From IMG/VR virus record IMGVR_UViG_3300048849_000035, positions 1 through 43,451 of that record: 43,451 nucleotides of DNA; one strand, 5' to 3'. The DNA is from a virus. Lineage: Duplodnaviria; Caudoviricetes. A program made the position numbers and the translations under genes. Of the stretch, positions 1 through 43,451 are shown in pieces. Under the pieces are notes generated by a model. That model worked only from the letters and a program-made list of their open reading frames with translations. It was not told where the DNA came from and did no database searches. Each line of letters opens with the position of its first letter. Within the stretch, counting starts at the first letter, position 1.

Positions 1-283
1 GGGCCAGCGCCGGCTGCTCGCACAGCACACGTTCCAGGCTGCGGCGCAGCAGGGTGGCGGGCAGGTCGGAATGGTCCATCCGGTCCGCCACGCGGCTGGC
101 CAGGGCCGATTCCAGCGTCTCGTGCTGAAGCAGCGCCGCGTGCATGAAGCCCGCCAGCTCCGGCTCCCGCCGTGCCGCGTCCTCGGCCTCCCGACGGATG
201 CGGGACCAGACCGGGTCCAGCCCTGCCATGCCGGAGGCCGGAATCTCGGGGTCGGGGCGGTGGGTGGCGTGCTGGGTCATCAT
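1..283 (-). CDS. cysE: Host serine O-acetyltransferase, 5' part (runs off the left edge)
   Basis: Manual translation from ATG 283: MMTQHATHRPDPEIPASGMAGLDPVWSRIRREAEDAARREPELAGFMHAALLQHETLESALASRVADRM..., matching the SATase N-terminal domain pattern; GAGAGG upstream on the minus strand. Confidence 0.85.
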   Translation of the reverse strand, partial: MMTQHATHRPDPEIPASGMAGLDPVWSRIRREAEDAARREPELAGFMHAALLQHETLESALASRVADRMDHSDLPATLLRRSLERVLCEQPALA

Positions 284-434
284 AGCGGCCTCTCGGGCGG
301 ATCGGGCGTATATGGCCCGGCGGAGGGTCGCTGCCAGCATAACATGTGGCCCCGCCGACGCCACGTGGCGCGTTTAAGCGGCACAGGCTCTTGAAATCGG
401 GGCCAAAGGCTGGGAGAAGAGCGGCGCGCACCGT

Positions 435-472
435 GCGGGTGTGGTGGAATGGTAGACGCGGCGGACTCAAAA
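435..472 (+). tRNA. 5' half of host tRNA-Leu(CAA), interrupted by the prophage at attL
   Basis: GCGGGTG-TG-GTGGAATGGTAGACGC-G-GCGGA-CTCAAAA gives acceptor 5' strand, D arm, anticodon stem 5' strand and CAA loop; non-tRNA sequence follows. Pairs perfectly with 43056-43103. Confidence 0.95.
462..472 (+). repeat. attL core CGGACTCAAAA
   Basis: Identical 11-mer at 43045-43055; includes the 7-nt anticodon loop. Confidence 0.95.
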
Positions 473-485
473 GCTTCTTCAATTA

Positions 486-501
486 TCTCCCTTCGGGGAG
501 A
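486..501. promoter_or_regulatory. Palindrome TCTCCC-TTCG-GGGAGA (CTCC-N6-GGAG candidate operator or hairpin)
   Basis: Perfect inverted repeat 13 bp inside attL; same core at 651, 3418, 37028, 38205, 41223. Confidence 0.55.
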
Positions 502-593
502 AGTTCCCCACACGGCGCTAAATCCCTGGTTTTCCTTGTGATTTTCCAAGGACTTCCGGGCTAGCGCACCAAACCCCCCGACAATCGGATTTC

Positions 594-647
594 TGAGACA
601 CGCGGCCTTGAGACAAAGGCCCGTGTCATCGGCTCCGCATGTCTCAA
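594..647. repeat. TGAGACA/TGTCTCA motif cluster, candidate integrase arm-type sites
   Basis: TGAGACA 594-600, TTGAGACA 608-615, TGTCTCAA 640-647; matching cluster at 42885-42928 on the other side of attP. Confidence 0.55.
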
Positions 648-675
648 TCTCTCCCAATCAGGAGCTTTCCCTCAG

Positions 676-3414
676 ATGGAAACGATGACGCAGGCTGCCC
701 GCCTCCAGGCCCAGATCGACGGCGCGGTGCAGGGACTCGGGAACCACTCCCCGGAACTGATCGAGCGCCAGCTGAAGCTGGAGGGTGAGATGCGTGAGGC
801 TGCCGTGGACCGCGCCCAGCGGATCATCGACGCCGCCAAGCAGAGCGGCCAGGGCGCCGACCTCAAGGCCAACCGGCGGCTCACCTCGGCCTTCGTGGAG
901 ACCCTCGCCAAGAAGATCGAGGAGACCCTGGCCCACCAGAACGCCAAGGGCGGCCGCAGCATGTCCTCGCTGCCCTACCTGACCACCCTGCCGCCCACCT
1001 CCATCGCCTACCTGACCATCCGGGGCGTGCTGGACGCCATCCACGAGAACCCGCTGGTCCAGCAGGTCGCCCGCGTGGTGGCCGACACCATCGAGACGGA
1101 GTTCCGCGCCGGGCTGCTGGAGGCCGCCGACGAGGCCGCCTACAAGGCGATGATGGCCAAGATGCTGGCCCGGTCCCGCGTGCATACCAAGCACGCCGCC
1201 CGCCGCATCGACGCGGGTCTGAAGCACATCAAGCAGGTTGAGGCACACTGGCCCGCGCAGGAGAAGCTCCACCTGGGGATGCTCCTGATCGGCATGGTGG
1301 TCGAAGCCACGGGGCTGATCGAGATCCGCCGGGTCAAGCGCGGGGTCAACGACACCCCCAGCTGCCTCTTCCCGACCGCCGAGACGCTCGACTGGATGCG
1401 CTCCGAGGAGGGCCGCGAGCTTCTCTCCTACCCCGTGACGTGGCCCATGCTGCTGCCGCCGCGCTCCTGGCTGGACGAGGACGGCGGCTCCTACCTGTCG
1501 GGCAAGCCGCGCCTGCGCATGGTGAAGACGCACCTCAAGGGCTATCTGGAGGAGCTTGAGAACCTCGACCTCGACAAGGTGAAGCGCGCCCTGGATGCCG
1601 CCGCCCGCACCGGCTGGCGCGTCCAGAAGGACGTCTACGGGGTGTTCAAGGAGGTCTTCGAGCGCGGCCTGGATGTCGCTGGGCTGCCCAACGTGGACCT
1701 GATCCACTTCCCGGCGCGGCCCGAGGGTCTCGACAAGGACCACCCGGAGATCATCCGCTGGCGCATGGTCACGGCTCGCGCCCATGAGGCACGCAGCGCG
1801 GCGGTAGGCAAGGTGCGCGCCTCGGCGTCGGTCTTCGCCCTGGCCACCCGCTTCCTGAATGACACCTTCTTCTACCCGTACCAGATGGACTTCCGTGGCC
1901 GCCTGTATCCCGGCTGCCCGCACCTGTCCCCGCAGGGCAGCGACCTGTCCAAGGCCCTGCTGACCTTCGCGGAGGGCAAGCCGATCATCACCGAGGGCGC
2001 CCGCCGCTGGCTCGCCATCCATGTCGCCAACACCTGGGGCATGGACAAGGAGAGCCTCGACGACCGCGTGCGCTGGACCGAGGAGAACACGCCCCTGATC
2101 GTTGCGAGCGCGGAAGATCCCCTCGGGAACCTCTGGTGGGCCGACGCCGACAAGGGCAGCAAGCCCTGGCAGATGCTGGCCGCCTGCTTCGAGTGGGCTG
2201 GCTTCATCAAGAAGGGCTGGGGCTACGTCTCCTCCATCCCCATCGGCATGGACGCCACGGCCTCGGGCATCCAGCACTTCTCGGCCATGAAGCGCGACCC
2301 CAAGGGCGGCGCCCTGGTCAACCTCGTGCCCACCCCGAAGCCCTCCGACGCCTATGCGGCGGTGGCCGTGGTCGTGACGCGCAAGCTGGAGGAGATCCTG
2401 CTGGAGACCGTGGACACCCTGCCCGACGCCGTGAAGGCGAAGGTGCTGGCCCGCCAGAAGGCCGCCGAGGAGGCTGCTGAGAAGGCCGCTGAGGCCGCCG
2501 ACGACGCGCTGGAGATGGAGCCGCAGGAGACCAAGAAGACCGGCCCCATGACGCTGGAGGAGGCGCTGAAGGAGCGCCAGGACATGGCCCGCGCGTGGCT
2601 GGCCTTCATCGTCAAGCGCTCCACGACCAAGCGGCCTGTGATGGTCCTGCCATACGGGGGCACCCTCAGCAGCTGCCGCGACTACGTCAAGGCGGACGTG
2701 GCGGAGCGTCTGGCGCGCGGCGAGGCCAACACCTTCCTGCCCTACCTCGACCTGCCCGCCCCGGCGGAGGACGAAGACCCTGGCGAGGCTGTGCGTCGCA
2801 CCGCCGTGGCCGCCTGGAAGGCTTCCGGGTTCCTCGCGCCCATCGTCTGGGCCTCCATCAAGGAGACCGTGGAGGGCGCCCGCACCGTCATGGACTGGCT
2901 CCAGTCGGCTGCCTCCCAGGCGGCCAACGAGGGTCTGCCCATCGTCTGGACCACCCCGGATGGCTTCGTGGTGAACCAGGCCTACCCGGACTTCTCCACC
3001 CGCCGCGTCAAGACCCGCCTCTGCGGCTCCCTGGTGTTCATCACCATGGCCGAGAACGACGAGACGGCCCTGTCCAAGAGCCGTCAGCGCAACGGCATCG
3101 TGCCGAACCTCGTCCACTCCATGGATGGGTGTCAGGCCCGCATGGGCGTGCTGCGGGCGGTGGACATGGGCGTGTCGTCCTTCGCCCTGATCCATGACAG
3201 CTTCGGCACCGTGGCCGCCGACTGCGAGGCGCTGGGCGTGGCGATGCGGCAGGCCTTCGTGGACCTCTACACCGGCTACTGCCCGCTGAAGGCGCTCGAC
3301 AAGAGCATCCGCGAGGTTCTGTCGGAGAAGCTCCAGGCCAAGCTGAAGGAGATCCCCGAGCAGGAAGACTTGGATCTGTCCCTGGTCCTCGCCTCGCCCT
3401 ATTTCATTTCATAA
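676..3414 (+). CDS. T7-like single-subunit RNA polymerase (gp1)
   Basis: Motifs DFRGRLYP, DATASGIQH (A), RSTTKRPVMVLPYG (B), IHDSFGT (C); AGGAG SD at 660-664. Confidence 0.98.
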   Translation: METMTQAARLQAQIDGAVQGLGNHSPELIERQLKLEGEMREAAVDRAQRIIDAAKQSGQGADLKANRRLTSAFVETLAKKIEETLAHQNAKGGRSMSSLPYLTTLPPTSIAYLTIRGVLDAIHENPLVQQVARVVADTIETEFRAGLLEAADEAAYKAMMAKMLARSRVHTKHAARRIDAGLKHIKQVEAHWPAQEKLHLGMLLIGMVVEATGLIEIRRVKRGVNDTPSCLFPTAETLDWMRSEEGRELLSYPVTWPMLLPPRSWLDEDGGSYLSGKPRLRMVKTHLKGYLEELENLDLDKVKRALDAAARTGWRVQKDVYGVFKEVFERGLDVAGLPNVDLIHFPARPEGLDKDHPEIIRWRMVTARAHEARSAAVGKVRASASVFALATRFLNDTFFYPYQMDFRGRLYPGCPHLSPQGSDLSKALLTFAEGKPIITEGARRWLAIHVANTWGMDKESLDDRVRWTEENTPLIVASAEDPLGNLWWADADKGSKPWQMLAACFEWAGFIKKGWGYVSSIPIGMDATASGIQHFSAMKRDPKGGALVNLVPTPKPSDAYAAVAVVVTRKLEEILLETVDTLPDAVKAKVLARQKAAEEAAEKAAEAADDALEMEPQETKKTGPMTLEEALKERQDMARAWLAFIVKRSTTKRPVMVLPYGGTLSSCRDYVKADVAERLARGEANTFLPYLDLPAPAEDEDPGEAVRRTAVAAWKASGFLAPIVWASIKETVEGARTVMDWLQSAASQAANEGLPIVWTTPDGFVVNQAYPDFSTRRVKTRLCGSLVFITMAENDETALSKSRQRNGIVPNLVHSMDGCQARMGVLRAVDMGVSSFALIHDSFGTVAADCEALGVAMRQAFVDLYTGYCPLKALDKSIREVLSEKLQAKLKEIPEQEDLDLSLVLASPYFIS

Positions 3415-3470
3415 TCTCTCCTTTAAGGGAGAGTTCCCCTGTAAGGATATGTCAAGAGCGTGAGCGGGGC

Positions 3471-3690
3471 GAGGTTAGGTTGCACCAGTTGAGAAGACCT
3501 CCGGGTCTCCTCGGCTGGCCCGCCTCCCACGAGGTTAGGTTGCACCACTTGAGAAGACCTCCGGGTCACCTCGGGCCACCTGCCGTGAGGTTAGGTTGCA
3601 CCAGTTGAGGAAGACGCTCCGACGTCCACCCTCCGCATCCTGCCAGTTAGGTTGCACCAGTTGAGGAAGACCCTCCGCCTCCTGCGGTCC
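3471..3690 (+). promoter_or_regulatory. Four tandem phage-RNAP promoters, each followed by a hairpin; likely replication-origin region
   Basis: GTTAGGTTGCACCASTTGAG at 3474, 3534, 3590, 3646 (periods 60, 56, 56); same core at 7684, 18023, 35699; position matches T7 phi1.1A/B and the primary origin. Confidence 0.8.
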
Positions 3691-3804
3691 CATGAGGGGA
3701 TGATAGGGGAGCTTTAAGATGCCCTTGTAGGTGCCTCTTAGGTTTCCCTGCTTCCTACTCCTTCCTGTCCTCACCTTTAACCTTTCCATCTGAAGGGAAC
3801 CTTC

Positions 3805-3978
3805 ATGCCCAAGTCTCGCAAGCCGTCCATCACCATCCGTGCTGGCGCTTCCGGCTACACCGTCGCCACCGCCGATGGTGGTGTCGCTGACCTCCGCAAC
3901 GCGGACATGCACAACATGACCCGCCGCTTCATCCGTCGTGGGGTCGAGATCCAGCACGCCGCCCGCAAGGCGCGCTGA
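3805..3978 (+). CDS. Hypothetical protein, 57 aa
   Basis: MPKSRKPSITIRAGASG...AARKAR; AAGGGA SD; phage-like codon usage. Confidence 0.7.
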   Translation: MPKSRKPSITIRAGASGYTVATADGGVADLRNADMHNMTRRFIRRGVEIQHAARKAR

Positions 3979-4040
3979 TGCTGGGCGCCTTCCTGCTGCT
4001 CCTGATCCTTTTCCTCCTGAACGACGGGGTCGAAGACTGA
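3978..4040 (+). CDS. Putative 20-aa hydrophobic micropeptide
   Basis: TGATG coupling; MLGAFLLLLILFLLNDGVED fills the gap exactly. Confidence 0.45.
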   Translation: MLGAFLLLLILFLLNDGVED

Positions 4041-4042
4041 CC

Positions 4043-4303
4043 ATGAAGCTGAACCGCGATCTGCTGAACACCGTGCCGCTGCGGAAGGCGGCCAACGCCT
4101 GCGTGGCGGTGGTCGATGCCATCCAAGACTTCCCCAAGGAGGTCCAGGCCGTGGCCATCGCAGCCACCTTCGTCCTCCTGGCGGAGCGCTTCGGCCTCCC
4201 CGCCCAGGATCTGATGACGGTCACCAGCAACGTCATGAACCACGCCGAGGGCCGCCGGGCTGAGTTCCAGGCTGTCTCCCGCTACCTGAAGACGGAGGTC
4301 TAA
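4043..4303 (+). CDS. Hypothetical protein, 86 aa
   Basis: MKLNRDLLNTVP...YLKTEV; ATG 4043 preferred over the ORF-track start 3938. Confidence 0.75.
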   Translation: MKLNRDLLNTVPLRKAANACVAVVDAIQDFPKEVQAVAIAATFVLLAERFGLPAQDLMTVTSNVMNHAEGRRAEFQAVSRYLKTEV

Positions 4304-4309
4304 GACCCG

Positions 4310-4534
4310 ATGCCGAACATCGCCCCGCCGCCGACCGCCGCTCCCGCTGGCCTGAAGCGCCGCACGGTCTTCGAGATCGCCCACCCCTCCATGCTCCATG
4401 TGGGCGTCGAGCTTTCCCAGGATGGCAAGGCCGTCGAGATGGACACCCAGATGGGCACCCTGGCCATCTCGGTGGACCGGGTGGACGCCCTGATCCACGC
4501 CCTGCGGGTGCTGAAGGAGGAGGCGGGCGAATGA
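4310..4534 (+). CDS. Hypothetical protein, 74 aa
   Basis: GGAGG SD; tight operon packing. Confidence 0.7.
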   Translation: MPNIAPPPTAAPAGLKRRTVFEIAHPSMLHVGVELSQDGKAVEMDTQMGTLAISVDRVDALIHALRVLKEEAGE

Positions 4535-4704
4535 TCCCGATCCCCGTCATCCCGCCCAAGGAGATCCTCCTGGCGCTCCTTCAGGACGCCAAGGATGCTG
4601 CGAAGGAGCGCCTGGAGCACGCCCTGTGGCGCCTCGACCGGGCCACCAACTACCGCAGCATGCGCCTCTACAAGCTCCGCCTCCGTCTGCTGGGAGCGCG
4701 CTGA
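4531..4704 (+). CDS. Hypothetical protein, 57 aa
   Basis: ATGA overlap, GGAGG SD; MIPIPVIPPKEILL...LLGAR. Confidence 0.65.
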   Translation: MIPIPVIPPKEILLALLQDAKDAAKERLEHALWRLDRATNYRSMRLYKLRLRLLGAR

Positions 4705-4708
4705 CACC

Positions 4709-4828
4709 ATGCTTCGTCTTGCGATGGAACTGATCCGCCAGGGGCTTCCGCTCCCGGTGGACGTACACGCACGTCTGGTGGCCAAGGGCTACGACGTGGA
4801 AACCCTGGTGCGGAAGCACTCCCCCTAA
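4709..4828 (+). CDS. Hypothetical protein, 39 aa
   Basis: MLRLAMELIRQGLPLPVDVHARLVAKGYDVETLVRKHSP; GGGAG upstream. Confidence 0.6.
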   Translation: MLRLAMELIRQGLPLPVDVHARLVAKGYDVETLVRKHSP

Positions 4829-4916
4829 GCAACCCCTCGGGCGCCCTAGCTGCGCCTGAACCTCTCCTCAATCGGGACCGCTCCGCAAGCGGCCCTTTCT
4901 CTACGAAGGAACAACC

Positions 4917-5618
4917 ATGGCCACCATCACCACCCCGCGCGGCGTCTTCGTTTGGCCGAAGCTGAACGCCCCGGATTTCAAGTTCAACTCCGCTGGCGCC
5001 TTCCAGTGCAAGCTGCGGCTCGTCAAGGACAAGGCCCAGGGCCTGATCGACAAGCTCCAGCCGCTGCATGATCAGGCGGTCGAGGACGCCAAGGCCAAGA
5101 TGGCCGAGATGAAGCCTGCCGACCGCAAGAAGGCGGAGCAGAAGTGGCAGGTCCACCCGCTCTATCAGGACGTGCTGGACGAGGAAGGCGACGAGACCGG
5201 CGAGGTCGAGTTCAACTTCAAGATGACCCACTCGGGCACCTCGAAGAAGACCGGCAAGCCCTGGAAGCGCGTCCCCAAGGTGTTCGACGCCAAGGGCAAC
5301 GAGGTCAAGCTGTTCGACAAGAACCGCGAGCCGCTGCGCAACGCCCCGCAGATCTGGGGCGGCACCGAGGGCCGCATCTCGTTCGAGGCCTCGCCCTTCT
5401 ACATGCCCGCCACGGGCTGCGGCCTGAGCCTGCGCCTGGAGGGCGTCCAGATCATCGTCCTGCGTAGCGGCGGCGGCAAGTCGGCCAGCGAGATGGGCTT
5501 CGGCCGCGAGGAAGACGACGATGGCTTCGACGCCAACGAGCAGTCCTACTCCGCCGACGAGGACGGCGAGGGCGGCTCCAGCGGCGGCTCCTCGGATGAC
5601 GATGACACCGACTTCTAA
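4917..5618 (+). CDS. Single-stranded DNA-binding protein (gp2.5-like)
   Basis: TTPRG..WPKL..PD, IWGGTEG, SLRLEGVQII; acidic tail ending in Phe; synteny. Confidence 0.93.
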   Translation: MATITTPRGVFVWPKLNAPDFKFNSAGAFQCKLRLVKDKAQGLIDKLQPLHDQAVEDAKAKMAEMKPADRKKAEQKWQVHPLYQDVLDEEGDETGEVEFNFKMTHSGTSKKTGKPWKRVPKVFDAKGNEVKLFDKNREPLRNAPQIWGGTEGRISFEASPFYMPATGCGLSLRLEGVQIIVLRSGGGKSASEMGFGREEDDDGFDANEQSYSADEDGEGGSSGGSSDDDDTDF

Positions 5619-5641
5619 GCCGGGATCGCGGGCCGCCTGAC

Positions 5642-6058
5642 ATGGCCGCCCCGAAGGCTTCCAAGTTCGCGAAGGCTCTGGCCCTGGGCTACCGCTCAGG
5701 GCTGGAGGTCGCCGTCTCCAAGTTCCTCGACGAGCGTGGCATCCCCTACGAGTACGAGCAGCACACGCTGCCCTACACGCAGGAGCACACCTACACCCCC
5801 GACTTCTACCTGCCGAAGAAGACCGGCGGCTTCATGATCGTGGAGACGAAGGGCTACTTCGCCTCCGGTGATCGCGGGAAGATGCGGCGCATCAAGGCGC
5901 AGCACCCTGGCCTGGACATCCGCTTCGTGTTCAGCAAGCCGCAGAACCGCCTCGGCAAGCGATCCACGACCACCTACGCGATGTGGGCGGAGCAGCATGG
6001 GTTCCCCTGGGCTGCCGTGAAGATCCCCGAGGAGTGGCTGGCGGAGGTCGCGTCGTGA
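5642..6058 (+). CDS. Endonuclease I / Holliday junction resolvase (gp3-like)
   Basis: YRSGLE, YTPDF, VETKG, LDIRFVF motifs. Confidence 0.95.
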   Translation: MAAPKASKFAKALALGYRSGLEVAVSKFLDERGIPYEYEQHTLPYTQEHTYTPDFYLPKKTGGFMIVETKGYFASGDRGKMRRIKAQHPGLDIRFVFSKPQNRLGKRSTTTYAMWAEQHGFPWAAVKIPEEWLAEVAS

Positions 6059-6492
6059 GGCCGATCACCCAGCTGGTGGTCCATTGCTCCGCCACCCAGG
6101 CCAAGGCCGACGTGGGCGTGAAGGAGATCGACCGTTGGCACCGCCAGCGCGGCTTCCTGCGCATCGGCTACCACTTCGTCATCCGCCGCGACGGCACCCT
6201 GGAGACGGGGCGCCCGCTGGAACAGATCGGCGCGCACGTCTCTGGCCACAATAAAGAGTCCATCGGCATCTGTCTGGTGGGCGGTGTACAAGAAGACGGC
6301 AAGACCGCCGAGAACAACTTCACTTCGGAACAGTTCACGCAACTGGCTGCGTTACTGCGCAAGCTCCGCGAGGACTATCCGAATACCGAAATCCGCGGCC
6401 ACCGGGACTTCCCGCGCGTGGCCAAGGACTGCCCCAGCTTCGACGTGAAGACCTGGCTGGGCACCGTCAACATCAATCCCAAAGGAAACTGA
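6055..6492 (+). CDS. N-acetylmuramoyl-L-alanine amidase (gp3.5 lysozyme-like)
   Basis: GTGA overlap; VVHCSAT, IGYHFVIRRDG, GAHV.GHN, GHRDF, KDCPSF. Confidence 0.95.
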   Translation: MRPITQLVVHCSATQAKADVGVKEIDRWHRQRGFLRIGYHFVIRRDGTLETGRPLEQIGAHVSGHNKESIGICLVGGVQEDGKTAENNFTSEQFTQLAALLRKLREDYPNTEIRGHRDFPRVAKDCPSFDVKTWLGTVNINPKGN

Positions 6493-6495
6493 AAC

Positions 6496-7677
6496 ATCTC
6501 TCTGGCTCGCGTCGATATCACCACCCTGGGCGCCAAGCCCGGCCTGACTACCGATATCGGCCCCATCATCCAGCAGGTTCTTGACAGCGGCAAGTCGCCC
6601 TTCATCCCCGCTGGCGACTGGCGCCTCGGCTCCACGGTCGCATTCCGCTGCTCCAGCCAGCGCATCTACGGCGCAGGAAGCGGCCTCGGCGGCGGCACCG
6701 TGGTGCTGCTCAACCCGGCGGCCCCGTACGCCTCCAACATCACCATGATCGGCTCCTGGGGCACCTTCGGGGACGTCGGCGTGGAGGACATCCAGTTCCG
6801 CAACCCACGCACGGGCGCGGTGGACGGCAACGGCCATCCGATCTGGGCGCACCAAGGCGTCGTGATGAACTTTGAAGGCCCCCTGCATGCGCCGCAGATG
6901 ACCTTCTACGTCTCCAACGTCTACATGTGGGAGTGCTGGAACGGCATCCGCGCCGCGCACTTCAACTCGTCCGAGATCCGCAACGTCACCATGCAGGCGA
7001 TGGCGGGCGACTGGGGCATCTATGCCTACGGCGCCAGCGAGGCGGGACGCTGTGACCAGCTGAAGCTGTCCAACATCAACTACAGCGCCAACGACACGGC
7101 CCGCCTCTACAACCGGGGCACGGGCTACTGGATCGACGGCTTCGTCCACACCATCCAGTTCAACCGCGTCGTGGCGGTCACGCCCTACATCGGCTGGCAG
7201 TTCACCAACTCGCCCGGCCTCCCGGCGGGGCAGCAGCCCAACTTCCTGATCGGTGACGATCTGGAGGTGGACTTCCCGAAGTACCACGCGATCTACGCCA
7301 CCCATCTGGATGGCTTCTTCGTCACCAACCTCTACCTGCATGGCTCCCAGCAGGGCAGCGGCTTGGTGGTGGCCAACCCGAACATCGACATGGTCAAGCG
7401 CATCCGCGTCACGCAGGCCAAGATCACCGACCACGCGGGCGACAACGTGCGCCTGCTCTGCGACGATGCCGAGTTCCATTCGGTGGAAGCCACCGGCTGG
7501 ACGACTGGCGTGGCGGTCCTCGCCGGGACGCAACGCTTCTTCGCCGTGGGCGGAGAGTACGGCGGGCGCCGTGGCGTCAGCGCTCCCTGGGGCGTCTGGC
7601 GTGAGAACCCCGCCACCTGGGTGAGCCTCACCGCCGCCAAGTTGGACGGCCACCTGGGCGCCCACAACATCACCTGA
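6496..7677 (+). CDS. Pectate-lyase-like beta-helix protein (putative depolymerase); proposed ATC start
   Basis: Frame is open upstream of ORF-track start 6700 and encodes VDITTLGAKPG..TDIGPIIQQVLDSGKSPFIPAGDW, a typical beta-helix N-cap; AAGGA 6482-6486 then ATC 6496. Confidence 0.7.
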   Translation: MSLARVDITTLGAKPGLTTDIGPIIQQVLDSGKSPFIPAGDWRLGSTVAFRCSSQRIYGAGSGLGGGTVVLLNPAAPYASNITMIGSWGTFGDVGVEDIQFRNPRTGAVDGNGHPIWAHQGVVMNFEGPLHAPQMTFYVSNVYMWECWNGIRAAHFNSSEIRNVTMQAMAGDWGIYAYGASEAGRCDQLKLSNINYSANDTARLYNRGTGYWIDGFVHTIQFNRVVAVTPYIGWQFTNSPGLPAGQQPNFLIGDDLEVDFPKYHAIYATHLDGFFVTNLYLHGSQQGSGLVVANPNIDMVKRIRVTQAKITDHAGDNVRLLCDDAEFHSVEATGWTTGVAVLAGTQRFFAVGGEYGGRRGVSAPWGVWRENPATWVSLTAAKLDGHLGAHNIT

Positions 7678-7680
7678 CCG

Positions 7681-7703
7681 CCGGTTAGGTTGCACCAGTT
7701 GAG
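7681..7703 (+). promoter_or_regulatory. Phage RNAP promoter
   Basis: GGTTAGGTTGCACCAGTTGAG, identical to the array consensus; intergenic. Confidence 0.8.
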
Positions 7704-7724
7704 GAGCACGTAGCTCCCACCCTC

Positions 7725-7753
7725 AGCCTCCCAGGTTCGCCTGGGGGGCTTTT
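7725..7753 (+). terminator. Intrinsic terminator-like hairpin
   Basis: AGCCTCCCAGG-TTCG-CCTGGGGGGCT followed by a short T run. Confidence 0.6.
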
Positions 7754-7786
7754 CCTGTTTCCCCTTCCTCACACCGGAGATCCCTC

Positions 7787-8041
7787 ATGGCCCGTCGTAA
7801 CGGTCTGTCCCAGCTTGCCTTCCTGCGCCGCCATCTGGCCCAGGGCAACACGATCACCCGCCTCCAGGGCATGCACTACGGCATCGCCAACCTCACCGCC
7901 CGCATCGCTGACCTCCGCAACGAGGGCTGGCAGGTGGACTGCGAGTGGCGCCAGGACGCCGAGGGCGCCGAGTATGGCGTGTTCTCGCTGACCGCAAGCG
8001 AGCGCCCGATCATGCTCCGCGAGATCGCCCAGGCGGCCTGA
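7787..8041 (+). CDS. Small helix-turn-helix protein
   Basis: HLAQGNTITRLQG....IANLTARIADLRNEG pattern of phage HTH_39-like proteins; GGAGA SD. Confidence 0.8.
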   Translation: MARRNGLSQLAFLRRHLAQGNTITRLQGMHYGIANLTARIADLRNEGWQVDCEWRQDAEGAEYGVFSLTASERPIMLREIAQAA

Positions 8042-8049
8042 AGGTCACC

Positions 8050-8223
8050 GTGGAGGAAGACTTCGAGACCACGCTGTCAGTCGGCAGCGCGGTGGGTTTG
8101 GGTGTCGGCTCCGGTCGCCGCCCTCCCCGTCCCGAGTTCTGGATCGGCTTCCACGTCGCGGCTCCCGGCCCCTCCCGAGAGGACGGCTATGCGCCACCTA
8201 AGGCGCCCCGGAAGCGGCGTTGA
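8050..8223 (+). CDS. Hypothetical protein, 57 aa
   Basis: GTG start after GAAGG; stop overlaps the primase TTG start. Confidence 0.5.
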   Translation: MEEDFETTLSVGSAVGLGVGSGRRPPRPEFWIGFHVAAPGPSREDGYAPPKAPRKRR

Positions 8224-9872
8224 AGGACCACCAGAACTCCTCCTTCGTCTGCCATGAACCCTGCCCGAAGTGCGGCTCCAGCGATGCGCTGGCCCGCTAC
8301 TCGGACGGCCATGGCTACTGCTGGTCCTGCCGGGCCTACGAGGCCCCGAGCGCCGACGCCACACCGAACAATCGAAAGGCTACCAAACGCATGGCTGGGG
8401 ATCTGATCCCTATGGGCGATGTGGCGCCGCTGCTCGCCCGGAAGATCACCGAAGAGACAGCCGCCAAGTGGCGCTACACGCGCTCCACCTTCAAGGACAA
8501 GACCGTTCAGGTCGCCAACTACTTCGACGACGAGGGCACCCTGGTGGCGCAGAAGCTGCGCTTCAAGACCGCCCCCGGCGAGAAGAAGGACATGACCACC
8601 CGAGGCGACCTCAAGGCCGCCGGTCTCTACGGCAAGTGGCTGTGGCGGGACCGGGGCAAGATGATCGTCATCACCGAGGGTGAGATCGACGCGCTCTCCG
8701 TCTCCCAGGTCCAGGCCAACAAGTGGCCCGTGGTGTCCGTCCCGAACGGCGCCCAGGGCGCGGCCAAGTCCATCTCGGAGAACCTCGAATGGCTCCTGGG
8801 CTTCGAGACGATCATCCTGATGCTGGACAACGACGAGCACGGCAACGCCGCCGTCAAGGAGTGCGCTCCGCTGTTCCCGCCGGGCCGCGTCAAGATCGCC
8901 CGGCTGCCCCTCAAGGACGCCAACGACATGCTCAAGGCGGGCCGTGGGGCGGAGATCGTAGACGCGATCTGGGGCGCCAAGGTGTGGCGACCGGACGGCA
9001 TCGTGCGGGTCTCGGATATCAAGGCGGATGCCCTGATGCCGATCCAGCGCGGCCTCCCCTGGTTCCTGCCGAAGATGACCGAGTGGACCTACGGCCGCCG
9101 CTATGGCGAGGCCTATGCCCTCGGCGCTGGCACGGGTGTCGGCAAGACCGAACTCTTCACCCACCAGATCGAATACGACATCAACACCCTGAAGCAGCCC
9201 GTCGCCCTGTTCTTCCTTGAGCAGGAGCCGAAGGAGACGCTTCTGCGGGTCGCCGGGAAGTTCAAGGGGAAGCCCTTCCACATCCCCGATGAAGGCTGGA
9301 CGCAGGAGGAACTGGCGGAGGCTCTCGACGAGCTTGAGAAGACCGACCGGCTGATCCTCTACAACCACTTCGGCTCCATCGACTGGGACGAGATCCGCGA
9401 CCGGATGCGCTTCCTGCGCCACTCCGAGAACGTCCGTCTCTTCTATCTCGACCACCTTACCGCCCTGGCAGCGCACGACCCCGAGAACGAGCGCACGCTG
9501 CTGGAGAAGGTGATGGGCGAGATCGGCTCGCTGGTGAAGGAGCTGGGCATCGTCCTGCACTTCATCTCCCACCTGACCACCCCCGAGGGCAAGAGCCACG
9601 AGGAGGGTGGCCGCGTCACGATCCGCCAGTTCAAGGGCGCCCGCGCCATCGGGTTCTGGAGCCACTTCATGTTTGGCCTGGAGCGCGACCAGCAGGCGGA
9701 CAGCCCTGAGGCCCGCGCCACCACCATCCTGCGGTGCCTGAAGGATCGCTACACGGGCCGCTCAACCGGCCTCACCGCCGCCCTGCGATACAACCGAGAC
9801 GCCTGTCGCCTGGAGGAAGCGCCCGATGACGGCTGCCCATTCCCCTCCGCAGACGACGACTGTCCCTTCTGA
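8220..9872 (+). CDS. Primase-helicase (gp4-like)
   Basis: Zn finger CPKC..CWSC, TOPRIM EGEID/DND, Walker A GAGTGVGKT, LDHLT; TTG start. Confidence 0.97.
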   Translation: MKDHQNSSFVCHEPCPKCGSSDALARYSDGHGYCWSCRAYEAPSADATPNNRKATKRMAGDLIPMGDVAPLLARKITEETAAKWRYTRSTFKDKTVQVANYFDDEGTLVAQKLRFKTAPGEKKDMTTRGDLKAAGLYGKWLWRDRGKMIVITEGEIDALSVSQVQANKWPVVSVPNGAQGAAKSISENLEWLLGFETIILMLDNDEHGNAAVKECAPLFPPGRVKIARLPLKDANDMLKAGRGAEIVDAIWGAKVWRPDGIVRVSDIKADALMPIQRGLPWFLPKMTEWTYGRRYGEAYALGAGTGVGKTELFTHQIEYDINTLKQPVALFFLEQEPKETLLRVAGKFKGKPFHIPDEGWTQEELAEALDELEKTDRLILYNHFGSIDWDEIRDRMRFLRHSENVRLFYLDHLTALAAHDPENERTLLEKVMGEIGSLVKELGIVLHFISHLTTPEGKSHEEGGRVTIRQFKGARAIGFWSHFMFGLERDQQADSPEARATTILRCLKDRYTGRSTGLTAALRYNRDACRLEEAPDDGCPFPSADDDCPF

Positions 9873-9882
9873 GGAGACATCC

Positions 9883-10017
9883 TTGCTGGACCTCGCCCTC
9901 TATCTCGCCGCCTGCGCGGCCTTCTTCACCGGCCACTTCTGGACCGGCCTCGCCTTCCTGACCCTCGGCACGCTCGCCTCCGGGGTCTCCATCGTGCTGA
10001 CCTGGGAGCGCGGCTGA
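9883..10017 (+). CDS. Small membrane protein, 44 aa
   Basis: GAGGAG SD then TTG; two hydrophobic stretches. Confidence 0.6.
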   Translation: MLDLALYLAACAAFFTGHFWTGLAFLTLGTLASGVSIVLTWERG

Positions 10018-10018
10018 A

Positions 10019-10543
10019 GTGCCCCGCACGCCCACCCTGTCCTTCCTCGTCGGCTTGCCCGGCGCAGGGAAGTCCACCTTCCGCGCCAAGCTGGAGGCCG
10101 CCAACCGCAATCTGAAGGTCGTCTCCACCGACGACATGATCGAGATCTACGCGGACGCCAAGGGCCTGACCTACAGCCAGGTCTTCGCGGAAGTGGACAT
10201 GGCCTCCTTCGAGCGCCGCGCCCTGGAACTGACCGCCGACTACACCAGCCTGGGCTACGACGTGCTGATCGACCGCGTGAACCTGCGCCGCGTCAGCCGC
10301 CAACGGTTCATCACCGAGACACCTCTGGGCACCCACAAGGTCGCCTACGTCTTCCATGTGCCGCCTGACGAACACTGGCGCCGCCTCAAGGAGCGCGGCC
10401 AGCGCACCGGCAAGGTGATCCCCTGGGCCGTCGTGGAGCACATGCGCTCCGTCTACGACCCGCCCGTCCATAGCGACTTCGACGAGATCCACATCGTGGA
10501 CCACGTCACGGGCACCGCAACCCCATTCGAGAGGACTGTCTGA
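10019..10543 (+). CDS. P-loop kinase (AAA_33 / polynucleotide-kinase-like)
   Basis: LVGLPGAGKST, VSTDD, IDRVNL...R motifs. Confidence 0.85.
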   Translation: MPRTPTLSFLVGLPGAGKSTFRAKLEAANRNLKVVSTDDMIEIYADAKGLTYSQVFAEVDMASFERRALELTADYTSLGYDVLIDRVNLRRVSRQRFITETPLGTHKVAYVFHVPPDEHWRRLKERGQRTGKVIPWAVVEHMRSVYDPPVHSDFDEIHIVDHVTGTATPFERTV

Positions 10544-10544
10544 G

Positions 10545-10760
10545 ATGCTGGAGACTTTGCGACAAGCGTTCGCCATCTACGCTCTGGTCCCCCTGGCGTT
10601 CCTGCTGGTTGGCGTATTCCTGGCCCTCCCCTTCGTGCTGATCCTGGGTGTCCCCCTGTCAGCCGTGGCGGCTATCGCGGGGTTCATGGGCCTCGTCATC
10701 GGGCACGCCGCTACGCTGGTCTACGTCATTGCCGTGGGCTTCCACGCGGTGTCCCAGTGA
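10545..10760 (+). CDS. Membrane protein, 71 aa
   Basis: Almost wholly hydrophobic; GAGGA SD. Confidence 0.7.
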   Translation: MLETLRQAFAIYALVPLAFLLVGVFLALPFVLILGVPLSAVAAIAGFMGLVIGHAATLVYVIAVGFHAVSQ

Positions 10761-11179
10761 ACCTCACCGCCCGTGAGAAGCTGCTGCTCGCCCTGACCGT
10801 CTACGGGGAAGCCCGTGGCGAGAGCGAGCAGGGCCGCATCGCCGTCGCCCAGGTGATCCTGAACCGCGCCTCGCGCCCCCGCTGGTGGGGCAAGAGCGTC
10901 GAGGAGGTGATCCTGAAGCCCTACCAGTTCTCTTGCTGGAACGTGGGCGACCCGAACGCTGTGCTCCTGCGCGGCGCCATGAACGGCATCAACTCGATCA
11001 CCGAGACCAACGCCTTCATCGCCTGCACGGCCGCCGTCATGGAGGCCCAGCTGCTGCGCTTCGACCTGACCAACGGCGCCGACCACTACTGCACCCACAA
11101 GGTGCGCCCCTCTTGGTTCAGCCAGGAGAAGGTCACGGCCCGCATCGGTGGCCACGTTTTCTTCCGCCTGGAGGCTTAA
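10757..11179 (+). CDS. SleB-like cell wall hydrolase (Hydrolase_2)
   Basis: LALTVYGEARGE..GRIAVAQVILNR, YQFSCWN, TNGADHY, IGGHVFF. Confidence 0.92.
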   Translation: MNLTAREKLLLALTVYGEARGESEQGRIAVAQVILNRASRPRWWGKSVEEVILKPYQFSCWNVGDPNAVLLRGAMNGINSITETNAFIACTAAVMEAQLLRFDLTNGADHYCTHKVRPSWFSQEKVTARIGGHVFFRLEA

Positions 11180-11182
11180 CCC

Positions 11183-11386
11183 TTGATCACAACCGCCATT
11201 GACGTCCGCGACGGTGACGTCGTCATCCGCACCCCAGGGTCTGACGGGTTCACCCCGCTGATGCGGAAGGAACACCAGAGCAGCCTCGCTCACGTCACCC
11301 AGGCCATCCGCATCGCCTACTCCCAGGGCCGCGAGGATGCCACCAAGCAGGTCCAGCTGACCCTGCGGGGCGCCCTAGGCCTGTGA
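11183..11386 (+). CDS. Hypothetical protein, 67 aa
   Basis: GGAGG SD then TTG. Confidence 0.65.
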   Translation: MITTAIDVRDGDVVIRTPGSDGFTPLMRKEHQSSLAHVTQAIRIAYSQGREDATKQVQLTLRGALGL

Positions 11387-11417
11387 CCGAAACCCTCCGC
11401 TAAAGGAGCCTTCCCGC

Positions 11418-13262
11418 ATCTCTCTCCGCCGCCTCGTCTTCGACATCGAGACGAACGGGCTGCTGCCGGGGGTCTCAACCCTCCACACCCTGGTCATCCG
11501 CGACATCGACCGAGGCGAAGCGTGGAGTTGCTGTGACCAGCCCGGCTACCTGCCCCTGGACAAAGGCTTGGAGATCCTCCGCGAGGCGGACCTCCTCATC
11601 GGCCACAACATCATCAAGTACGACCTCCCGGTCCTCAAGCTGCTCCGGGGATGGCTGCCGAAACCCGGCGCCCAGGTCTACGACACCCTCATCGCGGCCA
11701 CCCTGGCTTGGCCTGGGGACCGCCTGAAGTTCGCTGACGCGAAGCTGGTCAAGCGCGCCCAGCTGCCCGCCAAGCTCCTCGGCCGATACAGCCTGGAGAG
11801 CTTCGGCTACCGCCTCCGGTGCCTCAAGGGCGAATACAAGGGCGGCTGGGAGGCCTGGAACCAAGACATGCAGGACTACGCCGATCAAGACGGCGTGGTC
11901 ACCGAGAAGCTGTTCGAGGTTCTCCAGAAGAAAGAGATCCCCCAGGTCGCCTTCGACTTGGAGCAGCAAGTCGCCGCCATCATTTCCGATCAGGAAGTTC
12001 ATGGCGTCTACTTCGACGTCCGCGCTGCGGAGAAGCTCTACGCTGTCCTCTCGGCGGAGCGTGCGGATCTCACGGGTGTCCTTCAGGAGACCTTCCTGCC
12101 CCGCGTCATTCGCGGCGAGGAGGTGGTCCCGGTGCGCGGCGACAAGCGCCTGGGCTACGTCAAGGGCGCCGCCTTCACCCGCGTGAAGATCAAGACCTTC
12201 AACCCCGGCTCCCGCGAACAGTGCGTATGGCACCTGAAGCGGCTGGGGTGGGAACCCGACACCTTCACCAAGGCGGGCGCCCCGAAGCTCGACGACGCGA
12301 TCCTCTCGGATCTGCCCTATCCCGAGGCCAAGCCGCTGGCCCGGTACTTCCTGCTCTCCAAGCTGCTGGGGATGCTGGGCGACGGAGACAATGCGTGGCT
12401 CCGCTCCGTCACCGCCCTGGGCAAGATCCACGGCGAGGTCAACACCAACGCAGCTGTCACCGGCCGCGCCACGCACCGCGAGCCGAACCTCGCCCAGGTG
12501 CCGAAGGTCAAGAAGAACAAGGACGGCTCCATCGCCCTCATGGCGGCGGGCAAGTACGGCTTCGAGTGCCGGTCCCTGTTCATCCAGCCGCCGATGCCTG
12601 GATACACCATGGTGGGTGCCGACTGCTCCGGGCTGGAGCTTCGGGTCTTCGCCCACTATTTGGCCCCACTGGACGGTGGGAACTATGTCCGCGTCGTCAC
12701 CGAAGGCGACGTTCACACGACGAACCAGCTGGCCGCTGGTCTCCCCAACCGCGACAACGCCAAGACCTTCATCTACGCCCTGATCTACGGGGCCGGTGAC
12801 GCCAAACTTGGCTCCATCGTGGGCAAGGGCAAGGCCGCTGGTGCCAAGCTCCGCAAGGCGTTCCTCGAAGCCATCCCCGGCATGAAGAGGCTGGTCGAGC
12901 TAGTCGCCAAGAAGGCCACCCAGCGCGGCTTCCTTGTCGGCCTGGACGGCCGGAAGCTCTACGTCCGCAAGGCGCACGCCGCCCTGAACCTCCTCTTCCA
13001 ATCCGCTGGCGCGCTGATTTGCAAGCAATGGATGGTCGAGGTGCGGAAGGCCGCCGCCGCCGCCGGGCTGACCGCCGGGGAAGACTTTATCCAAGTCCTT
13101 TGGGTCCATGACGAAATCCAAGTTTACGTCAAGGACGAACATGTCGATCTGTTCAAACGCATCGCTGTAGATGCCACAGCCGCCGCTGGCGACTTCTTCA
13201 AGATCCGCTGCCCCCTCACCGGGGAAGCCAAGGCGGGTAGCTCCTGGGCCGAGACGCACTGA
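11418..13262 (+). CDS. Family A DNA polymerase (gp5-like); proposed ATC start
   Basis: Exo I motif LVFDIETNGLL lies upstream of ORF-track start 11568; in-frame TAG at 11376; AAGGAG 11403-11408 then ATC 11418. Motifs DCSGLELR, KTFIYALIYG, VHDE, WAETH. Confidence 0.95.
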   Translation: MSLRRLVFDIETNGLLPGVSTLHTLVIRDIDRGEAWSCCDQPGYLPLDKGLEILREADLLIGHNIIKYDLPVLKLLRGWLPKPGAQVYDTLIAATLAWPGDRLKFADAKLVKRAQLPAKLLGRYSLESFGYRLRCLKGEYKGGWEAWNQDMQDYADQDGVVTEKLFEVLQKKEIPQVAFDLEQQVAAIISDQEVHGVYFDVRAAEKLYAVLSAERADLTGVLQETFLPRVIRGEEVVPVRGDKRLGYVKGAAFTRVKIKTFNPGSREQCVWHLKRLGWEPDTFTKAGAPKLDDAILSDLPYPEAKPLARYFLLSKLLGMLGDGDNAWLRSVTALGKIHGEVNTNAAVTGRATHREPNLAQVPKVKKNKDGSIALMAAGKYGFECRSLFIQPPMPGYTMVGADCSGLELRVFAHYLAPLDGGNYVRVVTEGDVHTTNQLAAGLPNRDNAKTFIYALIYGAGDAKLGSIVGKGKAAGAKLRKAFLEAIPGMKRLVELVAKKATQRGFLVGLDGRKLYVRKAHAALNLLFQSAGALICKQWMVEVRKAAAAAGLTAGEDFIQVLWVHDEIQVYVKDEHVDLFKRIAVDATAAAGDFFKIRCPLTGEAKAGSSWAETH

Positions 13263-13629
13263 GCAGGGGGAGCAAGACTTCCTCCGCTGGTGCGCGGGCT
13301 ACTTCGACGGGGAGGGCTGCGTGACGTGGGGTGGTGGGCTTCAGGTCCACATCACCAACACGCACCTGCCCACCCTGGAGATCATCCAAGAGCGTCTTGG
13401 GGGCCGCATCTACCGCCCCACCAAATCCGACAACCCAAGGTTCCGCCCCTGCCATCGGCTGGTGTGGACCGGCGCCAACGCCGAGCGCGTTCTCGCCACC
13501 CTCGCTCCCCTGCTCCGCGAGAAGCGGGACCAAGCCTTCCTCGCCCTCCAGGCGCGGCGGCTGGTGAAGGCGGAGCGCGAGCCAATCCTGGCGCAACTCA
13601 AAGCCCTGAAGAAGGCCATCCACCCATGA
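13171..13629 (+). CDS. Free-standing single-motif LAGLIDADG-like homing endonuclease (start uncertain)
   Basis: WCAGYFDGEGCV motif, then HITNTHLPTLEIIQERLGGRI and LAPLLREKRDQA. Confidence 0.75.
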   Translation: MPQPPLATSSRSAAPSPGKPRRVAPGPRRTEQGEQDFLRWCAGYFDGEGCVTWGGGLQVHITNTHLPTLEIIQERLGGRIYRPTKSDNPRFRPCHRLVWTGANAERVLATLAPLLREKRDQAFLALQARRLVKAEREPILAQLKALKKAIHP

Positions 13630-13841
13630 CCCAGAAGGTCGTCCTGACCGCTGAATACACGCTCGAAGGGGTCTCCCCGGAGAACGTCGAGCGCGCCCGC
13701 GCCACCTTCCTCGAAGCCCTCCAGCGCGGCTCCCTCAACCCGTTCCTGGCGACCGCCCCGTTGATCGGCAAGCTGTCCGTCAAGGGGAGCGTCGAGGTGC
13801 CTGAGGAGCGGAAGACGCGGACCAAGGCGCCCGCCGCCTGA
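13626..13841 (+). CDS. Hypothetical protein, 71 aa
   Basis: ATGA and TGATG coupling at the two ends; MTQKVVLTAEY... Confidence 0.7.
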   Translation: MTQKVVLTAEYTLEGVSPENVERARATFLEALQRGSLNPFLATAPLIGKLSVKGSVEVPEERKTRTKAPAA

Positions 13842-14632
13842 TGGCCAACCGTCTCCTGATCATCGACGGGGACGCCGTAGCCTACCGCCAGTCCGCTGGC
13901 GCCCAGAAGCAGATCCAGCTGGAGGCGGAGGAGGACGGCGCCGAGCCGACCACCCTGCGCTTCCACGACACCGCCGACGTCGAGCAGGTGGTGGACAGCG
14001 CCATGGCTGCCCTGATCCAGGCCTACAAGCCGACCAAGACGGTCGTCGCGCTGTCGGACGAGGTCAACTTCCGCATCCAGCTGTGCCCCACCTACAAGGG
14101 CAACCGGAGCGATGTGCTGCGCCCCACGGGGCTGGCCGACGCGAAGGAATACCTGGCTGCCAACTGGCCGCTGATGAAGCTGGCCCGGCTGGAAGCCGAC
14201 GACACCATGGGCATCGCCGCGACACGCCCGGACCTCCTCTCGAAATACGACGAGGTGGTCCTGTGCAGCGACGACAAGGACATGCGGACCATCCCGTGTC
14301 TGCTGGGTTCCATGTTCCACGGCAAGGTCGGCACGGTGGTCAAGGTGTCCGCTGAGGAGGCCGACAACTGGCACCTCATGCAGACCCTCATGGGCGACAC
14401 CGCCGATGGCTACAAGGGCTGCCCTGGCATCGGCATCAAGCGCGCCGAAGCGATCCTCAAAGACCCCGAAGGTTCCCCTTGGGAGGCCGTGGTTGCGGCC
14501 TTCGAGAGCAAGGGGCTGACCGAAGAGGACGCCCTCCTGCAAGCCCGCCTCGCCCGCATCCTGCGTCACGGCGATTACAACCCGAAACGAATGACGGTGC
14601 GGCTCTGGAAGCCCGCCAAGGAGAACGCATGA
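13841..14632 (+). CDS. 5'-3' exonuclease (gp6-like)
   Basis: LLIIDGD, YKGNR, LEADD, SDDKD, GDTADGYKGCPGIG. Confidence 0.95.
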   Translation: MANRLLIIDGDAVAYRQSAGAQKQIQLEAEEDGAEPTTLRFHDTADVEQVVDSAMAALIQAYKPTKTVVALSDEVNFRIQLCPTYKGNRSDVLRPTGLADAKEYLAANWPLMKLARLEADDTMGIAATRPDLLSKYDEVVLCSDDKDMRTIPCLLGSMFHGKVGTVVKVSAEEADNWHLMQTLMGDTADGYKGCPGIGIKRAEAILKDPEGSPWEAVVAAFESKGLTEEDALLQARLARILRHGDYNPKRMTVRLWKPAKENA

Positions 14633-15168
14633 GCGGCTGCAAGAGCGCAGACTGGTGCGAGCGGAATGGATGCGAAGGCGCCTGCGTCGTGTCCGCTGAT
14701 CAGACCAAGGCGCCGAACCTGAAATCGGGCATGGTGGTGCAATACGACGACCAGCCCTGGACGGTCCTGTGGATCTATTCCGGCGGCGAGCAGGTCCGTC
14801 TGCGCCCCTTCGGCATGACCCGCCCGGCCGAGGACTTCACCGCCTCCCGCCGCCTTGTGCGGCCAATGGGCGCCCAGGAGGTCTCGGATCTGGTCGAGGT
14901 CGCCAGTGCGGAGGAGCCTGCTGCGCCACCCGCTTCCGACAACGTCTTCCGCCCCATCCACTACGCCCGGTTCGCCATCGAGCCGATCACCTTCATCATC
15001 GCCAACGGCCTCGACTTCCTGACGGGCAACGTCATCAAGTACACGATGCGGCACGACGCCAAGAACGGCCTCGAAGACTTGAAGAAGGCGCGTCGTTACA
15101 TCGACCTCATGATCGAGCGTGAGGAGCGGAAGCAGCGCGGCGAAGTGCTGCGGATGGCTCCGGTCTGA
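14629..15168 (+). CDS. DUF3310 / gp1.7-like protein with Cys-rich N-terminus
   Basis: DNVFRPIHY, IEPITF, FLTGNVIKY, KNGLEDLKKARRY; ATGA overlap with AAGGAG SD. Confidence 0.85.
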   Translation: MSGCKSADWCERNGCEGACVVSADQTKAPNLKSGMVVQYDDQPWTVLWIYSGGEQVRLRPFGMTRPAEDFTASRRLVRPMGAQEVSDLVEVASAEEPAAPPASDNVFRPIHYARFAIEPITFIIANGLDFLTGNVIKYTMRHDAKNGLEDLKKARRYIDLMIEREERKQRGEVLRMAPV

Positions 15169-15365
15169 TGGCGGAAGCCCTCGTCACCCAGGCGCTGATC
15201 GACGAGGTCGCCAGGGTCTTCTCTACGGAGATCCCCGAAGACATCCCGAAGCGCACCCAGGTGGCCCGCATCATGGGCCGCCGCGACGTCCTCCGCTTCC
15301 TCGTCACCCTGCGGGACCGCGAGCAGCGGGACAAGGACGACACCCCCATCCCATCCATGATCTGA
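15168..15365 (+). CDS. Hypothetical protein (gp6.5 position)
   Basis: TGATG coupling; synteny. Confidence 0.65.
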   Translation: MAEALVTQALIDEVARVFSTEIPEDIPKRTQVARIMGRRDVLRFLVTLRDREQRDKDDTPIPSMI

Positions 15366-15376
15366 AGGAACACGCC

Positions 15377-15571
15377 ATGTGCATGTCTTCCCCCAAGACG
15401 CCTGAGGCCTCCGCGCCTCCGCCGCCGCCCCCGCCCGAGGACGCCCCCGTGCTGGATGCCGGGACCAGCGACGAGGGCCGCAAGGTCAACAAGGCTCGCC
15501 TCGGCAAGAGCGCCCTGCGGACTGACCTCTCCATCGGAACCGGCGGATCGGGCCTCTCTATCCCGGCCTGA
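15377..15571 (+). CDS. Small virion protein (gp6.7/gp7.3-like), 64 aa
   Basis: MCMSSPK..poly-Pro..GKSALRTDL..GSGLSIP directly before the portal; AAGGA SD. Confidence 0.8.
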   Translation: MCMSSPKTPEASAPPPPPPPEDAPVLDAGTSDEGRKVNKARLGKSALRTDLSIGTGGSGLSIPA

Positions 15572-17118
15572 TGCACGGGTCTGACACCGCGAAGTCCCGC
15601 TACATGGCCCTGGCTATGCAGCGCAGCGCTTTCGAGCAGCGCGCACGGGACTGCGCAAAGTATACCATCCCCTCGATCTTCCCACCGGAAGGCTTCGGCG
15701 CCACCAGCAAGCTGGTCACGCCCTGGCAGTCGGTCGGAGCGCGCGGGGTCAACAACCTGTCCGCGAAGCTGCTGCTCTCGCTGATGCCCCCCAACAGCCC
15801 GTTCTTCACGCTCAAGCTGGACGACTTCAAGGCCCAGCGCCTGGGAGCCAAGAGCCGGGGCGCCTTCGAGCAGGCCCTCGACCGGATCACCCGTGCGGTG
15901 ACCACCGAGTTCGAGGCCACGGCCACCCGCGTGAAGATCCACGAGGTGATCCGGCTGCTGGTCGTGACCGGCAACGCCCTCCTCTTCTGCGACCCCGAAG
16001 GTGGCGCCAGGACATACCGCCTGGACAACTACGTGGTCCGCCGGGACGACGCGGGGCATCCCCTGCTGATCATCCTGAAGGACGACTACGCGCCCGAGAG
16101 CCTCCCTGCGGAGGTCCGGGAGTTCGCCAAGGTGGACGCCCCGAAGGGCCATGGCGCCGCCGCCGAGGACAAGCGCGTCTCCGTCTTCACCGTGTGCGCC
16201 CGCCAGGGTGACCAGTGGGACGTCTGGCAGGAGTGCAACGACGTCACCCTCCCCGGTGGCGGCACCTATCCCATCGACCGCTGCCCCATGCTGGCTCTCC
16301 GCTTCTCCTCCCAGCCCGGCGAGGACTACGGGCGGAGCTACGTCGAGGAGTACCTGGGCGACCTGATCTCCCTCGAAGGCCTCTCCAGGGCCATCGTGGA
16401 AGGCGCCGCCATCGCCTCGAAGACCGTCTGGCTGGTGCGGCCGAACTCCACCACGCGCCCCTCCGCCCTCGCGAACGCCCCCAACGGCGCCATCGTGGAA
16501 GGCAGCGAGGGCGACGTGACGGTGGTCCAGGCCAACCGCGCAGCTGACCTCCGGGCGGTGCAGGAGGTGATCCAGCAGATCACCCAGCGGCTCGCCTACG
16601 CCTTCCTGATGAACCAGGCCGTCCAACGTCCGGGTGACCGGGTGACGGCGGAGGAGATCAGGATCATGGCGCAGGATCTGGAGACCGCCCTGGGCGGCAT
16701 CTACTCGCTGCTCGCGGTGGAACTCCAGCTGCCCCTGGTCAACCAGACCATGTGGGGCATGGAGCAGCGCGGCATCCTCCCGCCGCTCCCCAAGGGCGAC
16801 GTGAAGCCCGCCGTGGTGACCGGCATCGAAGCCCTGGGTCGGGGCAACGACCTGAACAAGCTGGACCTCCTGATCAGCGGCTCCATGCAGGCGCTGGGGG
16901 CCGAGGCCGTCGCCGCCCGCGTGGACGTCGGGGAATACATCTCCCGCCGCGCCGCCGCCCTGGGCATCGACACGCAGGGCCTGATCCTCTCCGACGCGCA
17001 GATCCAGCAGCAGCAGCAGCAGGCCCAGATGCAGCAGATGATCGAGAAGCTGGGACCGAACGCCATCAACGCCTTCGGCAAGATTGCCGGGGACCAACTC
17101 GCCAACAAGGAAGGATAA
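15571..17118 (+). CDS. Portal / head-tail connector (gp8-like)
   Basis: WQSVGARGVNNLSAKL, GEDYGRSYVEE, RVTAEEIR, LGGIYSLL, GIEALGRGND. Confidence 0.97.
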   Translation: MHGSDTAKSRYMALAMQRSAFEQRARDCAKYTIPSIFPPEGFGATSKLVTPWQSVGARGVNNLSAKLLLSLMPPNSPFFTLKLDDFKAQRLGAKSRGAFEQALDRITRAVTTEFEATATRVKIHEVIRLLVVTGNALLFCDPEGGARTYRLDNYVVRRDDAGHPLLIILKDDYAPESLPAEVREFAKVDAPKGHGAAAEDKRVSVFTVCARQGDQWDVWQECNDVTLPGGGTYPIDRCPMLALRFSSQPGEDYGRSYVEEYLGDLISLEGLSRAIVEGAAIASKTVWLVRPNSTTRPSALANAPNGAIVEGSEGDVTVVQANRAADLRAVQEVIQQITQRLAYAFLMNQAVQRPGDRVTAEEIRIMAQDLETALGGIYSLLAVELQLPLVNQTMWGMEQRGILPPLPKGDVKPAVVTGIEALGRGNDLNKLDLLISGSMQALGAEAVAARVDVGEYISRRAAALGIDTQGLILSDAQIQQQQQQAQMQQMIEKLGPNAINAFGKIAGDQLANKEG

Positions 17119-17121
17119 GAC

Positions 17122-18021
17122 TTGAGCCTGAAGATCGAAGCTCCCGCCGCCGCCGCCCCGCAGGCTGCCACCACCACCACCACCGCTGCCCCCGCGCAGG
17201 TCCAGGCGCCCGCCGCCGATCCGCAGCCGGGCACCCCGGAATACGATGCGGCGATGATCGCCCGTGGCGCTGGGGTGCAAATCCGCGGCGTCCAGCCGGG
17301 CACCCCGCCCACCGAGGCGGCCACCCAGGAGGCCCCGGAGCGCCCCGAGTGGCTGCCCGAGAAGTTCTCCAACCCCGAGGCCCTGGCCAAGGCGTACAAG
17401 GAGCTTGAGGCGAAGCTGGGCGCTCCCAAGGAGGCCGCCCCGGCTGCCACCCCGGAGACCCCTGCTGCGGGCACCGCCGAGGCCGCCGTGGCCAATGCGG
17501 GCCTGGACATGTCCACCCTCTCGGCAGAGTTCGCCCAGACGGGCAGCCTGTCCGAGGACAGCTACACCAAGCTGGAGAAGGCGGGCATCCCGCGCGCCAT
17601 GGTGGACAGCTACATCGACGGTCAGCTGGCCGTGGCGGAGCGTCAGGCGCAGGAAGCCCTGGCCACCGTGGGCGGCAAGGAAGCCTACACCCAGATGACC
17701 GCCTGGGCGCAGCAGGCCTTCTCCGCCGAGGAGACCGCCGCCTACAACCGTATGGTCAACTCCGGCGACCCCTCGGTCGTGAAGATGGCCGTGGCCAGCC
17801 TGAAGGCGCGCTACACCGCCGAGCGTGGCTCCGCGCCGCAGCTGGTGCGCGGTGACCGTGCCGAGGCCCCTGGCGGTGCGGGCTTCCGCTCCACCCAGGA
17901 GATGATGGCCGCGATGTCTGACAGCCGGTACGGCCGCGATCCGGCCTACACCCGCGACGTCGAGCGCCGCGCCACCGCCCTCAGCAGCCTCTCGGGCATC
18001 TCCGTCCGCGTCGTCCGCTGA
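17122..18021 (+). CDS. Capsid scaffolding protein (gp9-like)
   Basis: RPEWLPEKF, LAKAYKELE, VGGKEAY, AMSDSRYGRDPAY; TTG start. Confidence 0.93.
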   Translation: MSLKIEAPAAAAPQAATTTTTAAPAQVQAPAADPQPGTPEYDAAMIARGAGVQIRGVQPGTPPTEAATQEAPERPEWLPEKFSNPEALAKAYKELEAKLGAPKEAAPAATPETPAAGTAEAAVANAGLDMSTLSAEFAQTGSLSEDSYTKLEKAGIPRAMVDSYIDGQLAVAERQAQEALATVGGKEAYTQMTAWAQQAFSAEETAAYNRMVNSGDPSVVKMAVASLKARYTAERGSAPQLVRGDRAEAPGGAGFRSTQEMMAAMSDSRYGRDPAYTRDVERRATALSSLSGISVRVVR

Positions 18022-18042
18022 GGTTAGGTTGCACGTAGAGAG
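18020..18042 (+). promoter_or_regulatory. Phage RNAP late promoter (phi10-like)
   Basis: GAGGTTAGGTTGCACGTAGAGAG upstream of the capsid gene. Confidence 0.8.
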
Positions 18043-18395
18043 GAACAGACACTGAGGATTACCTCTTAGGTTCATCCTAAGGGGCACCTCAGGTTCCTCT
18101 TGAGTGCATCCCGCTCCGCAGCCCCTCCCTTGGAAGCTGTGGCCTGAACAGACAGGCCGTAATGGACACCGTCCCGCCTGACTATCGGGAGGCCCCTGGA
18201 GCCTAGCCCAGGCGCCAGCAGGGAGCGTCATCCCTGCCACCCCTTTCCCGCCCCGCACCCGGACATCTCTTGCGACCGCTTGGCCTGTTGAGGCGCCTCT
18301 GAGGAGGCACTTCAGCGGACACCCTAGCTGCGCCTGAAGACCCCCTGGCGGCGGAGGCACCCCACCCAGAAATCCCACATCGACAAGGAGCCATC

Positions 18396-19334
18396 ATGGC
18401 CGACTTCAACCCGTCTCGTCTTGGTCAGATCAATCAGGCTGGTGCCGACAACGCCCTGTGGCTGAAGATCTTCGCAGGCGAGATCCTGACCGCCTTCGCC
18501 CGCACGACCCAGTTCACCGACCGCCACATGATCCGTGGCATCGAGCACGGCACCAGCGCCCAGTTCCCGGCGATGGGTCGCGGCAACGGCGCCCGCTACC
18601 ACACCCCCGGCACGCAGCTGGTGGGCACGAAGGTCAACCACGCCGAGGTGACCATCAACATCGACGACCTGCTGCTGACCGACCGCTTCATCGCGAACGT
18701 CGATGAACTGAAGAACCACTATGACGTCCGCAAGCCCTACGCGGATGGCATGGGCGAGGAACTGGCGCAGGCCTTCGACAACAACGTCGCTCGCTGCGGC
18801 ATCCTGGCGGCCCGCTCCAACAACGTCGTGAACGGCGGCGACAGCGGCTCCATCCACACCGCCGCGACGGCCAAGACCGACGCCCAGGTGCTGGCGGGTC
18901 TGATCTTCGAGGCCCAGGCCGCGATGGACGAGCGCTTCATCCCCGAGAGCGAGCGCAACTGCTTCGTGAAGCCGGTGCAGTACAACCTGCTGGTGCAGGG
19001 CAAGGACGCCATCAACAAGGACTGGGGCGGTTCCGGCGCCTACTCCGAGGGCACCATCTACCGCATCGGTGGCGCCAACATCGTGAAGGCGACCAACCTG
19101 CCGGTCACCAACTACGCCGATGGCCCGGCCAAGTACCGCGTGAACGCCTCCACCACGGCGGCCCTGCTGATGCACCCGAGCGCGGTGGGCACGGTCAAGC
19201 TGCTCGATCTGGCGATGGAGAGCGAATACAAGACCGACTTCCAGGGCACCCTGTTCGTGGCCAAGTACCTGATGGGCCACGGCGTGCTGCGCCCCGAGGC
19301 TGCGGCCGAACTGCGCACCGGCGCCCCGGCGTAA
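18396..19334 (+). CDS. Major capsid protein (gp10-like)
   Basis: ALWLKIFAGEILTAF, SAQFP, INIDDLL, HYDVR, MGHGVLRPEAA. Confidence 0.97.
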   Translation: MADFNPSRLGQINQAGADNALWLKIFAGEILTAFARTTQFTDRHMIRGIEHGTSAQFPAMGRGNGARYHTPGTQLVGTKVNHAEVTINIDDLLLTDRFIANVDELKNHYDVRKPYADGMGEELAQAFDNNVARCGILAARSNNVVNGGDSGSIHTAATAKTDAQVLAGLIFEAQAAMDERFIPESERNCFVKPVQYNLLVQGKDAINKDWGGSGAYSEGTIYRIGGANIVKATNLPVTNYADGPAKYRVNASTTAALLMHPSAVGTVKLLDLAMESEYKTDFQGTLFVAKYLMGHGVLRPEAAAELRTGAPA

Positions 19335-19353
19335 TCCTTCCATAGCAACCCTT

Positions 19354-19394
19354 GGGTGGCCCTTAGCTTCGGCTACGGGTCACCCTTTTTTTTT
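19354..19394 (+). terminator. T-phi-like terminator
   Basis: GGGTGGCCC-TTAGC-TTCG-GCTAC-GGGTCACCC followed by T9, right after the capsid gene. Confidence 0.92.
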
Positions 19395-19404
19395 CGAGAA
19401 AGGG

Positions 19405-19665
19405 ATGCCTTTGAACCCCGTCAACTACTCCTCCGGGCCGTCCGGTGACGCCTTCGCCGTCGCCCCTTCCAACACCGCGAGCTATGCGGGTGGGGTCTCG
19501 GCGCGCGCCCTCTACGTGGGCACCGCTGGCGACGTCTCCCTGGTGACCGCTGGCGGCACCACGGTGCTGTTCAAGAACGTCCCGGCTGGCTCCTGGCTGC
19601 CCGTCGTGTCCTCTCGGGTGAACCTCACGGGCACCACGGCGGGCGCTCTGGTGGGCCTCCGCTGA
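19405..19665 (+). CDS. Head spike base protein (RcGTA Rcc01079-like)
   Basis: AFAVAPS..RALYVGTAGDV..GTTVLFKNVPAG.WLPV..RV..TGTTA..LVGL, recalled pattern of this family. Confidence 0.8.
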   Translation: MPLNPVNYSSGPSGDAFAVAPSNTASYAGGVSARALYVGTAGDVSLVTAGGTTVLFKNVPAGSWLPVVSSRVNLTGTTAGALVGLR

Positions 19666-19669
19666 TCCC

Positions 19670-20911
19670 ATGATCGGCCTGGGCCTGTCCCTCCTGGGCG
19701 GCCTGAGGGGCGGCCCGAGTGTCCTCAGCTTCGTCTCTGGCGGATACCTCCACCCCTCCGTCGCCCTGACCCGCGCCTCTCCTGGCACCGGCTTCAGCAC
19801 CAGCGGCTCCCTGATCTCCTACGAGGCCAACCTCCCGCGCTTCACCGGGGAGACCCAGGGGCTGCTGGTGGAAGGCGCGCGGACCAACTCCGCCATCAAC
19901 CCGACCGGCACAGGTGCTGGCGTCTACGCGACCGGCTGGTCCTCGATCTCCACGATCAGCGGGATCAACCGAGGCGCCGTGGAAAGCGGCACCGACGAGT
20001 ACGGGGCCTTCTTCGCGATGCGGTTCTCCGGGGCCGCGTCGGCTGATGGCAGCGCCCGCACCGGCTTCGTGGACACCAACACGGTGCCCGCCGCGCTGTC
20101 GCAGATCTGGACCTCCAGTGTCGTGGCGCGGATTGTCAGCGGCACCGCCACGGGCGTGCGCTTCGGCGCCAACCTCATCGAGCGGAATGCGGGCAACGCG
20201 GTACGGTTCAACTACGGCGCCACGGTCCCGGCGACGACCACGCCCGTCCGCCCCTTCTGCACCGTGCCCCTGGCCGCCTCCACCGTGAACAACGTCACGG
20301 GCGAGCTTGCCGTCTCCTTCATCGGGGGCGTGTCGGTGGACTTCGTGATGCGGGTCTACCACGCGCAGATGGAGCTGGGGCCGTTCATGTCCTCGCCCAT
20401 CCTGCCCCCGCCCGGCACCCTCGCCGCCTCCAGCCGCGCCGTGGATGTCCCGACGTGCCTCCTGACCGCCGAGCAGGCGCAGCAGGGGACGCTGGTGGGC
20501 ACCTTCATGATCCCCCAGGCGAACACCGGGGTGGCCCAAGGCCTCGCCGTCCTCAGTTCCGGGGCGTCGGTGTCCAGCCGCATGTTCATGGAGAACACGG
20601 CGGGCCTCAGCACGCTACGCCTCGGGCGCGTCATGAGCGGCACCACGACCTACTCGCCCGTCGCTGGAGAGTATGTGCCAGGTATCCCGTTCAAGGCGGC
20701 CATCTCCTGGGACATCGCAGGCACCTCCATGGCGGTCTCGGGTGGCGCCCCGGTGTCCCTCTCGGGGGGCATCCCGGTCGTGAACCAGCTGATCATCGGG
20801 AACACCAACCCCTCGTCCCTGGGCTTCCCGCTCTGCGGGCAGGTGGACCGCCTCGACTTCTACCCGACGCGCCTTTCCGACGCCCAGCTGCGGAGCCTGA
20901 CCGCACCCTAA
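19670..20911 (+). CDS. Head spike fiber (Rcc01080-like anchor), putative carbohydrate-binding
   Basis: N-terminal MIGLGLSL peptide, LTRAS, GLLVEGARTN, C-terminal lectin-like ..FYPTRLSDAQLRSLT. Confidence 0.7.
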   Translation: MIGLGLSLLGGLRGGPSVLSFVSGGYLHPSVALTRASPGTGFSTSGSLISYEANLPRFTGETQGLLVEGARTNSAINPTGTGAGVYATGWSSISTISGINRGAVESGTDEYGAFFAMRFSGAASADGSARTGFVDTNTVPAALSQIWTSSVVARIVSGTATGVRFGANLIERNAGNAVRFNYGATVPATTTPVRPFCTVPLAASTVNNVTGELAVSFIGGVSVDFVMRVYHAQMELGPFMSSPILPPPGTLAASSRAVDVPTCLLTAEQAQQGTLVGTFMIPQANTGVAQGLAVLSSGASVSSRMFMENTAGLSTLRLGRVMSGTTTYSPVAGEYVPGIPFKAAISWDIAGTSMAVSGGAPVSLSGGIPVVNQLIIGNTNPSSLGFPLCGQVDRLDFYPTRLSDAQLRSLTAP

Positions 20912-20933
20912 ACCCCAGCCAAAGGAGCCTCAC

Positions 20934-21506
20934 CTGCTCACCCTGACCACCGAGTTGGAGGCCGTTAACGCCCTCCTGGCGTCCATCGGGGAGGCCCCTG
21001 TGGCTTCCCTGGAGGGCCTCTTCAACGACGCCCGGCTGGCCCTCGACACCCTGCGCGACACCTCGCGGCTGGTGCAGTCCATGGGCTGGCACTTCAACAC
21101 CGACACCGACGTCCTGCTGACCCCGCTGGACACCGCCGAGATCGTCCTGCCCGCCAACTGCGTGCGGGTGGACATCGACCCCCGGCGGGAGCGGCGCCAG
21201 ATCACCCAGCGCGGGAGCAAGCTCTACGACAAGGTCGAGCGGAGCTTCGCCTTCTCAGCCCCGGTGCGGGTGAGCATGGTGACCCTACTGACCTGGGACG
21301 AGCTTCCCGAGCCAGTGCGCCAGTACGTCAAGGCCCGCGCCCTGAGCCGGTTCCAGAACCGCACCTTGGGCGACCCCGGACTGACGAACTTCTCCGCTGC
21401 CGACGAGGCCGAGGCCCGCGCGGCCCTCAAGGGCTTCGAGGCGGACACGGGGAACCACAACATGCTCACAGGCAGCTGGGACGTCTTCCGCATCATCAAC
21501 CGCTAA
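20934..21506 (+). CDS. Tail tubular protein A (gp11-like); proposed CTG start
   Basis: TTELEAVNALLASIGEAPV, VQSMGWHFNT, WDELPE; AAGGAG 20922-20927 then CTG 20934. Confidence 0.92.
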   Translation: MLTLTTELEAVNALLASIGEAPVASLEGLFNDARLALDTLRDTSRLVQSMGWHFNTDTDVLLTPLDTAEIVLPANCVRVDIDPRRERRQITQRGSKLYDKVERSFAFSAPVRVSMVTLLTWDELPEPVRQYVKARALSRFQNRTLGDPGLTNFSAADEAEARAALKGFEADTGNHNMLTGSWDVFRIINR

Positions 21507-21521
21507 CCGAAGGGAGCTTCC

Positions 21522-23876
21522 GTGGCGCTTATCGAGGGGACCATCCCCACCCTTGTGAATGGCGTGTCCCAGCAGCCCGATACGCTGCGGCAGCCATCCC
21601 AAGGCGCCCTCCAAGAGAACTGCCTCTCCTCGCCCGTCTATGGGCTGCTGAGGCGCCCCCCTACGACCCACCTAGCGGCCCCTTTCGGCCTGGAGTGGGG
21701 CGACGGGGTCTTCCATCTGATCAACCGCGACGCCCAGCACCGCTACATCGCGTGCTTCCGCAGCGGACAGTGCGCGGTCCTGAGCCTCACCACGGGTGAG
21801 ATGGTCTCGGTGGCAGCGCCCTCGGGTGTCGAATACCTGACGGGTTCCGGTGCCCCCGGCGACTACCTCCGCTTCGTGACCATCGCGGACTACACCTTCG
21901 TGGTGAACACCCAGCGCACCGTGGGCATGCTCCCGGCGCCGCCTATGGGGATCGTCAACGACGCCCTGGTGTTCATCAAGCTGGGCAACTACGGCAAGAC
22001 CTACAAGATCCACGTCAACGGCGCCGAGGTGGCCACCTACACCACCCCGACCGGCAAGGTGGACACCGATGTCCAGGCGCTGGACGTGTCCTTCATCGGG
22101 GCACAGCTGGCGGGCCAGATCTCCGCCAAGCTGCCCTCCTGGGGCGTCTCGCAGACCGGCAACGTGATCCGCATCGTCGCTCCGAACGACGCCGCCTTCA
22201 CGATCTTCTCCGAGGACGGCTACGGCGATCAGGCCATGACGGTCATCCGCCACGAGGTGCAGCGGTTCTCCGACCTCCCCTCCCGCGCCCCCTCGGGGTT
22301 CCGCGCGAAGGTCGTGGGGTCTCCCGAGAGCGGCACCGACGACTACTGGGTGGAGTTCCAGCAGTCCAACGGCGGCGATAGCGTCGGCGTCTGGCGCGAG
22401 TGCGCGGCCCCCGGCACCCCGGTGCAGCTTGATCCGCTGACCATGCCGCACGTTCTGGTGCGCGAGGCCAACGGCTCCTTCACCTTCCGCCCCTCGGAAT
22501 GGGGCCAGCGGAAGGCGGGCGACGAGGAGATGATCCCGCGCCCCTCCTTCGTGGGCCGGGCCATCCGCGACGTGTTCAGCCACAAGTCCCGCCTGGGGCT
22601 GCTCTCGGACGAGAACGTGGTCCTCTCCGAGGCGGGCACCTACTTCAACTTCTGGCGCAACTCGGCGGCGCAGCTGATCGACACCGACCCCATCGACGTG
22701 GCCTCCTCCTCCAATACGGTGGCCCTGCTCGACCACGCGGTGTCCTTCAACGAGACCCTGCTGGTGTTCAGCCGGGACGTCATCTTCCGCATGGCGACCC
22801 CGGACCTGCTGACTCCGCAGACCGCCGCCCTGGCGGAGAGCGCGAACTATCCCTGCGCTCCTGGGTGCCGCCCGGTGGGCCTGGGGCAATTCGTGTGGTT
22901 CGCCGCCGACACCTCCGCAGGGACCGCCCGAGTGCGCGCCCTGGGTGCGGCCGAGAACAGCGACCAGCTGGTGGCGGACGACGTGACCTCTCACGTCCCC
23001 GACTACATCGCCGCTGGGGTGCGCTCCGTCGCCGCCTCGGCCAACGACCAGATGCTGTTCCTGCGCACCGAGGGTGACCCTGAGGCGCTCTACGTCTACC
23101 GCTTCCTCGACGCTGGCAACGGCGAGAGGCTGCTGTCTTCGTGGTCCCGCTGGTCCTACTCGGGGAACGTCCTGGCCGCCCTGGCGGTGGACGACCTCCT
23201 CTTCACGGTGGTGCAGACGGCGACGAACCTGACCGTCGAGATGTCCCGCATCGCCGCCTACCCGGCGGAGGATGGGGTTCGCCTCGCCCGTCTGGACAGG
23301 TCGGTGGTGGGGCGTCCCTCCGCCTACGACCCGGAGAACGACCACACGCCCTTCCTGCTGCCCTACCAAGTCAGCGAGGATCGGGCGGCGCAGCTGGTCG
23401 TGGTGTCCCTGGAGGACCGCCGCACGGTGCCCGCCCGCCTGAACAGCGACGGGACCGCCCTGGTGGTGCCAGGGAACTGGGACGGCAAGCTGCTCCAGGC
23501 CGGGTTCCGCTACGAGAGCCGCTACAGGTTCTCGAAGCTGTGGCCCCGCCCGCAGGGTTCCGCCGCCGCCATGGACACCGGGCGCCTCCAGATCCGTTTC
23601 CTGGAGGTGCTGCTGGACGAGACGGAATACTGCCGGGCCGAGGTCTTCCTCGATCCCCGCCAGCCCGCCTCCCTGGTGCCCTACTCGGCCGCCTTCCTCG
23701 ACAGCCCTGACAACATCTTCGGACACCGTCAGCGCAACCGGGGGCGGCTCCATGTGCCCATCATGGGCAACACCGAGCGGCTCACCGTGGACCTCGTCAA
23801 CGACAGCCCCTGGGAGAGCCGCTGGATCTCCGCCCGCTGGGAAGCCCTATGGCGCACTCGCGGTCGGCGCATCTAA
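21522..23876 (+). CDS. Tail tubular protein B (gp12-like)
   Basis: GVSQQP, GLLRRP, TIADYTFVVN, MPHVL, PSFVG, DTDPID, SWSRW, GRLQIR. Confidence 0.95.
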   Translation: MALIEGTIPTLVNGVSQQPDTLRQPSQGALQENCLSSPVYGLLRRPPTTHLAAPFGLEWGDGVFHLINRDAQHRYIACFRSGQCAVLSLTTGEMVSVAAPSGVEYLTGSGAPGDYLRFVTIADYTFVVNTQRTVGMLPAPPMGIVNDALVFIKLGNYGKTYKIHVNGAEVATYTTPTGKVDTDVQALDVSFIGAQLAGQISAKLPSWGVSQTGNVIRIVAPNDAAFTIFSEDGYGDQAMTVIRHEVQRFSDLPSRAPSGFRAKVVGSPESGTDDYWVEFQQSNGGDSVGVWRECAAPGTPVQLDPLTMPHVLVREANGSFTFRPSEWGQRKAGDEEMIPRPSFVGRAIRDVFSHKSRLGLLSDENVVLSEAGTYFNFWRNSAAQLIDTDPIDVASSSNTVALLDHAVSFNETLLVFSRDVIFRMATPDLLTPQTAALAESANYPCAPGCRPVGLGQFVWFAADTSAGTARVRALGAAENSDQLVADDVTSHVPDYIAAGVRSVAASANDQMLFLRTEGDPEALYVYRFLDAGNGERLLSSWSRWSYSGNVLAALAVDDLLFTVVQTATNLTVEMSRIAAYPAEDGVRLARLDRSVVGRPSAYDPENDHTPFLLPYQVSEDRAAQLVVVSLEDRRTVPARLNSDGTALVVPGNWDGKLLQAGFRYESRYRFSKLWPRPQGSAAAMDTGRLQIRFLEVLLDETEYCRAEVFLDPRQPASLVPYSAAFLDSPDNIFGHRQRNRGRLHVPIMGNTERLTVDLVNDSPWESRWISARWEALWRTRGRRI

Positions 23877-24295
23877 CCCCCGCCACGCTCGCCCACGCCT
23901 CCTGGCTGGGCCAGAACCTCCGCCCCGAGGATGCCGCCGAGTTGCGCGCCTGGGGTCGGACGGATCTCCAAGGTGTCGTCGAGGAGGGCTTCCGGCTCTC
24001 CGAGGAGGCTTTCACGGGCCACCTAGGTGACCGCGTGGTGGCCATGGCTGGCGTCGTGGCGACCCCGATGGGTGGCTGCGTCTGGCTCTTGGGAGCGCCT
24101 GGTTTGGAGCGCCTCGCGGTTCAGTTGCACAAAGAGGCGAAGGCGAAGATCGCCTCCTGGCTGCCCCGCCACGGCCGCCTCTTCAACACCTGCTGGGCAC
24201 CCAACACGGTCCATGTCCGCTGGCTGCGGCGCCTGGGCTTCACCCTTCATCCACCCCAAGGAGACTTCATTGCGTTCGAGATGACCCATGTGTGA
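23849..24295 (+). CDS. Internal virion protein A (gp13-like)
   Basis: LRPEDAAE, VWLLG, LFNT..NTVHVRWLRRLGF; synteny. Confidence 0.85.
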   Translation: MAHSRSAHLTPATLAHASWLGQNLRPEDAAELRAWGRTDLQGVVEEGFRLSEEAFTGHLGDRVVAMAGVVATPMGGCVWLLGAPGLERLAVQLHKEAKAKIASWLPRHGRLFNTCWAPNTVHVRWLRRLGFTLHPPQGDFIAFEMTHV

Positions 24296-24857
24296 CCCGA
24301 CAGGTATTTCCTACGCCACCCTGGCCATCGCCATTGCCTCCGCCGCCACTGGATATGTGGCCCAGGATCAGCAGGCCACGGCGCAGACCAACTACGCCGA
24401 GCGTGCCCGCGATGCGGCCCGCGAGAAGGCGGCCAACGACTTCGCTGCCCTCGGGCTGCGGCAGAGCCAGGAGCAGGCCGCCGCCGCCGAGAAGGACATC
24501 CAGGCGCAGCGCCAGGGTGAGGCCAATGCCGCCACCTCGCTGGTCTCCGGGCTGGAGGCTGGTGCCGCCGGTAACAGCTTCGCGGACACCGTCTCCAACA
24601 TCCTGGGGCGCGAGAACGCCGCCCGTGCGCAGGCTGCCGCCCAGAGGGACATGACCGTGTCCCAGCTGGAGGCGGAGAAGCTGGGCGTGGCGGACGGCAC
24701 CCAGGCCACCCTCAACTCCGCCCGGAACGGCACCGCCCCCTCCATGGTGGGCCTGGGGCTGGAGATCGGTGGCGCGGCGCTGAAGTCCTACGACACCTAC
24801 GACCGCTACCAGTACCGCCAGACGGCCGGAACCAAGACCCACACCCGAACCCCGTAA
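24288..24857 (+). CDS. Internal virion protein B (gp14-like)
   Basis: MCDP start, Ala/Gln-rich, GAAGNS; synteny. Confidence 0.85.
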   Translation: MCDPTGISYATLAIAIASAATGYVAQDQQATAQTNYAERARDAAREKAANDFAALGLRQSQEQAAAAEKDIQAQRQGEANAATSLVSGLEAGAAGNSFADTVSNILGRENAARAQAAAQRDMTVSQLEAEKLGVADGTQATLNSARNGTAPSMVGLGLEIGGAALKSYDTYDRYQYRQTAGTKTHTRTP

Positions 24858-24866
24858 GGAGCACCC

Positions 24867-27164
24867 ATGGCGCAGCAGCGCCGGATCAACCCCTCCCAAG
24901 CTCAGATCGAAGTTGCCCGTCCTACCGCCGCCCCCACGGCGCGCTTGGTCACACCCCAGGCCCCCGAGGAAGTCCCTCTGGCGGGGCTGGCCAAGTCCCT
25001 GGCGAGCTTCGACCCCGTCTTCCGCCGACAGGCCAACGACTACCTCTCCAACCGGCGCGACAAGATGCTGGAGCAGGCCGGGGCGGATGCGGCCTCCATG
25101 ACCGCCGAAGAGCGCACCAAGGCGATGAAGGAGGGCACCCTGGACCACTCCGGGGATCGCGTCTTCGACGAGGCCTTCGCTGCTGCCCACGCCCTCCGCC
25201 TCGCCTCCGACGCAGGCATGGAACTGACCGAACAGGCGCGCACCGGGCAGCTGGACCTGTCCACGCAGGACGTCTCCCAGGTCATGGGCGAGCGCATCAA
25301 GGCCTTCGCGGAGGGTGAGGGCAAGAACAACCCGAACCTCCTGAACGCCTATCGGACGGGCCTCAGCCGCTTCCAGGCGGGCCTTCAGAGCATGCAGGTG
25401 ACCCAGCGCGTCGAGAAGCGGAACACCGAGATCGGCAACGCCTTCGTGGGGCTGGTCAACGGCGAGGTCACCAAGTCCGACACCGAGGGCCGCTCGCCCG
25501 AGGATGTGGCCAAGGGCATCCTGGCGTCGGTGCCTGCCTTCGCGCAGAACCTCGGCGTCAAGAACAGCGACCTCGACACCATCCTGTTCCGCTCCGTCAT
25601 CCCCGCCCTGGCGGATCAGGGGCGCAAGGATCTCGTCCGCGCCATCCTGACCGATGACCGTGGCGGTGTCGGCGCCCTGGGCAACAAGGCCGCCTTCATG
25701 GCCAAGGCCCAGGATCTGATCGACCACGCCGACAAGAAGTGGGTGGAGCGCGCCCGCAAAGACCCCAAGGTGGTCGAGCAGATGACGCGCCTGTCCATCG
25801 CTGCGGCGCAGGGCGGGCTGAACCCGGCGGAGCTTGCGGCCTTCAACGAGCAGTATCCCGGCGTCATGTCGGAAGCTCGCCAGATCGGCCTCCAGACCCA
25901 GTCGGTCACCTCCGCCGAAGCCCGCGCCACGCGCGCCCAGAACCGGGCCATCGCGGAAGCCGAGCGCGCCCGCCGACTGGCTGACCAACGCGCCGCCATC
26001 GTGGCGGAGCAGCAGGGCACCGTCATGGGCGCCACGGCCACCCTGACCGGCCGCACCGACACGATGCGTGATATCGTGCGGATCGACAGCAACGGTGCCA
26101 AGCACACCATCACGGTGGACCAGCAGCTGCGGGCGGGCCTCCAGCCTGCCATCGACCTCGCCCTCAAGGACCGCGCGGAGGAGCTTCGGGTGAAGCCCGA
26201 GGAGCTTTCGGAGGACCAGAAGCGCGAGGTCACCATCGGCGTGCTGTCCCGCAGCGGCCAGACCCTGCCCGCCTGGGAGAACACCTACGGCACCCTGGCG
26301 TCCCGCCTGCTCACCCCCGAGGTGGCCGAGGGTAAGGTGCCGCAGGAGCTTGAGGGGCAGTTCGGGGAGTACCAGAAGCTGTTCGCGCTCAACCCGGACC
26401 TCGCCCGGCGCCACGCTGGGTCGGACAATGCGAACACCTTCCGGGCCATCCGCGAGCTTCAGCAGAACGGCTACTCGTTCTCCGAGGCTGCCCGCCGGGT
26501 GGTCTCCGGTCGCCTGCGGACGCAGGGTGACGGCGCCCTGATGCGCATTCAGGAGCAGCAGCTGAACGTCGCCCTGGGCAAGCTCGCGCCCGGCTGGCTG
26601 GAGCGCACCTTCGGCGGCGCAGACAGGGAGGGCGTCGTCTACAACGCCTCCTCCGTCATGGACACCGTGGTGAACATGGCTCGCACGCACATCCAGGCTG
26701 GCGAGCAGAACATGGAGAAGGCCCTCCAGCGCGCCCAGGCGGAGGTGAAGCCCTACTTCGCGAACGTCCGGGGGACCATGCTCAACCGGAACGAGGCTGG
26801 CCTCACCACCCCCGAGCGGGAGGAAGCCCTCCGCGCCTACCTCGACGCCTACGGCGAGGCCGCTGGGCTGAAGGGCGAGCGCATCCACGTCCTGCCTGCC
26901 GTGCCCGGCACCAACAAGCTGGTCATCGGCGTGAAGGATGAAGACGGCGCAGTCCGCCCGGTGCCCTACTCGCGCCCCGAGGTGGCCACCAAGACCCGCG
27001 AGGGCGCGCTGCCGTACACCTTCAACATCGACACCGTCATGTCTTGGTATCGCACCCAGGACGACAAGAAGCGCCAGGAGGTCATCCAGCGCAACGAACA
27101 GGTCCGCGCCACGCCGCCGGTCCCCGATGACCCGCGCTTCTATTCCGGGAGCGCCATGCCCTAA
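24867..27164 (+). CDS. Internal virion protein C (gp15-like)
   Basis: Size, helical composition and synteny; AAGGAG SD. Confidence 0.75.
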   Translation: MAQQRRINPSQAQIEVARPTAAPTARLVTPQAPEEVPLAGLAKSLASFDPVFRRQANDYLSNRRDKMLEQAGADAASMTAEERTKAMKEGTLDHSGDRVFDEAFAAAHALRLASDAGMELTEQARTGQLDLSTQDVSQVMGERIKAFAEGEGKNNPNLLNAYRTGLSRFQAGLQSMQVTQRVEKRNTEIGNAFVGLVNGEVTKSDTEGRSPEDVAKGILASVPAFAQNLGVKNSDLDTILFRSVIPALADQGRKDLVRAILTDDRGGVGALGNKAAFMAKAQDLIDHADKKWVERARKDPKVVEQMTRLSIAAAQGGLNPAELAAFNEQYPGVMSEARQIGLQTQSVTSAEARATRAQNRAIAEAERARRLADQRAAIVAEQQGTVMGATATLTGRTDTMRDIVRIDSNGAKHTITVDQQLRAGLQPAIDLALKDRAEELRVKPEELSEDQKREVTIGVLSRSGQTLPAWENTYGTLASRLLTPEVAEGKVPQELEGQFGEYQKLFALNPDLARRHAGSDNANTFRAIRELQQNGYSFSEAARRVVSGRLRTQGDGALMRIQEQQLNVALGKLAPGWLERTFGGADREGVVYNASSVMDTVVNMARTHIQAGEQNMEKALQRAQAEVKPYFANVRGTMLNRNEAGLTTPEREEALRAYLDAYGEAAGLKGERIHVLPAVPGTNKLVIGVKDEDGAVRPVPYSRPEVATKTREGALPYTFNIDTVMSWYRTQDDKKRQEVIQRNEQVRATPPVPDDPRFYSGSAMP

Positions 27165-27176
27165 CCCAAGGAACCC

Positions 27177-30100
27177 ATGTCCGACCCCATCGCTATCCCG
27201 GAGGAGATCACTCCTTCGGGCACCCCTGCGGCTGCCGCCATCGCAGCCAGCCCCACCACCTCCCTCCCCTCCAACCTCGGCGCCGCCCTTCCGACCACCC
27301 AGGCTCCCACCGCAGGTCAGCGAGGGGATGCCGCCAGGGCCGCCTCCGAGAAGGCCCCCGGTCTTCTGGAGGGCCTCGATCTCGCCGTCCAAGACACGCC
27401 CACGGCGACCGTCTGGAACGGCATCTTCGGCGCCCGGCTGGCCCCTGATCCCAACTTCAAGCTGGACGAGCCGACGCTGAAGACCCTCACCGAGGGGCTG
27501 CCTCGGGAAACCTGGGATGCCCTTGGGGCCGCACGGTCCCTGGCTGAGGCGCAGTCCATCCGGGGGCACATCAAGGAGACCCTGGAGCGCCGCGAGAAGC
27601 TGGCCGCCATGGGTGTCACAGGTGCCGCCCTGAACCTCGCCGTCAACATCATCGACCCGACCGCTCTGGTCGCCGGATGGGCTACGGGCGGCGTGGGTGC
27701 GACGGCCAATATGGGCCGCGCTGGGCGTGCCCTGGTGGGCGCCATGGCTGGTGCTGGTGTCGAAGGCGGCCTCGCTGCCTGGACCGCATCCAACGACGCC
27801 ACGGCTTCCACCCGAGACGTGCTGATCGCGGCGGGCCTAGGCGGCATCGCAGGCGGCCTCGGGGGCTTCTTCTCCCGCAGCGGCGGGGCAGCCCAGATGG
27901 ACGCAGCGGACGAAGCTGCCGCGCGCCTCTCCAGCGCCGCCGTCCTCCGCAATCTGGAGGAGGCCGGGGTGCCTCTCTCGCGCACCGGGCAGTCCACCAA
28001 GGCGCACCTGCTGGCCACAACGGCGCAGCTGGAAGCCGAGGGCGCGGAGATGTTTGGCAGCTCCACCGCAGGCGCAGCCCAGCGCCCCGGTGTGACGCCC
28101 CTTAGCCAGGCCGCCGATGATCGCGCCTACGCCGCCGCCGAGCGCCTCGACGGGGCCACTTCGGTGGGCGGTAGGGCGCGCTTCGACATGGTCGGCCAGA
28201 GCCTCCAGAGCGAGCATCCGCTCATCAAGGAAACGGCCATGAACCTGGGCGAGGAGAGCGTCGGCCTGACCAAGGGCGCGACCACCTTCTCCGCCTCGGA
28301 AGATGCCAACCTCACCCACCGGGTGTGGCTCCGCGACATGTATGCGGGCGGCGTCTCGGAGGCCGAGCGCGCCTGGGTCAAGCAGAACGGCACCGGCTGG
28401 GTCTCCAAGAGGGCCGACACCGAGCGGTTCTACGAGGAGGTCAGCCGCGCTGTCCGCCGCCCGCCGGGTGCCTATACCAACGACCCGCACATCAACCGCG
28501 CCGCCGACAAGCTGCGCCAGTCCTTCGCCAAGATCCGCGACGAGGCTGAGGCGGCGGGCGTCCGCGGATTTGACCAGTTCGGTCCCAACGACACCTACCT
28601 GATGCGCGTGTGGCGCCTGGACCGCATCATGGCGGCCCGCGCCCAGTACGGCGAGGCGGCGATCAACCGCATGTTCGCCAATGCCGCCTTGGGTGGCTCC
28701 GCAGGGAACCTCTCGCCGCAGGATGCGCAGCGCCTGGGCAGGGCCTTCCAGCGCGCCCTGGTGTCCCGCTCCGTGGGCGCCGAGGTGGGTGCCACGATCC
28801 AGGGCACCTCTCGGGAAGGCCTGGAGGCCGCCATGCGCGCCACAGGTGTCACCGACGACCTGATCGAGCAGGTGCTGGGGCGGATGGATGACCCCTCTTC
28901 GGGCAACCCGTCCCGCGCCAAGCACCGCGTGTCCTTCGACGAGACGCACGTCGAGCAGACCTTCGCCGCCGATGGCGTGACCCGCGTGGACCTCCGCATG
29001 GAGGACTTCATGGAGAACAACGCCGCCGCCCTGTTCGCCCACTACTCGCGGCAGGTGGCGGGCCTAAGCGCCCTGGCGAAGAAGGGCATCCGCAGCGAGG
29101 CGGACTGGCAGCGGGTCATCAACGACATCCGGCAGACGGCGCCTGAATACTCGCCCAAGCTGGCCGCTAATCAGGCCGACCTCGACAAGGCCATCGACAA
29201 GCTGGAGACCCTTCGCAAGAGCGTCCTGGGCATCCCGCTGTCCCCGAACAGCCGGGCCAACCAGATCCTCCGCGTCCTGCGCGACTTCAACTTCGTCCGC
29301 ATGATGGGGCAGGTGGGCTTCTCGCAGATCGCTGAGTTCGGCGCTGCGGCCAGCCACGTCGGCTTCCGCAACATGCTCTCCTACGTCCCCGAGGCCTTCT
29401 CGGTGATCAAGCGCGCCAAGTCCGGTCGCCTCCCGAACCAGTTCATGGAGGAGATCGAGAGCCACTGGGCGCTGGGCGGAGAGCGGTATCTGGAGCGCAT
29501 GGCGGCCCAGTACGACCGCGAGGACGGCTTCCTGGCCATGGGGCAGGTCTCCAAGGGCCTGAAGCACCTGACCGACATCGTCTCCGACGTCAGCGGCATG
29601 GCGCCCATCACCTCCTTCCAGCGCCGCCTTGCGACCGCTGCGGCGATCAATCGGATGACCAAGATGGCCCAGAAGGGCCGGTGGCCGAACGAGAGCCAGA
29701 TGCGCAGCCTGGGCCTGGACGAGCCGATGATGCGGCGCGTCTTCGCGGAACTGAACACGAATGCCGCGCGGGTGAACGGCGTCTTCGGGCGCAAGGTCAC
29801 CACGCTGGGCTTCGACAACTGGACCGACGTGGAAGCCCGTGAGGCCTTCACCCACGCGGTCTATCGGTGGTCCCGCAAGGCCGTTCAGGAGAACGACATC
29901 GGCAACCTGTCCCAATGGATGACGACCCCGATGGGCCGCATGCTGGGGCAGTTCAAGACCTTCGTCATGGTGGCCCACCAGAAGCAGCTGCTCGCGGGCC
30001 TCTACCACATGGACCAGAAGGTTCTGACCGGCTGGGCCATCGGCATGTTCCTCGGGAGCATGACCTACATCGGCCAGACCAACCTGAACGCCTTCGGCCG

Positions 30101-30491
30101 TGGCGACACCGACAAGCACCTCGACCGCATGCTGACGCCCGAGAAGATCGCCCTGGCGGGCTTCAACCGGCTTGGCGCGGCGGCCCTGGTGCCGACCATG
30201 GTGGACAGCGCCCTCCTGCCCTTCCTGGGCTTCGACGGCCTCTTCACCGACGCCCGCTCCTCTGGCCTGGGGGCGGACATCATCTCGGGCAACCCCACCG
30301 TGCGCATGTTCGCAGACGTCGGCAACGTCGTCGGCGGCGCCGTGCAGACGGTCGTGGACCCCGAATACAAGGCGTCCAAGGCGGACGTCAAAGCCACCTT
30401 CTCGGTCCTCCCTCTCGGGAACGCCATCGGCATTCGGAACATCTCGAACCTGATGGCGGCGGACCTCCCCTACAAATCCACCAACCACTAA
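27177..30491 (+). CDS. Internal virion protein D (gp16-like)
   Basis: 1104 aa before the tail fiber; GRMLGQFKTF motif in the C-terminal part. Confidence 0.8.
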   Translation: MSDPIAIPEEITPSGTPAAAAIAASPTTSLPSNLGAALPTTQAPTAGQRGDAARAASEKAPGLLEGLDLAVQDTPTATVWNGIFGARLAPDPNFKLDEPTLKTLTEGLPRETWDALGAARSLAEAQSIRGHIKETLERREKLAAMGVTGAALNLAVNIIDPTALVAGWATGGVGATANMGRAGRALVGAMAGAGVEGGLAAWTASNDATASTRDVLIAAGLGGIAGGLGGFFSRSGGAAQMDAADEAAARLSSAAVLRNLEEAGVPLSRTGQSTKAHLLATTAQLEAEGAEMFGSSTAGAAQRPGVTPLSQAADDRAYAAAERLDGATSVGGRARFDMVGQSLQSEHPLIKETAMNLGEESVGLTKGATTFSASEDANLTHRVWLRDMYAGGVSEAERAWVKQNGTGWVSKRADTERFYEEVSRAVRRPPGAYTNDPHINRAADKLRQSFAKIRDEAEAAGVRGFDQFGPNDTYLMRVWRLDRIMAARAQYGEAAINRMFANAALGGSAGNLSPQDAQRLGRAFQRALVSRSVGAEVGATIQGTSREGLEAAMRATGVTDDLIEQVLGRMDDPSSGNPSRAKHRVSFDETHVEQTFAADGVTRVDLRMEDFMENNAAALFAHYSRQVAGLSALAKKGIRSEADWQRVINDIRQTAPEYSPKLAANQADLDKAIDKLETLRKSVLGIPLSPNSRANQILRVLRDFNFVRMMGQVGFSQIAEFGAAASHVGFRNMLSYVPEAFSVIKRAKSGRLPNQFMEEIESHWALGGERYLERMAAQYDREDGFLAMGQVSKGLKHLTDIVSDVSGMAPITSFQRRLATAAAINRMTKMAQKGRWPNESQMRSLGLDEPMMRRVFAELNTNAARVNGVFGRKVTTLGFDNWTDVEAREAFTHAVYRWSRKAVQENDIGNLSQWMTTPMGRMLGQFKTFVMVAHQKQLLAGLYHMDQKVLTGWAIGMFLGSMTYIGQTNLNAFGRGDTDKHLDRMLTPEKIALAGFNRLGAAALVPTMVDSALLPFLGFDGLFTDARSSGLGADIISGNPTVRMFADVGNVVGGAVQTVVDPEYKASKADVKATFSVLPLGNAIGIRNISNLMAADLPYKSTNH

Positions 30492-30499
30492 GGAGTCCC

Positions 30500-32704
30500 T
30501 TGCTCAAGCAGACCTACACCGCGAACGGTGAGACCCGGACCTTCACGGTCCCCTTCCCGTTCATCTCGCGTGACCACATTGGGGTTACCGTCAACGAACA
30601 GCCTGCCTCCTTCACCTGGGTGAACGGCGCGACCGTCCAGCTGGCCACCACGCCAGCCGCAGGCGCTCCGGTCAGTGTCACCCGCTCCACCCCTATCGCG
30701 CCCCTGGTGGCCTTCGTGGACGACCAGCTTCAGCGCGCCTCCGACTACAACATGGCCATCCGCCAGGGCCTCTACGTGGCCGAGGAAGCCACCGCTGAGG
30801 CGCAGCGCGTGGACGTGGATGTCTCGTCGTCCCTGCGGCGCCCCGAGAACGAAACCGACGTCCCCATGCTGCTGCCTGTGGCGCCCTCCCGCGCCGGGAA
30901 GCTGCTGGGCTTCGACGGCTCTGGCGCCCCCACGGCGGTCGCGCTGGACACCACGGCTCTCCTCCAGCGCCCCGAAGGCGAGGACAGCGGCTCCATGGTG
31001 CTGCCTCCCAAGGCCTCGCGCTCCGGGAAGCTGCTGGGCTTCGACGGCTCTGGCGCCCCCACGGCGGTCATGGTGGACACCTCGGCGGCCCTGAGGCGCG
31101 CTGAAGGCGACACCGCCGTCTCCATGGTGCTGCCGCCTGCGGAGACCCGCGCCGGTAAGGTGCTGGGCTTCGACGGCTCTGGCTCCCCCACGGCGGTCAC
31201 CCTGGACGCTTCCGGCGCCCCTCTGCCGTCCCCGGACCAGATCAACGTGGTGGCGCCCTATGCCCACACGCAGCAGCGCACCCTGGCGTCCAAGCTCGCG
31301 GACAGCCTCAACGCGGCCGACTTCGGCGTCGTGGGCGACGGCACGACTGACGACACCGATGCCTTCCAGATGGCGGTGTGGACGGCGGCCCAGGTGGGCA
31401 AGGTGCTCCACGTCAACAACGGCCGGTTCCGCTTCACGCGTCCGATCACCTCCTCGCGCGGCGTCCGCATCTGGGGCCAGGGCTGCGAACCCATGGCCTC
31501 CAACCCGAACCCGGTCTCGGACATCGGCAGCGGGACGTGGTTCCACTTCGACCACGCGGGCGAGGGCTTCGTCTTCGGCCATGTGGCCTCCTTCGCCACG
31601 GGCTTCGAGTATGTCGGCATCGGCCACATCCGCAGCCAGCCGTCCCCGCACGACCCCAGCTTCGAGGCCCTCAATTACGGCTTCGACATCGTCCTCAACA
31701 ACACCGAGATCTGGATCGACCGGGTGATCTTCCTGACCTCCTCGCGCGGCATTCAGATGCCCCACGGCGCGGCGGGTCGGCTGCGCATCGGCAGCATCTC
31801 GGGGCAGCCGCTGATCTGCGGGATCGACATCGTCGAGAGCTACGACGTCACCTCGTTCAACCACATCCACTTCTGGCCGATGTGGTCCAACAACCCCATC
31901 GTGCTCTCGTGGATGGCCACCCGCTCGATTGCCATCAAGACGGGCCGCTGCGATGGCCTGGTTGGCACTAACCTCTTCGTCTTCGGCTACCACATCGGTC
32001 ACCAGATCTACGGCATCCCGGCGGGCACCACGCTCCGCGCCCAGATCGTCAACGCCTACTTCGACCTCTGCGTCGTCGGCGTGCAGGTGGCTCCGAGCGT
32101 GGGCACGGGCGGCGCAGGTTCGACCTACGGCGCCATCGTGACCTACACGAACTACGTCTCCTCTGGCCCCGAATGGCACCTTGCCGACTGCGTCGCGGTG
32201 GCGGTGTGGGGCGCTGACTGCGACCTGACCTTCACCAACTTCGAGAGCGTCTTCAGTGGCTACGGCGCCATCCGCAGCCTCGGCAACAACAACCGCATCT
32301 CCCTCACCGGGCGTGTGGCGATCCGCAACTGGGGCCGCGACCGGACGGCCAACTGGCCCGCGCTGGAGGCCTCCTCCGGTGACACCCTGATGGTCCACGG
32401 CGATCTGAGCTTCTTCCCCTCGGCCGCCACGGCGCTCTACTCCGCCTCGGGCAAGATCAGCATCCCCGGCAAGACCGCCTCGGGTGTCGTCGATGTGCCC
32501 TCCGGGCCGGGCCGCACGGTGGGCGTCCACCACGGCCTGGGGCGCGAGCCGAAGATCTCCGAGATCGTGGTGTGGCCCATCGGGCAGTCCGCAGGGTCGG
32601 CTGGCTTCCACGTCCAGAACGTGACCAGCGAGACCTTCGAGATCTACACCTTCGGCACGCTCCAGCAGGCCATGAAGTACGGGTGGAAGGTCACCCTGGC
32701 CTAA
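30500..32704 (+). CDS. Tail fiber/spike (gp17-like anchor plus beta-helix domain)
   Basis: AAGGAG SD then TTG; YTANG..FTVPFPFISRDHI..VTRSTP anchor; ADFGVVGDGTTDDTDAFQ beta-helix N-cap. Confidence 0.92.
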   Translation: MLKQTYTANGETRTFTVPFPFISRDHIGVTVNEQPASFTWVNGATVQLATTPAAGAPVSVTRSTPIAPLVAFVDDQLQRASDYNMAIRQGLYVAEEATAEAQRVDVDVSSSLRRPENETDVPMLLPVAPSRAGKLLGFDGSGAPTAVALDTTALLQRPEGEDSGSMVLPPKASRSGKLLGFDGSGAPTAVMVDTSAALRRAEGDTAVSMVLPPAETRAGKVLGFDGSGSPTAVTLDASGAPLPSPDQINVVAPYAHTQQRTLASKLADSLNAADFGVVGDGTTDDTDAFQMAVWTAAQVGKVLHVNNGRFRFTRPITSSRGVRIWGQGCEPMASNPNPVSDIGSGTWFHFDHAGEGFVFGHVASFATGFEYVGIGHIRSQPSPHDPSFEALNYGFDIVLNNTEIWIDRVIFLTSSRGIQMPHGAAGRLRIGSISGQPLICGIDIVESYDVTSFNHIHFWPMWSNNPIVLSWMATRSIAIKTGRCDGLVGTNLFVFGYHIGHQIYGIPAGTTLRAQIVNAYFDLCVVGVQVAPSVGTGGAGSTYGAIVTYTNYVSSGPEWHLADCVAVAVWGADCDLTFTNFESVFSGYGAIRSLGNNNRISLTGRVAIRNWGRDRTANWPALEASSGDTLMVHGDLSFFPSAATALYSASGKISIPGKTASGVVDVPSGPGRTVGVHHGLGREPKISEIVVWPIGQSAGSAGFHVQNVTSETFEIYTFGTLQQAMKYGWKVTLA
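30830..31215 (+). repeat. Three tandem 129-bp (43-aa) repeats in the tail fiber
   Basis: (L/V)LGFDGSG(A/S)PTAV coded at 30902, 31031, 31160. Confidence 0.9.
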
Positions 32705-32750
32705 CCTGACGCAACCTAGGGAGGCGCCTCAGCGCGTCTCCCGCCCTCCC

Positions 32751-32963
32751 ATGGAAAAGATGGACCCCTTTCAGGCTGACGTCATCGACCGCCTCGCGCG
32801 GATCGAGACGAAGCAGGACACCCTCGTGACGACGCAGCTGCTGCACTCCGCACGCATCGAAGCCCTAGAGGCGTTTCGCAACCGCATCCTTGGTGCGAGC
32901 GTCCTCGCGTCCTCCGCCGCCTCCGCCCTCGTTTCACTTCTGATCGCCCACTTCACCAAGTAA
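32751..32963 (+). CDS. Small coiled-coil plus transmembrane protein (holin/XhlA-like)
   Basis: DRLARIETKQD..RIEALE then a hydrophobic C-terminus; start may be 32760. Confidence 0.65.
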   Translation: MEKMDPFQADVIDRLARIETKQDTLVTTQLLHSARIEALEAFRNRILGASVLASSAASALVSLLIAHFTK

Positions 32964-32975
32964 AGGAGCATCCCG

Positions 32976-33389
32976 ATACTTTCCGCTATTCTTGGCGGGG
33001 TCGTTTCCCTCGTCACCGGCTCCGTTGAGCGGTGGCAGGAGGGGCGAGCCGCCGCCGCCGAGCGTGATGGGAGGATCGCTGAGGCGACCACCCAGGCGCA
33101 GATCGAGGCCCTGAAGAAGGCCCAGGACAGCGAGATCGCCTGGGACCAGCTGGTCGCCGGGCAGATGTCCACCTCCTACAAGGACGAGATCCTCACCTAC
33201 ACCTTCCTGCTGGTCTTCGTGGCGGGCTTCTTCCCGCAGACCCAGGACTACATCGCCCGTGGCTTCGAGGTCATGACGAACGCCCCGGTGTGGTTCCAGA
33301 CCTTCTTCGCGGTCGCTGTGGCCGCCGCCTTCGGCTTCCGCAAGGTCGTCGAGATCATCGTGTCCCGCATCCCCGGCGCCCGCCGGTAA
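32976..33389 (+). CDS. Putative 3TM-type holin; proposed ATA start
   Basis: Open frame LSAILGGVVSLV...EIAWD...SYKDE...PVWFQ...AAFGFR extends upstream of ORF-track start 33165; AAGGAG 32963-32968 then ATA 32976. Confidence 0.7.
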   Translation: MLSAILGGVVSLVTGSVERWQEGRAAAAERDGRIAEATTQAQIEALKKAQDSEIAWDQLVAGQMSTSYKDEILTYTFLLVFVAGFFPQTQDYIARGFEVMTNAPVWFQTFFAVAVAAAFGFRKVVEIIVSRIPGARR

Positions 33390-33403
33390 CCCCCAGGAGA
33401 ACC

Positions 33404-33565
33404 ATGAAGACCCTTCGACGCTACGCCGCCCGCGCCACCCTGGTGGTGCTGTTGCCCCTCGCCTTCGTCGCTGACAGCGCCACCAAGTGCGCCAGGGTGA
33501 TCCTTGAGACCTATCGGGAGGCCGCCGAAACCTTCCGCGACTGCTGGGAGGTGACCGCCCGGTGA
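33404..33565 (+). CDS. Hypothetical protein, 53 aa
   Basis: AGGAGA SD; GTGA overlap with the next gene. Confidence 0.65.
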   Translation: MKTLRRYAARATLVVLLPLAFVADSATKCARVILETYREAAETFRDCWEVTAR

Positions 33566-33837
33566 GCCGCGCCAAGGACGAGATCCTCGGCAAGATCCAC
33601 CAGCTGCTGGCCGACGAACTGACCAAGCGGCTGCTGGAGGGTGAGGCCACCGGCAAGACGAACGAGAGCGGGGAGCCGGTGATCATCCCGGCCTCCGCCG
33701 CCACCCTGAACACCATCCGCCAGTTCCTCAAGGACAACGGCATCACCGCCACGCCGATGCCCGGCTCGCCCCTGGAGCACCTCTCCAAGCTGGCGAACTG
33801 GGGCCACGACGACGACAACCGCTTCGCCCTGACCTAA
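33562..33837 (+). CDS. Terminase small subunit (gp18-like)
   Basis: ASAATLNTIRQFLKDNGI motif; synteny. Confidence 0.9.
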   Translation: MSRAKDEILGKIHQLLADELTKRLLEGEATGKTNESGEPVIIPASAATLNTIRQFLKDNGITATPMPGSPLEHLSKLANWGHDDDNRFALT

Positions 33838-33987
33838 GGGCCGCACAGGAGCGCCTAGGAAGCCCGCCAGGGCCTCCTGGGGCTTCTCCGCTACCTACGT
33901 ACCCGCATCCCTCTGGAAGACCGCTGGCACCCCGCTGGCGGCCTCCCTGAGGCATGTCCTCACCCCACCACCCCTAGCAAGGAGACG

Positions 33988-35697
33988 ATGACCAAGAGCA
34001 CCGACGAGGTGGACCTCGGTCCCCTCAACGACTTCCGGGTTCTGCTAGACCTCATCTGGCAGCACCTGAACCTACGGGGCGGGCCTACCCCCGTCCAGTA
34101 CGACATCGCCCACTACCTCCAGCACGGCCCCAGGCGTGCGGTGATCGAAGCCTTCCGTGGCGTCGGCAAGTCCTGGGTGACCTCGGCCTTCGTCATCTGG
34201 TCGCTCCTGAAGAACCCCCAGCTGAACATCCTGGTGGTCTCGGCGTCCAAAATCCGAGCCGACGACTTCACCACCTTCACCATGCGCCTGATCAACGAGA
34301 TCGACATCCTGGCGCACCTGCGGCCCAACGCCGACCAGCGCAACTCGAAGGTGTCCTTCGACGTCGGCCCGGCCCGCGCCTCGCACGCCCCTTCGGTGAA
34401 GTCGGTGGGCATCACCGGCCAGCTGGCGGGTTCGCGCGCGGACCTCCTGATCGCGGACGATATCGAGGTGCCCAACAACGCCGCCACCCAGGCGATGCGT
34501 GACAAGCTCTCGGAGGCCGTGAAGGAGTTCGACGCGGTCCTGAAACCAGGCGGTCGCATCATCTATCTGGGCACGCCGCAGACCGAGCAGTCGCTCTACA
34601 ACAAGCTCCCTGAGCGCGGTTACCAGATCCGCGTCTGGCCCGCCCTCTATCCCACCCCGGAGCAGCTTCCGAACTACGGCGAGAACCTCGCGCCGCTGAT
34701 CGCGGACACCCTGGAGCGCCAGCCGGACCTCGCGGGCCGTGCGGTGGACCGGAAGCGGTTCTCGGATGTGGACCTGATGGAGCGTATGGCGTCCTACGGG
34801 CGCTCAGGCTTCGCCCTCCAGTTCATGCTGGACACCCGGCTCTCGGACGCCGACCGCTACCCGCTGCGGCTCTCCGATCTGCTGGTGATGAACCTGAACC
34901 CCGACCGGGCGCCGAGCCATGTGGTCTGGGCCACCTCGCCCGAGCTTGCGATCAATGACCTGCCCTGCGTGGGCATCGCCTCGGATCGCTACTACCGCCC
35001 CATGTCCCTGGCCGACGAGTGGCTGCCCTACCAAGGCACCGTCATGGCCATCGACCCCTCCGGTAAGGGCAAGGACGAGACCGGCTACGCCATCGTCTCC
35101 ATGCTCCACGGGGTGCAGTACCTGCGCGCCTCAGGGGGCTTCAGGGACGGCTACGGGGACGCCACCATGGAGGCCCTGGCGAAGCTCGCCAAGGAGTTCG
35201 GGGTGCGCCACATCCGCATCGAGCAGAACTTCGGTGGCGGCATGTTCGCGGCCCTCTTCAAGCCGTGGCTCCAGAAGGTCGGCTATCCCTGCGTGGTCGA
35301 GGAGGAAACCTCGTCGTCCCAGAAGGAGAAGCGGATCATCGACGTGCTGGAGCCGGTCCTGAACCAGCACCGCCTCGTGGTGGACCACAGGGTCATCCTG
35401 AGGGACTTCAAGAGCACCGAGGATCTCCCGGCCGAGGACGCCAACCGCTACCGCCTGTTCTACCAGCTGACCCGCATCACCAAGGACAAGGGCGCCCTGG
35501 CCCGTGACGACCGCCTGGATGCCCTGGCGATGGCCGTGGCCTACTGGGTGGAGCAGATGTCCAAGGCCACCATGGAGGCCCATGAGGAGGCCATGGAGCG
35601 GCTGAAGAAGCAGCAGGTGGAGGACTTCATCCGGTCGGCCATGGGCGGACGGGGTGACGAGGCATGGGGCTACGCCACCATGCTAGACCTCCCCTGA
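33988..35697 (+). CDS. Terminase large subunit (gp19-like)
   Basis: AFRGVGKS, ADDIE, LGTPQ, IDPSGKGKDE, DDRLDALA. Confidence 0.97.
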   Translation: MTKSTDEVDLGPLNDFRVLLDLIWQHLNLRGGPTPVQYDIAHYLQHGPRRAVIEAFRGVGKSWVTSAFVIWSLLKNPQLNILVVSASKIRADDFTTFTMRLINEIDILAHLRPNADQRNSKVSFDVGPARASHAPSVKSVGITGQLAGSRADLLIADDIEVPNNAATQAMRDKLSEAVKEFDAVLKPGGRIIYLGTPQTEQSLYNKLPERGYQIRVWPALYPTPEQLPNYGENLAPLIADTLERQPDLAGRAVDRKRFSDVDLMERMASYGRSGFALQFMLDTRLSDADRYPLRLSDLLVMNLNPDRAPSHVVWATSPELAINDLPCVGIASDRYYRPMSLADEWLPYQGTVMAIDPSGKGKDETGYAIVSMLHGVQYLRASGGFRDGYGDATMEALAKLAKEFGVRHIRIEQNFGGGMFAALFKPWLQKVGYPCVVEEETSSSQKEKRIIDVLEPVLNQHRLVVDHRVILRDFKSTEDLPAEDANRYRLFYQLTRITKDKGALARDDRLDALAMAVAYWVEQMSKATMEAHEEAMERLKKQQVEDFIRSAMGGRGDEAWGYATMLDLP

Positions 35698-35718
35698 GGT
35701 TAGGTTGCACGAAGAGGG
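35696..35718 (+). promoter_or_regulatory. Phage RNAP promoter (phiOR-like)
   Basis: GAGGTTAGGTTGCACGAAGAGGG after the terminase gene, followed by an AT-richer tract. Confidence 0.8.
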
Positions 35719-35829
35719 GGAAGGATAACCTAAGATATCTATAAAGAGAGCTTTGTAGGTTATCGGTGTAGGTGTCGTTGTAGGAGGTTCATCTAAGCCA
35801 GTATCTTAGGTGTACCTCCTAGCTCACCT

Positions 35830-36670
35830 AACCAGTGTCTGAGGTGAGCCTATAGGTGACCCCGCCCCGTACACCTCCCCCAGACCACCTCCCTTCATAG
35901 ACCTCCCCGCTTCGGACTGGGCAGAGAGGTCTCCCGGCCAGTGTCCGGTGTCCAGGCTGTTGACCAGTGTCCGACGTGACCTCCAGCCAGTGTCCGATCT
36001 CCCCAAGAACTCCCAAGTACCGCTCAAGTAATCCGAAAGGTTTTACTACAAAAATCTGAGCGACCCTCGAATATCTGATGAACGCGCGCACCCCCCGTGG
36101 CCCCGCCCGCGATCCATGCAGACGCCCGCGCGCCACACGCCCGAGCCACTACCGCGCACGCGCAGCGCCCGCCCGAGCAGCATCCCGCGCGCACGCATGG
36201 GTGCTCTAGCGGTGCCCCTGTCACAGCTTGTGGCGCAACCGAGGCTCCGCCCTAGGCTAACCCGTTGTAATCGCTCACCACGCAGCGGATATGGAATCTC
36301 CCATGCACAGCCCAGGCGCCGCCCATGCGCACTCACGCGCACCCAAGGCGCACCCAAGCGCCCGCTCACGCGCTCGCGAGGCAGCTAGTCAGCGGTGTTA
36401 TGTTATAACATCACATCTCCACTTCTCATCGCCTGCTGTTTTGCCCGGATGATATCCGCCTCGCACGCTGGCCCGCACACGCGCCTACACGCACCCACGG
36501 CGCACCCACGCCCACCTAGGCGCCCGCCCATACGCGCACCCGACGCACCCACGCGCTCCGCACGCGCACCCAAGGCGCCCATACGCGCACCCGACGCGCC
36601 CACCCGCTCGCTCCGCCCTGGTGGCTCCCGAAACGCCGCCCTGGTGCCGCCCTGGTGCCGCCCTGGTGGC
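35830..36670. repeat. Non-coding genome-end (terminal repeat) region with short repeats
   Basis: CCAGTGTC at 35832, 35938, 35964, 35987; 22-bp repeat at 36525 and 36576; GCCGCCCTGGT x3 at 36635-36667; lies between terminase and early genes. Confidence 0.75.
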
Positions 36671-36785
36671 CTAAATCCGCTTCACAATCGCCTAAAGCGC
36701 CTGGTCAGCGGCTCTCTAAGCCCTTGATATTCCATCGCTTTTCAAAAAAGTCGCCGCGGATCGCATTTTTCCTGTTCAGGAGGGG

Positions 36786-36814
36786 TTGTCTCAACCTCGG
36801 CCAGCGGATAGAAA
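36786..36814 (+). promoter_or_regulatory. Candidate sigma70 early promoter
   Basis: TTGTCT-N17-TAGAAA upstream of boxA and the first early ORF. Confidence 0.5.
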
Positions 36815-36869
36815 CCATTTCACCGGCAGCGAGGCACCCCACCGAAGGGGACGCCAAGCCAGCCGGGAC

Positions 36870-36882
36870 CGCTCTTTGACAA
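36870..36882 (+). promoter_or_regulatory. boxA antitermination element
   Basis: CGCTCTTTGACAA resembles rrn/lambda boxA (GCTCTTTAACA) and lies in the early leader, as in T7/T3. Confidence 0.7.
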
Positions 36883-37080
36883 CCGCATCTGTCGCAAGAC
36901 CCGGCGAGGTAACCGTGCCGGTCAAACTTGAAGCCGCCTGCGATAACCGGGCCGCTCCTGAACGGAACCACACACGAGAGCATGAACGGGCCGCCTAGCG
37001 TGGCCCTGGATTGCTCCGCCCGATCCTCTCCCTTGGCGGAGTGGCTCCGGTGGTGCAACCTCTCCTCGTGAGACGCTCAC

Positions 37081-37278
37081 ATGACCTACAGCAACCGCAA
37101 GGTTGGCGGCATCCGCTTCGTGAAGCTGGGCCGCCTGCAACTCTCCTTCTGCGTGACCAAGGCCGCTCCGAAGCAGGCCGACCGGGCCGCCAAGCGCCCC
37201 CTGGATCACGCTGGGCTGGCCCTGGACGGGCTGGTTCTCGCCTCCTGGGTGGCCGTGGCCGCCGTCTTCTTCTCCTGA
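37081..37278 (+). CDS. Early hypothetical protein, 65 aa
   Basis: MTYSNRKVGGIRFVKLGRLQLSFCV; hydrophobic C-terminus. Confidence 0.7.
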   Translation: MTYSNRKVGGIRFVKLGRLQLSFCVTKAAPKQADRAAKRPLDHAGLALDGLVLASWVAVAAVFFS

Positions 37279-37298
37279 AACCGAACGAGAACGACGCC

Positions 37299-37544
37299 AT
37301 GACCCCCGAGCAAGCCGCCCGCGTGGACACGCACAACGGCACCCTGACCTCCCTGGATGGCCAGACCTTCCGCTACGTCCTCGAGACCCGGCGGCGCTGG
37401 AACATCGGCCTCCGTAAGCACGTCAACGAGTTGACCGGACGCCTTCACGTCACGTCCCCGGACGGAACGGGCCGCACGTTCAGCGGGTGGGCGGACGTCT
37501 TCCCCTGGGTCGAGAAGGCGGCCCGCTGGGCGCTCCAATCCTGA
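37299..37544 (+). CDS. Early hypothetical protein, 81 aa
   Basis: MTPEQAARVDTHNG...WALQS; ATG 37299. Confidence 0.7.
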   Translation: MTPEQAARVDTHNGTLTSLDGQTFRYVLETRRRWNIGLRKHVNELTGRLHVTSPDGTGRTFSGWADVFPWVEKAARWALQS

Positions 37545-37546
37545 CA

Positions 37547-37610
37547 ACCGCCTGACGAGACCCTGAAGGGTCGAAACCTAGGGTGCCCTCGGGCGCCCGA
37601 TGGTCGCGGT
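37547..37610 (+). ncRNA. Type I hammerhead ribozyme
   Basis: Stem I ACCGC/GCGGT; CUGACGA 37552-37558; stem II GACCC-TGAA-GGGTC; GAAA 37573-37576; stem III with GGGTGCC/GGCGCCC; GUC triplet 37603-37605. Confidence 0.88.
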
Positions 37611-37660
37611 GCTGCCTGCATGGTGCGGGCGGAACGACACCGCATCTGAGGAACCGAACC

Positions 37661-37741
37661 ATGAAGCTGGTCTTCGTGAAGGTTCTTCAGGTGCTGGGGT
37701 GGGAAGTGAGAGTGGAAGTCTCACTGTCCCGTAAGCCCTAG
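37661..37741 (+). CDS. Putative 26-aa micropeptide
   Basis: GAGGA SD; MKLVFVKVLQVLGWEVRVEVSLSRKP; followed by a long GC hairpin. Confidence 0.5.
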   Translation: MKLVFVKVLQVLGWEVRVEVSLSRKP

Positions 37742-37822
37742 CGTCCTGAAGGGGCCAGGGGTGGCCTAAACGCTGCCCCTGGTTCCCGGAAGGATGCCCC
37801 TCCTCTCCCTGGATTTCAAGCC

Positions 37823-38173
37823 ATGTCCTCCATCTACGAGCAGCACACCGCCGCCTTCGCCCAGGTCTCCGGTTTCGTCGTCATGGACGGCGCCGAGCGG
37901 GTCGCCACGGTGGGCCTCAAGTTCCCCAAGGACGGCGCCGGGCGCCTCTGGGCCTACGTCCACTGGGTCGGAACGCCGATGGTCCGGGGCAGCGCCGGGG
38001 GCTACGGCTACGACAAGCGGAGCGCGGCGGTGGCTGCGGCGGCGGGCAAGCTGTCCGATGCGGACGCCACGGGGCGCTTCCACGACTTCAAGGCCGCCGC
38101 GATGAAAGACGGCGGGTGGGGCTGGACGCGGAACCTTGAGAAGGCGGGCTTCACGGTCCTCCAGGCGGTCTAG
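37823..38173 (+). CDS. Early hypothetical protein, 116 aa
   Basis: Strong codon bias; GSAGGYGYDKRSAA motif. Confidence 0.8.
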   Translation: MSSIYEQHTAAFAQVSGFVVMDGAERVATVGLKFPKDGAGRLWAYVHWVGTPMVRGSAGGYGYDKRSAAVAAAAGKLSDADATGRFHDFKAAAMKDGGWGWTRNLEKAGFTVLQAV

Positions 38174-38314
38174 CTGCGCCCTGATCCCTCCTGAACCGGC
38201 GAGGCTCCCTCTGCGGAGCCTCCTGGCGACCCTCCTGGCAGCCATCGGGGCGCGTCTCCGGTGGCTCCTAGGTGAGCCGCTCCTGGCCACTCGAACGCAC
38301 CCGAACGGTGACCC

Positions 38315-38767
38315 ATGCAAGTCCGCATCTACCGCAACCTCACCCGCTCCTGCCTGAGCATCCAGGCGAAGACCGCCAAGGGCTGGCGGGTGATCGCCCA
38401 CGCCTCCGCCGCCGAGCTTGAGGGCGTCTCCTTCGAGGTCAACGAACGGGTGCGCCAGCGCGTGCTGGCCACCGGGCACAAGGAAGTCCACGCCTACGCG
38501 GTCGGCACCCTGGTCGGCTGGACCGGCTCCCTGGTGGTCTCCCATGAGGCGCCTGAGGCGGCAATCCTGGCCATCCGGGCGGCTCCTCCGGTGCCTGAGT
38601 GGGCCTTCCCCGTCTCCTACAACCCGCGCCGCCAAGGCGCCTTCCACCGGGTGACCGGGCGCCCCTATGGCGACCCCTCCCTGCGCGGCTGCGCTTGGCT
38701 CTGCATGTCGCCCGTGAAGATGGGCGCGGTGGGCCTCCGCTACGTCGATCCGGCGGGCAACGGCTGA
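38315..38767 (+). CDS. Early phage hypothetical protein, 150 aa
   Basis: VRIYRNL..SI..VIAH..F.V..RQRV..KEVHA..SYNP pattern recalled from phage hypothetical proteins. Confidence 0.8.
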   Translation: MQVRIYRNLTRSCLSIQAKTAKGWRVIAHASAAELEGVSFEVNERVRQRVLATGHKEVHAYAVGTLVGWTGSLVVSHEAPEAAILAIRAAPPVPEWAFPVSYNPRRQGAFHRVTGRPYGDPSLRGCAWLCMSPVKMGAVGLRYVDPAGNG

Positions 38768-38768
38768 G

Positions 38769-38855
38769 ATGGCCCGCGCCCTCCTCTGGCTCTCCGCTTG
38801 GCTGCTGGCCTGGGGCGCGATGCTCCACCAGATCGGCCTCCTGAACCTCCGCTAA
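38769..38855 (+). CDS. Putative 28-aa membrane micropeptide
   Basis: MARALLWLSAWLLAWGAMLHQIGLLNLR, starts 1 nt after the upstream stop. Confidence 0.55.
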   Translation: MARALLWLSAWLLAWGAMLHQIGLLNLR

Positions 38856-38883
38856 CCCTCCCTCGCACGAACGAGACCGACCC

Positions 38884-39063
38884 ATGACCATCGCCAAGGC
38901 CCAGGCCGCCGCGCGCCATTACGGCTGCTCCATTCGCTCCTCCAACGGAGAGTTCCGCGTGAACCTCTCGGGCGGCAAGGAAGCCACCGCCTACTACACC
39001 AACTGCCTGGACGACGCGGTTGCCACCGCCCGCGCCATGGCCCTCGAAGCGAAGGGGGCCTGA
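38884..39063 (+). CDS. Early hypothetical protein, 59 aa
   Basis: MTIAKAQ...GEFRVNL...ATAYYTNCLDDAVATARAM. Confidence 0.7.
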   Translation: MTIAKAQAAARHYGCSIRSSNGEFRVNLSGGKEATAYYTNCLDDAVATARAMALEAKGA

Positions 39064-39066
39064 GCC

Positions 39067-39312
39067 ATGAGCTTCCGTGACCTGCTCCCGCAGCTGCTGC
39101 CCATGATGACCCTGCAACACGCCCGCGACATCGCGGACATGAGCATCGTGGCGGGCCACCGCTGCGCCTCCCGAGACCGCGCCTTGCGCGCCATTGAGGT
39201 GCTGGAGGAGCACCAGAAGAACGTCGAGGACATCCGCCGGGCGGGCCAGCTTCGCGCCCTGCTGGACGTCACCCTGGCGCCCACCGCGTGGCCGAACCAA
39301 TGGCCGACCTGA
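39067..39312 (+). CDS. Early hypothetical protein, 81 aa
   Basis: AAGGGGG SD; tight packing. Confidence 0.65.
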   Translation: MSFRDLLPQLLPMMTLQHARDIADMSIVAGHRCASRDRALRAIEVLEEHQKNVEDIRRAGQLRALLDVTLAPTAWPNQWPT

Positions 39313-39386
39313 TCGTGTGGCTGCTGGCCTGGGGCACCTTCCTGGCCGCCTTCTTCTGCTTCACCGCCTGGATGTACGGCTGGTGA
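39300..39386 (+). CDS. Putative 28-aa membrane micropeptide
   Basis: MADLIVWLLAWGTFLAAFFCFTAWMYGW; TGATG coupling to the next ORF. Confidence 0.55.
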   Translation: MADLIVWLLAWGTFLAAFFCFTAWMYGW

Positions 39387-39538
39387 TGGCCCCCGAGCAA
39401 CTCGCCGCCGAGATCGAGCGCGCCAGGGCGGAGGTCTTCCGCCTGGAATGCGCGGACGACCGGGCCGCCCTCAACGGCTCCCTCGGGGCCGCCTACGAGC
39501 GCCTAGCGCGCCTCCAGGCCCTCCTCGCCTCCTCCTGA
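39386..39538 (+). CDS. Early hypothetical protein, 50 aa
   Basis: MAPEQLAAEIERARAEV...LLASS. Confidence 0.6.
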   Translation: MAPEQLAAEIERARAEVFRLECADDRAALNGSLGAAYERLARLQALLASS

Positions 39539-39648
39539 CCCTCACACCCGCGCGCTGGGCCGCTCCTGGCGCGCGTAGTGAAGGCCCGGCCTTCCATCCC
39601 TCGGCGCCCGAAGTGCGCCCGGATGCCTCCCCTACCGGAACAACTCCG

Positions 39649-40593
39649 ATGCCCAACCTGAACGACCGCCACCTCCCGCGCCACATGCTGGAGGCTCTCC
39701 GCGACCCCGCGCAGATGCACCAGCCGCGCGCCATCCGCCCTCGCAACGAGATGCGCATGGAGATGCCGCCGCTGCGCCTCGCGGGCTTCCTGCGGTCCCG
39801 CATGGACCACGCCGTGGCTCACGAGATCAAGGTCAAGCGCGTTCGCCTGGGCGGCGCGGCGATGCCTGAGGCGGACCACTTCGACCCTCTCGGGCGTCCC
39901 CTGGGCGGCGGCCTGCCGCTCTCGCCGGTCTCCTACGGCGGCCTGACGCGGTCCTCCAGGCGGAGCGCCCTGCGCCGGTCTGAGCGCCCCGTGTCGAAGG
40001 ACTTCGGCGGCGAGTGGGCGGTAGGCGAGCGCGTCCACCGGGTGGCCTCCTTGGCGGAGCTTCAGAACCGCCTGAGGGCGCGAGGCTGGGAGCAGGTCGG
40101 CGCGGGCTACTACGGCACCGCCCACGCGAAGGGGGGCCTGGTTTGGAAGATCAGCAGCCGCCACGATGACGGATACAAGGTCTGGGCGTGGATGGTCCTC
40201 ACCGGCAAGCTGGCCCACCGCTGCGCCAACCTGCCGCGCATCAAGCTGATGCTGGTGGATGATACGGGCGCCTGCGCGGTGCTGATGGAGCGCCTGGACT
40301 GCACCCTGGGCGAGGCGATCTTCGGCCAGAAGCCTGCGCATACGCGCCACCACCGCGCCGCCATGGCCTTCGAGGCGGACCACGACAGGTTCCACTACAA
40401 CGGAAAGCTGACCGGGTTCGACCCGAAGCACGCCGAGATCTTCCACATCCTGCGGCTGCTGCGCCTGGGGATGCAGGGCAGCGAGCAGTTCGAGGGCGCC
40501 GAACGCCTCACGCGCCACTCCGAGGACTTCCACAGGGGCAACTTCATGCTCCGCAAGGACGGCACCGTGGTCATCACCGACCCGATCTGCTGA
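39649..40593 (+). CDS. Ser/Thr protein kinase (T7 gp0.7-like)
   Basis: VGAGYYG glycine loop, VWK lysine, NLPRI, DFHRGNFM catalytic loop, VITDP; early-region position. Confidence 0.85.
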   Translation: MPNLNDRHLPRHMLEALRDPAQMHQPRAIRPRNEMRMEMPPLRLAGFLRSRMDHAVAHEIKVKRVRLGGAAMPEADHFDPLGRPLGGGLPLSPVSYGGLTRSSRRSALRRSERPVSKDFGGEWAVGERVHRVASLAELQNRLRARGWEQVGAGYYGTAHAKGGLVWKISSRHDDGYKVWAWMVLTGKLAHRCANLPRIKLMLVDDTGACAVLMERLDCTLGEAIFGQKPAHTRHHRAAMAFEADHDRFHYNGKLTGFDPKHAEIFHILRLLRLGMQGSEQFEGAERLTRHSEDFHRGNFMLRKDGTVVITDPIC

Positions 40594-40638
40594 CCGCCTG
40601 AGCTTTCCCTGAACCCCTCCTGAGATCGAGACGATATC

Positions 40639-40797
40639 ATGCCGGAATATTACAAAGTCCTGATTTTCGCGAACCACCGTTCGCTCAAGCCCATGCACGA
40701 GACGCTGATCGCGGCGCGGACGCGCTCCGAGGCGAACCGCATGGCACGGGACGCAGCCCAGGCGGTCGGCGGCTCCTACTTCCGGGTTGAGGCGTGA
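40639..40797 (+). CDS. Hypothetical protein, 52 aa
   Basis: MPEYYKVLIFANH...SYFRVEA. Confidence 0.6.
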   Translation: MPEYYKVLIFANHRSLKPMHETLIAARTRSEANRMARDAAQAVGGSYFRVEA

Positions 40798-41257
40798 TCT
40801 CTTGCGCCTCCCTCCGCCGCCCAAAACGGGCAATGCGGTCCTGTCAACCCTGGGACGCATCTATAGCAACCTCCCGCCAGACGCTGTGGAATGCAGGCGT
40901 CTAGTGATGGGGGAGATCATCCGGGCGGAGGCAACTCCACCGGGTGGTTTGGTGCCGGTTTACGTCGTCGGAAAGACGCGCATTCCGGTTGAAATTGCGC
41001 TAAACCCAACGCGCTACCACGAGTCGAGACACCCTAAGTGCCACAGGCACGCACCCATTCGAGAAACCCTGGCGGTCGTTTTCAGACCACACCTCCAGAG
41101 GCTCTCGGATGGGATAAAATCCCTCCTCTTCAGCAAAGGCTCTGCCTCGGGGAAAGTTCACATTTCGTTGACTTCCCCTTATTCGCATGCCAAAAACCTC
41201 CCACCGGACGTGGAGACACCGTCTCCCCTTTCGGAGCGTCTTTCCGAAAATTTATGA
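40787..41257 (+). CDS. Doubtful ORF in a lower-GC segment
   Basis: ORF track only; atypical codon usage. Confidence 0.25.
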   Translation: MRRDLLRLPPPPKTGNAVLSTLGRIYSNLPPDAVECRRLVMGEIIRAEATPPGGLVPVYVVGKTRIPVEIALNPTRYHESRHPKCHRHAPIRETLAVVFRPHLQRLSDGIKSLLFSKGSASGKVHISLTSPYSHAKNLPPDVETPSPLSERLSENL

Positions 41258-41283
41258 CCTTGGGACGGCACGGCCGGGACAAA

Positions 41284-41553
41284 ATGCGCTCCATCTTCTT
41301 CCGCATTGCGAATGTTGAGTTTTTTGCTGAGTGGGACGGCATCCATGCCTCGGAGCCGTCTGGAATGCGTGTTTTGCATGACGGGGCACTGTTGAAGCTT
41401 GGCCGTTTTGCCGTAGTGGTGAGCCGGACACCCCCTAAAGGACGTGCAGAGACATGCCCAACACCCCTAAGCCTCGCGCTGTCGGGAAGCTGGTCGCCTT
41501 GTTTGACCTGCTTCGCGATCTCAACCCCGAGATGCCCGCTCAGTCTGCTCTGA
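41284..41553 (+). CDS. Possible small protein upstream of the repressor
   Basis: MRSIFFRIANVEFFAEWD...LLKLGRFAVVVSR looks protein-like; 3' end overlaps the next gene by 100 nt. Confidence 0.4.
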   Translation: MRSIFFRIANVEFFAEWDGIHASEPSGMRVLHDGALLKLGRFAVVVSRTPPKGRAETCPTPLSLALSGSWSPCLTCFAISTPRCPLSLL

Positions 41554-41795
41554 CGCTGCTCTTGGTTGCGCAGTCGCCAGGGATTGCGATTGGCGAGCTT
41601 CAGCAAAGGCTCAACGTCGCATCTTCAACGATGTCGAGAAACATCTCGATAATGTCGGAGCATCGCGGCAAAGGCGAGGCCGGTTTGGGCCTAATCGAGA
41701 CCCGAGAAGATGTAATGGATCGCCGTATAAAGCGCGTCTGGCTGACCGCTCGCGGCGAGAATGTCCTCAACCGCATATCGACATTATTTGAATGA
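41454..41795 (+). CDS. MarR-like winged-helix regulator (putative prophage repressor)
   Basis: PGIAIGELQQRLNVASSTMSRNI HTH; GLI..REDVMDRRIKRVWLTARG wing; adjacent to integrase. Confidence 0.9.
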   Translation: MPNTPKPRAVGKLVALFDLLRDLNPEMPAQSALTLLLVAQSPGIAIGELQQRLNVASSTMSRNISIMSEHRGKGEAGLGLIETREDVMDRRIKRVWLTARGENVLNRISTLFE

Positions 41796-41805
41796 GAGGT
41801 ATTGC

Positions 41806-42822
41806 ATGGGCATCCGCGCGCGCGGCGCCGTATTCACCGCCGACATTGCAGTAAAGGGCAAGCGTTGGCGACGAGACTTTCAGACTAGGTCCGAGGCCGA
41901 GCAATGGTTCTTAGAAAACCTCGCTCGCGCCAAACGGGGGGAAACACCAGACCTCGGAGAGGCTCCTACTGAGCGCAGCGCAGCTGCCGTAGGAACCCTC
42001 GCGATGGCCCGAGACGCCGCCGACGCCCGTTGGTGGCACGACAAGCGCAGCGTGGTCCAGATCAGGCGCCACGCTGCCGAGGCGGTCGAGCACTTCGGTG
42101 CGGACACGCCCTGCTCCGAGATCACGACCACCAAAATCGACGCCTGGGCGGACCAGCTGCGCGCCAAAGGCCTCGCAGGGAGCAGCATCAACCACCGCAT
42201 GGCGGTGATCTCCAAGATGCTCCGCGCCGCCGCCCTCAAGGGCTGGATCACCGCCAAGCCGGTCATCGAACGCGCCACCCCGGCGCCCGGTCGGCTGCGA
42301 TGGCTGTCCGAGGAAGAGGAGGAGCGGCTGCTGGCCGTCATGCTCCGCCACGGGTGGCTCACCGAGGCTCGCCTGACCCGCTTCCTGATCGAGCAAGGCG
42401 CCCGCGTGAGCGAGGCTCTGGCACTCGTCGAGAAGGACTTCGAGGGGCAGCGCCGGGTCACCTTCTGGAAGACCAAGAACGGCAAGCCGCGCACCGTACC
42501 GCTCACCAAGCGCGCGCTGGAGTACCTCCCGGCGTTCACCGGGCGTCCGACCGAGAGCGTCTTCAAGCTCTCCTACGGCGGCTACTACCACCGCTTCCTC
42601 AAGGCGGTCGCGGAGGCGGGTATGGGGGACGACGTGGTGATCCACACGCTCCGCCACACCAGCTGCTCCCGCAAGGCGCGCGACGGGATGCTGATCCTGG
42701 CCATCAAGGAATGGCACGGCCACTCGTCCCTGGCGGTCACCGAACGCTACGCCCACCTCGCTCCGAGGATGCTTGAGGGCGAGCTTGAGCGGCTCGAAGC
42801 TGCTCTCATCCGGGCCGCGTAA
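41806..42822 (+). CDS. int: Tyrosine integrase
   Basis: GARVSE (R), KTKNG (K), HTLRH (HxxR), GHSS (H), ERYAH (Y); GAGAGG SD before ATG 41806. Confidence 0.96.
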   Translation: MGIRARGAVFTADIAVKGKRWRRDFQTRSEAEQWFLENLARAKRGETPDLGEAPTERSAAAVGTLAMARDAADARWWHDKRSVVQIRRHAAEAVEHFGADTPCSEITTTKIDAWADQLRAKGLAGSSINHRMAVISKMLRAAALKGWITAKPVIERATPAPGRLRWLSEEEEERLLAVMLRHGWLTEARLTRFLIEQGARVSEALALVEKDFEGQRRVTFWKTKNGKPRTVPLTKRALEYLPAFTGRPTESVFKLSYGGYYHRFLKAVAEAGMGDDVVIHTLRHTSCSRKARDGMLILAIKEWHGHSSLAVTERYAHLAPRMLEGELERLEAALIRAA

Positions 42823-42884
42823 ATCCGTTTCAGACGGTAGACTTCCGACCTCTCCACCTGTAAATCCGCTCCATGTCGCAGGCG

Positions 42885-42928
42885 TGTCTCGCTGTCTCAA
42901 CTTGAGACAAACCTGTGCCATGGAGACA
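42885..42928. repeat. TGTCTC/GAGACA motif cluster, candidate arm-type sites
   Basis: TGTCTC 42885, palindrome TGTCTCAA-C-TTGAGACA 42893-42909, GGAGACA 42922. Confidence 0.55.
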
Positions 42929-42938
42929 CCTCCACTCT

Positions 42939-43023
42939 GCCCGAGTGGCGAAACGGTAAACGCAGCGCACTCAAAATGCGCCGTCTTTTCATAGACTTGT
43001 CGGTTCAACTCCGACCTCGGGCA
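42939..43023 (+). tRNA. Phage-encoded complete tRNA-Leu(CAA), CCA not encoded
   Basis: Acceptor GCCCGAG/CTCGGGC-A; D arm GCGAAACGGTAAACGC; anticodon arm GCGCA-CTCAAAA-TGCGC; variable arm GTCT/AGAC; T arm GTCGG-TTCAACT-CCGAC. Confidence 0.93.
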
Positions 43024-43044
43024 TTCCCATTTTTCAACTCAGGT

Positions 43045-43103
43045 CGGACTCAAAATCCGCTTCTGGTGACAGAGTGTCGGTTCGAGTCCGACCACCCGCA
43101 CCA
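43045..43103 (+). tRNA. attR core plus 3' half of host tRNA-Leu(CAA)
   Basis: CGGACTCAAAA-TCCGC, variable arm, GTCGG-TTCGAGT-CCGAC, CACCCGC-A-CCA; complements 435-472. Confidence 0.95.
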
Positions 43104-43126
43104 AATCTTCCCGGAAAAGGTGCCTT

Positions 43127-43451
43127 TTGCTGCGGACCTACCTGCCGCTGCTGGCGGCAATCGTGCTGGAGGTCATCGCCACCTCCGCGCTCCAGGCCTC
43201 TCAGCAATTCACCCGGCCATGGCCGACGCTGCTGATGGCGCTGGGCTATCTGGGCGCATTCTTCTTCTTGTCCCTGGCGCTGCGCGGCATTCCCGTCGGC
43301 ATCGCCTATGCGATCTGGAGCGGGCTCGGCATCGTGCTGATCTCGGCCGTGGGCTGGATCGGCTTCGGGCAGAAGCTGGACCTGCCGGCCATGATCGGCC
43401 TCGGCCTGATCCTGGCCGGGGTGCTGGTGGTGAACCTCTTCTCCGGCAGCG
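43127..43451 (+). CDS. Host SMR-family (EmrE/QacE-like) transporter, truncated by the window edge
   Basis: MLRTYLPLLAAIVLEVIATSAL...IPVGIAYAIWSGLG...GLGLILAGVLVVNLFS with the conserved TM1 Glu. Confidence 0.92.
   Translation, partial: MLRTYLPLLAAIVLEVIATSALQASQQFTRPWPTLLMALGYLGAFFFLSLALRGIPVGIAYAIWSGLGIVLISAVGWIGFGQKLDLPAMIGLGLILAGVLVVNLFSGS

What the first reader, a model, noticed from the sequence alone, without database searches (positions are those of the whole stretch)
435..43103. Disrupt-and-replace integration: host tRNA-Leu(CAA) is left split and the phage supplies a whole substitute tRNA
Seen: the host gene is in two halves (435-472 and 43056-43103) and neither junction rebuilds it. 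A complete, diverged tRNA-Leu with the same CAA anticodon lies at 42939-43023, 21 bp before attR. Established: tRNA-targeting integrases normally carry the displaced tRNA portion in attP and restore the gene. Inference: here the lysogen depends on the phage copy for this isoacceptor, which would favour keeping the prophage end and could give the phage leverage over UUG decoding.
Basis: partly seen in the sequence, partly recalled or inferred. Interest (0 to 1): 0.9.

Follow-up and report, generated by a model that had tools for sequence, protein, structure and literature searches.

The report
Prophage splits tRNA, carries its replacement
A T7-like prophage sits in the anticodon loop of its host's leucine tRNA gene, leaves that gene in two pieces, and carries a whole tRNA with the same anticodon that likely replaces it, a design already described for related phages.

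Summary
A 42.6-kb T7-like prophage sits between two 11-bp cores (462-472, 43045-43055) in the anticodon loop of a Pseudoroseomonas-type tRNA-Leu(CAA). Both halves match the intact gene of P. ludipueritiae exactly. Neither junction rebuilds it. The window's only tRNA is the phage's Leu(CAA), 73% identical, lying between arm-like repeats and the core.

The same layout is described for T7-like pelagiphages (2018), Rhizobium vTRX32-1 prophages (2021) and S. meliloti prophages (2024). It was named tRNA-dependent lysogeny in mycobacteriophages, including Gaia at Leu-CAA. This scan also noted it on other DNA.

Added here:
- Carried and target anticodons agree in 19 of 20 scorable loci by a blind rule.
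- The sister integrase (71%) targets and carries UAA instead.
- Two small inserts (5.8 and 1.7 kb) keep the incoming tRNA as the genome's only intact UAA match.

Dependence is likely but unproven. CAA is single-copy in 23 of 23 relatives and non-disruptable in Caulobacter, but UAA may wobble-read UUG. Phage leverage over UUG is not supported. Verdict: new member of a known kind.

The parts
1..281 (-). Host cysE (serine acetyltransferase), 5' part, cut by the window edge
   Evidence: 89.6% DNA match to L083; the L083 orthologue hits SATase_N. The window fragment alone gave no Pfam hit.
435..472 (+). Host tRNA-Leu(CAA) 5' half through the anticodon loop (attL)
   Evidence: Identical to L083:2892-2929; no tRNA called at attL.
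462..472 (+). attL core, 11 bp: 4 bases of anticodon stem plus the 7-base loop
   Evidence: Exact repeat with 43045-43055, unique in the window.
485..500 (+). 6-bp hairpin with a UUCG loop just inside attL; possible brake on read-through from the host tRNA promoter (inference)
   Evidence: RNAfold. It has no U tract and the terminator scan did not call it.
594..646 (.). Putative arm-type integrase sites, left set (TGAGACA at 594 and 609, TGTCTCA at 640)
   Evidence: 5 of the 6 exact copies in the window lie within 200 bp of a core; the arm role is inferred.
676..3414 (+). T7-type single-subunit RNA polymerase, first prophage gene
   Evidence: PF00940 and PF14700.
473..43044 (+). T7-like prophage body (SSB, primase-helicase, DNA polymerase, portal, scaffold, capsid, nozzle, tail fibre, terminase); the 21 ORFs checked are open
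   Evidence: Pfam and PHROGs; one stop per ORF.
41454..41795 (+). MarR-like regulator, putative repressor
   Evidence: HTH_27 and MarR hits, phrog_9665.
41806..42822 (+). Tyrosine integrase with R200, K224, H280, R283, H306 and Y315
   Evidence: PF00589; invariant columns of A1; the catalytic labels are recalled.
42885..42929 (.). Putative arm-type sites, right set, upstream of the phage tRNA
   Evidence: similar repeats stand before the sister phage's tRNA.
42939..43023 (+). Phage tRNA-Leu(CAA): full cloverleaf, long variable arm, A73, no encoded CCA; shares only 8 of the 11 core bases
43045..43055 (+). attR core, 11 bp
43056..43103 (+). Host tRNA-Leu(CAA) 3' half with CCA; no D arm or acceptor 5' strand in front of it
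   Evidence: Identical to L083; not called as a tRNA.
43127..43451 (+). Host SMR-family transporter gene, 23 bp after the tRNA 3' half
   Evidence: PF00893; 94% identical to P. ludipueritiae.

Best explanation
[quoted passage not shown] Shown: split gene, short core, no rebuilt tRNA, a whole same-anticodon tRNA, and anticodon matching across relatives. Inferred: the tRNA is made from the MarR-integrase transcript or a promoter I could not find, is trimmed and given CCA by host enzymes, and is charged by host LeuRS. In the orientation seen here the phage would otherwise have to supply the 5' half and a promoter, as relatives do. A whole tRNA frees it from matching the host's stems, and its changed anticodon stem may keep it from being an integration target itself. 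Odds of near-strict dependence: about 0.6.
For: Anatomy. Single intact CAA gene in 23 of 23 genus genomes; one gene for each of five Leu anticodons among the 10 long tRNAs fetched of 43 matches in G001. 17 of 82 IMG/VR loci with a related integrase hold a tRNA, all Leu. Carried and core anticodons agree in 19 of 20 scorable loci; after dropping one near-copy, 18 of 19, reached in 12 of 200,000 permutations. The same split-and-replace is seen with both junctions in G413 and G146 (10-bp cores, UAA) and at attR in L194, L063 and L310. UUG is 210 of 6021 Leu codons and occurs in 100 of 145 crude ORFs of G408; UUA is 8. Caulobacter tRNA(UUG), annotated tRNA-Leu, is listed non-disruptable beside tRNA(UUA) (PMC3202797 supplement 2). 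Requirement was shown experimentally for Fionnbharth and cluster L (PMC10865867). A PolyA_pol/CCA-family gene is present in 5 of 5 relatives.
Against: The lysogen's own chromosome is not held: G000 is the window alone. There is no expression evidence: the one RNA run laid did not cover the phage tRNA, and no sigma-70 promoter was called at 40500-41850 or 42700-43200. An intact UAA gene is present in 19 of 23 relatives and mnmG in 5 of 5, so wobble reading of UUG is possible. E. coli with disrupted leuX is described as altered in FimB translation, not as dead (review passage, PMC11316696), and a Salmonella TraDIS passage names no Leu tRNA among the required non-wobble tRNAs (PMC3632133). L055 has an attR-like 3' half with no tRNA in its 16.5-kb locus. 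The loci in the anticodon test are related, so the permutation figure overstates independence.
Confidence: 0.85

Rival explanations
1. The same architecture, but the substitute gives a fitness gain only: host tRNA-Leu(UAA) with modified U34 reads UUG well enough for the lysogen to live without any CAA tRNA.
For: An intact UAA gene in 19 of 23 relatives; mnmG in 5 of 5; leuX disruption in E. coli described as regulatory; Salmonella passage. UAA wobble on UUG is recalled knowledge.
Against: The Caulobacter UUG-reading tRNA is non-disruptable although a UUA reader is present. CAA is kept in 23 of 23 genomes. UUG outnumbers UUA 210 to 8 in G408.
Confidence: 0.35
2. The phage tRNA serves lytic growth or control (UUG supply, resistance to an anticodon nuclease, or tuning of the repressor), and compensation is incidental.
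For: The MarR-like gene has 3 UUG in 16 Leu codons against 13 of 856 elsewhere (p=0.002). PMC10865867 raises anticodon-nuclease defence as a possibility.
Against: Phage UUG use is below the host relative's (1.8% against 3.5%, p=0.008). UUG-rich MarR genes also occur in phages with no CAA tRNA (L054, L079, L289), and the CAA carrier L080 has none. The anticodon follows the target site, not codon use. The anticodon loop is identical to the host's, so a loop-cutting nuclease would likely see both (inference).
Confidence: 0.08
3. An ordinary tRNA-restoring site was damaged after integration (for example 3 bases lost at attL), or the contig is misassembled, and the nearby tRNA is a leftover.
For: After the core, attL reads GCTTCT, which also follows three bases further on in the host 3' half. 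The X1 contigs overlap each junction by fewer than 31 bases on the host side.
Against: The sister remnant G146 also reads GCT after its core, where its host half does not. No rest of a T arm or acceptor stem follows attL. The same design occurs in independent lysogens and in free-phage attP contigs.
Confidence: 0.03

Closest known systems
Temperate T7-like Rhizobium phages vTRX32-1/RHEph01 (PMC8631192; passages seen)
   Same: 42-45 kb Autographiviridae prophages of an alphaproteobacterium; 12-bp core inside host tRNA-Leu; the phage's tRNA-Leu lacks the motif and is proposed to replace the host gene and block super-integration.
   Different: Their core holds the UAG loop (my reading of the printed motif; Lo5R7ANS has the same loop and a UAG tRNA). 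Here the anticodon is CAA and the host is Acetobacteraceae.
HTVC019P-type pelagiphages HTVC025P, 119P, 200P, 019P (bioRxiv 10.1101/410191; passages and section 11 seen)
   Same: attP between integrase and RNAP; mid-tRNA core; host tRNA-Leu split and the phage tRNA 'likely used instead'; environmental attR reads with integrase, whole tRNA-Leu, then the 3' half.
   Different: SAR11 hosts; UAG, UAA or Cys targets; integrases are distant (HTVC200P 33.5% over 69% of the query).
tRNA-dependent lysogeny of actinobacteriophages: Fionnbharth, cluster L, Gaia (PMC10865867; parts 1, 2, 4, 5 of 8 read)
   Same: Tyrosine integrase, about 10-bp core, no rebuilt tRNA, same-isotype phage tRNA. Gaia uses tRNA-Leu-CAA with an 8-bp core and carries Leu-CAA downstream of int.
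   Different: Other phage groups and host phylum. Requirement was tested there for Lys-TTT cases; here it is untested. In Fionnbharth the tRNA overlaps gene 37; here it lies between arm-like repeats and the core.
Lo5R7ANS-like prophages of Sinorhizobium meliloti AK21 and RU11/001 (PMC11476347; passages seen)
   Same: Integration in the middle of a tRNA-Leu, replaced by a prophage copy of about 80% identity.
   Different: UAG isoacceptor; Rhizobiaceae host.
Canonical tRNA-restoring integration (3'-half duplication)
   Same: T7-like prophages of the same host family use it at Arg(CCT) in G185, Ser(GCT) in G411 and Gly(CCC) in G067.
   Different: Those keep an intact tRNA at one junction and a duplicated 3' half at the other; this one shares 11 bp and restores nothing.

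Membership tests
tRNA-dependent lysogeny (PMC10865867) | Phage-encoded tyrosine integrase | tested here: met
   PF00589 and phrog_1; catalytic-type residues invariant in A1.
tRNA-dependent lysogeny (PMC10865867) | attB overlaps a host tRNA gene | tested here: met
   Empty site intact in L083.
tRNA-dependent lysogeny (PMC10865867) | Short (about 10 bp) common core | tested here: met
   11 bp.
tRNA-dependent lysogeny (PMC10865867) | No functional tRNA rebuilt at attL or attR | tested here: met
   ARAGORN (default and -ps70) and Rfam.
tRNA-dependent lysogeny (PMC10865867) | [quoted passage not shown] | tested here: met
   Leu(CAA) at 42939-43023.
tRNA-dependent lysogeny (PMC10865867) | The disrupted host tRNA is non-redundant and essential | tested here: inconclusive
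   Single-copy in 23 of 23 relatives and non-disruptable in Caulobacter; but the own chromosome is not held and an intact UAA gene is present in 19 of 23.
tRNA-dependent lysogeny (PMC10865867) | Phage tRNA expressed in the lysogen | tested here: inconclusive
   No RNA cover in the one RNA run laid; no promoter called.
tRNA-dependent lysogeny (PMC10865867) | Phage tRNA required for lysogen survival (clear plaques or no integrants without it) | not testable with these tools
   Needs genetics.
Temperate T7-like (Autographiviridae-type) phages with a MarR-int-attP-RNAP module | Single-subunit RNAP and T7-type replication and virion genes | tested here: met
Temperate T7-like (Autographiviridae-type) phages with a MarR-int-attP-RNAP module | MarR-like gene and integrase, with attP between integrase and RNAP | tested here: met
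   Integrase ends at 42822, cores at 43045 and 462, RNAP starts at 676; same order in LUZ100, CRP-113 and HTVC200P.
Canonical tRNA-restoring integration | attP carries the displaced tRNA half and restores the gene | tested here: not met

The most novel reading that the evidence does not exclude
T7-like prophages are a route by which bacteria permanently swap their leucine tRNA genes. One integrase family moves between supplying a 5' half and supplying a whole tRNA placed inside attP, and switches target and cargo anticodon together (CAA here, UAA in the 71%-identical sister; three separate CAA placements in a quick tree). When the prophage decays, the incoming tRNA stays as the cell's only copy while the host halves erode: 42.6 kb here, 5.8 kb in G146, 1.7 kb in G263.
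Probability: 0.5. Interest if true: 0.5.

Novelty: new member of a known kind. Interest (0 to 1): 0.3.

Why it matters
As a single case it adds a CAA target and an Acetobacteraceae host to a design already reported in T7-like phages of SAR11 and rhizobia. In the papers read, the requirement for the phage tRNA was tested only in actinobacteriophages. A proteobacterial CAA case is the sharper test, because UAA wobble could make the host gene dispensable, so it would separate essential complementation from fitness repair. The comparative series (half or whole tRNA, matched anticodon switches, remnants that keep only the tRNA) bears on the question left open in PMC10865867 of how this strategy relates to canonical integration. 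It also shows why BLAST for long tRNA matches misses such att sites.

Tried and rejected
Searches that found nothing:
- Direct look-ups with the window integrase found no relatives in genome contigs or viral contigs.
- An exact 28-base pattern from the phage tRNA had 0 matches in viral contigs.
- The A1 search of 401 family genomes scored only 5 candidates per genome and gave 10 weak hits; no Leu tRNA was called in its 14 loci, so it does not show absence.
- G087 and G167 (RNAP hits) lie on short contigs without att sites.
- The CAA attR pattern in viral contigs gave 13 matches, of which only L310 is a true attR.

Ideas tested and dropped:
- UUG-rich repressor as a sensor: not consistent across 23 loci examined.
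- General avoidance of the core by the phage tRNA's anticodon stem: holds here (8 of 11 bases) and in G413 and G146, but L043, L047 and L051 share the core's inner stem bases, so it is not a rule.
- Origin of the phage tRNA: identities of 67-74% to 26 CAA genes, 64-73% to 22 UAA-pattern loci and 54-75% to 22 phage tRNAs do not name a donor.
- The divergent UAA genes in the genus looked like possible phage leftovers, but none has an integrase or split halves in its 3-kb locus.

Weak or incomplete results:
- Promoter scans found none.
- Runs X2-X16 hold small shares only. The X8 RNA contig covers the empty host site and part of SMR, which shows neither a transcript nor the phage. No attP joint was reported in X1 contigs, but contigs drop rare forms.
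- The careful tree did not finish; only the quick tree is used.
- Paper searches listed no description of a Roseomonas or Pseudoroseomonas case; most subscription journals are not in the library.
Full report
OBSERVATION. The window is a single virus record with short host flanks; no host chromosome is held. An 11-bp exact repeat lies at 462-472 and 43045-43055 and nowhere else in the window. It consists of four bases of the anticodon stem and the 7-base loop. Window 435-472 and 43045-43103 occur letter for letter in the intact tRNA-Leu(CAA) of Pseudoroseomonas ludipueritiae, between cysE and an SMR gene; the flanks are 89.6% and 91.6% identical. The computed empty site gives an 86-nt tRNA-Leu(CAA); attL gives none, and attR gives only the phage gene. 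ARAGORN and Rfam each find one tRNA in the window, Leu(CAA) at 42939-43023. It is 21 bp before the core, 73% identical to the host gene, and has no encoded CCA. Contigs of run X1 match the window exactly over 443-2500 and 41400-43074 at depths of about 101 and 97, so they run 19 bases beyond each core. X1 may be the source sample, and this is below the tool's bridging rule.

WHAT IT IS. Between the cores lies a 42.6-kb T7-like prophage: RNAP right after attL, T7-type replication and virion genes, then a MarR-like gene and a tyrosine integrase before attR. The 21 ORFs I checked are open. Five of six exact TGAGACA/TGTCTCA copies lie within 200 bp of a core. If these are arm-type sites (inference), the tRNA sits inside attP, between the arms and the core. 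The best named matches to the flanking SMR protein are Pseudoroseomonas and Roseomonas, at 91-94%.

RELATIVES. Of 82 IMG/VR loci with a related integrase, 17 hold a tRNA and all 17 are Leu: 15 UAA and 2 CAA. In free-phage contigs the order is typically integrase, tRNA, a bare copy of the anticodon loop, then the next gene.

I scored 23 loci with a whole Leu tRNA: the window, those 17, L192, L194, LUZ100, Lo5R7ANS and HTVC200P. Three end at the contig edge. Of the other 20, a rule blind to the anticodon found a matching loop in 19. The one miss is the window itself, where a chance 7-mer precedes the known core. Dropping one near-copy gives 18 of 19, reached in 12 of 200,000 permutations; the loci are related, so this overstates independence. 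L195 and L197 (UAA tRNA near a contig end, possibly a restored host gene) and the non-Leu loci were left out.

The nearest integrase (71%; P0002, named in Roseomonas mucosa) is followed in L194 by a whole tRNA-Leu(UAA), a UAA core and a host 3' half. In a quick tree of 87 of 105 integrases it is sister to the window's (SH-aLRT 100), and the three CAA rows need three changes; the careful search did not finish. Both junctions show the same split in G413 (42.2 kb, 10-bp core) and G146 (5.8 kb, 10-bp core). L063 and L310 show it at attR, L310 with CAA.

By contrast, G185, G411 and G067 restore Arg, Ser and Gly tRNAs by 3'-half duplication. In 11 of 18 loci that I picked and read by eye, a tRNA-Leu 5' half ends at or just past the loop after the integrase. 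L055 is unexplained: a 3' half with no tRNA in its locus.

HOW IT LIKELY WORKS. In this orientation the integrase end abuts the host 3' half, so a restoring phage must supply the 5' half and a promoter, and that half must pair with the host's 3' strands. The window host's 5' half would pair fully with 10 of 23 CAA genes of the genus, whereas the loop is identical in 21 of 23 and the 11-mer in 12 of 23. A whole tRNA removes this constraint (inference). It lies on the same strand as MarR and integrase. The scans called no terminator upstream of it on that strand and no promoter (41850-42700 was not scanned), so co-transcription is a guess. Missing CCA is normal here: 9 of 23 CAA and 12 of 18 UAA genes lack it, and a PolyA_pol/CCA-family gene is in 5 of 5 relatives. 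The phage tRNA shares 8 of the 11 core bases. Avoidance of super-integration was proposed in PMC8631192, but it is not general in my set.

DEPENDENCE. For: there is exactly one intact CAA gene in 23 of 23 genus genomes. UUG makes up 210 of 6021 Leu codons and is in 100 of 145 crudely called ORFs from 240 kb of G408, against 8 UUA. In Caulobacter Tn-seq, CCNA_99963 is listed as non-disruptable 'tRNA (UUG)' and annotated tRNA-Leu, although the UUA reader is also present (PMC3202797, passages and supplement 2 rows; I read the labels as codons). Against: an intact UAA gene is in 19 of 23 relatives (20 pattern hits, one not a tRNA) and mnmG in 5 of 5. A review describes E. coli leuX disruption as affecting FimB translation (PMC11316696 passage; the original was not seen). 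A Salmonella TraDIS passage lists no Leu among required non-wobble tRNAs (PMC3632133). I put near-strict dependence at about 0.6.

RETENTION. In G146 the element has shrunk to 5.8 kb. Only RNAP residues 17-309 and integrase residues 279-322 still match, the latter fused to a terminase-like frame, yet the phage tRNA is the only intact UAA match in the genome. In G263 a 1.7-kb insert with no integrase hit splits Leu(UAA). The host 5' half has lost a loop base, and the incoming tRNA is the only exact UAA match; its T7-like origin is not shown. These two were the only hits among 401 family genomes for the attR pattern. Two cases at an isoacceptor with no wobble backup fit retention but do not prove selection, since ends also survive internal deletions.

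LEVERAGE. The phage uses UUG in 16 of 872 Leu codons, less than G408 (p=0.008). The MarR excess (3 of 16) is not tied to CAA carriage in other phages.

KNOWN SYSTEMS. PMC10865867 (parts 1, 2, 4, 5 of 8 read) defines tRNA-dependent lysogeny and lists Gaia at Leu-CAA with an 8-bp core. bioRxiv 10.1101/410191 (passages, section 11) reports the same outcome for HTVC025P, 119P, 200P and 019P and the same attR order in ocean reads. PMC8631192 (passages) reports it for T7-like Rhizobium prophages with a 12-bp core. PMC11476347 (passages) reports it for S. meliloti at Leu(UAG), and PMC12429752 (passages) restates that. PMC10134795 (passages) reads LUZ100's tRNA-Leu as an excision leftover, but LUZ100 has a matching UAA loop after its integrase, which fits replacement better. 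PMC4836647 (passages) gave only the leuX/leuZ anticodons. Earlier notes of this scan report the design in several islands on other DNA (unchecked).

VERDICT. Real and well supported; all five sequence-level criteria of tRNA-dependent lysogeny are met, and the functional ones are untested. It is a new member of a known kind, interest 0.3.

Noticed in passing
window 43103-43127 and 435-472: The SMR transporter gene starts 23 bp after the host tRNA's CCA. Integration moves the host tRNA promoter 42.6 kb away, so SMR transcription in the lysogen may depend on phage read-through, while the host promoter now points at the phage RNAP gene (inference).
   Followed up: partly
G146:C1:3766236-3772077 (L224): 5.8-kb decayed sister prophage with truncated, fused RNAP and terminase/integrase frames; it keeps the tRNA-Leu(UAA), the only intact UAA match in that genome.
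   Followed up: yes
G263:C12:612860-614600 (L318, L320): 1.7-kb integrase-less insert in tRNA-Leu(UAA) with a whole replacement, one 222-aa ORF and a decaying host 5' half.
   Followed up: partly
L287 (LUZ100, OP329100.1) 2403-2488 and about 3660: LUZ100's tRNA-Leu(UAA) is paired with a bare UAA anticodon loop between integrase and RNAP, a likely attP core. The passages read treat the tRNA as an excision leftover and do not mention attP.
   Followed up: partly
L055:7415-7640: Host-like tRNA-Leu(UAA) 3' half after a related integrase, with neither a 5' half nor a whole tRNA in the 16.5-kb locus; unexplained.
   Followed up: no
L194:1155-1640: The sister phage carries an HNH-like ORF (my reading of the sequence, not scanned) between integrase and tRNA; the window has none there.
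   Followed up: no
L238, L239, L025: Leu(CAA) loops that start with U instead of C in two genus genomes and in one phage attP core.
   Followed up: no
window 39448-40593: 381-aa early ORF with only a short C-terminal hit to phrog_15752 (T7 gp0.7-like kinase family) and no Pfam hit.
   Followed up: no
G334:C1:959521-975700 (L189, L190): About 16-kb element with a distant integrase (1 TGA inside the match) at tRNA-Gly(GCC), with a canonical 3'-half duplication.
   Followed up: no

Follow-up and report, generated by a model that had tools for sequence, protein, structure and literature searches.

Near-cognate start codons behind strong Shine-Dalgarno sequences likely keep the output of four genes low in a temperate T7-like prophage

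RESULTS

Four genes of an intact temperate T7-like prophage are predicted to begin at the near-cognate codons ATC, ATC, CTG, and ATA, and their output is likely held low without the need for a phage switch. We consider it probable that these starts represent a fixed translational damping, in which a weak codon is offset by a host-matched Shine-Dalgarno (SD) sequence on abundant phage-polymerase transcripts.

Prophage, host, and integration site

Judged by its gene content, the window (the whole stretch of 43,451 nucleotides analyzed, IMG/VR record IMGVR_UViG_3300048849_000035) is an intact temperate T7-like Autographiviridae prophage in a Roseomonas-like host, a soil bacterium. It has the T7 gene order and a single-subunit RNA polymerase as well as a MarR-like regulator, a tyrosine integrase, and an insertion in a tRNA gene with a duplicated core (Table 1). 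Core genes are covered over most of their length by PHROG profile matches. The gene order, single-subunit RNA polymerase, MarR plus integrase, and tRNA-Leu beside the integrase match those of LUZ100, Pasto, and HTVC019P (PMC10134795); unlike these phages, the prophage adds a gp0.7-like kinase, and the term "start codon" does not occur in the accessible part of that paper. Queries with tail tube protein A (tail A), polymerase, capsid, integrase, terminase, and kinase identified no close relatives of the phage. The nearest relatives share no more than about 50% identity in tail A and 65% in terminase, and the RNA polymerase is only 32-35% identical to that of named phages. Scans with the host cysE fragment matched 5 distant loci among 599 candidates and none in viral contigs. 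Queries with the holin-like and beta-helix proteins gave few or no matches.

Table 1 Features of the prophage and its flanks
Position	Strand	Feature	Start codon	Remarks
1..283	-	Host cysE, 5' end	ATG	Best named matches Roseomonas/Pseudoroseomonas/Teichococcus (Acetobacteraceae)
433..472	+	attL: split host tRNA-Leu gene, 5' half		Terminates in 11-nt core recurring at 43045
676..3414	+	Single-subunit phage RNA polymerase	ATG	
3473..3686	+	Likely phage-polymerase promoter GGTTAGGTTGCAC		Four copies
6481..7677	+	Pectate-lyase-like beta-helix protein, 393 aa	ATC (6496)	AAAGGA SD
8220..9872	+	Primase-helicase	TTG	Start overlaps preceding stop
9883..10017	+	Small membrane ORF	TTG	Behind GAGGAG
11183..11386	+	Small ORF ahead of DNA polymerase	TTG	Behind GGAGG
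11402..13262	+	Family-A DNA polymerase, 614 aa	ATC (11418)	AAAGGAG SD
17122..18021	+	Scaffold protein	TTG	
19354..19394	+	T-phi-like terminator		Stem of 9 bp with T9 tail; separates major capsid gene from tail tube A
20921..21506	+	Tail tube protein A (gp11-like), 190 aa	CTG (20934)	AAAGGAG SD
30500..32704	+	Tail fibre/spike	TTG	Behind TAAGGAG
32962..33389	+	Holin-like membrane protein (PHROG 2524), 137 aa	ATA (32976)	AAAGGAG SD
39649..40593	+	gp0.7-like protein kinase	ATG	Early region; Gly loop, Lys, DxHxxN, DP motifs
41437..41795	+	MarR-like repressor	ATG	Behind fifth AAAGGA, the sole one outside the four starts
41806..42822	+	Tyrosine integrase		
42938..43103	+	Phage-borne tRNA-Leu(CAA); attR		Whole tRNA at 42938-43024; attR and host tRNA-Leu 3' half at 43045-43103

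Four near-cognate starts

The 57 curated genes start with ATG (42 genes), GTG (6), TTG (5), ATC (2), CTG (1), and ATA (1). The four near-cognate codons and their SD spacings (6-9 nt at all four sites) are as given in a preliminary description of this DNA, and the five TTG starts that it counted are at 8220, 9883, 11183, 17122, and 30500. The first in-frame canonical codon is GTG at 6700 in the beta-helix gene (68 codons downstream), TTG at 11568 in the DNA polymerase gene (50 codons downstream), TTG at 20955 in tail A (7 codons downstream), and ATG at 33165 in the holin-like gene (63 codons downstream). The TTG of the polymerase gene lies beyond the VFDIETNG exonuclease-I motif, in agreement with the earlier claim that no canonical start precedes this motif, while use of the TTG in tail A would remove a conserved TTE. 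From the reading frames, all four genes are without a usable ATG, GTG, or TTG ahead of the conserved N-terminus; the case is weakest for tail A, which has a nearby (though SD-less) TTG, and for the beta-helix gene, for which no orthologue was found.

A homology-free detector selected exactly these four genes out of 53, and the four-start pattern exceeds chance. Inside genes, ATA is rare (3/12,652 codons). The four sites are spanned by Logan contigs of run X1 (depth, 97-101), which have the same letters throughout. At about 100x, they rule out sequencing error and uphold the bases read earlier, with the reservations that they are contigs rather than raw reads and that run X1 is possibly the source of the record itself. 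Neutral decay is unlikely, as had been argued before: about 31 nonsense changes would be predicted, and 0 were observed. Repeat slippage restoring an ATG was rejected as an explanation, as it fits the beta-helix site only and fails for the polymerase. The context ATCTCTCT, previously reported at both ATC starts, has two occurrences in the 43 kb, each at an ATC start. No complement that could be its antisense partner is present on the plus strand, and damping does not account for the sharing of this context by the two starts.

The names given earlier to two of the products stand in part. The label holin-like is retained, but PHROG 2524 is of unknown function, and the protein has no Pfam or NCBIfam match. 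For the beta-helix protein, an ESM Atlas feature search pointed to pectate-lyase-like clusters (0.97), while a single-sequence structure model was too poor for use (pLDDT 36).

Orthologues of three of the genes start at the same places with canonical codons, i.e., in 144/144 loci for tail A (64/64 non-redundant), 125/129 for the DNA polymerase (75/78 non-redundant), and 6/6 for the holin-like gene. Tail A orthologues start 0-5 codons ahead of CTG 20934 and retain the TTE. Comparison with homologs, suggested earlier as a check, thus bears out the positions of the starts among distant orthologues, which have canonical codons there; no close relative was found.

SD context and transcription units

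AAAGGA occurs in five copies on the plus strand, of which four are at the near-cognate starts; it precedes the 4 near-cognate genes, compared with 1 of the 11 canonical genes led by AAGGA (P = 0.004, post hoc). In the related record G046, AAAGGA stands ahead of ATG starts. The alphaproteobacterial SD is AAAGGAGG according to Table 1 of PMC10783764, and the anti-SD match was scored at this class level. By predicted SD pairing, three of the four sites rank just 9th to 11th among 57 genes, while that of the beta-helix gene falls outside the top 20. The longer SD spacing at near-cognate starts is marginal (P = 0.06). No strong SD-blocking hairpin was found at the start regions, which fold weakly in prediction, and a search of the record for riboswitches and other Rfam RNAs matched tRNA only.

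Only genes downstream of phage-polymerase promoters have weak starts: ATG is used by 15/15 host-polymerase genes versus 27/42 genes behind phage-polymerase promoters (P = 0.006), and the early genes have ATG starts throughout. Further copies of GGTTAGGTTGCAC are located at 7683, 18022, 24118 (2 mismatches), and 35698. Tail tube A is downstream of the T-phi-like terminator, and the promoter motif is absent between 18022 and 24118.

Near-cognate starts in other T7-like prophages

In the kinase-less records G048, G050, and G052, the DNA polymerase gene has a CTG start behind GAGGT, and G053 was flagged as well under a relaxed rule. Lysozyme genes have near-cognate starts in 13 of 15 rows (ATA, 10; ATC, 1; GTA, 2) in 9 distinct contexts, with 57-70% protein identity in the set, and tail fibre genes start at ATC or ATA in four records (G016, G034, G040, and G043). 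Some records in the clades with CTG polymerase or ATA lysozyme starts derive from isolates. The kinase profile had no match in the records with conserved near-cognate polymerase, lysozyme, and tail-fibre starts, and some of the kinase-less records with near-cognate starts are complete. These comparisons suggest that the weak-start solution arose more than once among temperate T7-like phages, on the same classes of gene.

The near-cognate load in this prophage is the highest of 44 records. Under a strict rule, it amounts to 4/53 genes versus 13/1944 elsewhere, a difference for which P = 0.0008 overstates the excess because the strict SD detector missed real GAGGT-led cases in the relatives. The relaxed rule, which made 2 false calls among 28 T7 genes, gave 4/44 versus 37/1316 elsewhere (P = 0.04). 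The lytic comparison set consisted of T7 alone. An all-against-all start screen was discarded, as it was swamped by antisense shadow frames, and its strand-filtered version recovered 1 of the 4 starts. An observation that runs against damping is that the record richest in near-cognate starts is also a kinase carrier.

DISCUSSION

In a fixed damping, fMet-tRNA would initiate at the four codons with an efficiency of a few per cent to perhaps 10-30% of that at AUG, aided by full pairing with the host CCUCCUUU anti-SD and by an open 5' region, and strong phage-polymerase promoters would supply the mRNA. With abundant mRNA, a small initiated fraction would suffice for low-need products (polymerase, tail part, lysis protein, and glycan-acting enzyme), and the weak starts would also dampen leaky expression in the lysogen. 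Because kinase-less relatives show the same habit, the near-cognate starts likely just keep output low. Such static down-tuning, which the preliminary description had held as its fallback, fits best. By T7 stoichiometry, tail tube A is needed at roughly 3% of the capsid level. In Staphylococcus aureus, near-cognate starts have extended SDs and an output of about 10-30% of AUG, according to the part of PMC13009471 available, while near-cognate initiation in Escherichia coli from a T7 promoter reaches 1-2%, with an N-terminal Met (10.1101/063800). At the E. coli rates, tail tube A output may be below the needed dose, so that start selection may be laxer here than it is in E. coli.

The preliminary description had instead proposed a lock, in which the four genes are poorly translated in the lysogen until a phage factor, perhaps the gp0.7-like kinase, relaxes start selection. 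In the version assessed here, the genes would be almost untranslatable before induction and the factor would be an early one, perhaps the kinase with IF3 or the 30S subunit as its target. We regard this as improbable. The identification of the kinase itself holds: it looks intact by its motifs, and the profile of its family matches T7 gp0.7 (E = 6e-11). Also in line with a lock are the ATG starts of the kinase and the other early genes, the phosphorylation of initiation factors by the T7 kinase (per the title of reference 26 in PMC13645617), the CTG start of the polymerase in G047, a likely kinase-bearing prophage, and the relief that unlocking would bring to the dose of tail tube A. However, T7 has the kinase and near-cognate starts in 0/57 genes, and kinase-bearing records are no richer in such starts than kinase-less ones under the strict rule (2/283, from six other records, versus 11/1661; P = 1.0) or the relaxed rule (8/215 versus 29/1101; P = 0.37), such that near-cognate starts and the kinase do not co-occur across the genomes compared. 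Moreover, tail A has a canonical start in G046, G058, and G063, and complete kinase-less prophages retain near-cognate starts; the link between kinase and polymerase start raised by G047 was dropped, as kinase-less G048, G050, and G052 also use CTG. The kinase is without the C-terminal shut-off (DNA-binding) domain, its ORF ending two residues after the DP motif, and prophage gp0.7-like homologues likewise lack this domain in the account of PMC13645617. The accessible part of the same paper presents the T7 kinase as a promiscuous and dispensable anti-defence enzyme, with IF3 and start codons unmentioned; in the temperate T7-like group, lysogeny is proposed in the part of PMC10134795 available to be kept transcriptionally by the MarR-like repressor, and transcription of the four genes is expected to be shut down in the lysogen already. 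We see little probability in a second, translational lysogeny switch in which an early factor (the kinase or an unknown early ORF) would weaken IF3 scrutiny upon induction and unlock near-cognate starts in the AAAGGA context. If true, the switch would amount to phage reprogramming of start-codon fidelity and would gate the genes for polymerase, tail tube, lysis, and depolymerase. A literature search covering few subscription papers listed no report of near-cognate starts in T7-like prophages and none of a kinase that relaxes the choice of start codon.

The tail A dose and the top near-cognate load would also be accommodated by host ribosomes that are constitutively lenient (in IF3/IF1 or the 16S tail), so that start codons drift freely and the four sites are nearly neutral and do not act as dampers; this we find unlikely but worth considering, given that the host-polymerase genes and host cysE all start with ATG and that other clades hold near-cognate starts fixed on the same classes of gene. 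A domesticated prophage, in which start-codon mutations silenced toxic genes and left the four genes effectively off, is about as improbable as the lock. The depth in run X1 (prophage contigs, about 100; host flank, 175-238), which gives no sign of induction, and the lack of close relatives that would show circulation are consistent with it, while the absence of nonsense changes, the conservation of the trait in other clades, the intact integrase, repressor, att cores, and promoters, and the fact that the four codons are all of the best-initiating near-cognate class, each with the rare AAAGGA, argue against it. Least probable, and very much so, are other routes of expression: the beta-helix ORF might be reached by ribosomes reading through the amidase TGA, the polymerase by a frameshift out of the preceding ORF, or tail A by initiation at its downstream TTG. 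The beta-helix ORF is indeed in frame with the upstream amidase, beginning 3 nt past its TGA with one codon between, and the Pfam match of tail A begins at the TTG codon. Against these routes, all four genes have a good SD at initiation distance, the TTE retained by tail A orthologues would be lost, and the holin-like gene would be left unexplained. Fixed damping remains our preferred explanation.

Near-cognate starts are usually seen as one-off curiosities (infC, pcnB, and ccpN). Several temperate T7-like clades have them repeatedly on genes for DNA polymerase, tail, and lysis, and the switching among ATA, ATC, GTA, and CTG without return to ATG points to a selected low-dose setting on very abundant transcripts. 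S. aureus infC (AUA), cvfC1 (AUU), ccpN (AUA), and citZ (AUA) similarly combine a weak codon with an extended match to the 16S tail, and their output is lowered and not abolished, as is predicted by analogy for the prophage genes (PMC13009471, in the part available). Unlike these cases, the prophage has four such genes in 43 kb, transcribed by the phage polymerase within an alphaproteobacterial host, and their starts are predicted from sequence. In E. coli infC and pcnB (AUU), a near-cognate codon limits synthesis under IF3 discrimination in a comparable manner (10.1101/063800; PMC5499595); in contrast, the prophage has no evident feedback loop, and its codons are ATC, CTG, and ATA, in genes for replication, tail, and lysis. 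The pairing of a weaker start with a stronger SD, described for GUG and UUG in the accessible part of PMC5622118, would in the prophage be extended to ATC, CTG, and ATA and appears selected rather than tolerated. The prophage kinase and T7 gp0.7 (T7K; PMC13645617, in part) are both early-region kinases with DxHxxN and DP motifs; unlike T7K, whose published role there is broad anti-defence and not start-codon control, the prophage kinase has an N-terminal extension and stops at DP.

The four native start regions together with the kinase would provide a cheap test of phage-altered start-codon fidelity. Gene callers truncate proteins with near-cognate starts, and intact prophages can consequently be misjudged as defective: a canonical polymerase call would drop the exonuclease-I motif, and the tail A gene call stored in the record has 168 aa versus 190.

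Four genes with likely near-cognate start codons

Four intact genes on transcripts of the phage polymerase lack a usable canonical start, and each has instead a near-cognate codon suitably spaced for initiation from a Shine-Dalgarno (SD) sequence of the host type. The codons are present exactly where the preliminary description had placed them, i.e. ATC at 6496 (beta-helix gene), ATC at 11418 (DNA polymerase), CTG at 20934 (tail tube A) and ATA at 32976 (holin-like gene), and contigs of a sequencing run matching the window (run X1; depth 97-101) cover the four sites with zero differing letters. Because these are assembled contigs, possibly from the same source sample, they rule out consensus error only. 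Among 57 curated genes, the start codons are ATG (42), GTG (6), TTG (5), ATC (2), CTG (1) and ATA (1). The nearest downstream in-frame ATG, GTG or TTG lies at 68 (beta-helix), 50 (polymerase), 7 (tail tube A) and 63 (holin-like) codons; its use would delete the VFDIETNG exonuclease motif of the polymerase, while in tail tube A it is a TTG without an SD, and starting there loses the conserved TTE. ATA accounts for only 3 of 12,652 internal codons of the window, so the one located 7 nt downstream of AAGGAG is not an internal codon that happens to lie there. Both ATC starts share the context ATCTCTCT, which has no other copy in the genome and for which Met-Ser-Leu would be a plausible, ordinary N-terminus.

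Close relatives were absent from the collections searched, in which identity reached at most 48-49% for tail tube A, ~50% for the polymerase and ~65% for the terminase. When start codons were compared with those of homologs, as the preliminary description had proposed, distant loci had a canonical start at the corresponding position or slightly upstream of it in 144/144 cases for tail tube A (64/64 non-redundant), 125/129 for the polymerase (75/78 non-redundant) and 6/6 for the holin-like gene. These comparisons indicate that the start positions of the three genes are fixed by orthologues. An orthologue of the beta-helix gene, which is so labeled from an ESM Atlas feature search, was found neither among the examined loci nor in named phages. 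At a divergence that randomly hits 4 of 57 starts, ~31 nonsense codons are expected in the 38 kb of coding sequence; none was seen, and profile matches cover the greater part of each core protein, which agrees with the earlier judgment that random decay is unlikely.

Two other reading frames were noted. At 24258-24290, a frame of four codons opening with TTG comes after AAGGAG; it ends two codons before the in-frame gp14-like ATG and may be a chance occurrence inside the gp13-like gene. The LAGLIDADG-like endonuclease ORF that follows the polymerase gene (13171-13629) is in the +1 frame, and its sole ATG falls within that gene, by 92 nt; the ORF could represent a fifth unusual start or arise by frameshifting. 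Locus L249 of the related T7-like record G046 is organized likewise, the ATGs there being 37-52 codons upstream.

SD sequences and promoter context

AAAGGA precedes all four near-cognate starts, and the fifth of its 5 copies on the plus strand lies ahead of the MarR gene. The extra A is found in 1 of 11 canonical AAGGA-led genes compared with all four near-cognate ones (p=0.004, post hoc test); in G046, AAAGGA precedes ATG genes. AAAGGAGG is the SD given for Alphaproteobacteria (PMC10783764, Table 1) and likewise for C. crescentus (PMC5303271). When the 57 genes are ranked by computed SD pairing, three of the four sites come only 9th to 11th, and the beta-helix site is not among the first 20. 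The spacing between SD and start is longer at near-cognate sites, marginally so (p=0.06). A motif with 8 copies, GGTTAGGTTGCAC, is the likely phage-polymerase promoter. Weak starts occur only in genes behind phage promoters: the RNA polymerase gene and 14 early, regulator and integrase genes all start with ATG (15/15) compared with 27/42 elsewhere (p=0.006).

Near-cognate starts with strong SDs are of a known kind. In S. aureus, those with extended SDs are reported to give ~10-30% of AUG output (PMC13009471); for E. coli with a T7 promoter, yields of 1-2% are reported for AUA, AUC, AUU and CUG, and N-terminal Met for an AUC start (10.1101/063800). Offsetting of weak starts by the SD is described as a general trend (PMC5622118). 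Our literature search returned nothing on repeated near-cognate starts in core genes of temperate T7-like prophages.

Near-cognate starts recur in other T7-like prophages

The DNA polymerase genes of three related records (G048, G050 and G052) have no canonical start and have CTG six bases behind GAGGT; a kinase profile match is absent from all three. The polymerase gene of G053 was flagged likewise by the relaxed rule described below, and that of G047, a likely kinase-bearing record, also has CTG. Among 15 rows examined for phage lysozyme (PF00959), 10 start with ATA, 1 with ATC and 2 with GTA, behind an SD-like GGAG, GGAAG or GAG word, in 9 distinct contexts with 57-70% identity; the remaining two are a broken and a distant sequence. 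An ATG lies 12 codons downstream in several rows and is absent there in G016 and in locus L234. The tail-fibre gene starts with ATC or ATA in G016, G034, G040 and G043, and a profile search found no kinase in the complete records G010, G016, G034 and G040. Near-cognate starts are therefore found again in these gene classes where the kinase is lacking. Exchange of one weak codon for another with no return to ATG, as in these genes, is what would be expected if low initiation were under selection.

We also observed an HNH-like gene after the DNA polymerase gene, whose start overlaps the polymerase stop as CTG-A in many records (G016, G015, G018, G021, G035 and related loci) and as TTG-A in G010 and G034. 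The amidase of L161, a prophage in a Mucispirillum MAG, has an apparent ATA start six bases behind GGAGG. Possible ATC/CTG starts behind SD-like words are present in the terminase large subunit gene of G047 (locus L252, ~14500) and in a small membrane ORF of G046 (stop 31002).

The kinase does not predict near-cognate starts

The preliminary description proposed that a phage factor, perhaps the kinase at 39649, relaxes start-codon fidelity on induction; a study of the T7 kinase, by its title, reportedly found initiation factors to be phosphorylated. ORF 39649 is borne out as a kinase by Gly loop, Lys, DxHxxN and DP motifs, as in a ~190-aa kinase family whose profile (25 members) matches T7 gp0.7 (E 6e-11); unlike gp0.7, it has no C-terminal shut-off domain. 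T7 gp0.7 is described as a promiscuous, dispensable, anti-defence kinase in a paper whose main text has no mention of IF3 or start codons (PMC13645617).

Kinase-bearing T7 has 51 ATG and 6 GTG among 57 starts. Kinase profile matches were found in 0/44 related records in one search and 4/50 in another, plus two more; G047 is only a likely case because its match covers just the last 27 residues. From 44 records, hand-picked for length and closeness and including many fragments, 43 were oriented and screened (G032 was excluded). A strict SD detector, which recovers precisely the four sites in the window (4/53), flagged 13/1944 genes elsewhere, 2/283 in kinase-bearing and 11/1661 in kinase-less records (p=1.0). 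Because it missed GAGGT-led cases, we applied a relaxed rule, with false calls in 2/28 T7 genes; it gave 8/215 and 29/1101, respectively (p=0.37), and 4/44 for the window (p=0.04 versus all others). Based on these counts, near-cognate starts are a trait of the family for which the window ranks high, and presence of the kinase is no predictor of them. Together with the lack of such starts in T7, the two comparisons do not support a kinase-operated lock.

Probable low-level initiation and its alternatives

The most likely explanation is constitutive low-level initiation, which would provide small doses of a polymerase, a tail part, a lysis protein and a glycan-acting enzyme, and the weak starts would also damp leak in the lysogen, in which the main control is probably transcriptional. 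The dose of tail tube A, which in T7 stoichiometry is needed at ~3% of the capsid level, is in tension with this. Because the gene lies behind a T-phi-like terminator and the promoter motif is absent between 18022 and 24118, initiation at the 1-2% of E. coli might miss that level, which would be reached at rates closer to those of S. aureus or in a lenient host. Due to this tension, two other explanations remain candidates. A host that generally tolerates near-cognate initiation, which would allow enough tail tube A, is an unlikely explanation; a phage-triggered unlock of these starts is more improbable still.

Prophage layout and integration

The window, a single IMG/VR virus record, comprises a T7-like prophage and short stretches of host DNA on both sides, in a layout also given for temperate T7-like phages, e.g. 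LUZ100 (PMC10134795).

Features of the prophage and its flanks, from left to right
Feature	Position	Remarks
cysE, 5' end	left flank, minus strand	closest named matches Roseomonas, Pseudoroseomonas, Teichococcus; NCBIfam serine O-acetyltransferase
tRNA-Leu gene, 5' half	433-472	host; split by integration
RNA polymerase gene	from 676	right of tRNA-Leu 5' half
Replication genes, then head and tail genes, then terminase	between RNA polymerase and early genes	
Early genes	37081-40797	
MarR-like regulator, then tyrosine integrase	right of early genes	
Intact tRNA-Leu(CAA)	42938-43024	prophage-borne; adjoins attR
Host tRNA-Leu, 3' half	43045-43103	at attR

An 11-nt core is present twice, at 462 and 43045. 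Integration broke the host tRNA-Leu(CAA) gene near its anticodon loop, and the complete gene of the prophage, different in sequence, apparently replaces it. In run X1, the prophage has about half the depth of the host flank, as a partly lysogenic population would show, and contig depth gave no sign of induction in this sample. In the right host flank (43100-43451), which resembles a gene for an SMR-type (small multidrug resistance) membrane protein, the majority contigs of run X1 differ from the window at a few bases and are ~2x deeper, which suggests mixed lysogenic and non-lysogenic strains.

The RNA polymerase gene is bracketed by two similar purine/pyrimidine palindromes of the TCTCCC..GGGAGA type (481-506 and 3412-3440), which could serve as repressor sites, as processing sites or as terminators. 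Imperfect GC-rich repeats form an array (36300-36680) downstream of the last promoter and ahead of the early region, where one would expect the terminal-repeat junction. The gene order is atypical for T7 in that a beta-helix gene is inserted in the replication block (6496-7677) and the capsid gene is separated from tail tube A by two tail-like genes (19405-20911).

Follow-up and report, generated by a model that had tools for sequence, protein, structure and literature searches.

The window analyzed here, a soil phage record of 43,451 bases, has the appearance of a complete virus genome, with a G+C content of ~67% and all of its long open frames on the + strand. It encodes a T7-type RNA polymerase (676-3414, +; PHROG 414, E 1e-225) and a T7-type large terminase (33988-35697, +) with ~60% identity to the terminases of Roseobacter, Ralstonia, and Rhizobium podophages, and it carries a MarR-like regulator and a tyrosine integrase (41454-42822, +), as well as a tRNA-Leu(CAA) (42939-43023) found by Rfam at gathering thresholds. 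Because the T7-type polymerase and terminase occur together with the MarR-like regulator, the integrase, and the tRNA-Leu(CAA), the genome is, by its gene content, that of a temperate T7-like phage. The regulator, the integrase, and the complete tRNA gene follow one another within 41454-43074, and the contig of the likely source assembly ends near 43074, just beyond the tRNA-Leu(CAA), a position compatible with an attachment site there. Between the terminase and a block of small genes is an ORF-poor stretch of 1.6 kb, in which degenerate C-rich direct repeats with a period of ~21 nt (CGCGCACCCA.GGCGC type, 6-8 copies) occupy 36300-36665 with a strongly negative GC skew; this repeat region may represent the genome ends or the concatemer junction of a T7-like phage. 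The element described below lies within the small-gene block, 1.85 kb past the terminase gene and 6.5 kb ahead of the polymerase gene. From gene order only, and by analogy to T7, this block would correspond to the early region. A sigma-70 scan of 35600-38200 detected no promoter-like site on the + strand, although host promoters may differ from the pattern scanned.

The small gene upstream of the element (37296-37544, +; 82 amino acids) has no PHROG or Pfam match and ends with the stop codon TGA at 37542-37544, leaving a gap of 2 nt to A37547, at which a sequence arranged as a type I hammerhead ribozyme begins on the + strand. The 5' strand of stem I, ACCGC (37547-37551, positions 2.5-2.1), pairs with the 3' strand GCGGU (37606-37610, positions 1.1-1.5), and between the two strands are placed the catalytic core CUGACGA (37552-37558; C3 U4 G5 A6 C7 G8 A9), the stem II hairpin GACCC-UGAA-GGGUC (37559-37572) with its closing pair G10.1-C11.1, the core GAA (37573-37575; G12 A13 A14), and stem III (37576-37604), composed of A15.1-U16.1 and two further pairs, an internal loop UA/GAU, seven pairs, and a CUCG loop. 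C17 is C37605, and the hammerhead consensus predicts cleavage between C37605 and G37606. The consensus core CUGANGA...GAA...UH is present in full, with H17 (C37605) not being G, and all three core-adjacent positions hold standard pairs, namely G37559-C37572 (10.1-11.1), G37606-C37551 (1.1-2.1), and A37576-U37604 (15.1-16.1). Three helices surround the core, with loops capping stems II and III and stem I left open, which is the type I topology. The same pairs 10.1-11.1, 1.1-2.1, and A15.1-U16.1, together with the core, constitute the acceptance rules of Perreault et al. 2011 (PMC3088659). The initial annotation had recorded the core nucleotides and three stems 2 nt past a stop codon, with a predicted cut after C37605, and every coordinate proved correct.

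The minimum-energy fold of 37545-37614 (70 nt) coincides exactly with this three-way junction (-33.6 kcal/mol, z -3.1), and none of 200 shuffled sequences folds as well. A strict descriptor finds this single site across both strands of the window; with loose thresholds, a match of any kind appears in 10 of 300 dinucleotide shuffles of the window and an equally good one in 1 of 300. Such shuffle odds alone are insufficient for a scan of many windows; it is the comparative evidence that lifts the motif above chance.

Rfam at gathering thresholds reported, over the whole window, a tRNA only and no hammerhead, and the whole-window E-value search returned nothing hammerhead-like; the best Rfam match, obtained in E-value mode with 301 bases, was to RF02275 (Hammerhead_HH9) with 16.5 bits against a gathering score of 52. 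The check by Infernal with the Rfam hammerhead models, suggested in the initial annotation, thus ended below the cut-off, and the control loci were missed in the same way: in 20 loci whose hammerheads were defined by our own descriptor and covariance model, not one of the phage hammerheads, which are of types I and III and number more than 30, was found by Rfam at gathering thresholds, the only reports of Rfam 15 being a twister-P5 ribozyme in one locus (L040) and a tRNA. Because these controls were equally missed, the negative Rfam result on the window carries little weight. The Rfam hammerheads (clan CL00010, RF02275) and the window sequence align in the core and in the stem II/III register, whereas the model does not cover the 21 nt inserted in stem III of the window sequence or its open stem I. 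For annotation, this means that the Rfam cut-offs overlook a whole group of such phage hammerheads.

Viral contigs were scanned with a pattern taken from the 5' half of the window motif (CCGC, the core, a gap, and CGAAAC), yielding 127 loci and an estimated 510 stretches across the whole collection. The strict type I descriptor was passed by 77 of 131 distinct matches, the remaining 54 including many near-misses or type III hammerheads, and several family records contain three to six hammerheads between small genes. Eighty-five distinct phage type I hammerheads, with the copies of the window and of L097 (a metagenome locus described below) excluded, served to build a covariance model, R1; stem I of this family has the form (N)CCGC/GCGG(N). 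With filters off, R1 matched the window at 37546-37611 over its full length (model positions 1-61) with 49.3 bits, family members scoring 33-68 bits and the runner-up in the 43,451 bases of both strands 17.2 bits. Since the pattern had been taken from the 5' half of the window motif, ~18 positions match by construction and the R1 E-value overstates the independence of the match; the independent part of the fit consists of the 3' half with its strand, the GUC, and all pairings. Among 107 distinct aligned sequences, in an alignment itself fitted to the model, standard pairs occupy 93.2% of the pair cells as against 27-46% when the partners are slid, and both sides are changed in 429 pair cells, a number reached by 0 of 500 shuffles. 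The unusual stem III form of the window, ACCUA-helix-GA(U/C)GGU, also occurs in six other phage copies (L149, L156, L171, L212, L218, and L266). Two further candidates in the window were rejected: the R1 match at 10359-10400 (17.2 bits), situated in a coding frame, consists of no more than CUGACGA and the stem I strands, GAAA being absent, and on the minus strand a match to a loose 'type II' descriptor shows stems of just 3-4 bp and is unsupported by R1. The hammerhead identity proposed earlier is therefore supported by all sequence criteria tried as well as by the fit to a covarying phage family, and we consider that 37547-37610 (+) is probably a type I hammerhead motif with a complete core, a full-length member of this family, predicted to cut between C37605 and G37606. 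Judged from its sequence, the RNA of this region is likely to undergo self-cleavage.

Downstream of the motif, GAGGA (37648-37652) is followed by ATG 37661, 55 nt past the predicted cut, which opens a 26-codon frame (37648-37741 with the ribosome site, +) representing a putative gene only. The stretch 37661-37822 holds this frame and two hairpins, AGUGAGA/UCUCACU (~37703-37728) and CCAGGGG/CCCCUGG (~37755-37782); L097 is without this 160-nt stretch, and one RNA-library contig end (37773) falls inside it. The next gene (37823-38173, +; 116 amino acids) has no family match. The ribosome-site context GAGGAACCGA is found before several small genes, at 37647-37658 of the window, 990-1003 and 1333-1343 of L097, and 1973-1985 of L052.

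Relatives of the 116-residue protein were collected from 50 viral loci, the best 80 of 115 metagenome loci, and 7 genome loci. Neither blastn nor nhmmer searches with 37290-37830 against all collected loci revealed conserved DNA, and the upstream DNA of the relatives is unalignable with that of the window. Among the 87 metagenome (best 80 of 115) and genome loci, R1 matched in L097 only, where a type I hammerhead at 1255-1315 (57.1 bits) lies 29 nt ahead of, and directly adjoins, the homologue of the downstream gene. L097 was reached through protein similarity alone, not through the RNA motif; its homologue shows 68% identity over residues 1-65 and is the second of the five relatives highest in best-segment percent identity. 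The sequences of its stems II and III are unlike those of the window with pairing kept, its stem I is UCCGC/GCGGA, and a competing hairpin, GCGGA-UUGG-UCCGC, occupies the slot matching that of the window hairpin described below, with GGAGGAACCG-ATG next to it. The ribozymes of the window and of L097 follow unrelated genes. The other four of the five top-identity relatives (L094, L103, L104, and L107) have no hammerhead in that slot, so the element comes and goes among relatives, and none was found in the matching slot of the 50 viral loci. Minimal type I hammerheads of L040, L041, and L043 were considered as syntenic copies and rejected, being ~1.7-2 kb further on. In L040, the twister-P5 ribozyme (1664-1718; Rfam, 48.4 bits) and the minimal type I hammerhead (2737-2785) lie on the same strand ~1 kb apart, and L041 and L043 contain the same minimal hammerhead as L040. 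A search with the upstream 82-residue protein gave one weak partial match (L052), with no hammerhead there, and no confirmed relative emerged from viral contigs when the RNA polymerase was the single query.

The 3' strand of stem I is also part of a second structure. As the initial annotation had proposed, GCGGUG (37606-37611) can alternatively pair with CACCGC (37638-37643) ahead of GAGGA, and folding in silico confirmed this hairpin (37606-37643, +), in which the two strands close CUGCCUGCA-UGG-UGCGGGCGG to give 15 pairs with a 5-nt bulge in 38 nt and a predicted energy of -24.4 kcal/mol. The hairpin begins at nucleotide 1 of the predicted 3' product, CACCGC being at +32 to +37. In the fold of a 121-nt RNA, this pairing is formed and stem I is lost, the hammerhead conformer having -49.8 kcal/mol versus -54.1 for the alternative, and the equilibrium probability of each stem I pair is ~0.004. 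For a growing transcript, the hammerhead is predicted to be the best fold with ends at 37610-37630 and to be lost from 37635 on. Since the downstream hairpin out-competes stem I, cutting would need a short kinetic window or a minor conformer. In these folding models, the hairpin and the hammerhead are mutually exclusive through their common nucleotides 37606-37610.

The same arrangement is seen throughout the family. In 50 of 84 copies (65 loci), the stretch from +7 to +45 contains the exact complement of the four bases with which the 3' product begins. The controls gave 49 of 300 for letter permutations (16%), 27 of 84 copies when the 43 nt on the upstream side were searched, and 19 of 84 for +60 to +102; the complement's occurrences peak at +4 to +19, and all three copies whose 3' strand starts with GUGG have CCAC downstream. 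The mean pairing probability of these first 4 nt is 0.84 versus 0.64 with the remainder shuffled (Wilcoxon p 6e-10), exceeding 0.8 in 60 of 87 copies. The competing hairpin is thus a family trait, far above controls. Many copies also have a loop II/tail pseudoknot of the kind described by Perreault et al.; it overlaps the hairpin partner in 23 copies, 18 copies have a loop II/tail pairing of at least 4 bp apart from the hairpin partner, and 11 have none, these classes being rough as short pairings are common by chance and the loci are partly non-independent lineages. The window has no loop II/3' tail pairing of at least 4 bp (the best is 3 bp), because its loop II is only UGAA. By this search for loop II/tail pairing, no tertiary contact between stems I and II was found in the window. 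Hammerheads without such a contact are slow at cellular magnesium. Loops II of tetraloop size without a pseudoknot are likewise present in L170, L187, L165, and L040, all of which except L040 keep the product hairpin.

Family copies also share their placement at gene borders. An upstream frame of at least 60 open codons precedes 79 of 88 copies, and for 69 of these 79 the end of the stop codon falls between -10 and +9 nt relative to stem I; the TGA contained in every core inflates the -10 bin. No more than 80 nt from the cut, 52 of 84 copies have a ribosome site and a start codon (30 open codons being required), at a median distance of 39.5 nt, versus 10 of 84 on the reverse complement. The window conforms to this layout with its 2-nt gap to the stop and its downstream GAGGA and ATG, though the frame has just 26 codons. 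Among 47 other hammerhead-bearing viral records searched, a T7-type polymerase occurs in one (G033), whose hammerhead (50.4 bits with R1) lies between the terminase and RNA polymerase genes, the gene behind it being unrelated to that of the window; a second R1 match in this record (21.6 bits) has an 80-nt insert holding start codons. As a separate observation, one 57-kb viral contig (L054, 1479-1934, and L055, 102-2186) contains at least four type III hammerheads within ~2.5 kb, with a GGAG-type ribosome site directly behind all three whose flanks were examined; this group is a cluster of the kind described in prophages.

From these features a sequence of events can be proposed. The hammerhead would be the best fold only while the transcript end lies between ~37610 and 37630. 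After cutting, the upstream message would retain nearly the whole ribozyme at its 3' end, which would bear a 2',3'-cyclic phosphate, and the downstream message would start at the 5'-OH of G37606, buried at the base of the 38-nt hairpin and 10 nt ahead of the ribosome-binding site. The terminal hairpin would probably prevent re-ligation and protect the new terminus against RNases that depend on a 5' end, and the module would thereby be likely to give the flanking genes separate RNA ends and stabilities. In the folding models, the product hairpin is real and recurrent, and we infer for it a role as a lock and an end shield. Tentatively, we extend this to the family and suggest that phage type I hammerheads may be modules that make RNA ends at gene borders: the folded ribozyme with its cyclic phosphate would cap the 3' end of the upstream message, the leftover bases would snap into a hairpin flush with the downstream 5'-OH end, and each gene of a long phage transcript would gain its own protected ends, the amount of cutting being set by the contest between stem I and the hairpin and by ribosomes stopping on the 5' strand of the ribozyme.

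RNA data bearing on the site come from one soil metatranscriptome (X2) in the form of assembled contigs, for which 23452-43451 (20 kb) was examined. Four contigs match over their whole length with 100% identity (37379-37608, 37580-37773, 41219-41433, and 41638-41840), and a fifth matches over 32 nt only (43072-43103); the ribozyme region and the regulator region are thus both in this RNA library. Such contigs reveal neither RNA ends nor amounts or cut fraction, and uncovered stretches are not evidence of silence. Both of the two contigs that touch the cut site (37379-37608 and 37580-37773) span C37605/G37606, and therefore uncut molecules or contaminating DNA must be present, and cutting, if any, was incomplete in that sample. 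This would also be expected if the window copy were a descendant of the hammerhead family that is now inactive or nearly so, out-competed by the hairpin, the RNA staying uncut and the region serving as a structured spacer. The absence of a pseudoknot of at least 4 bp, the equilibrium probability of ~0.004 for the stem I pairs, and the single copy in this genome, against several in many family records, all fit such a reading. We nevertheless regard it as unlikely: the core and the three closing pairs are intact, where loss is expected in a decaying copy; four other copies with a tetraloop-size loop II likewise have no pseudoknot, three of them (not L040) keeping the product hairpin; the hammerhead is predicted to be the best fold at transcript ends 37610-37630; and the contigs, by their nature, cannot gauge the cut fraction.

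The initial annotation had further interpreted the site as processing the early RNA by self-cleavage to leave a hairpin-protected message with a 5'-OH, the alternative fold perhaps acting as a switch. Of this, the hammerhead identity and the competing hairpin stood, the latter in silico and with its recurrence in the family added, whereas a regulated switch between the two folds is possible but unsupported. In a true regulatory switch, a signal such as terminating ribosomes, transcription speed, or a hairpin-binding factor would set both the cutting and the downstream expression. Compatible with it are the mutual exclusion of the folds through 37606-37610 and the position of the upstream stop, which, being 2 nt before stem I, would let a terminating ribosome cover the 5' strand of stem I. 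The upstream gene of L097 terminates at the very UGA inside the CUGA core (1262-1264), so that a terminating ribosome would sit on the ribozyme; of the 79 family copies with an upstream frame, 69 have a stop that adjoins or overlaps the ribozyme, a count inflated by the TGA that every core contributes to the -10 bin. On the other hand, no ligand-like conserved pocket or factor site was seen, and a product lock explains the hairpin equally well; we judge a genuine switch quite improbable. It is very improbable, finally, that the motif is a chance look-alike in a GC-rich structured spacer that is in fact cut by RNase III or another nuclease of the host, as happens at the intergenic hairpins of T7 early RNA, for, despite the loose matches in 10 of 300 shuffles and an Rfam score below threshold, an equally good match arose in just 1 of 300, R1 separates the site (49.3 bits) from the runner-up (17.2 bits), L097 has a syntenic hammerhead with compensatory stems, the unusual stem III form recurs in six other phage copies, and the hairpin, with 15 pairs and a 5-nt bulge, is shorter than RNase III substrates of about two helical turns.

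The proposal of an end-making module at gene borders is worth comparing with known systems. Hammerheads between phage or prophage genes, often near integrases and clustered, were described in 2011, along with bacterial ones that flank single genes, and cutting long phage messages into gene-length RNAs was proposed as their role in the same report (PMC3088659). The element of the window resembles them in its core, its three helices, and its intergenic site in an integrase-carrying phage; it differs in being a single copy rather than a cluster, and no pseudoknot between loop II and stem I was found in it. For natural phage hammerheads, the literature searched describes no product hairpin that draws on the 3' strand of stem I. 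By its sequence, the window hammerhead is a known kind of element, and its product-hairpin design is a recurrent one. The T7-like podophage host sets it apart from most hammerhead-bearing records, a T7-like polymerase being present in 1 of 47 others.

An engineered counterpart is RiboJ, a synthetic insulator in which a hammerhead and then a hairpin are placed ahead of the ribosome site; its ribozyme, which has another topology, derives by engineering from that of a plant satellite RNA, and its hairpin is a separate add-on. The likeness on paper is that self-cleavage removes the upstream RNA and leaves a 5' hairpin before the ribosome-binding site, and the end-making module would in this sense be a natural counterpart of RiboJ. 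The hairpin of the window, unlike the add-on of RiboJ, re-uses the 3' strand of stem I and so competes with the active fold. In T7, early mRNA is cut by host RNase III at intergenic hairpins, the sites being imperfect duplexes of about two helical turns. Those sites and the window element share an intergenic position in the early region (presumed for the window) and an outcome of separate messages with structured ends; the window differs in that protein-free chemistry is predicted, with 5'-OH and cyclic phosphate ends, and in that there is no long duplex. Stem-loops at the 5' terminus, such as that of the ompA leader, stabilize bacterial mRNAs. As in leaders of the ompA type, the hairpin of the window would sit at the very 5' terminus of the predicted 3' product; in contrast to them, this end would be made by predicted self-cleavage and carry a 5'-OH, and the stabilization is putative.

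In a 2019 review, bacterial and phage hammerheads are still without a defined purpose, for which "additional work" is said to be needed (PMC6765202). The window copy and its family make this question concrete and testable, since they present a layout in which the ribozyme begins at the upstream stop, the cut would fall ~40-55 nt before the next start, and the leftover bases are able to form a terminal hairpin. Should the hairpin govern how much of the RNA is cut or how long the downstream message lasts, this would explain the preference for the type I topology at gene borders and would also provide natural compact insulator parts.
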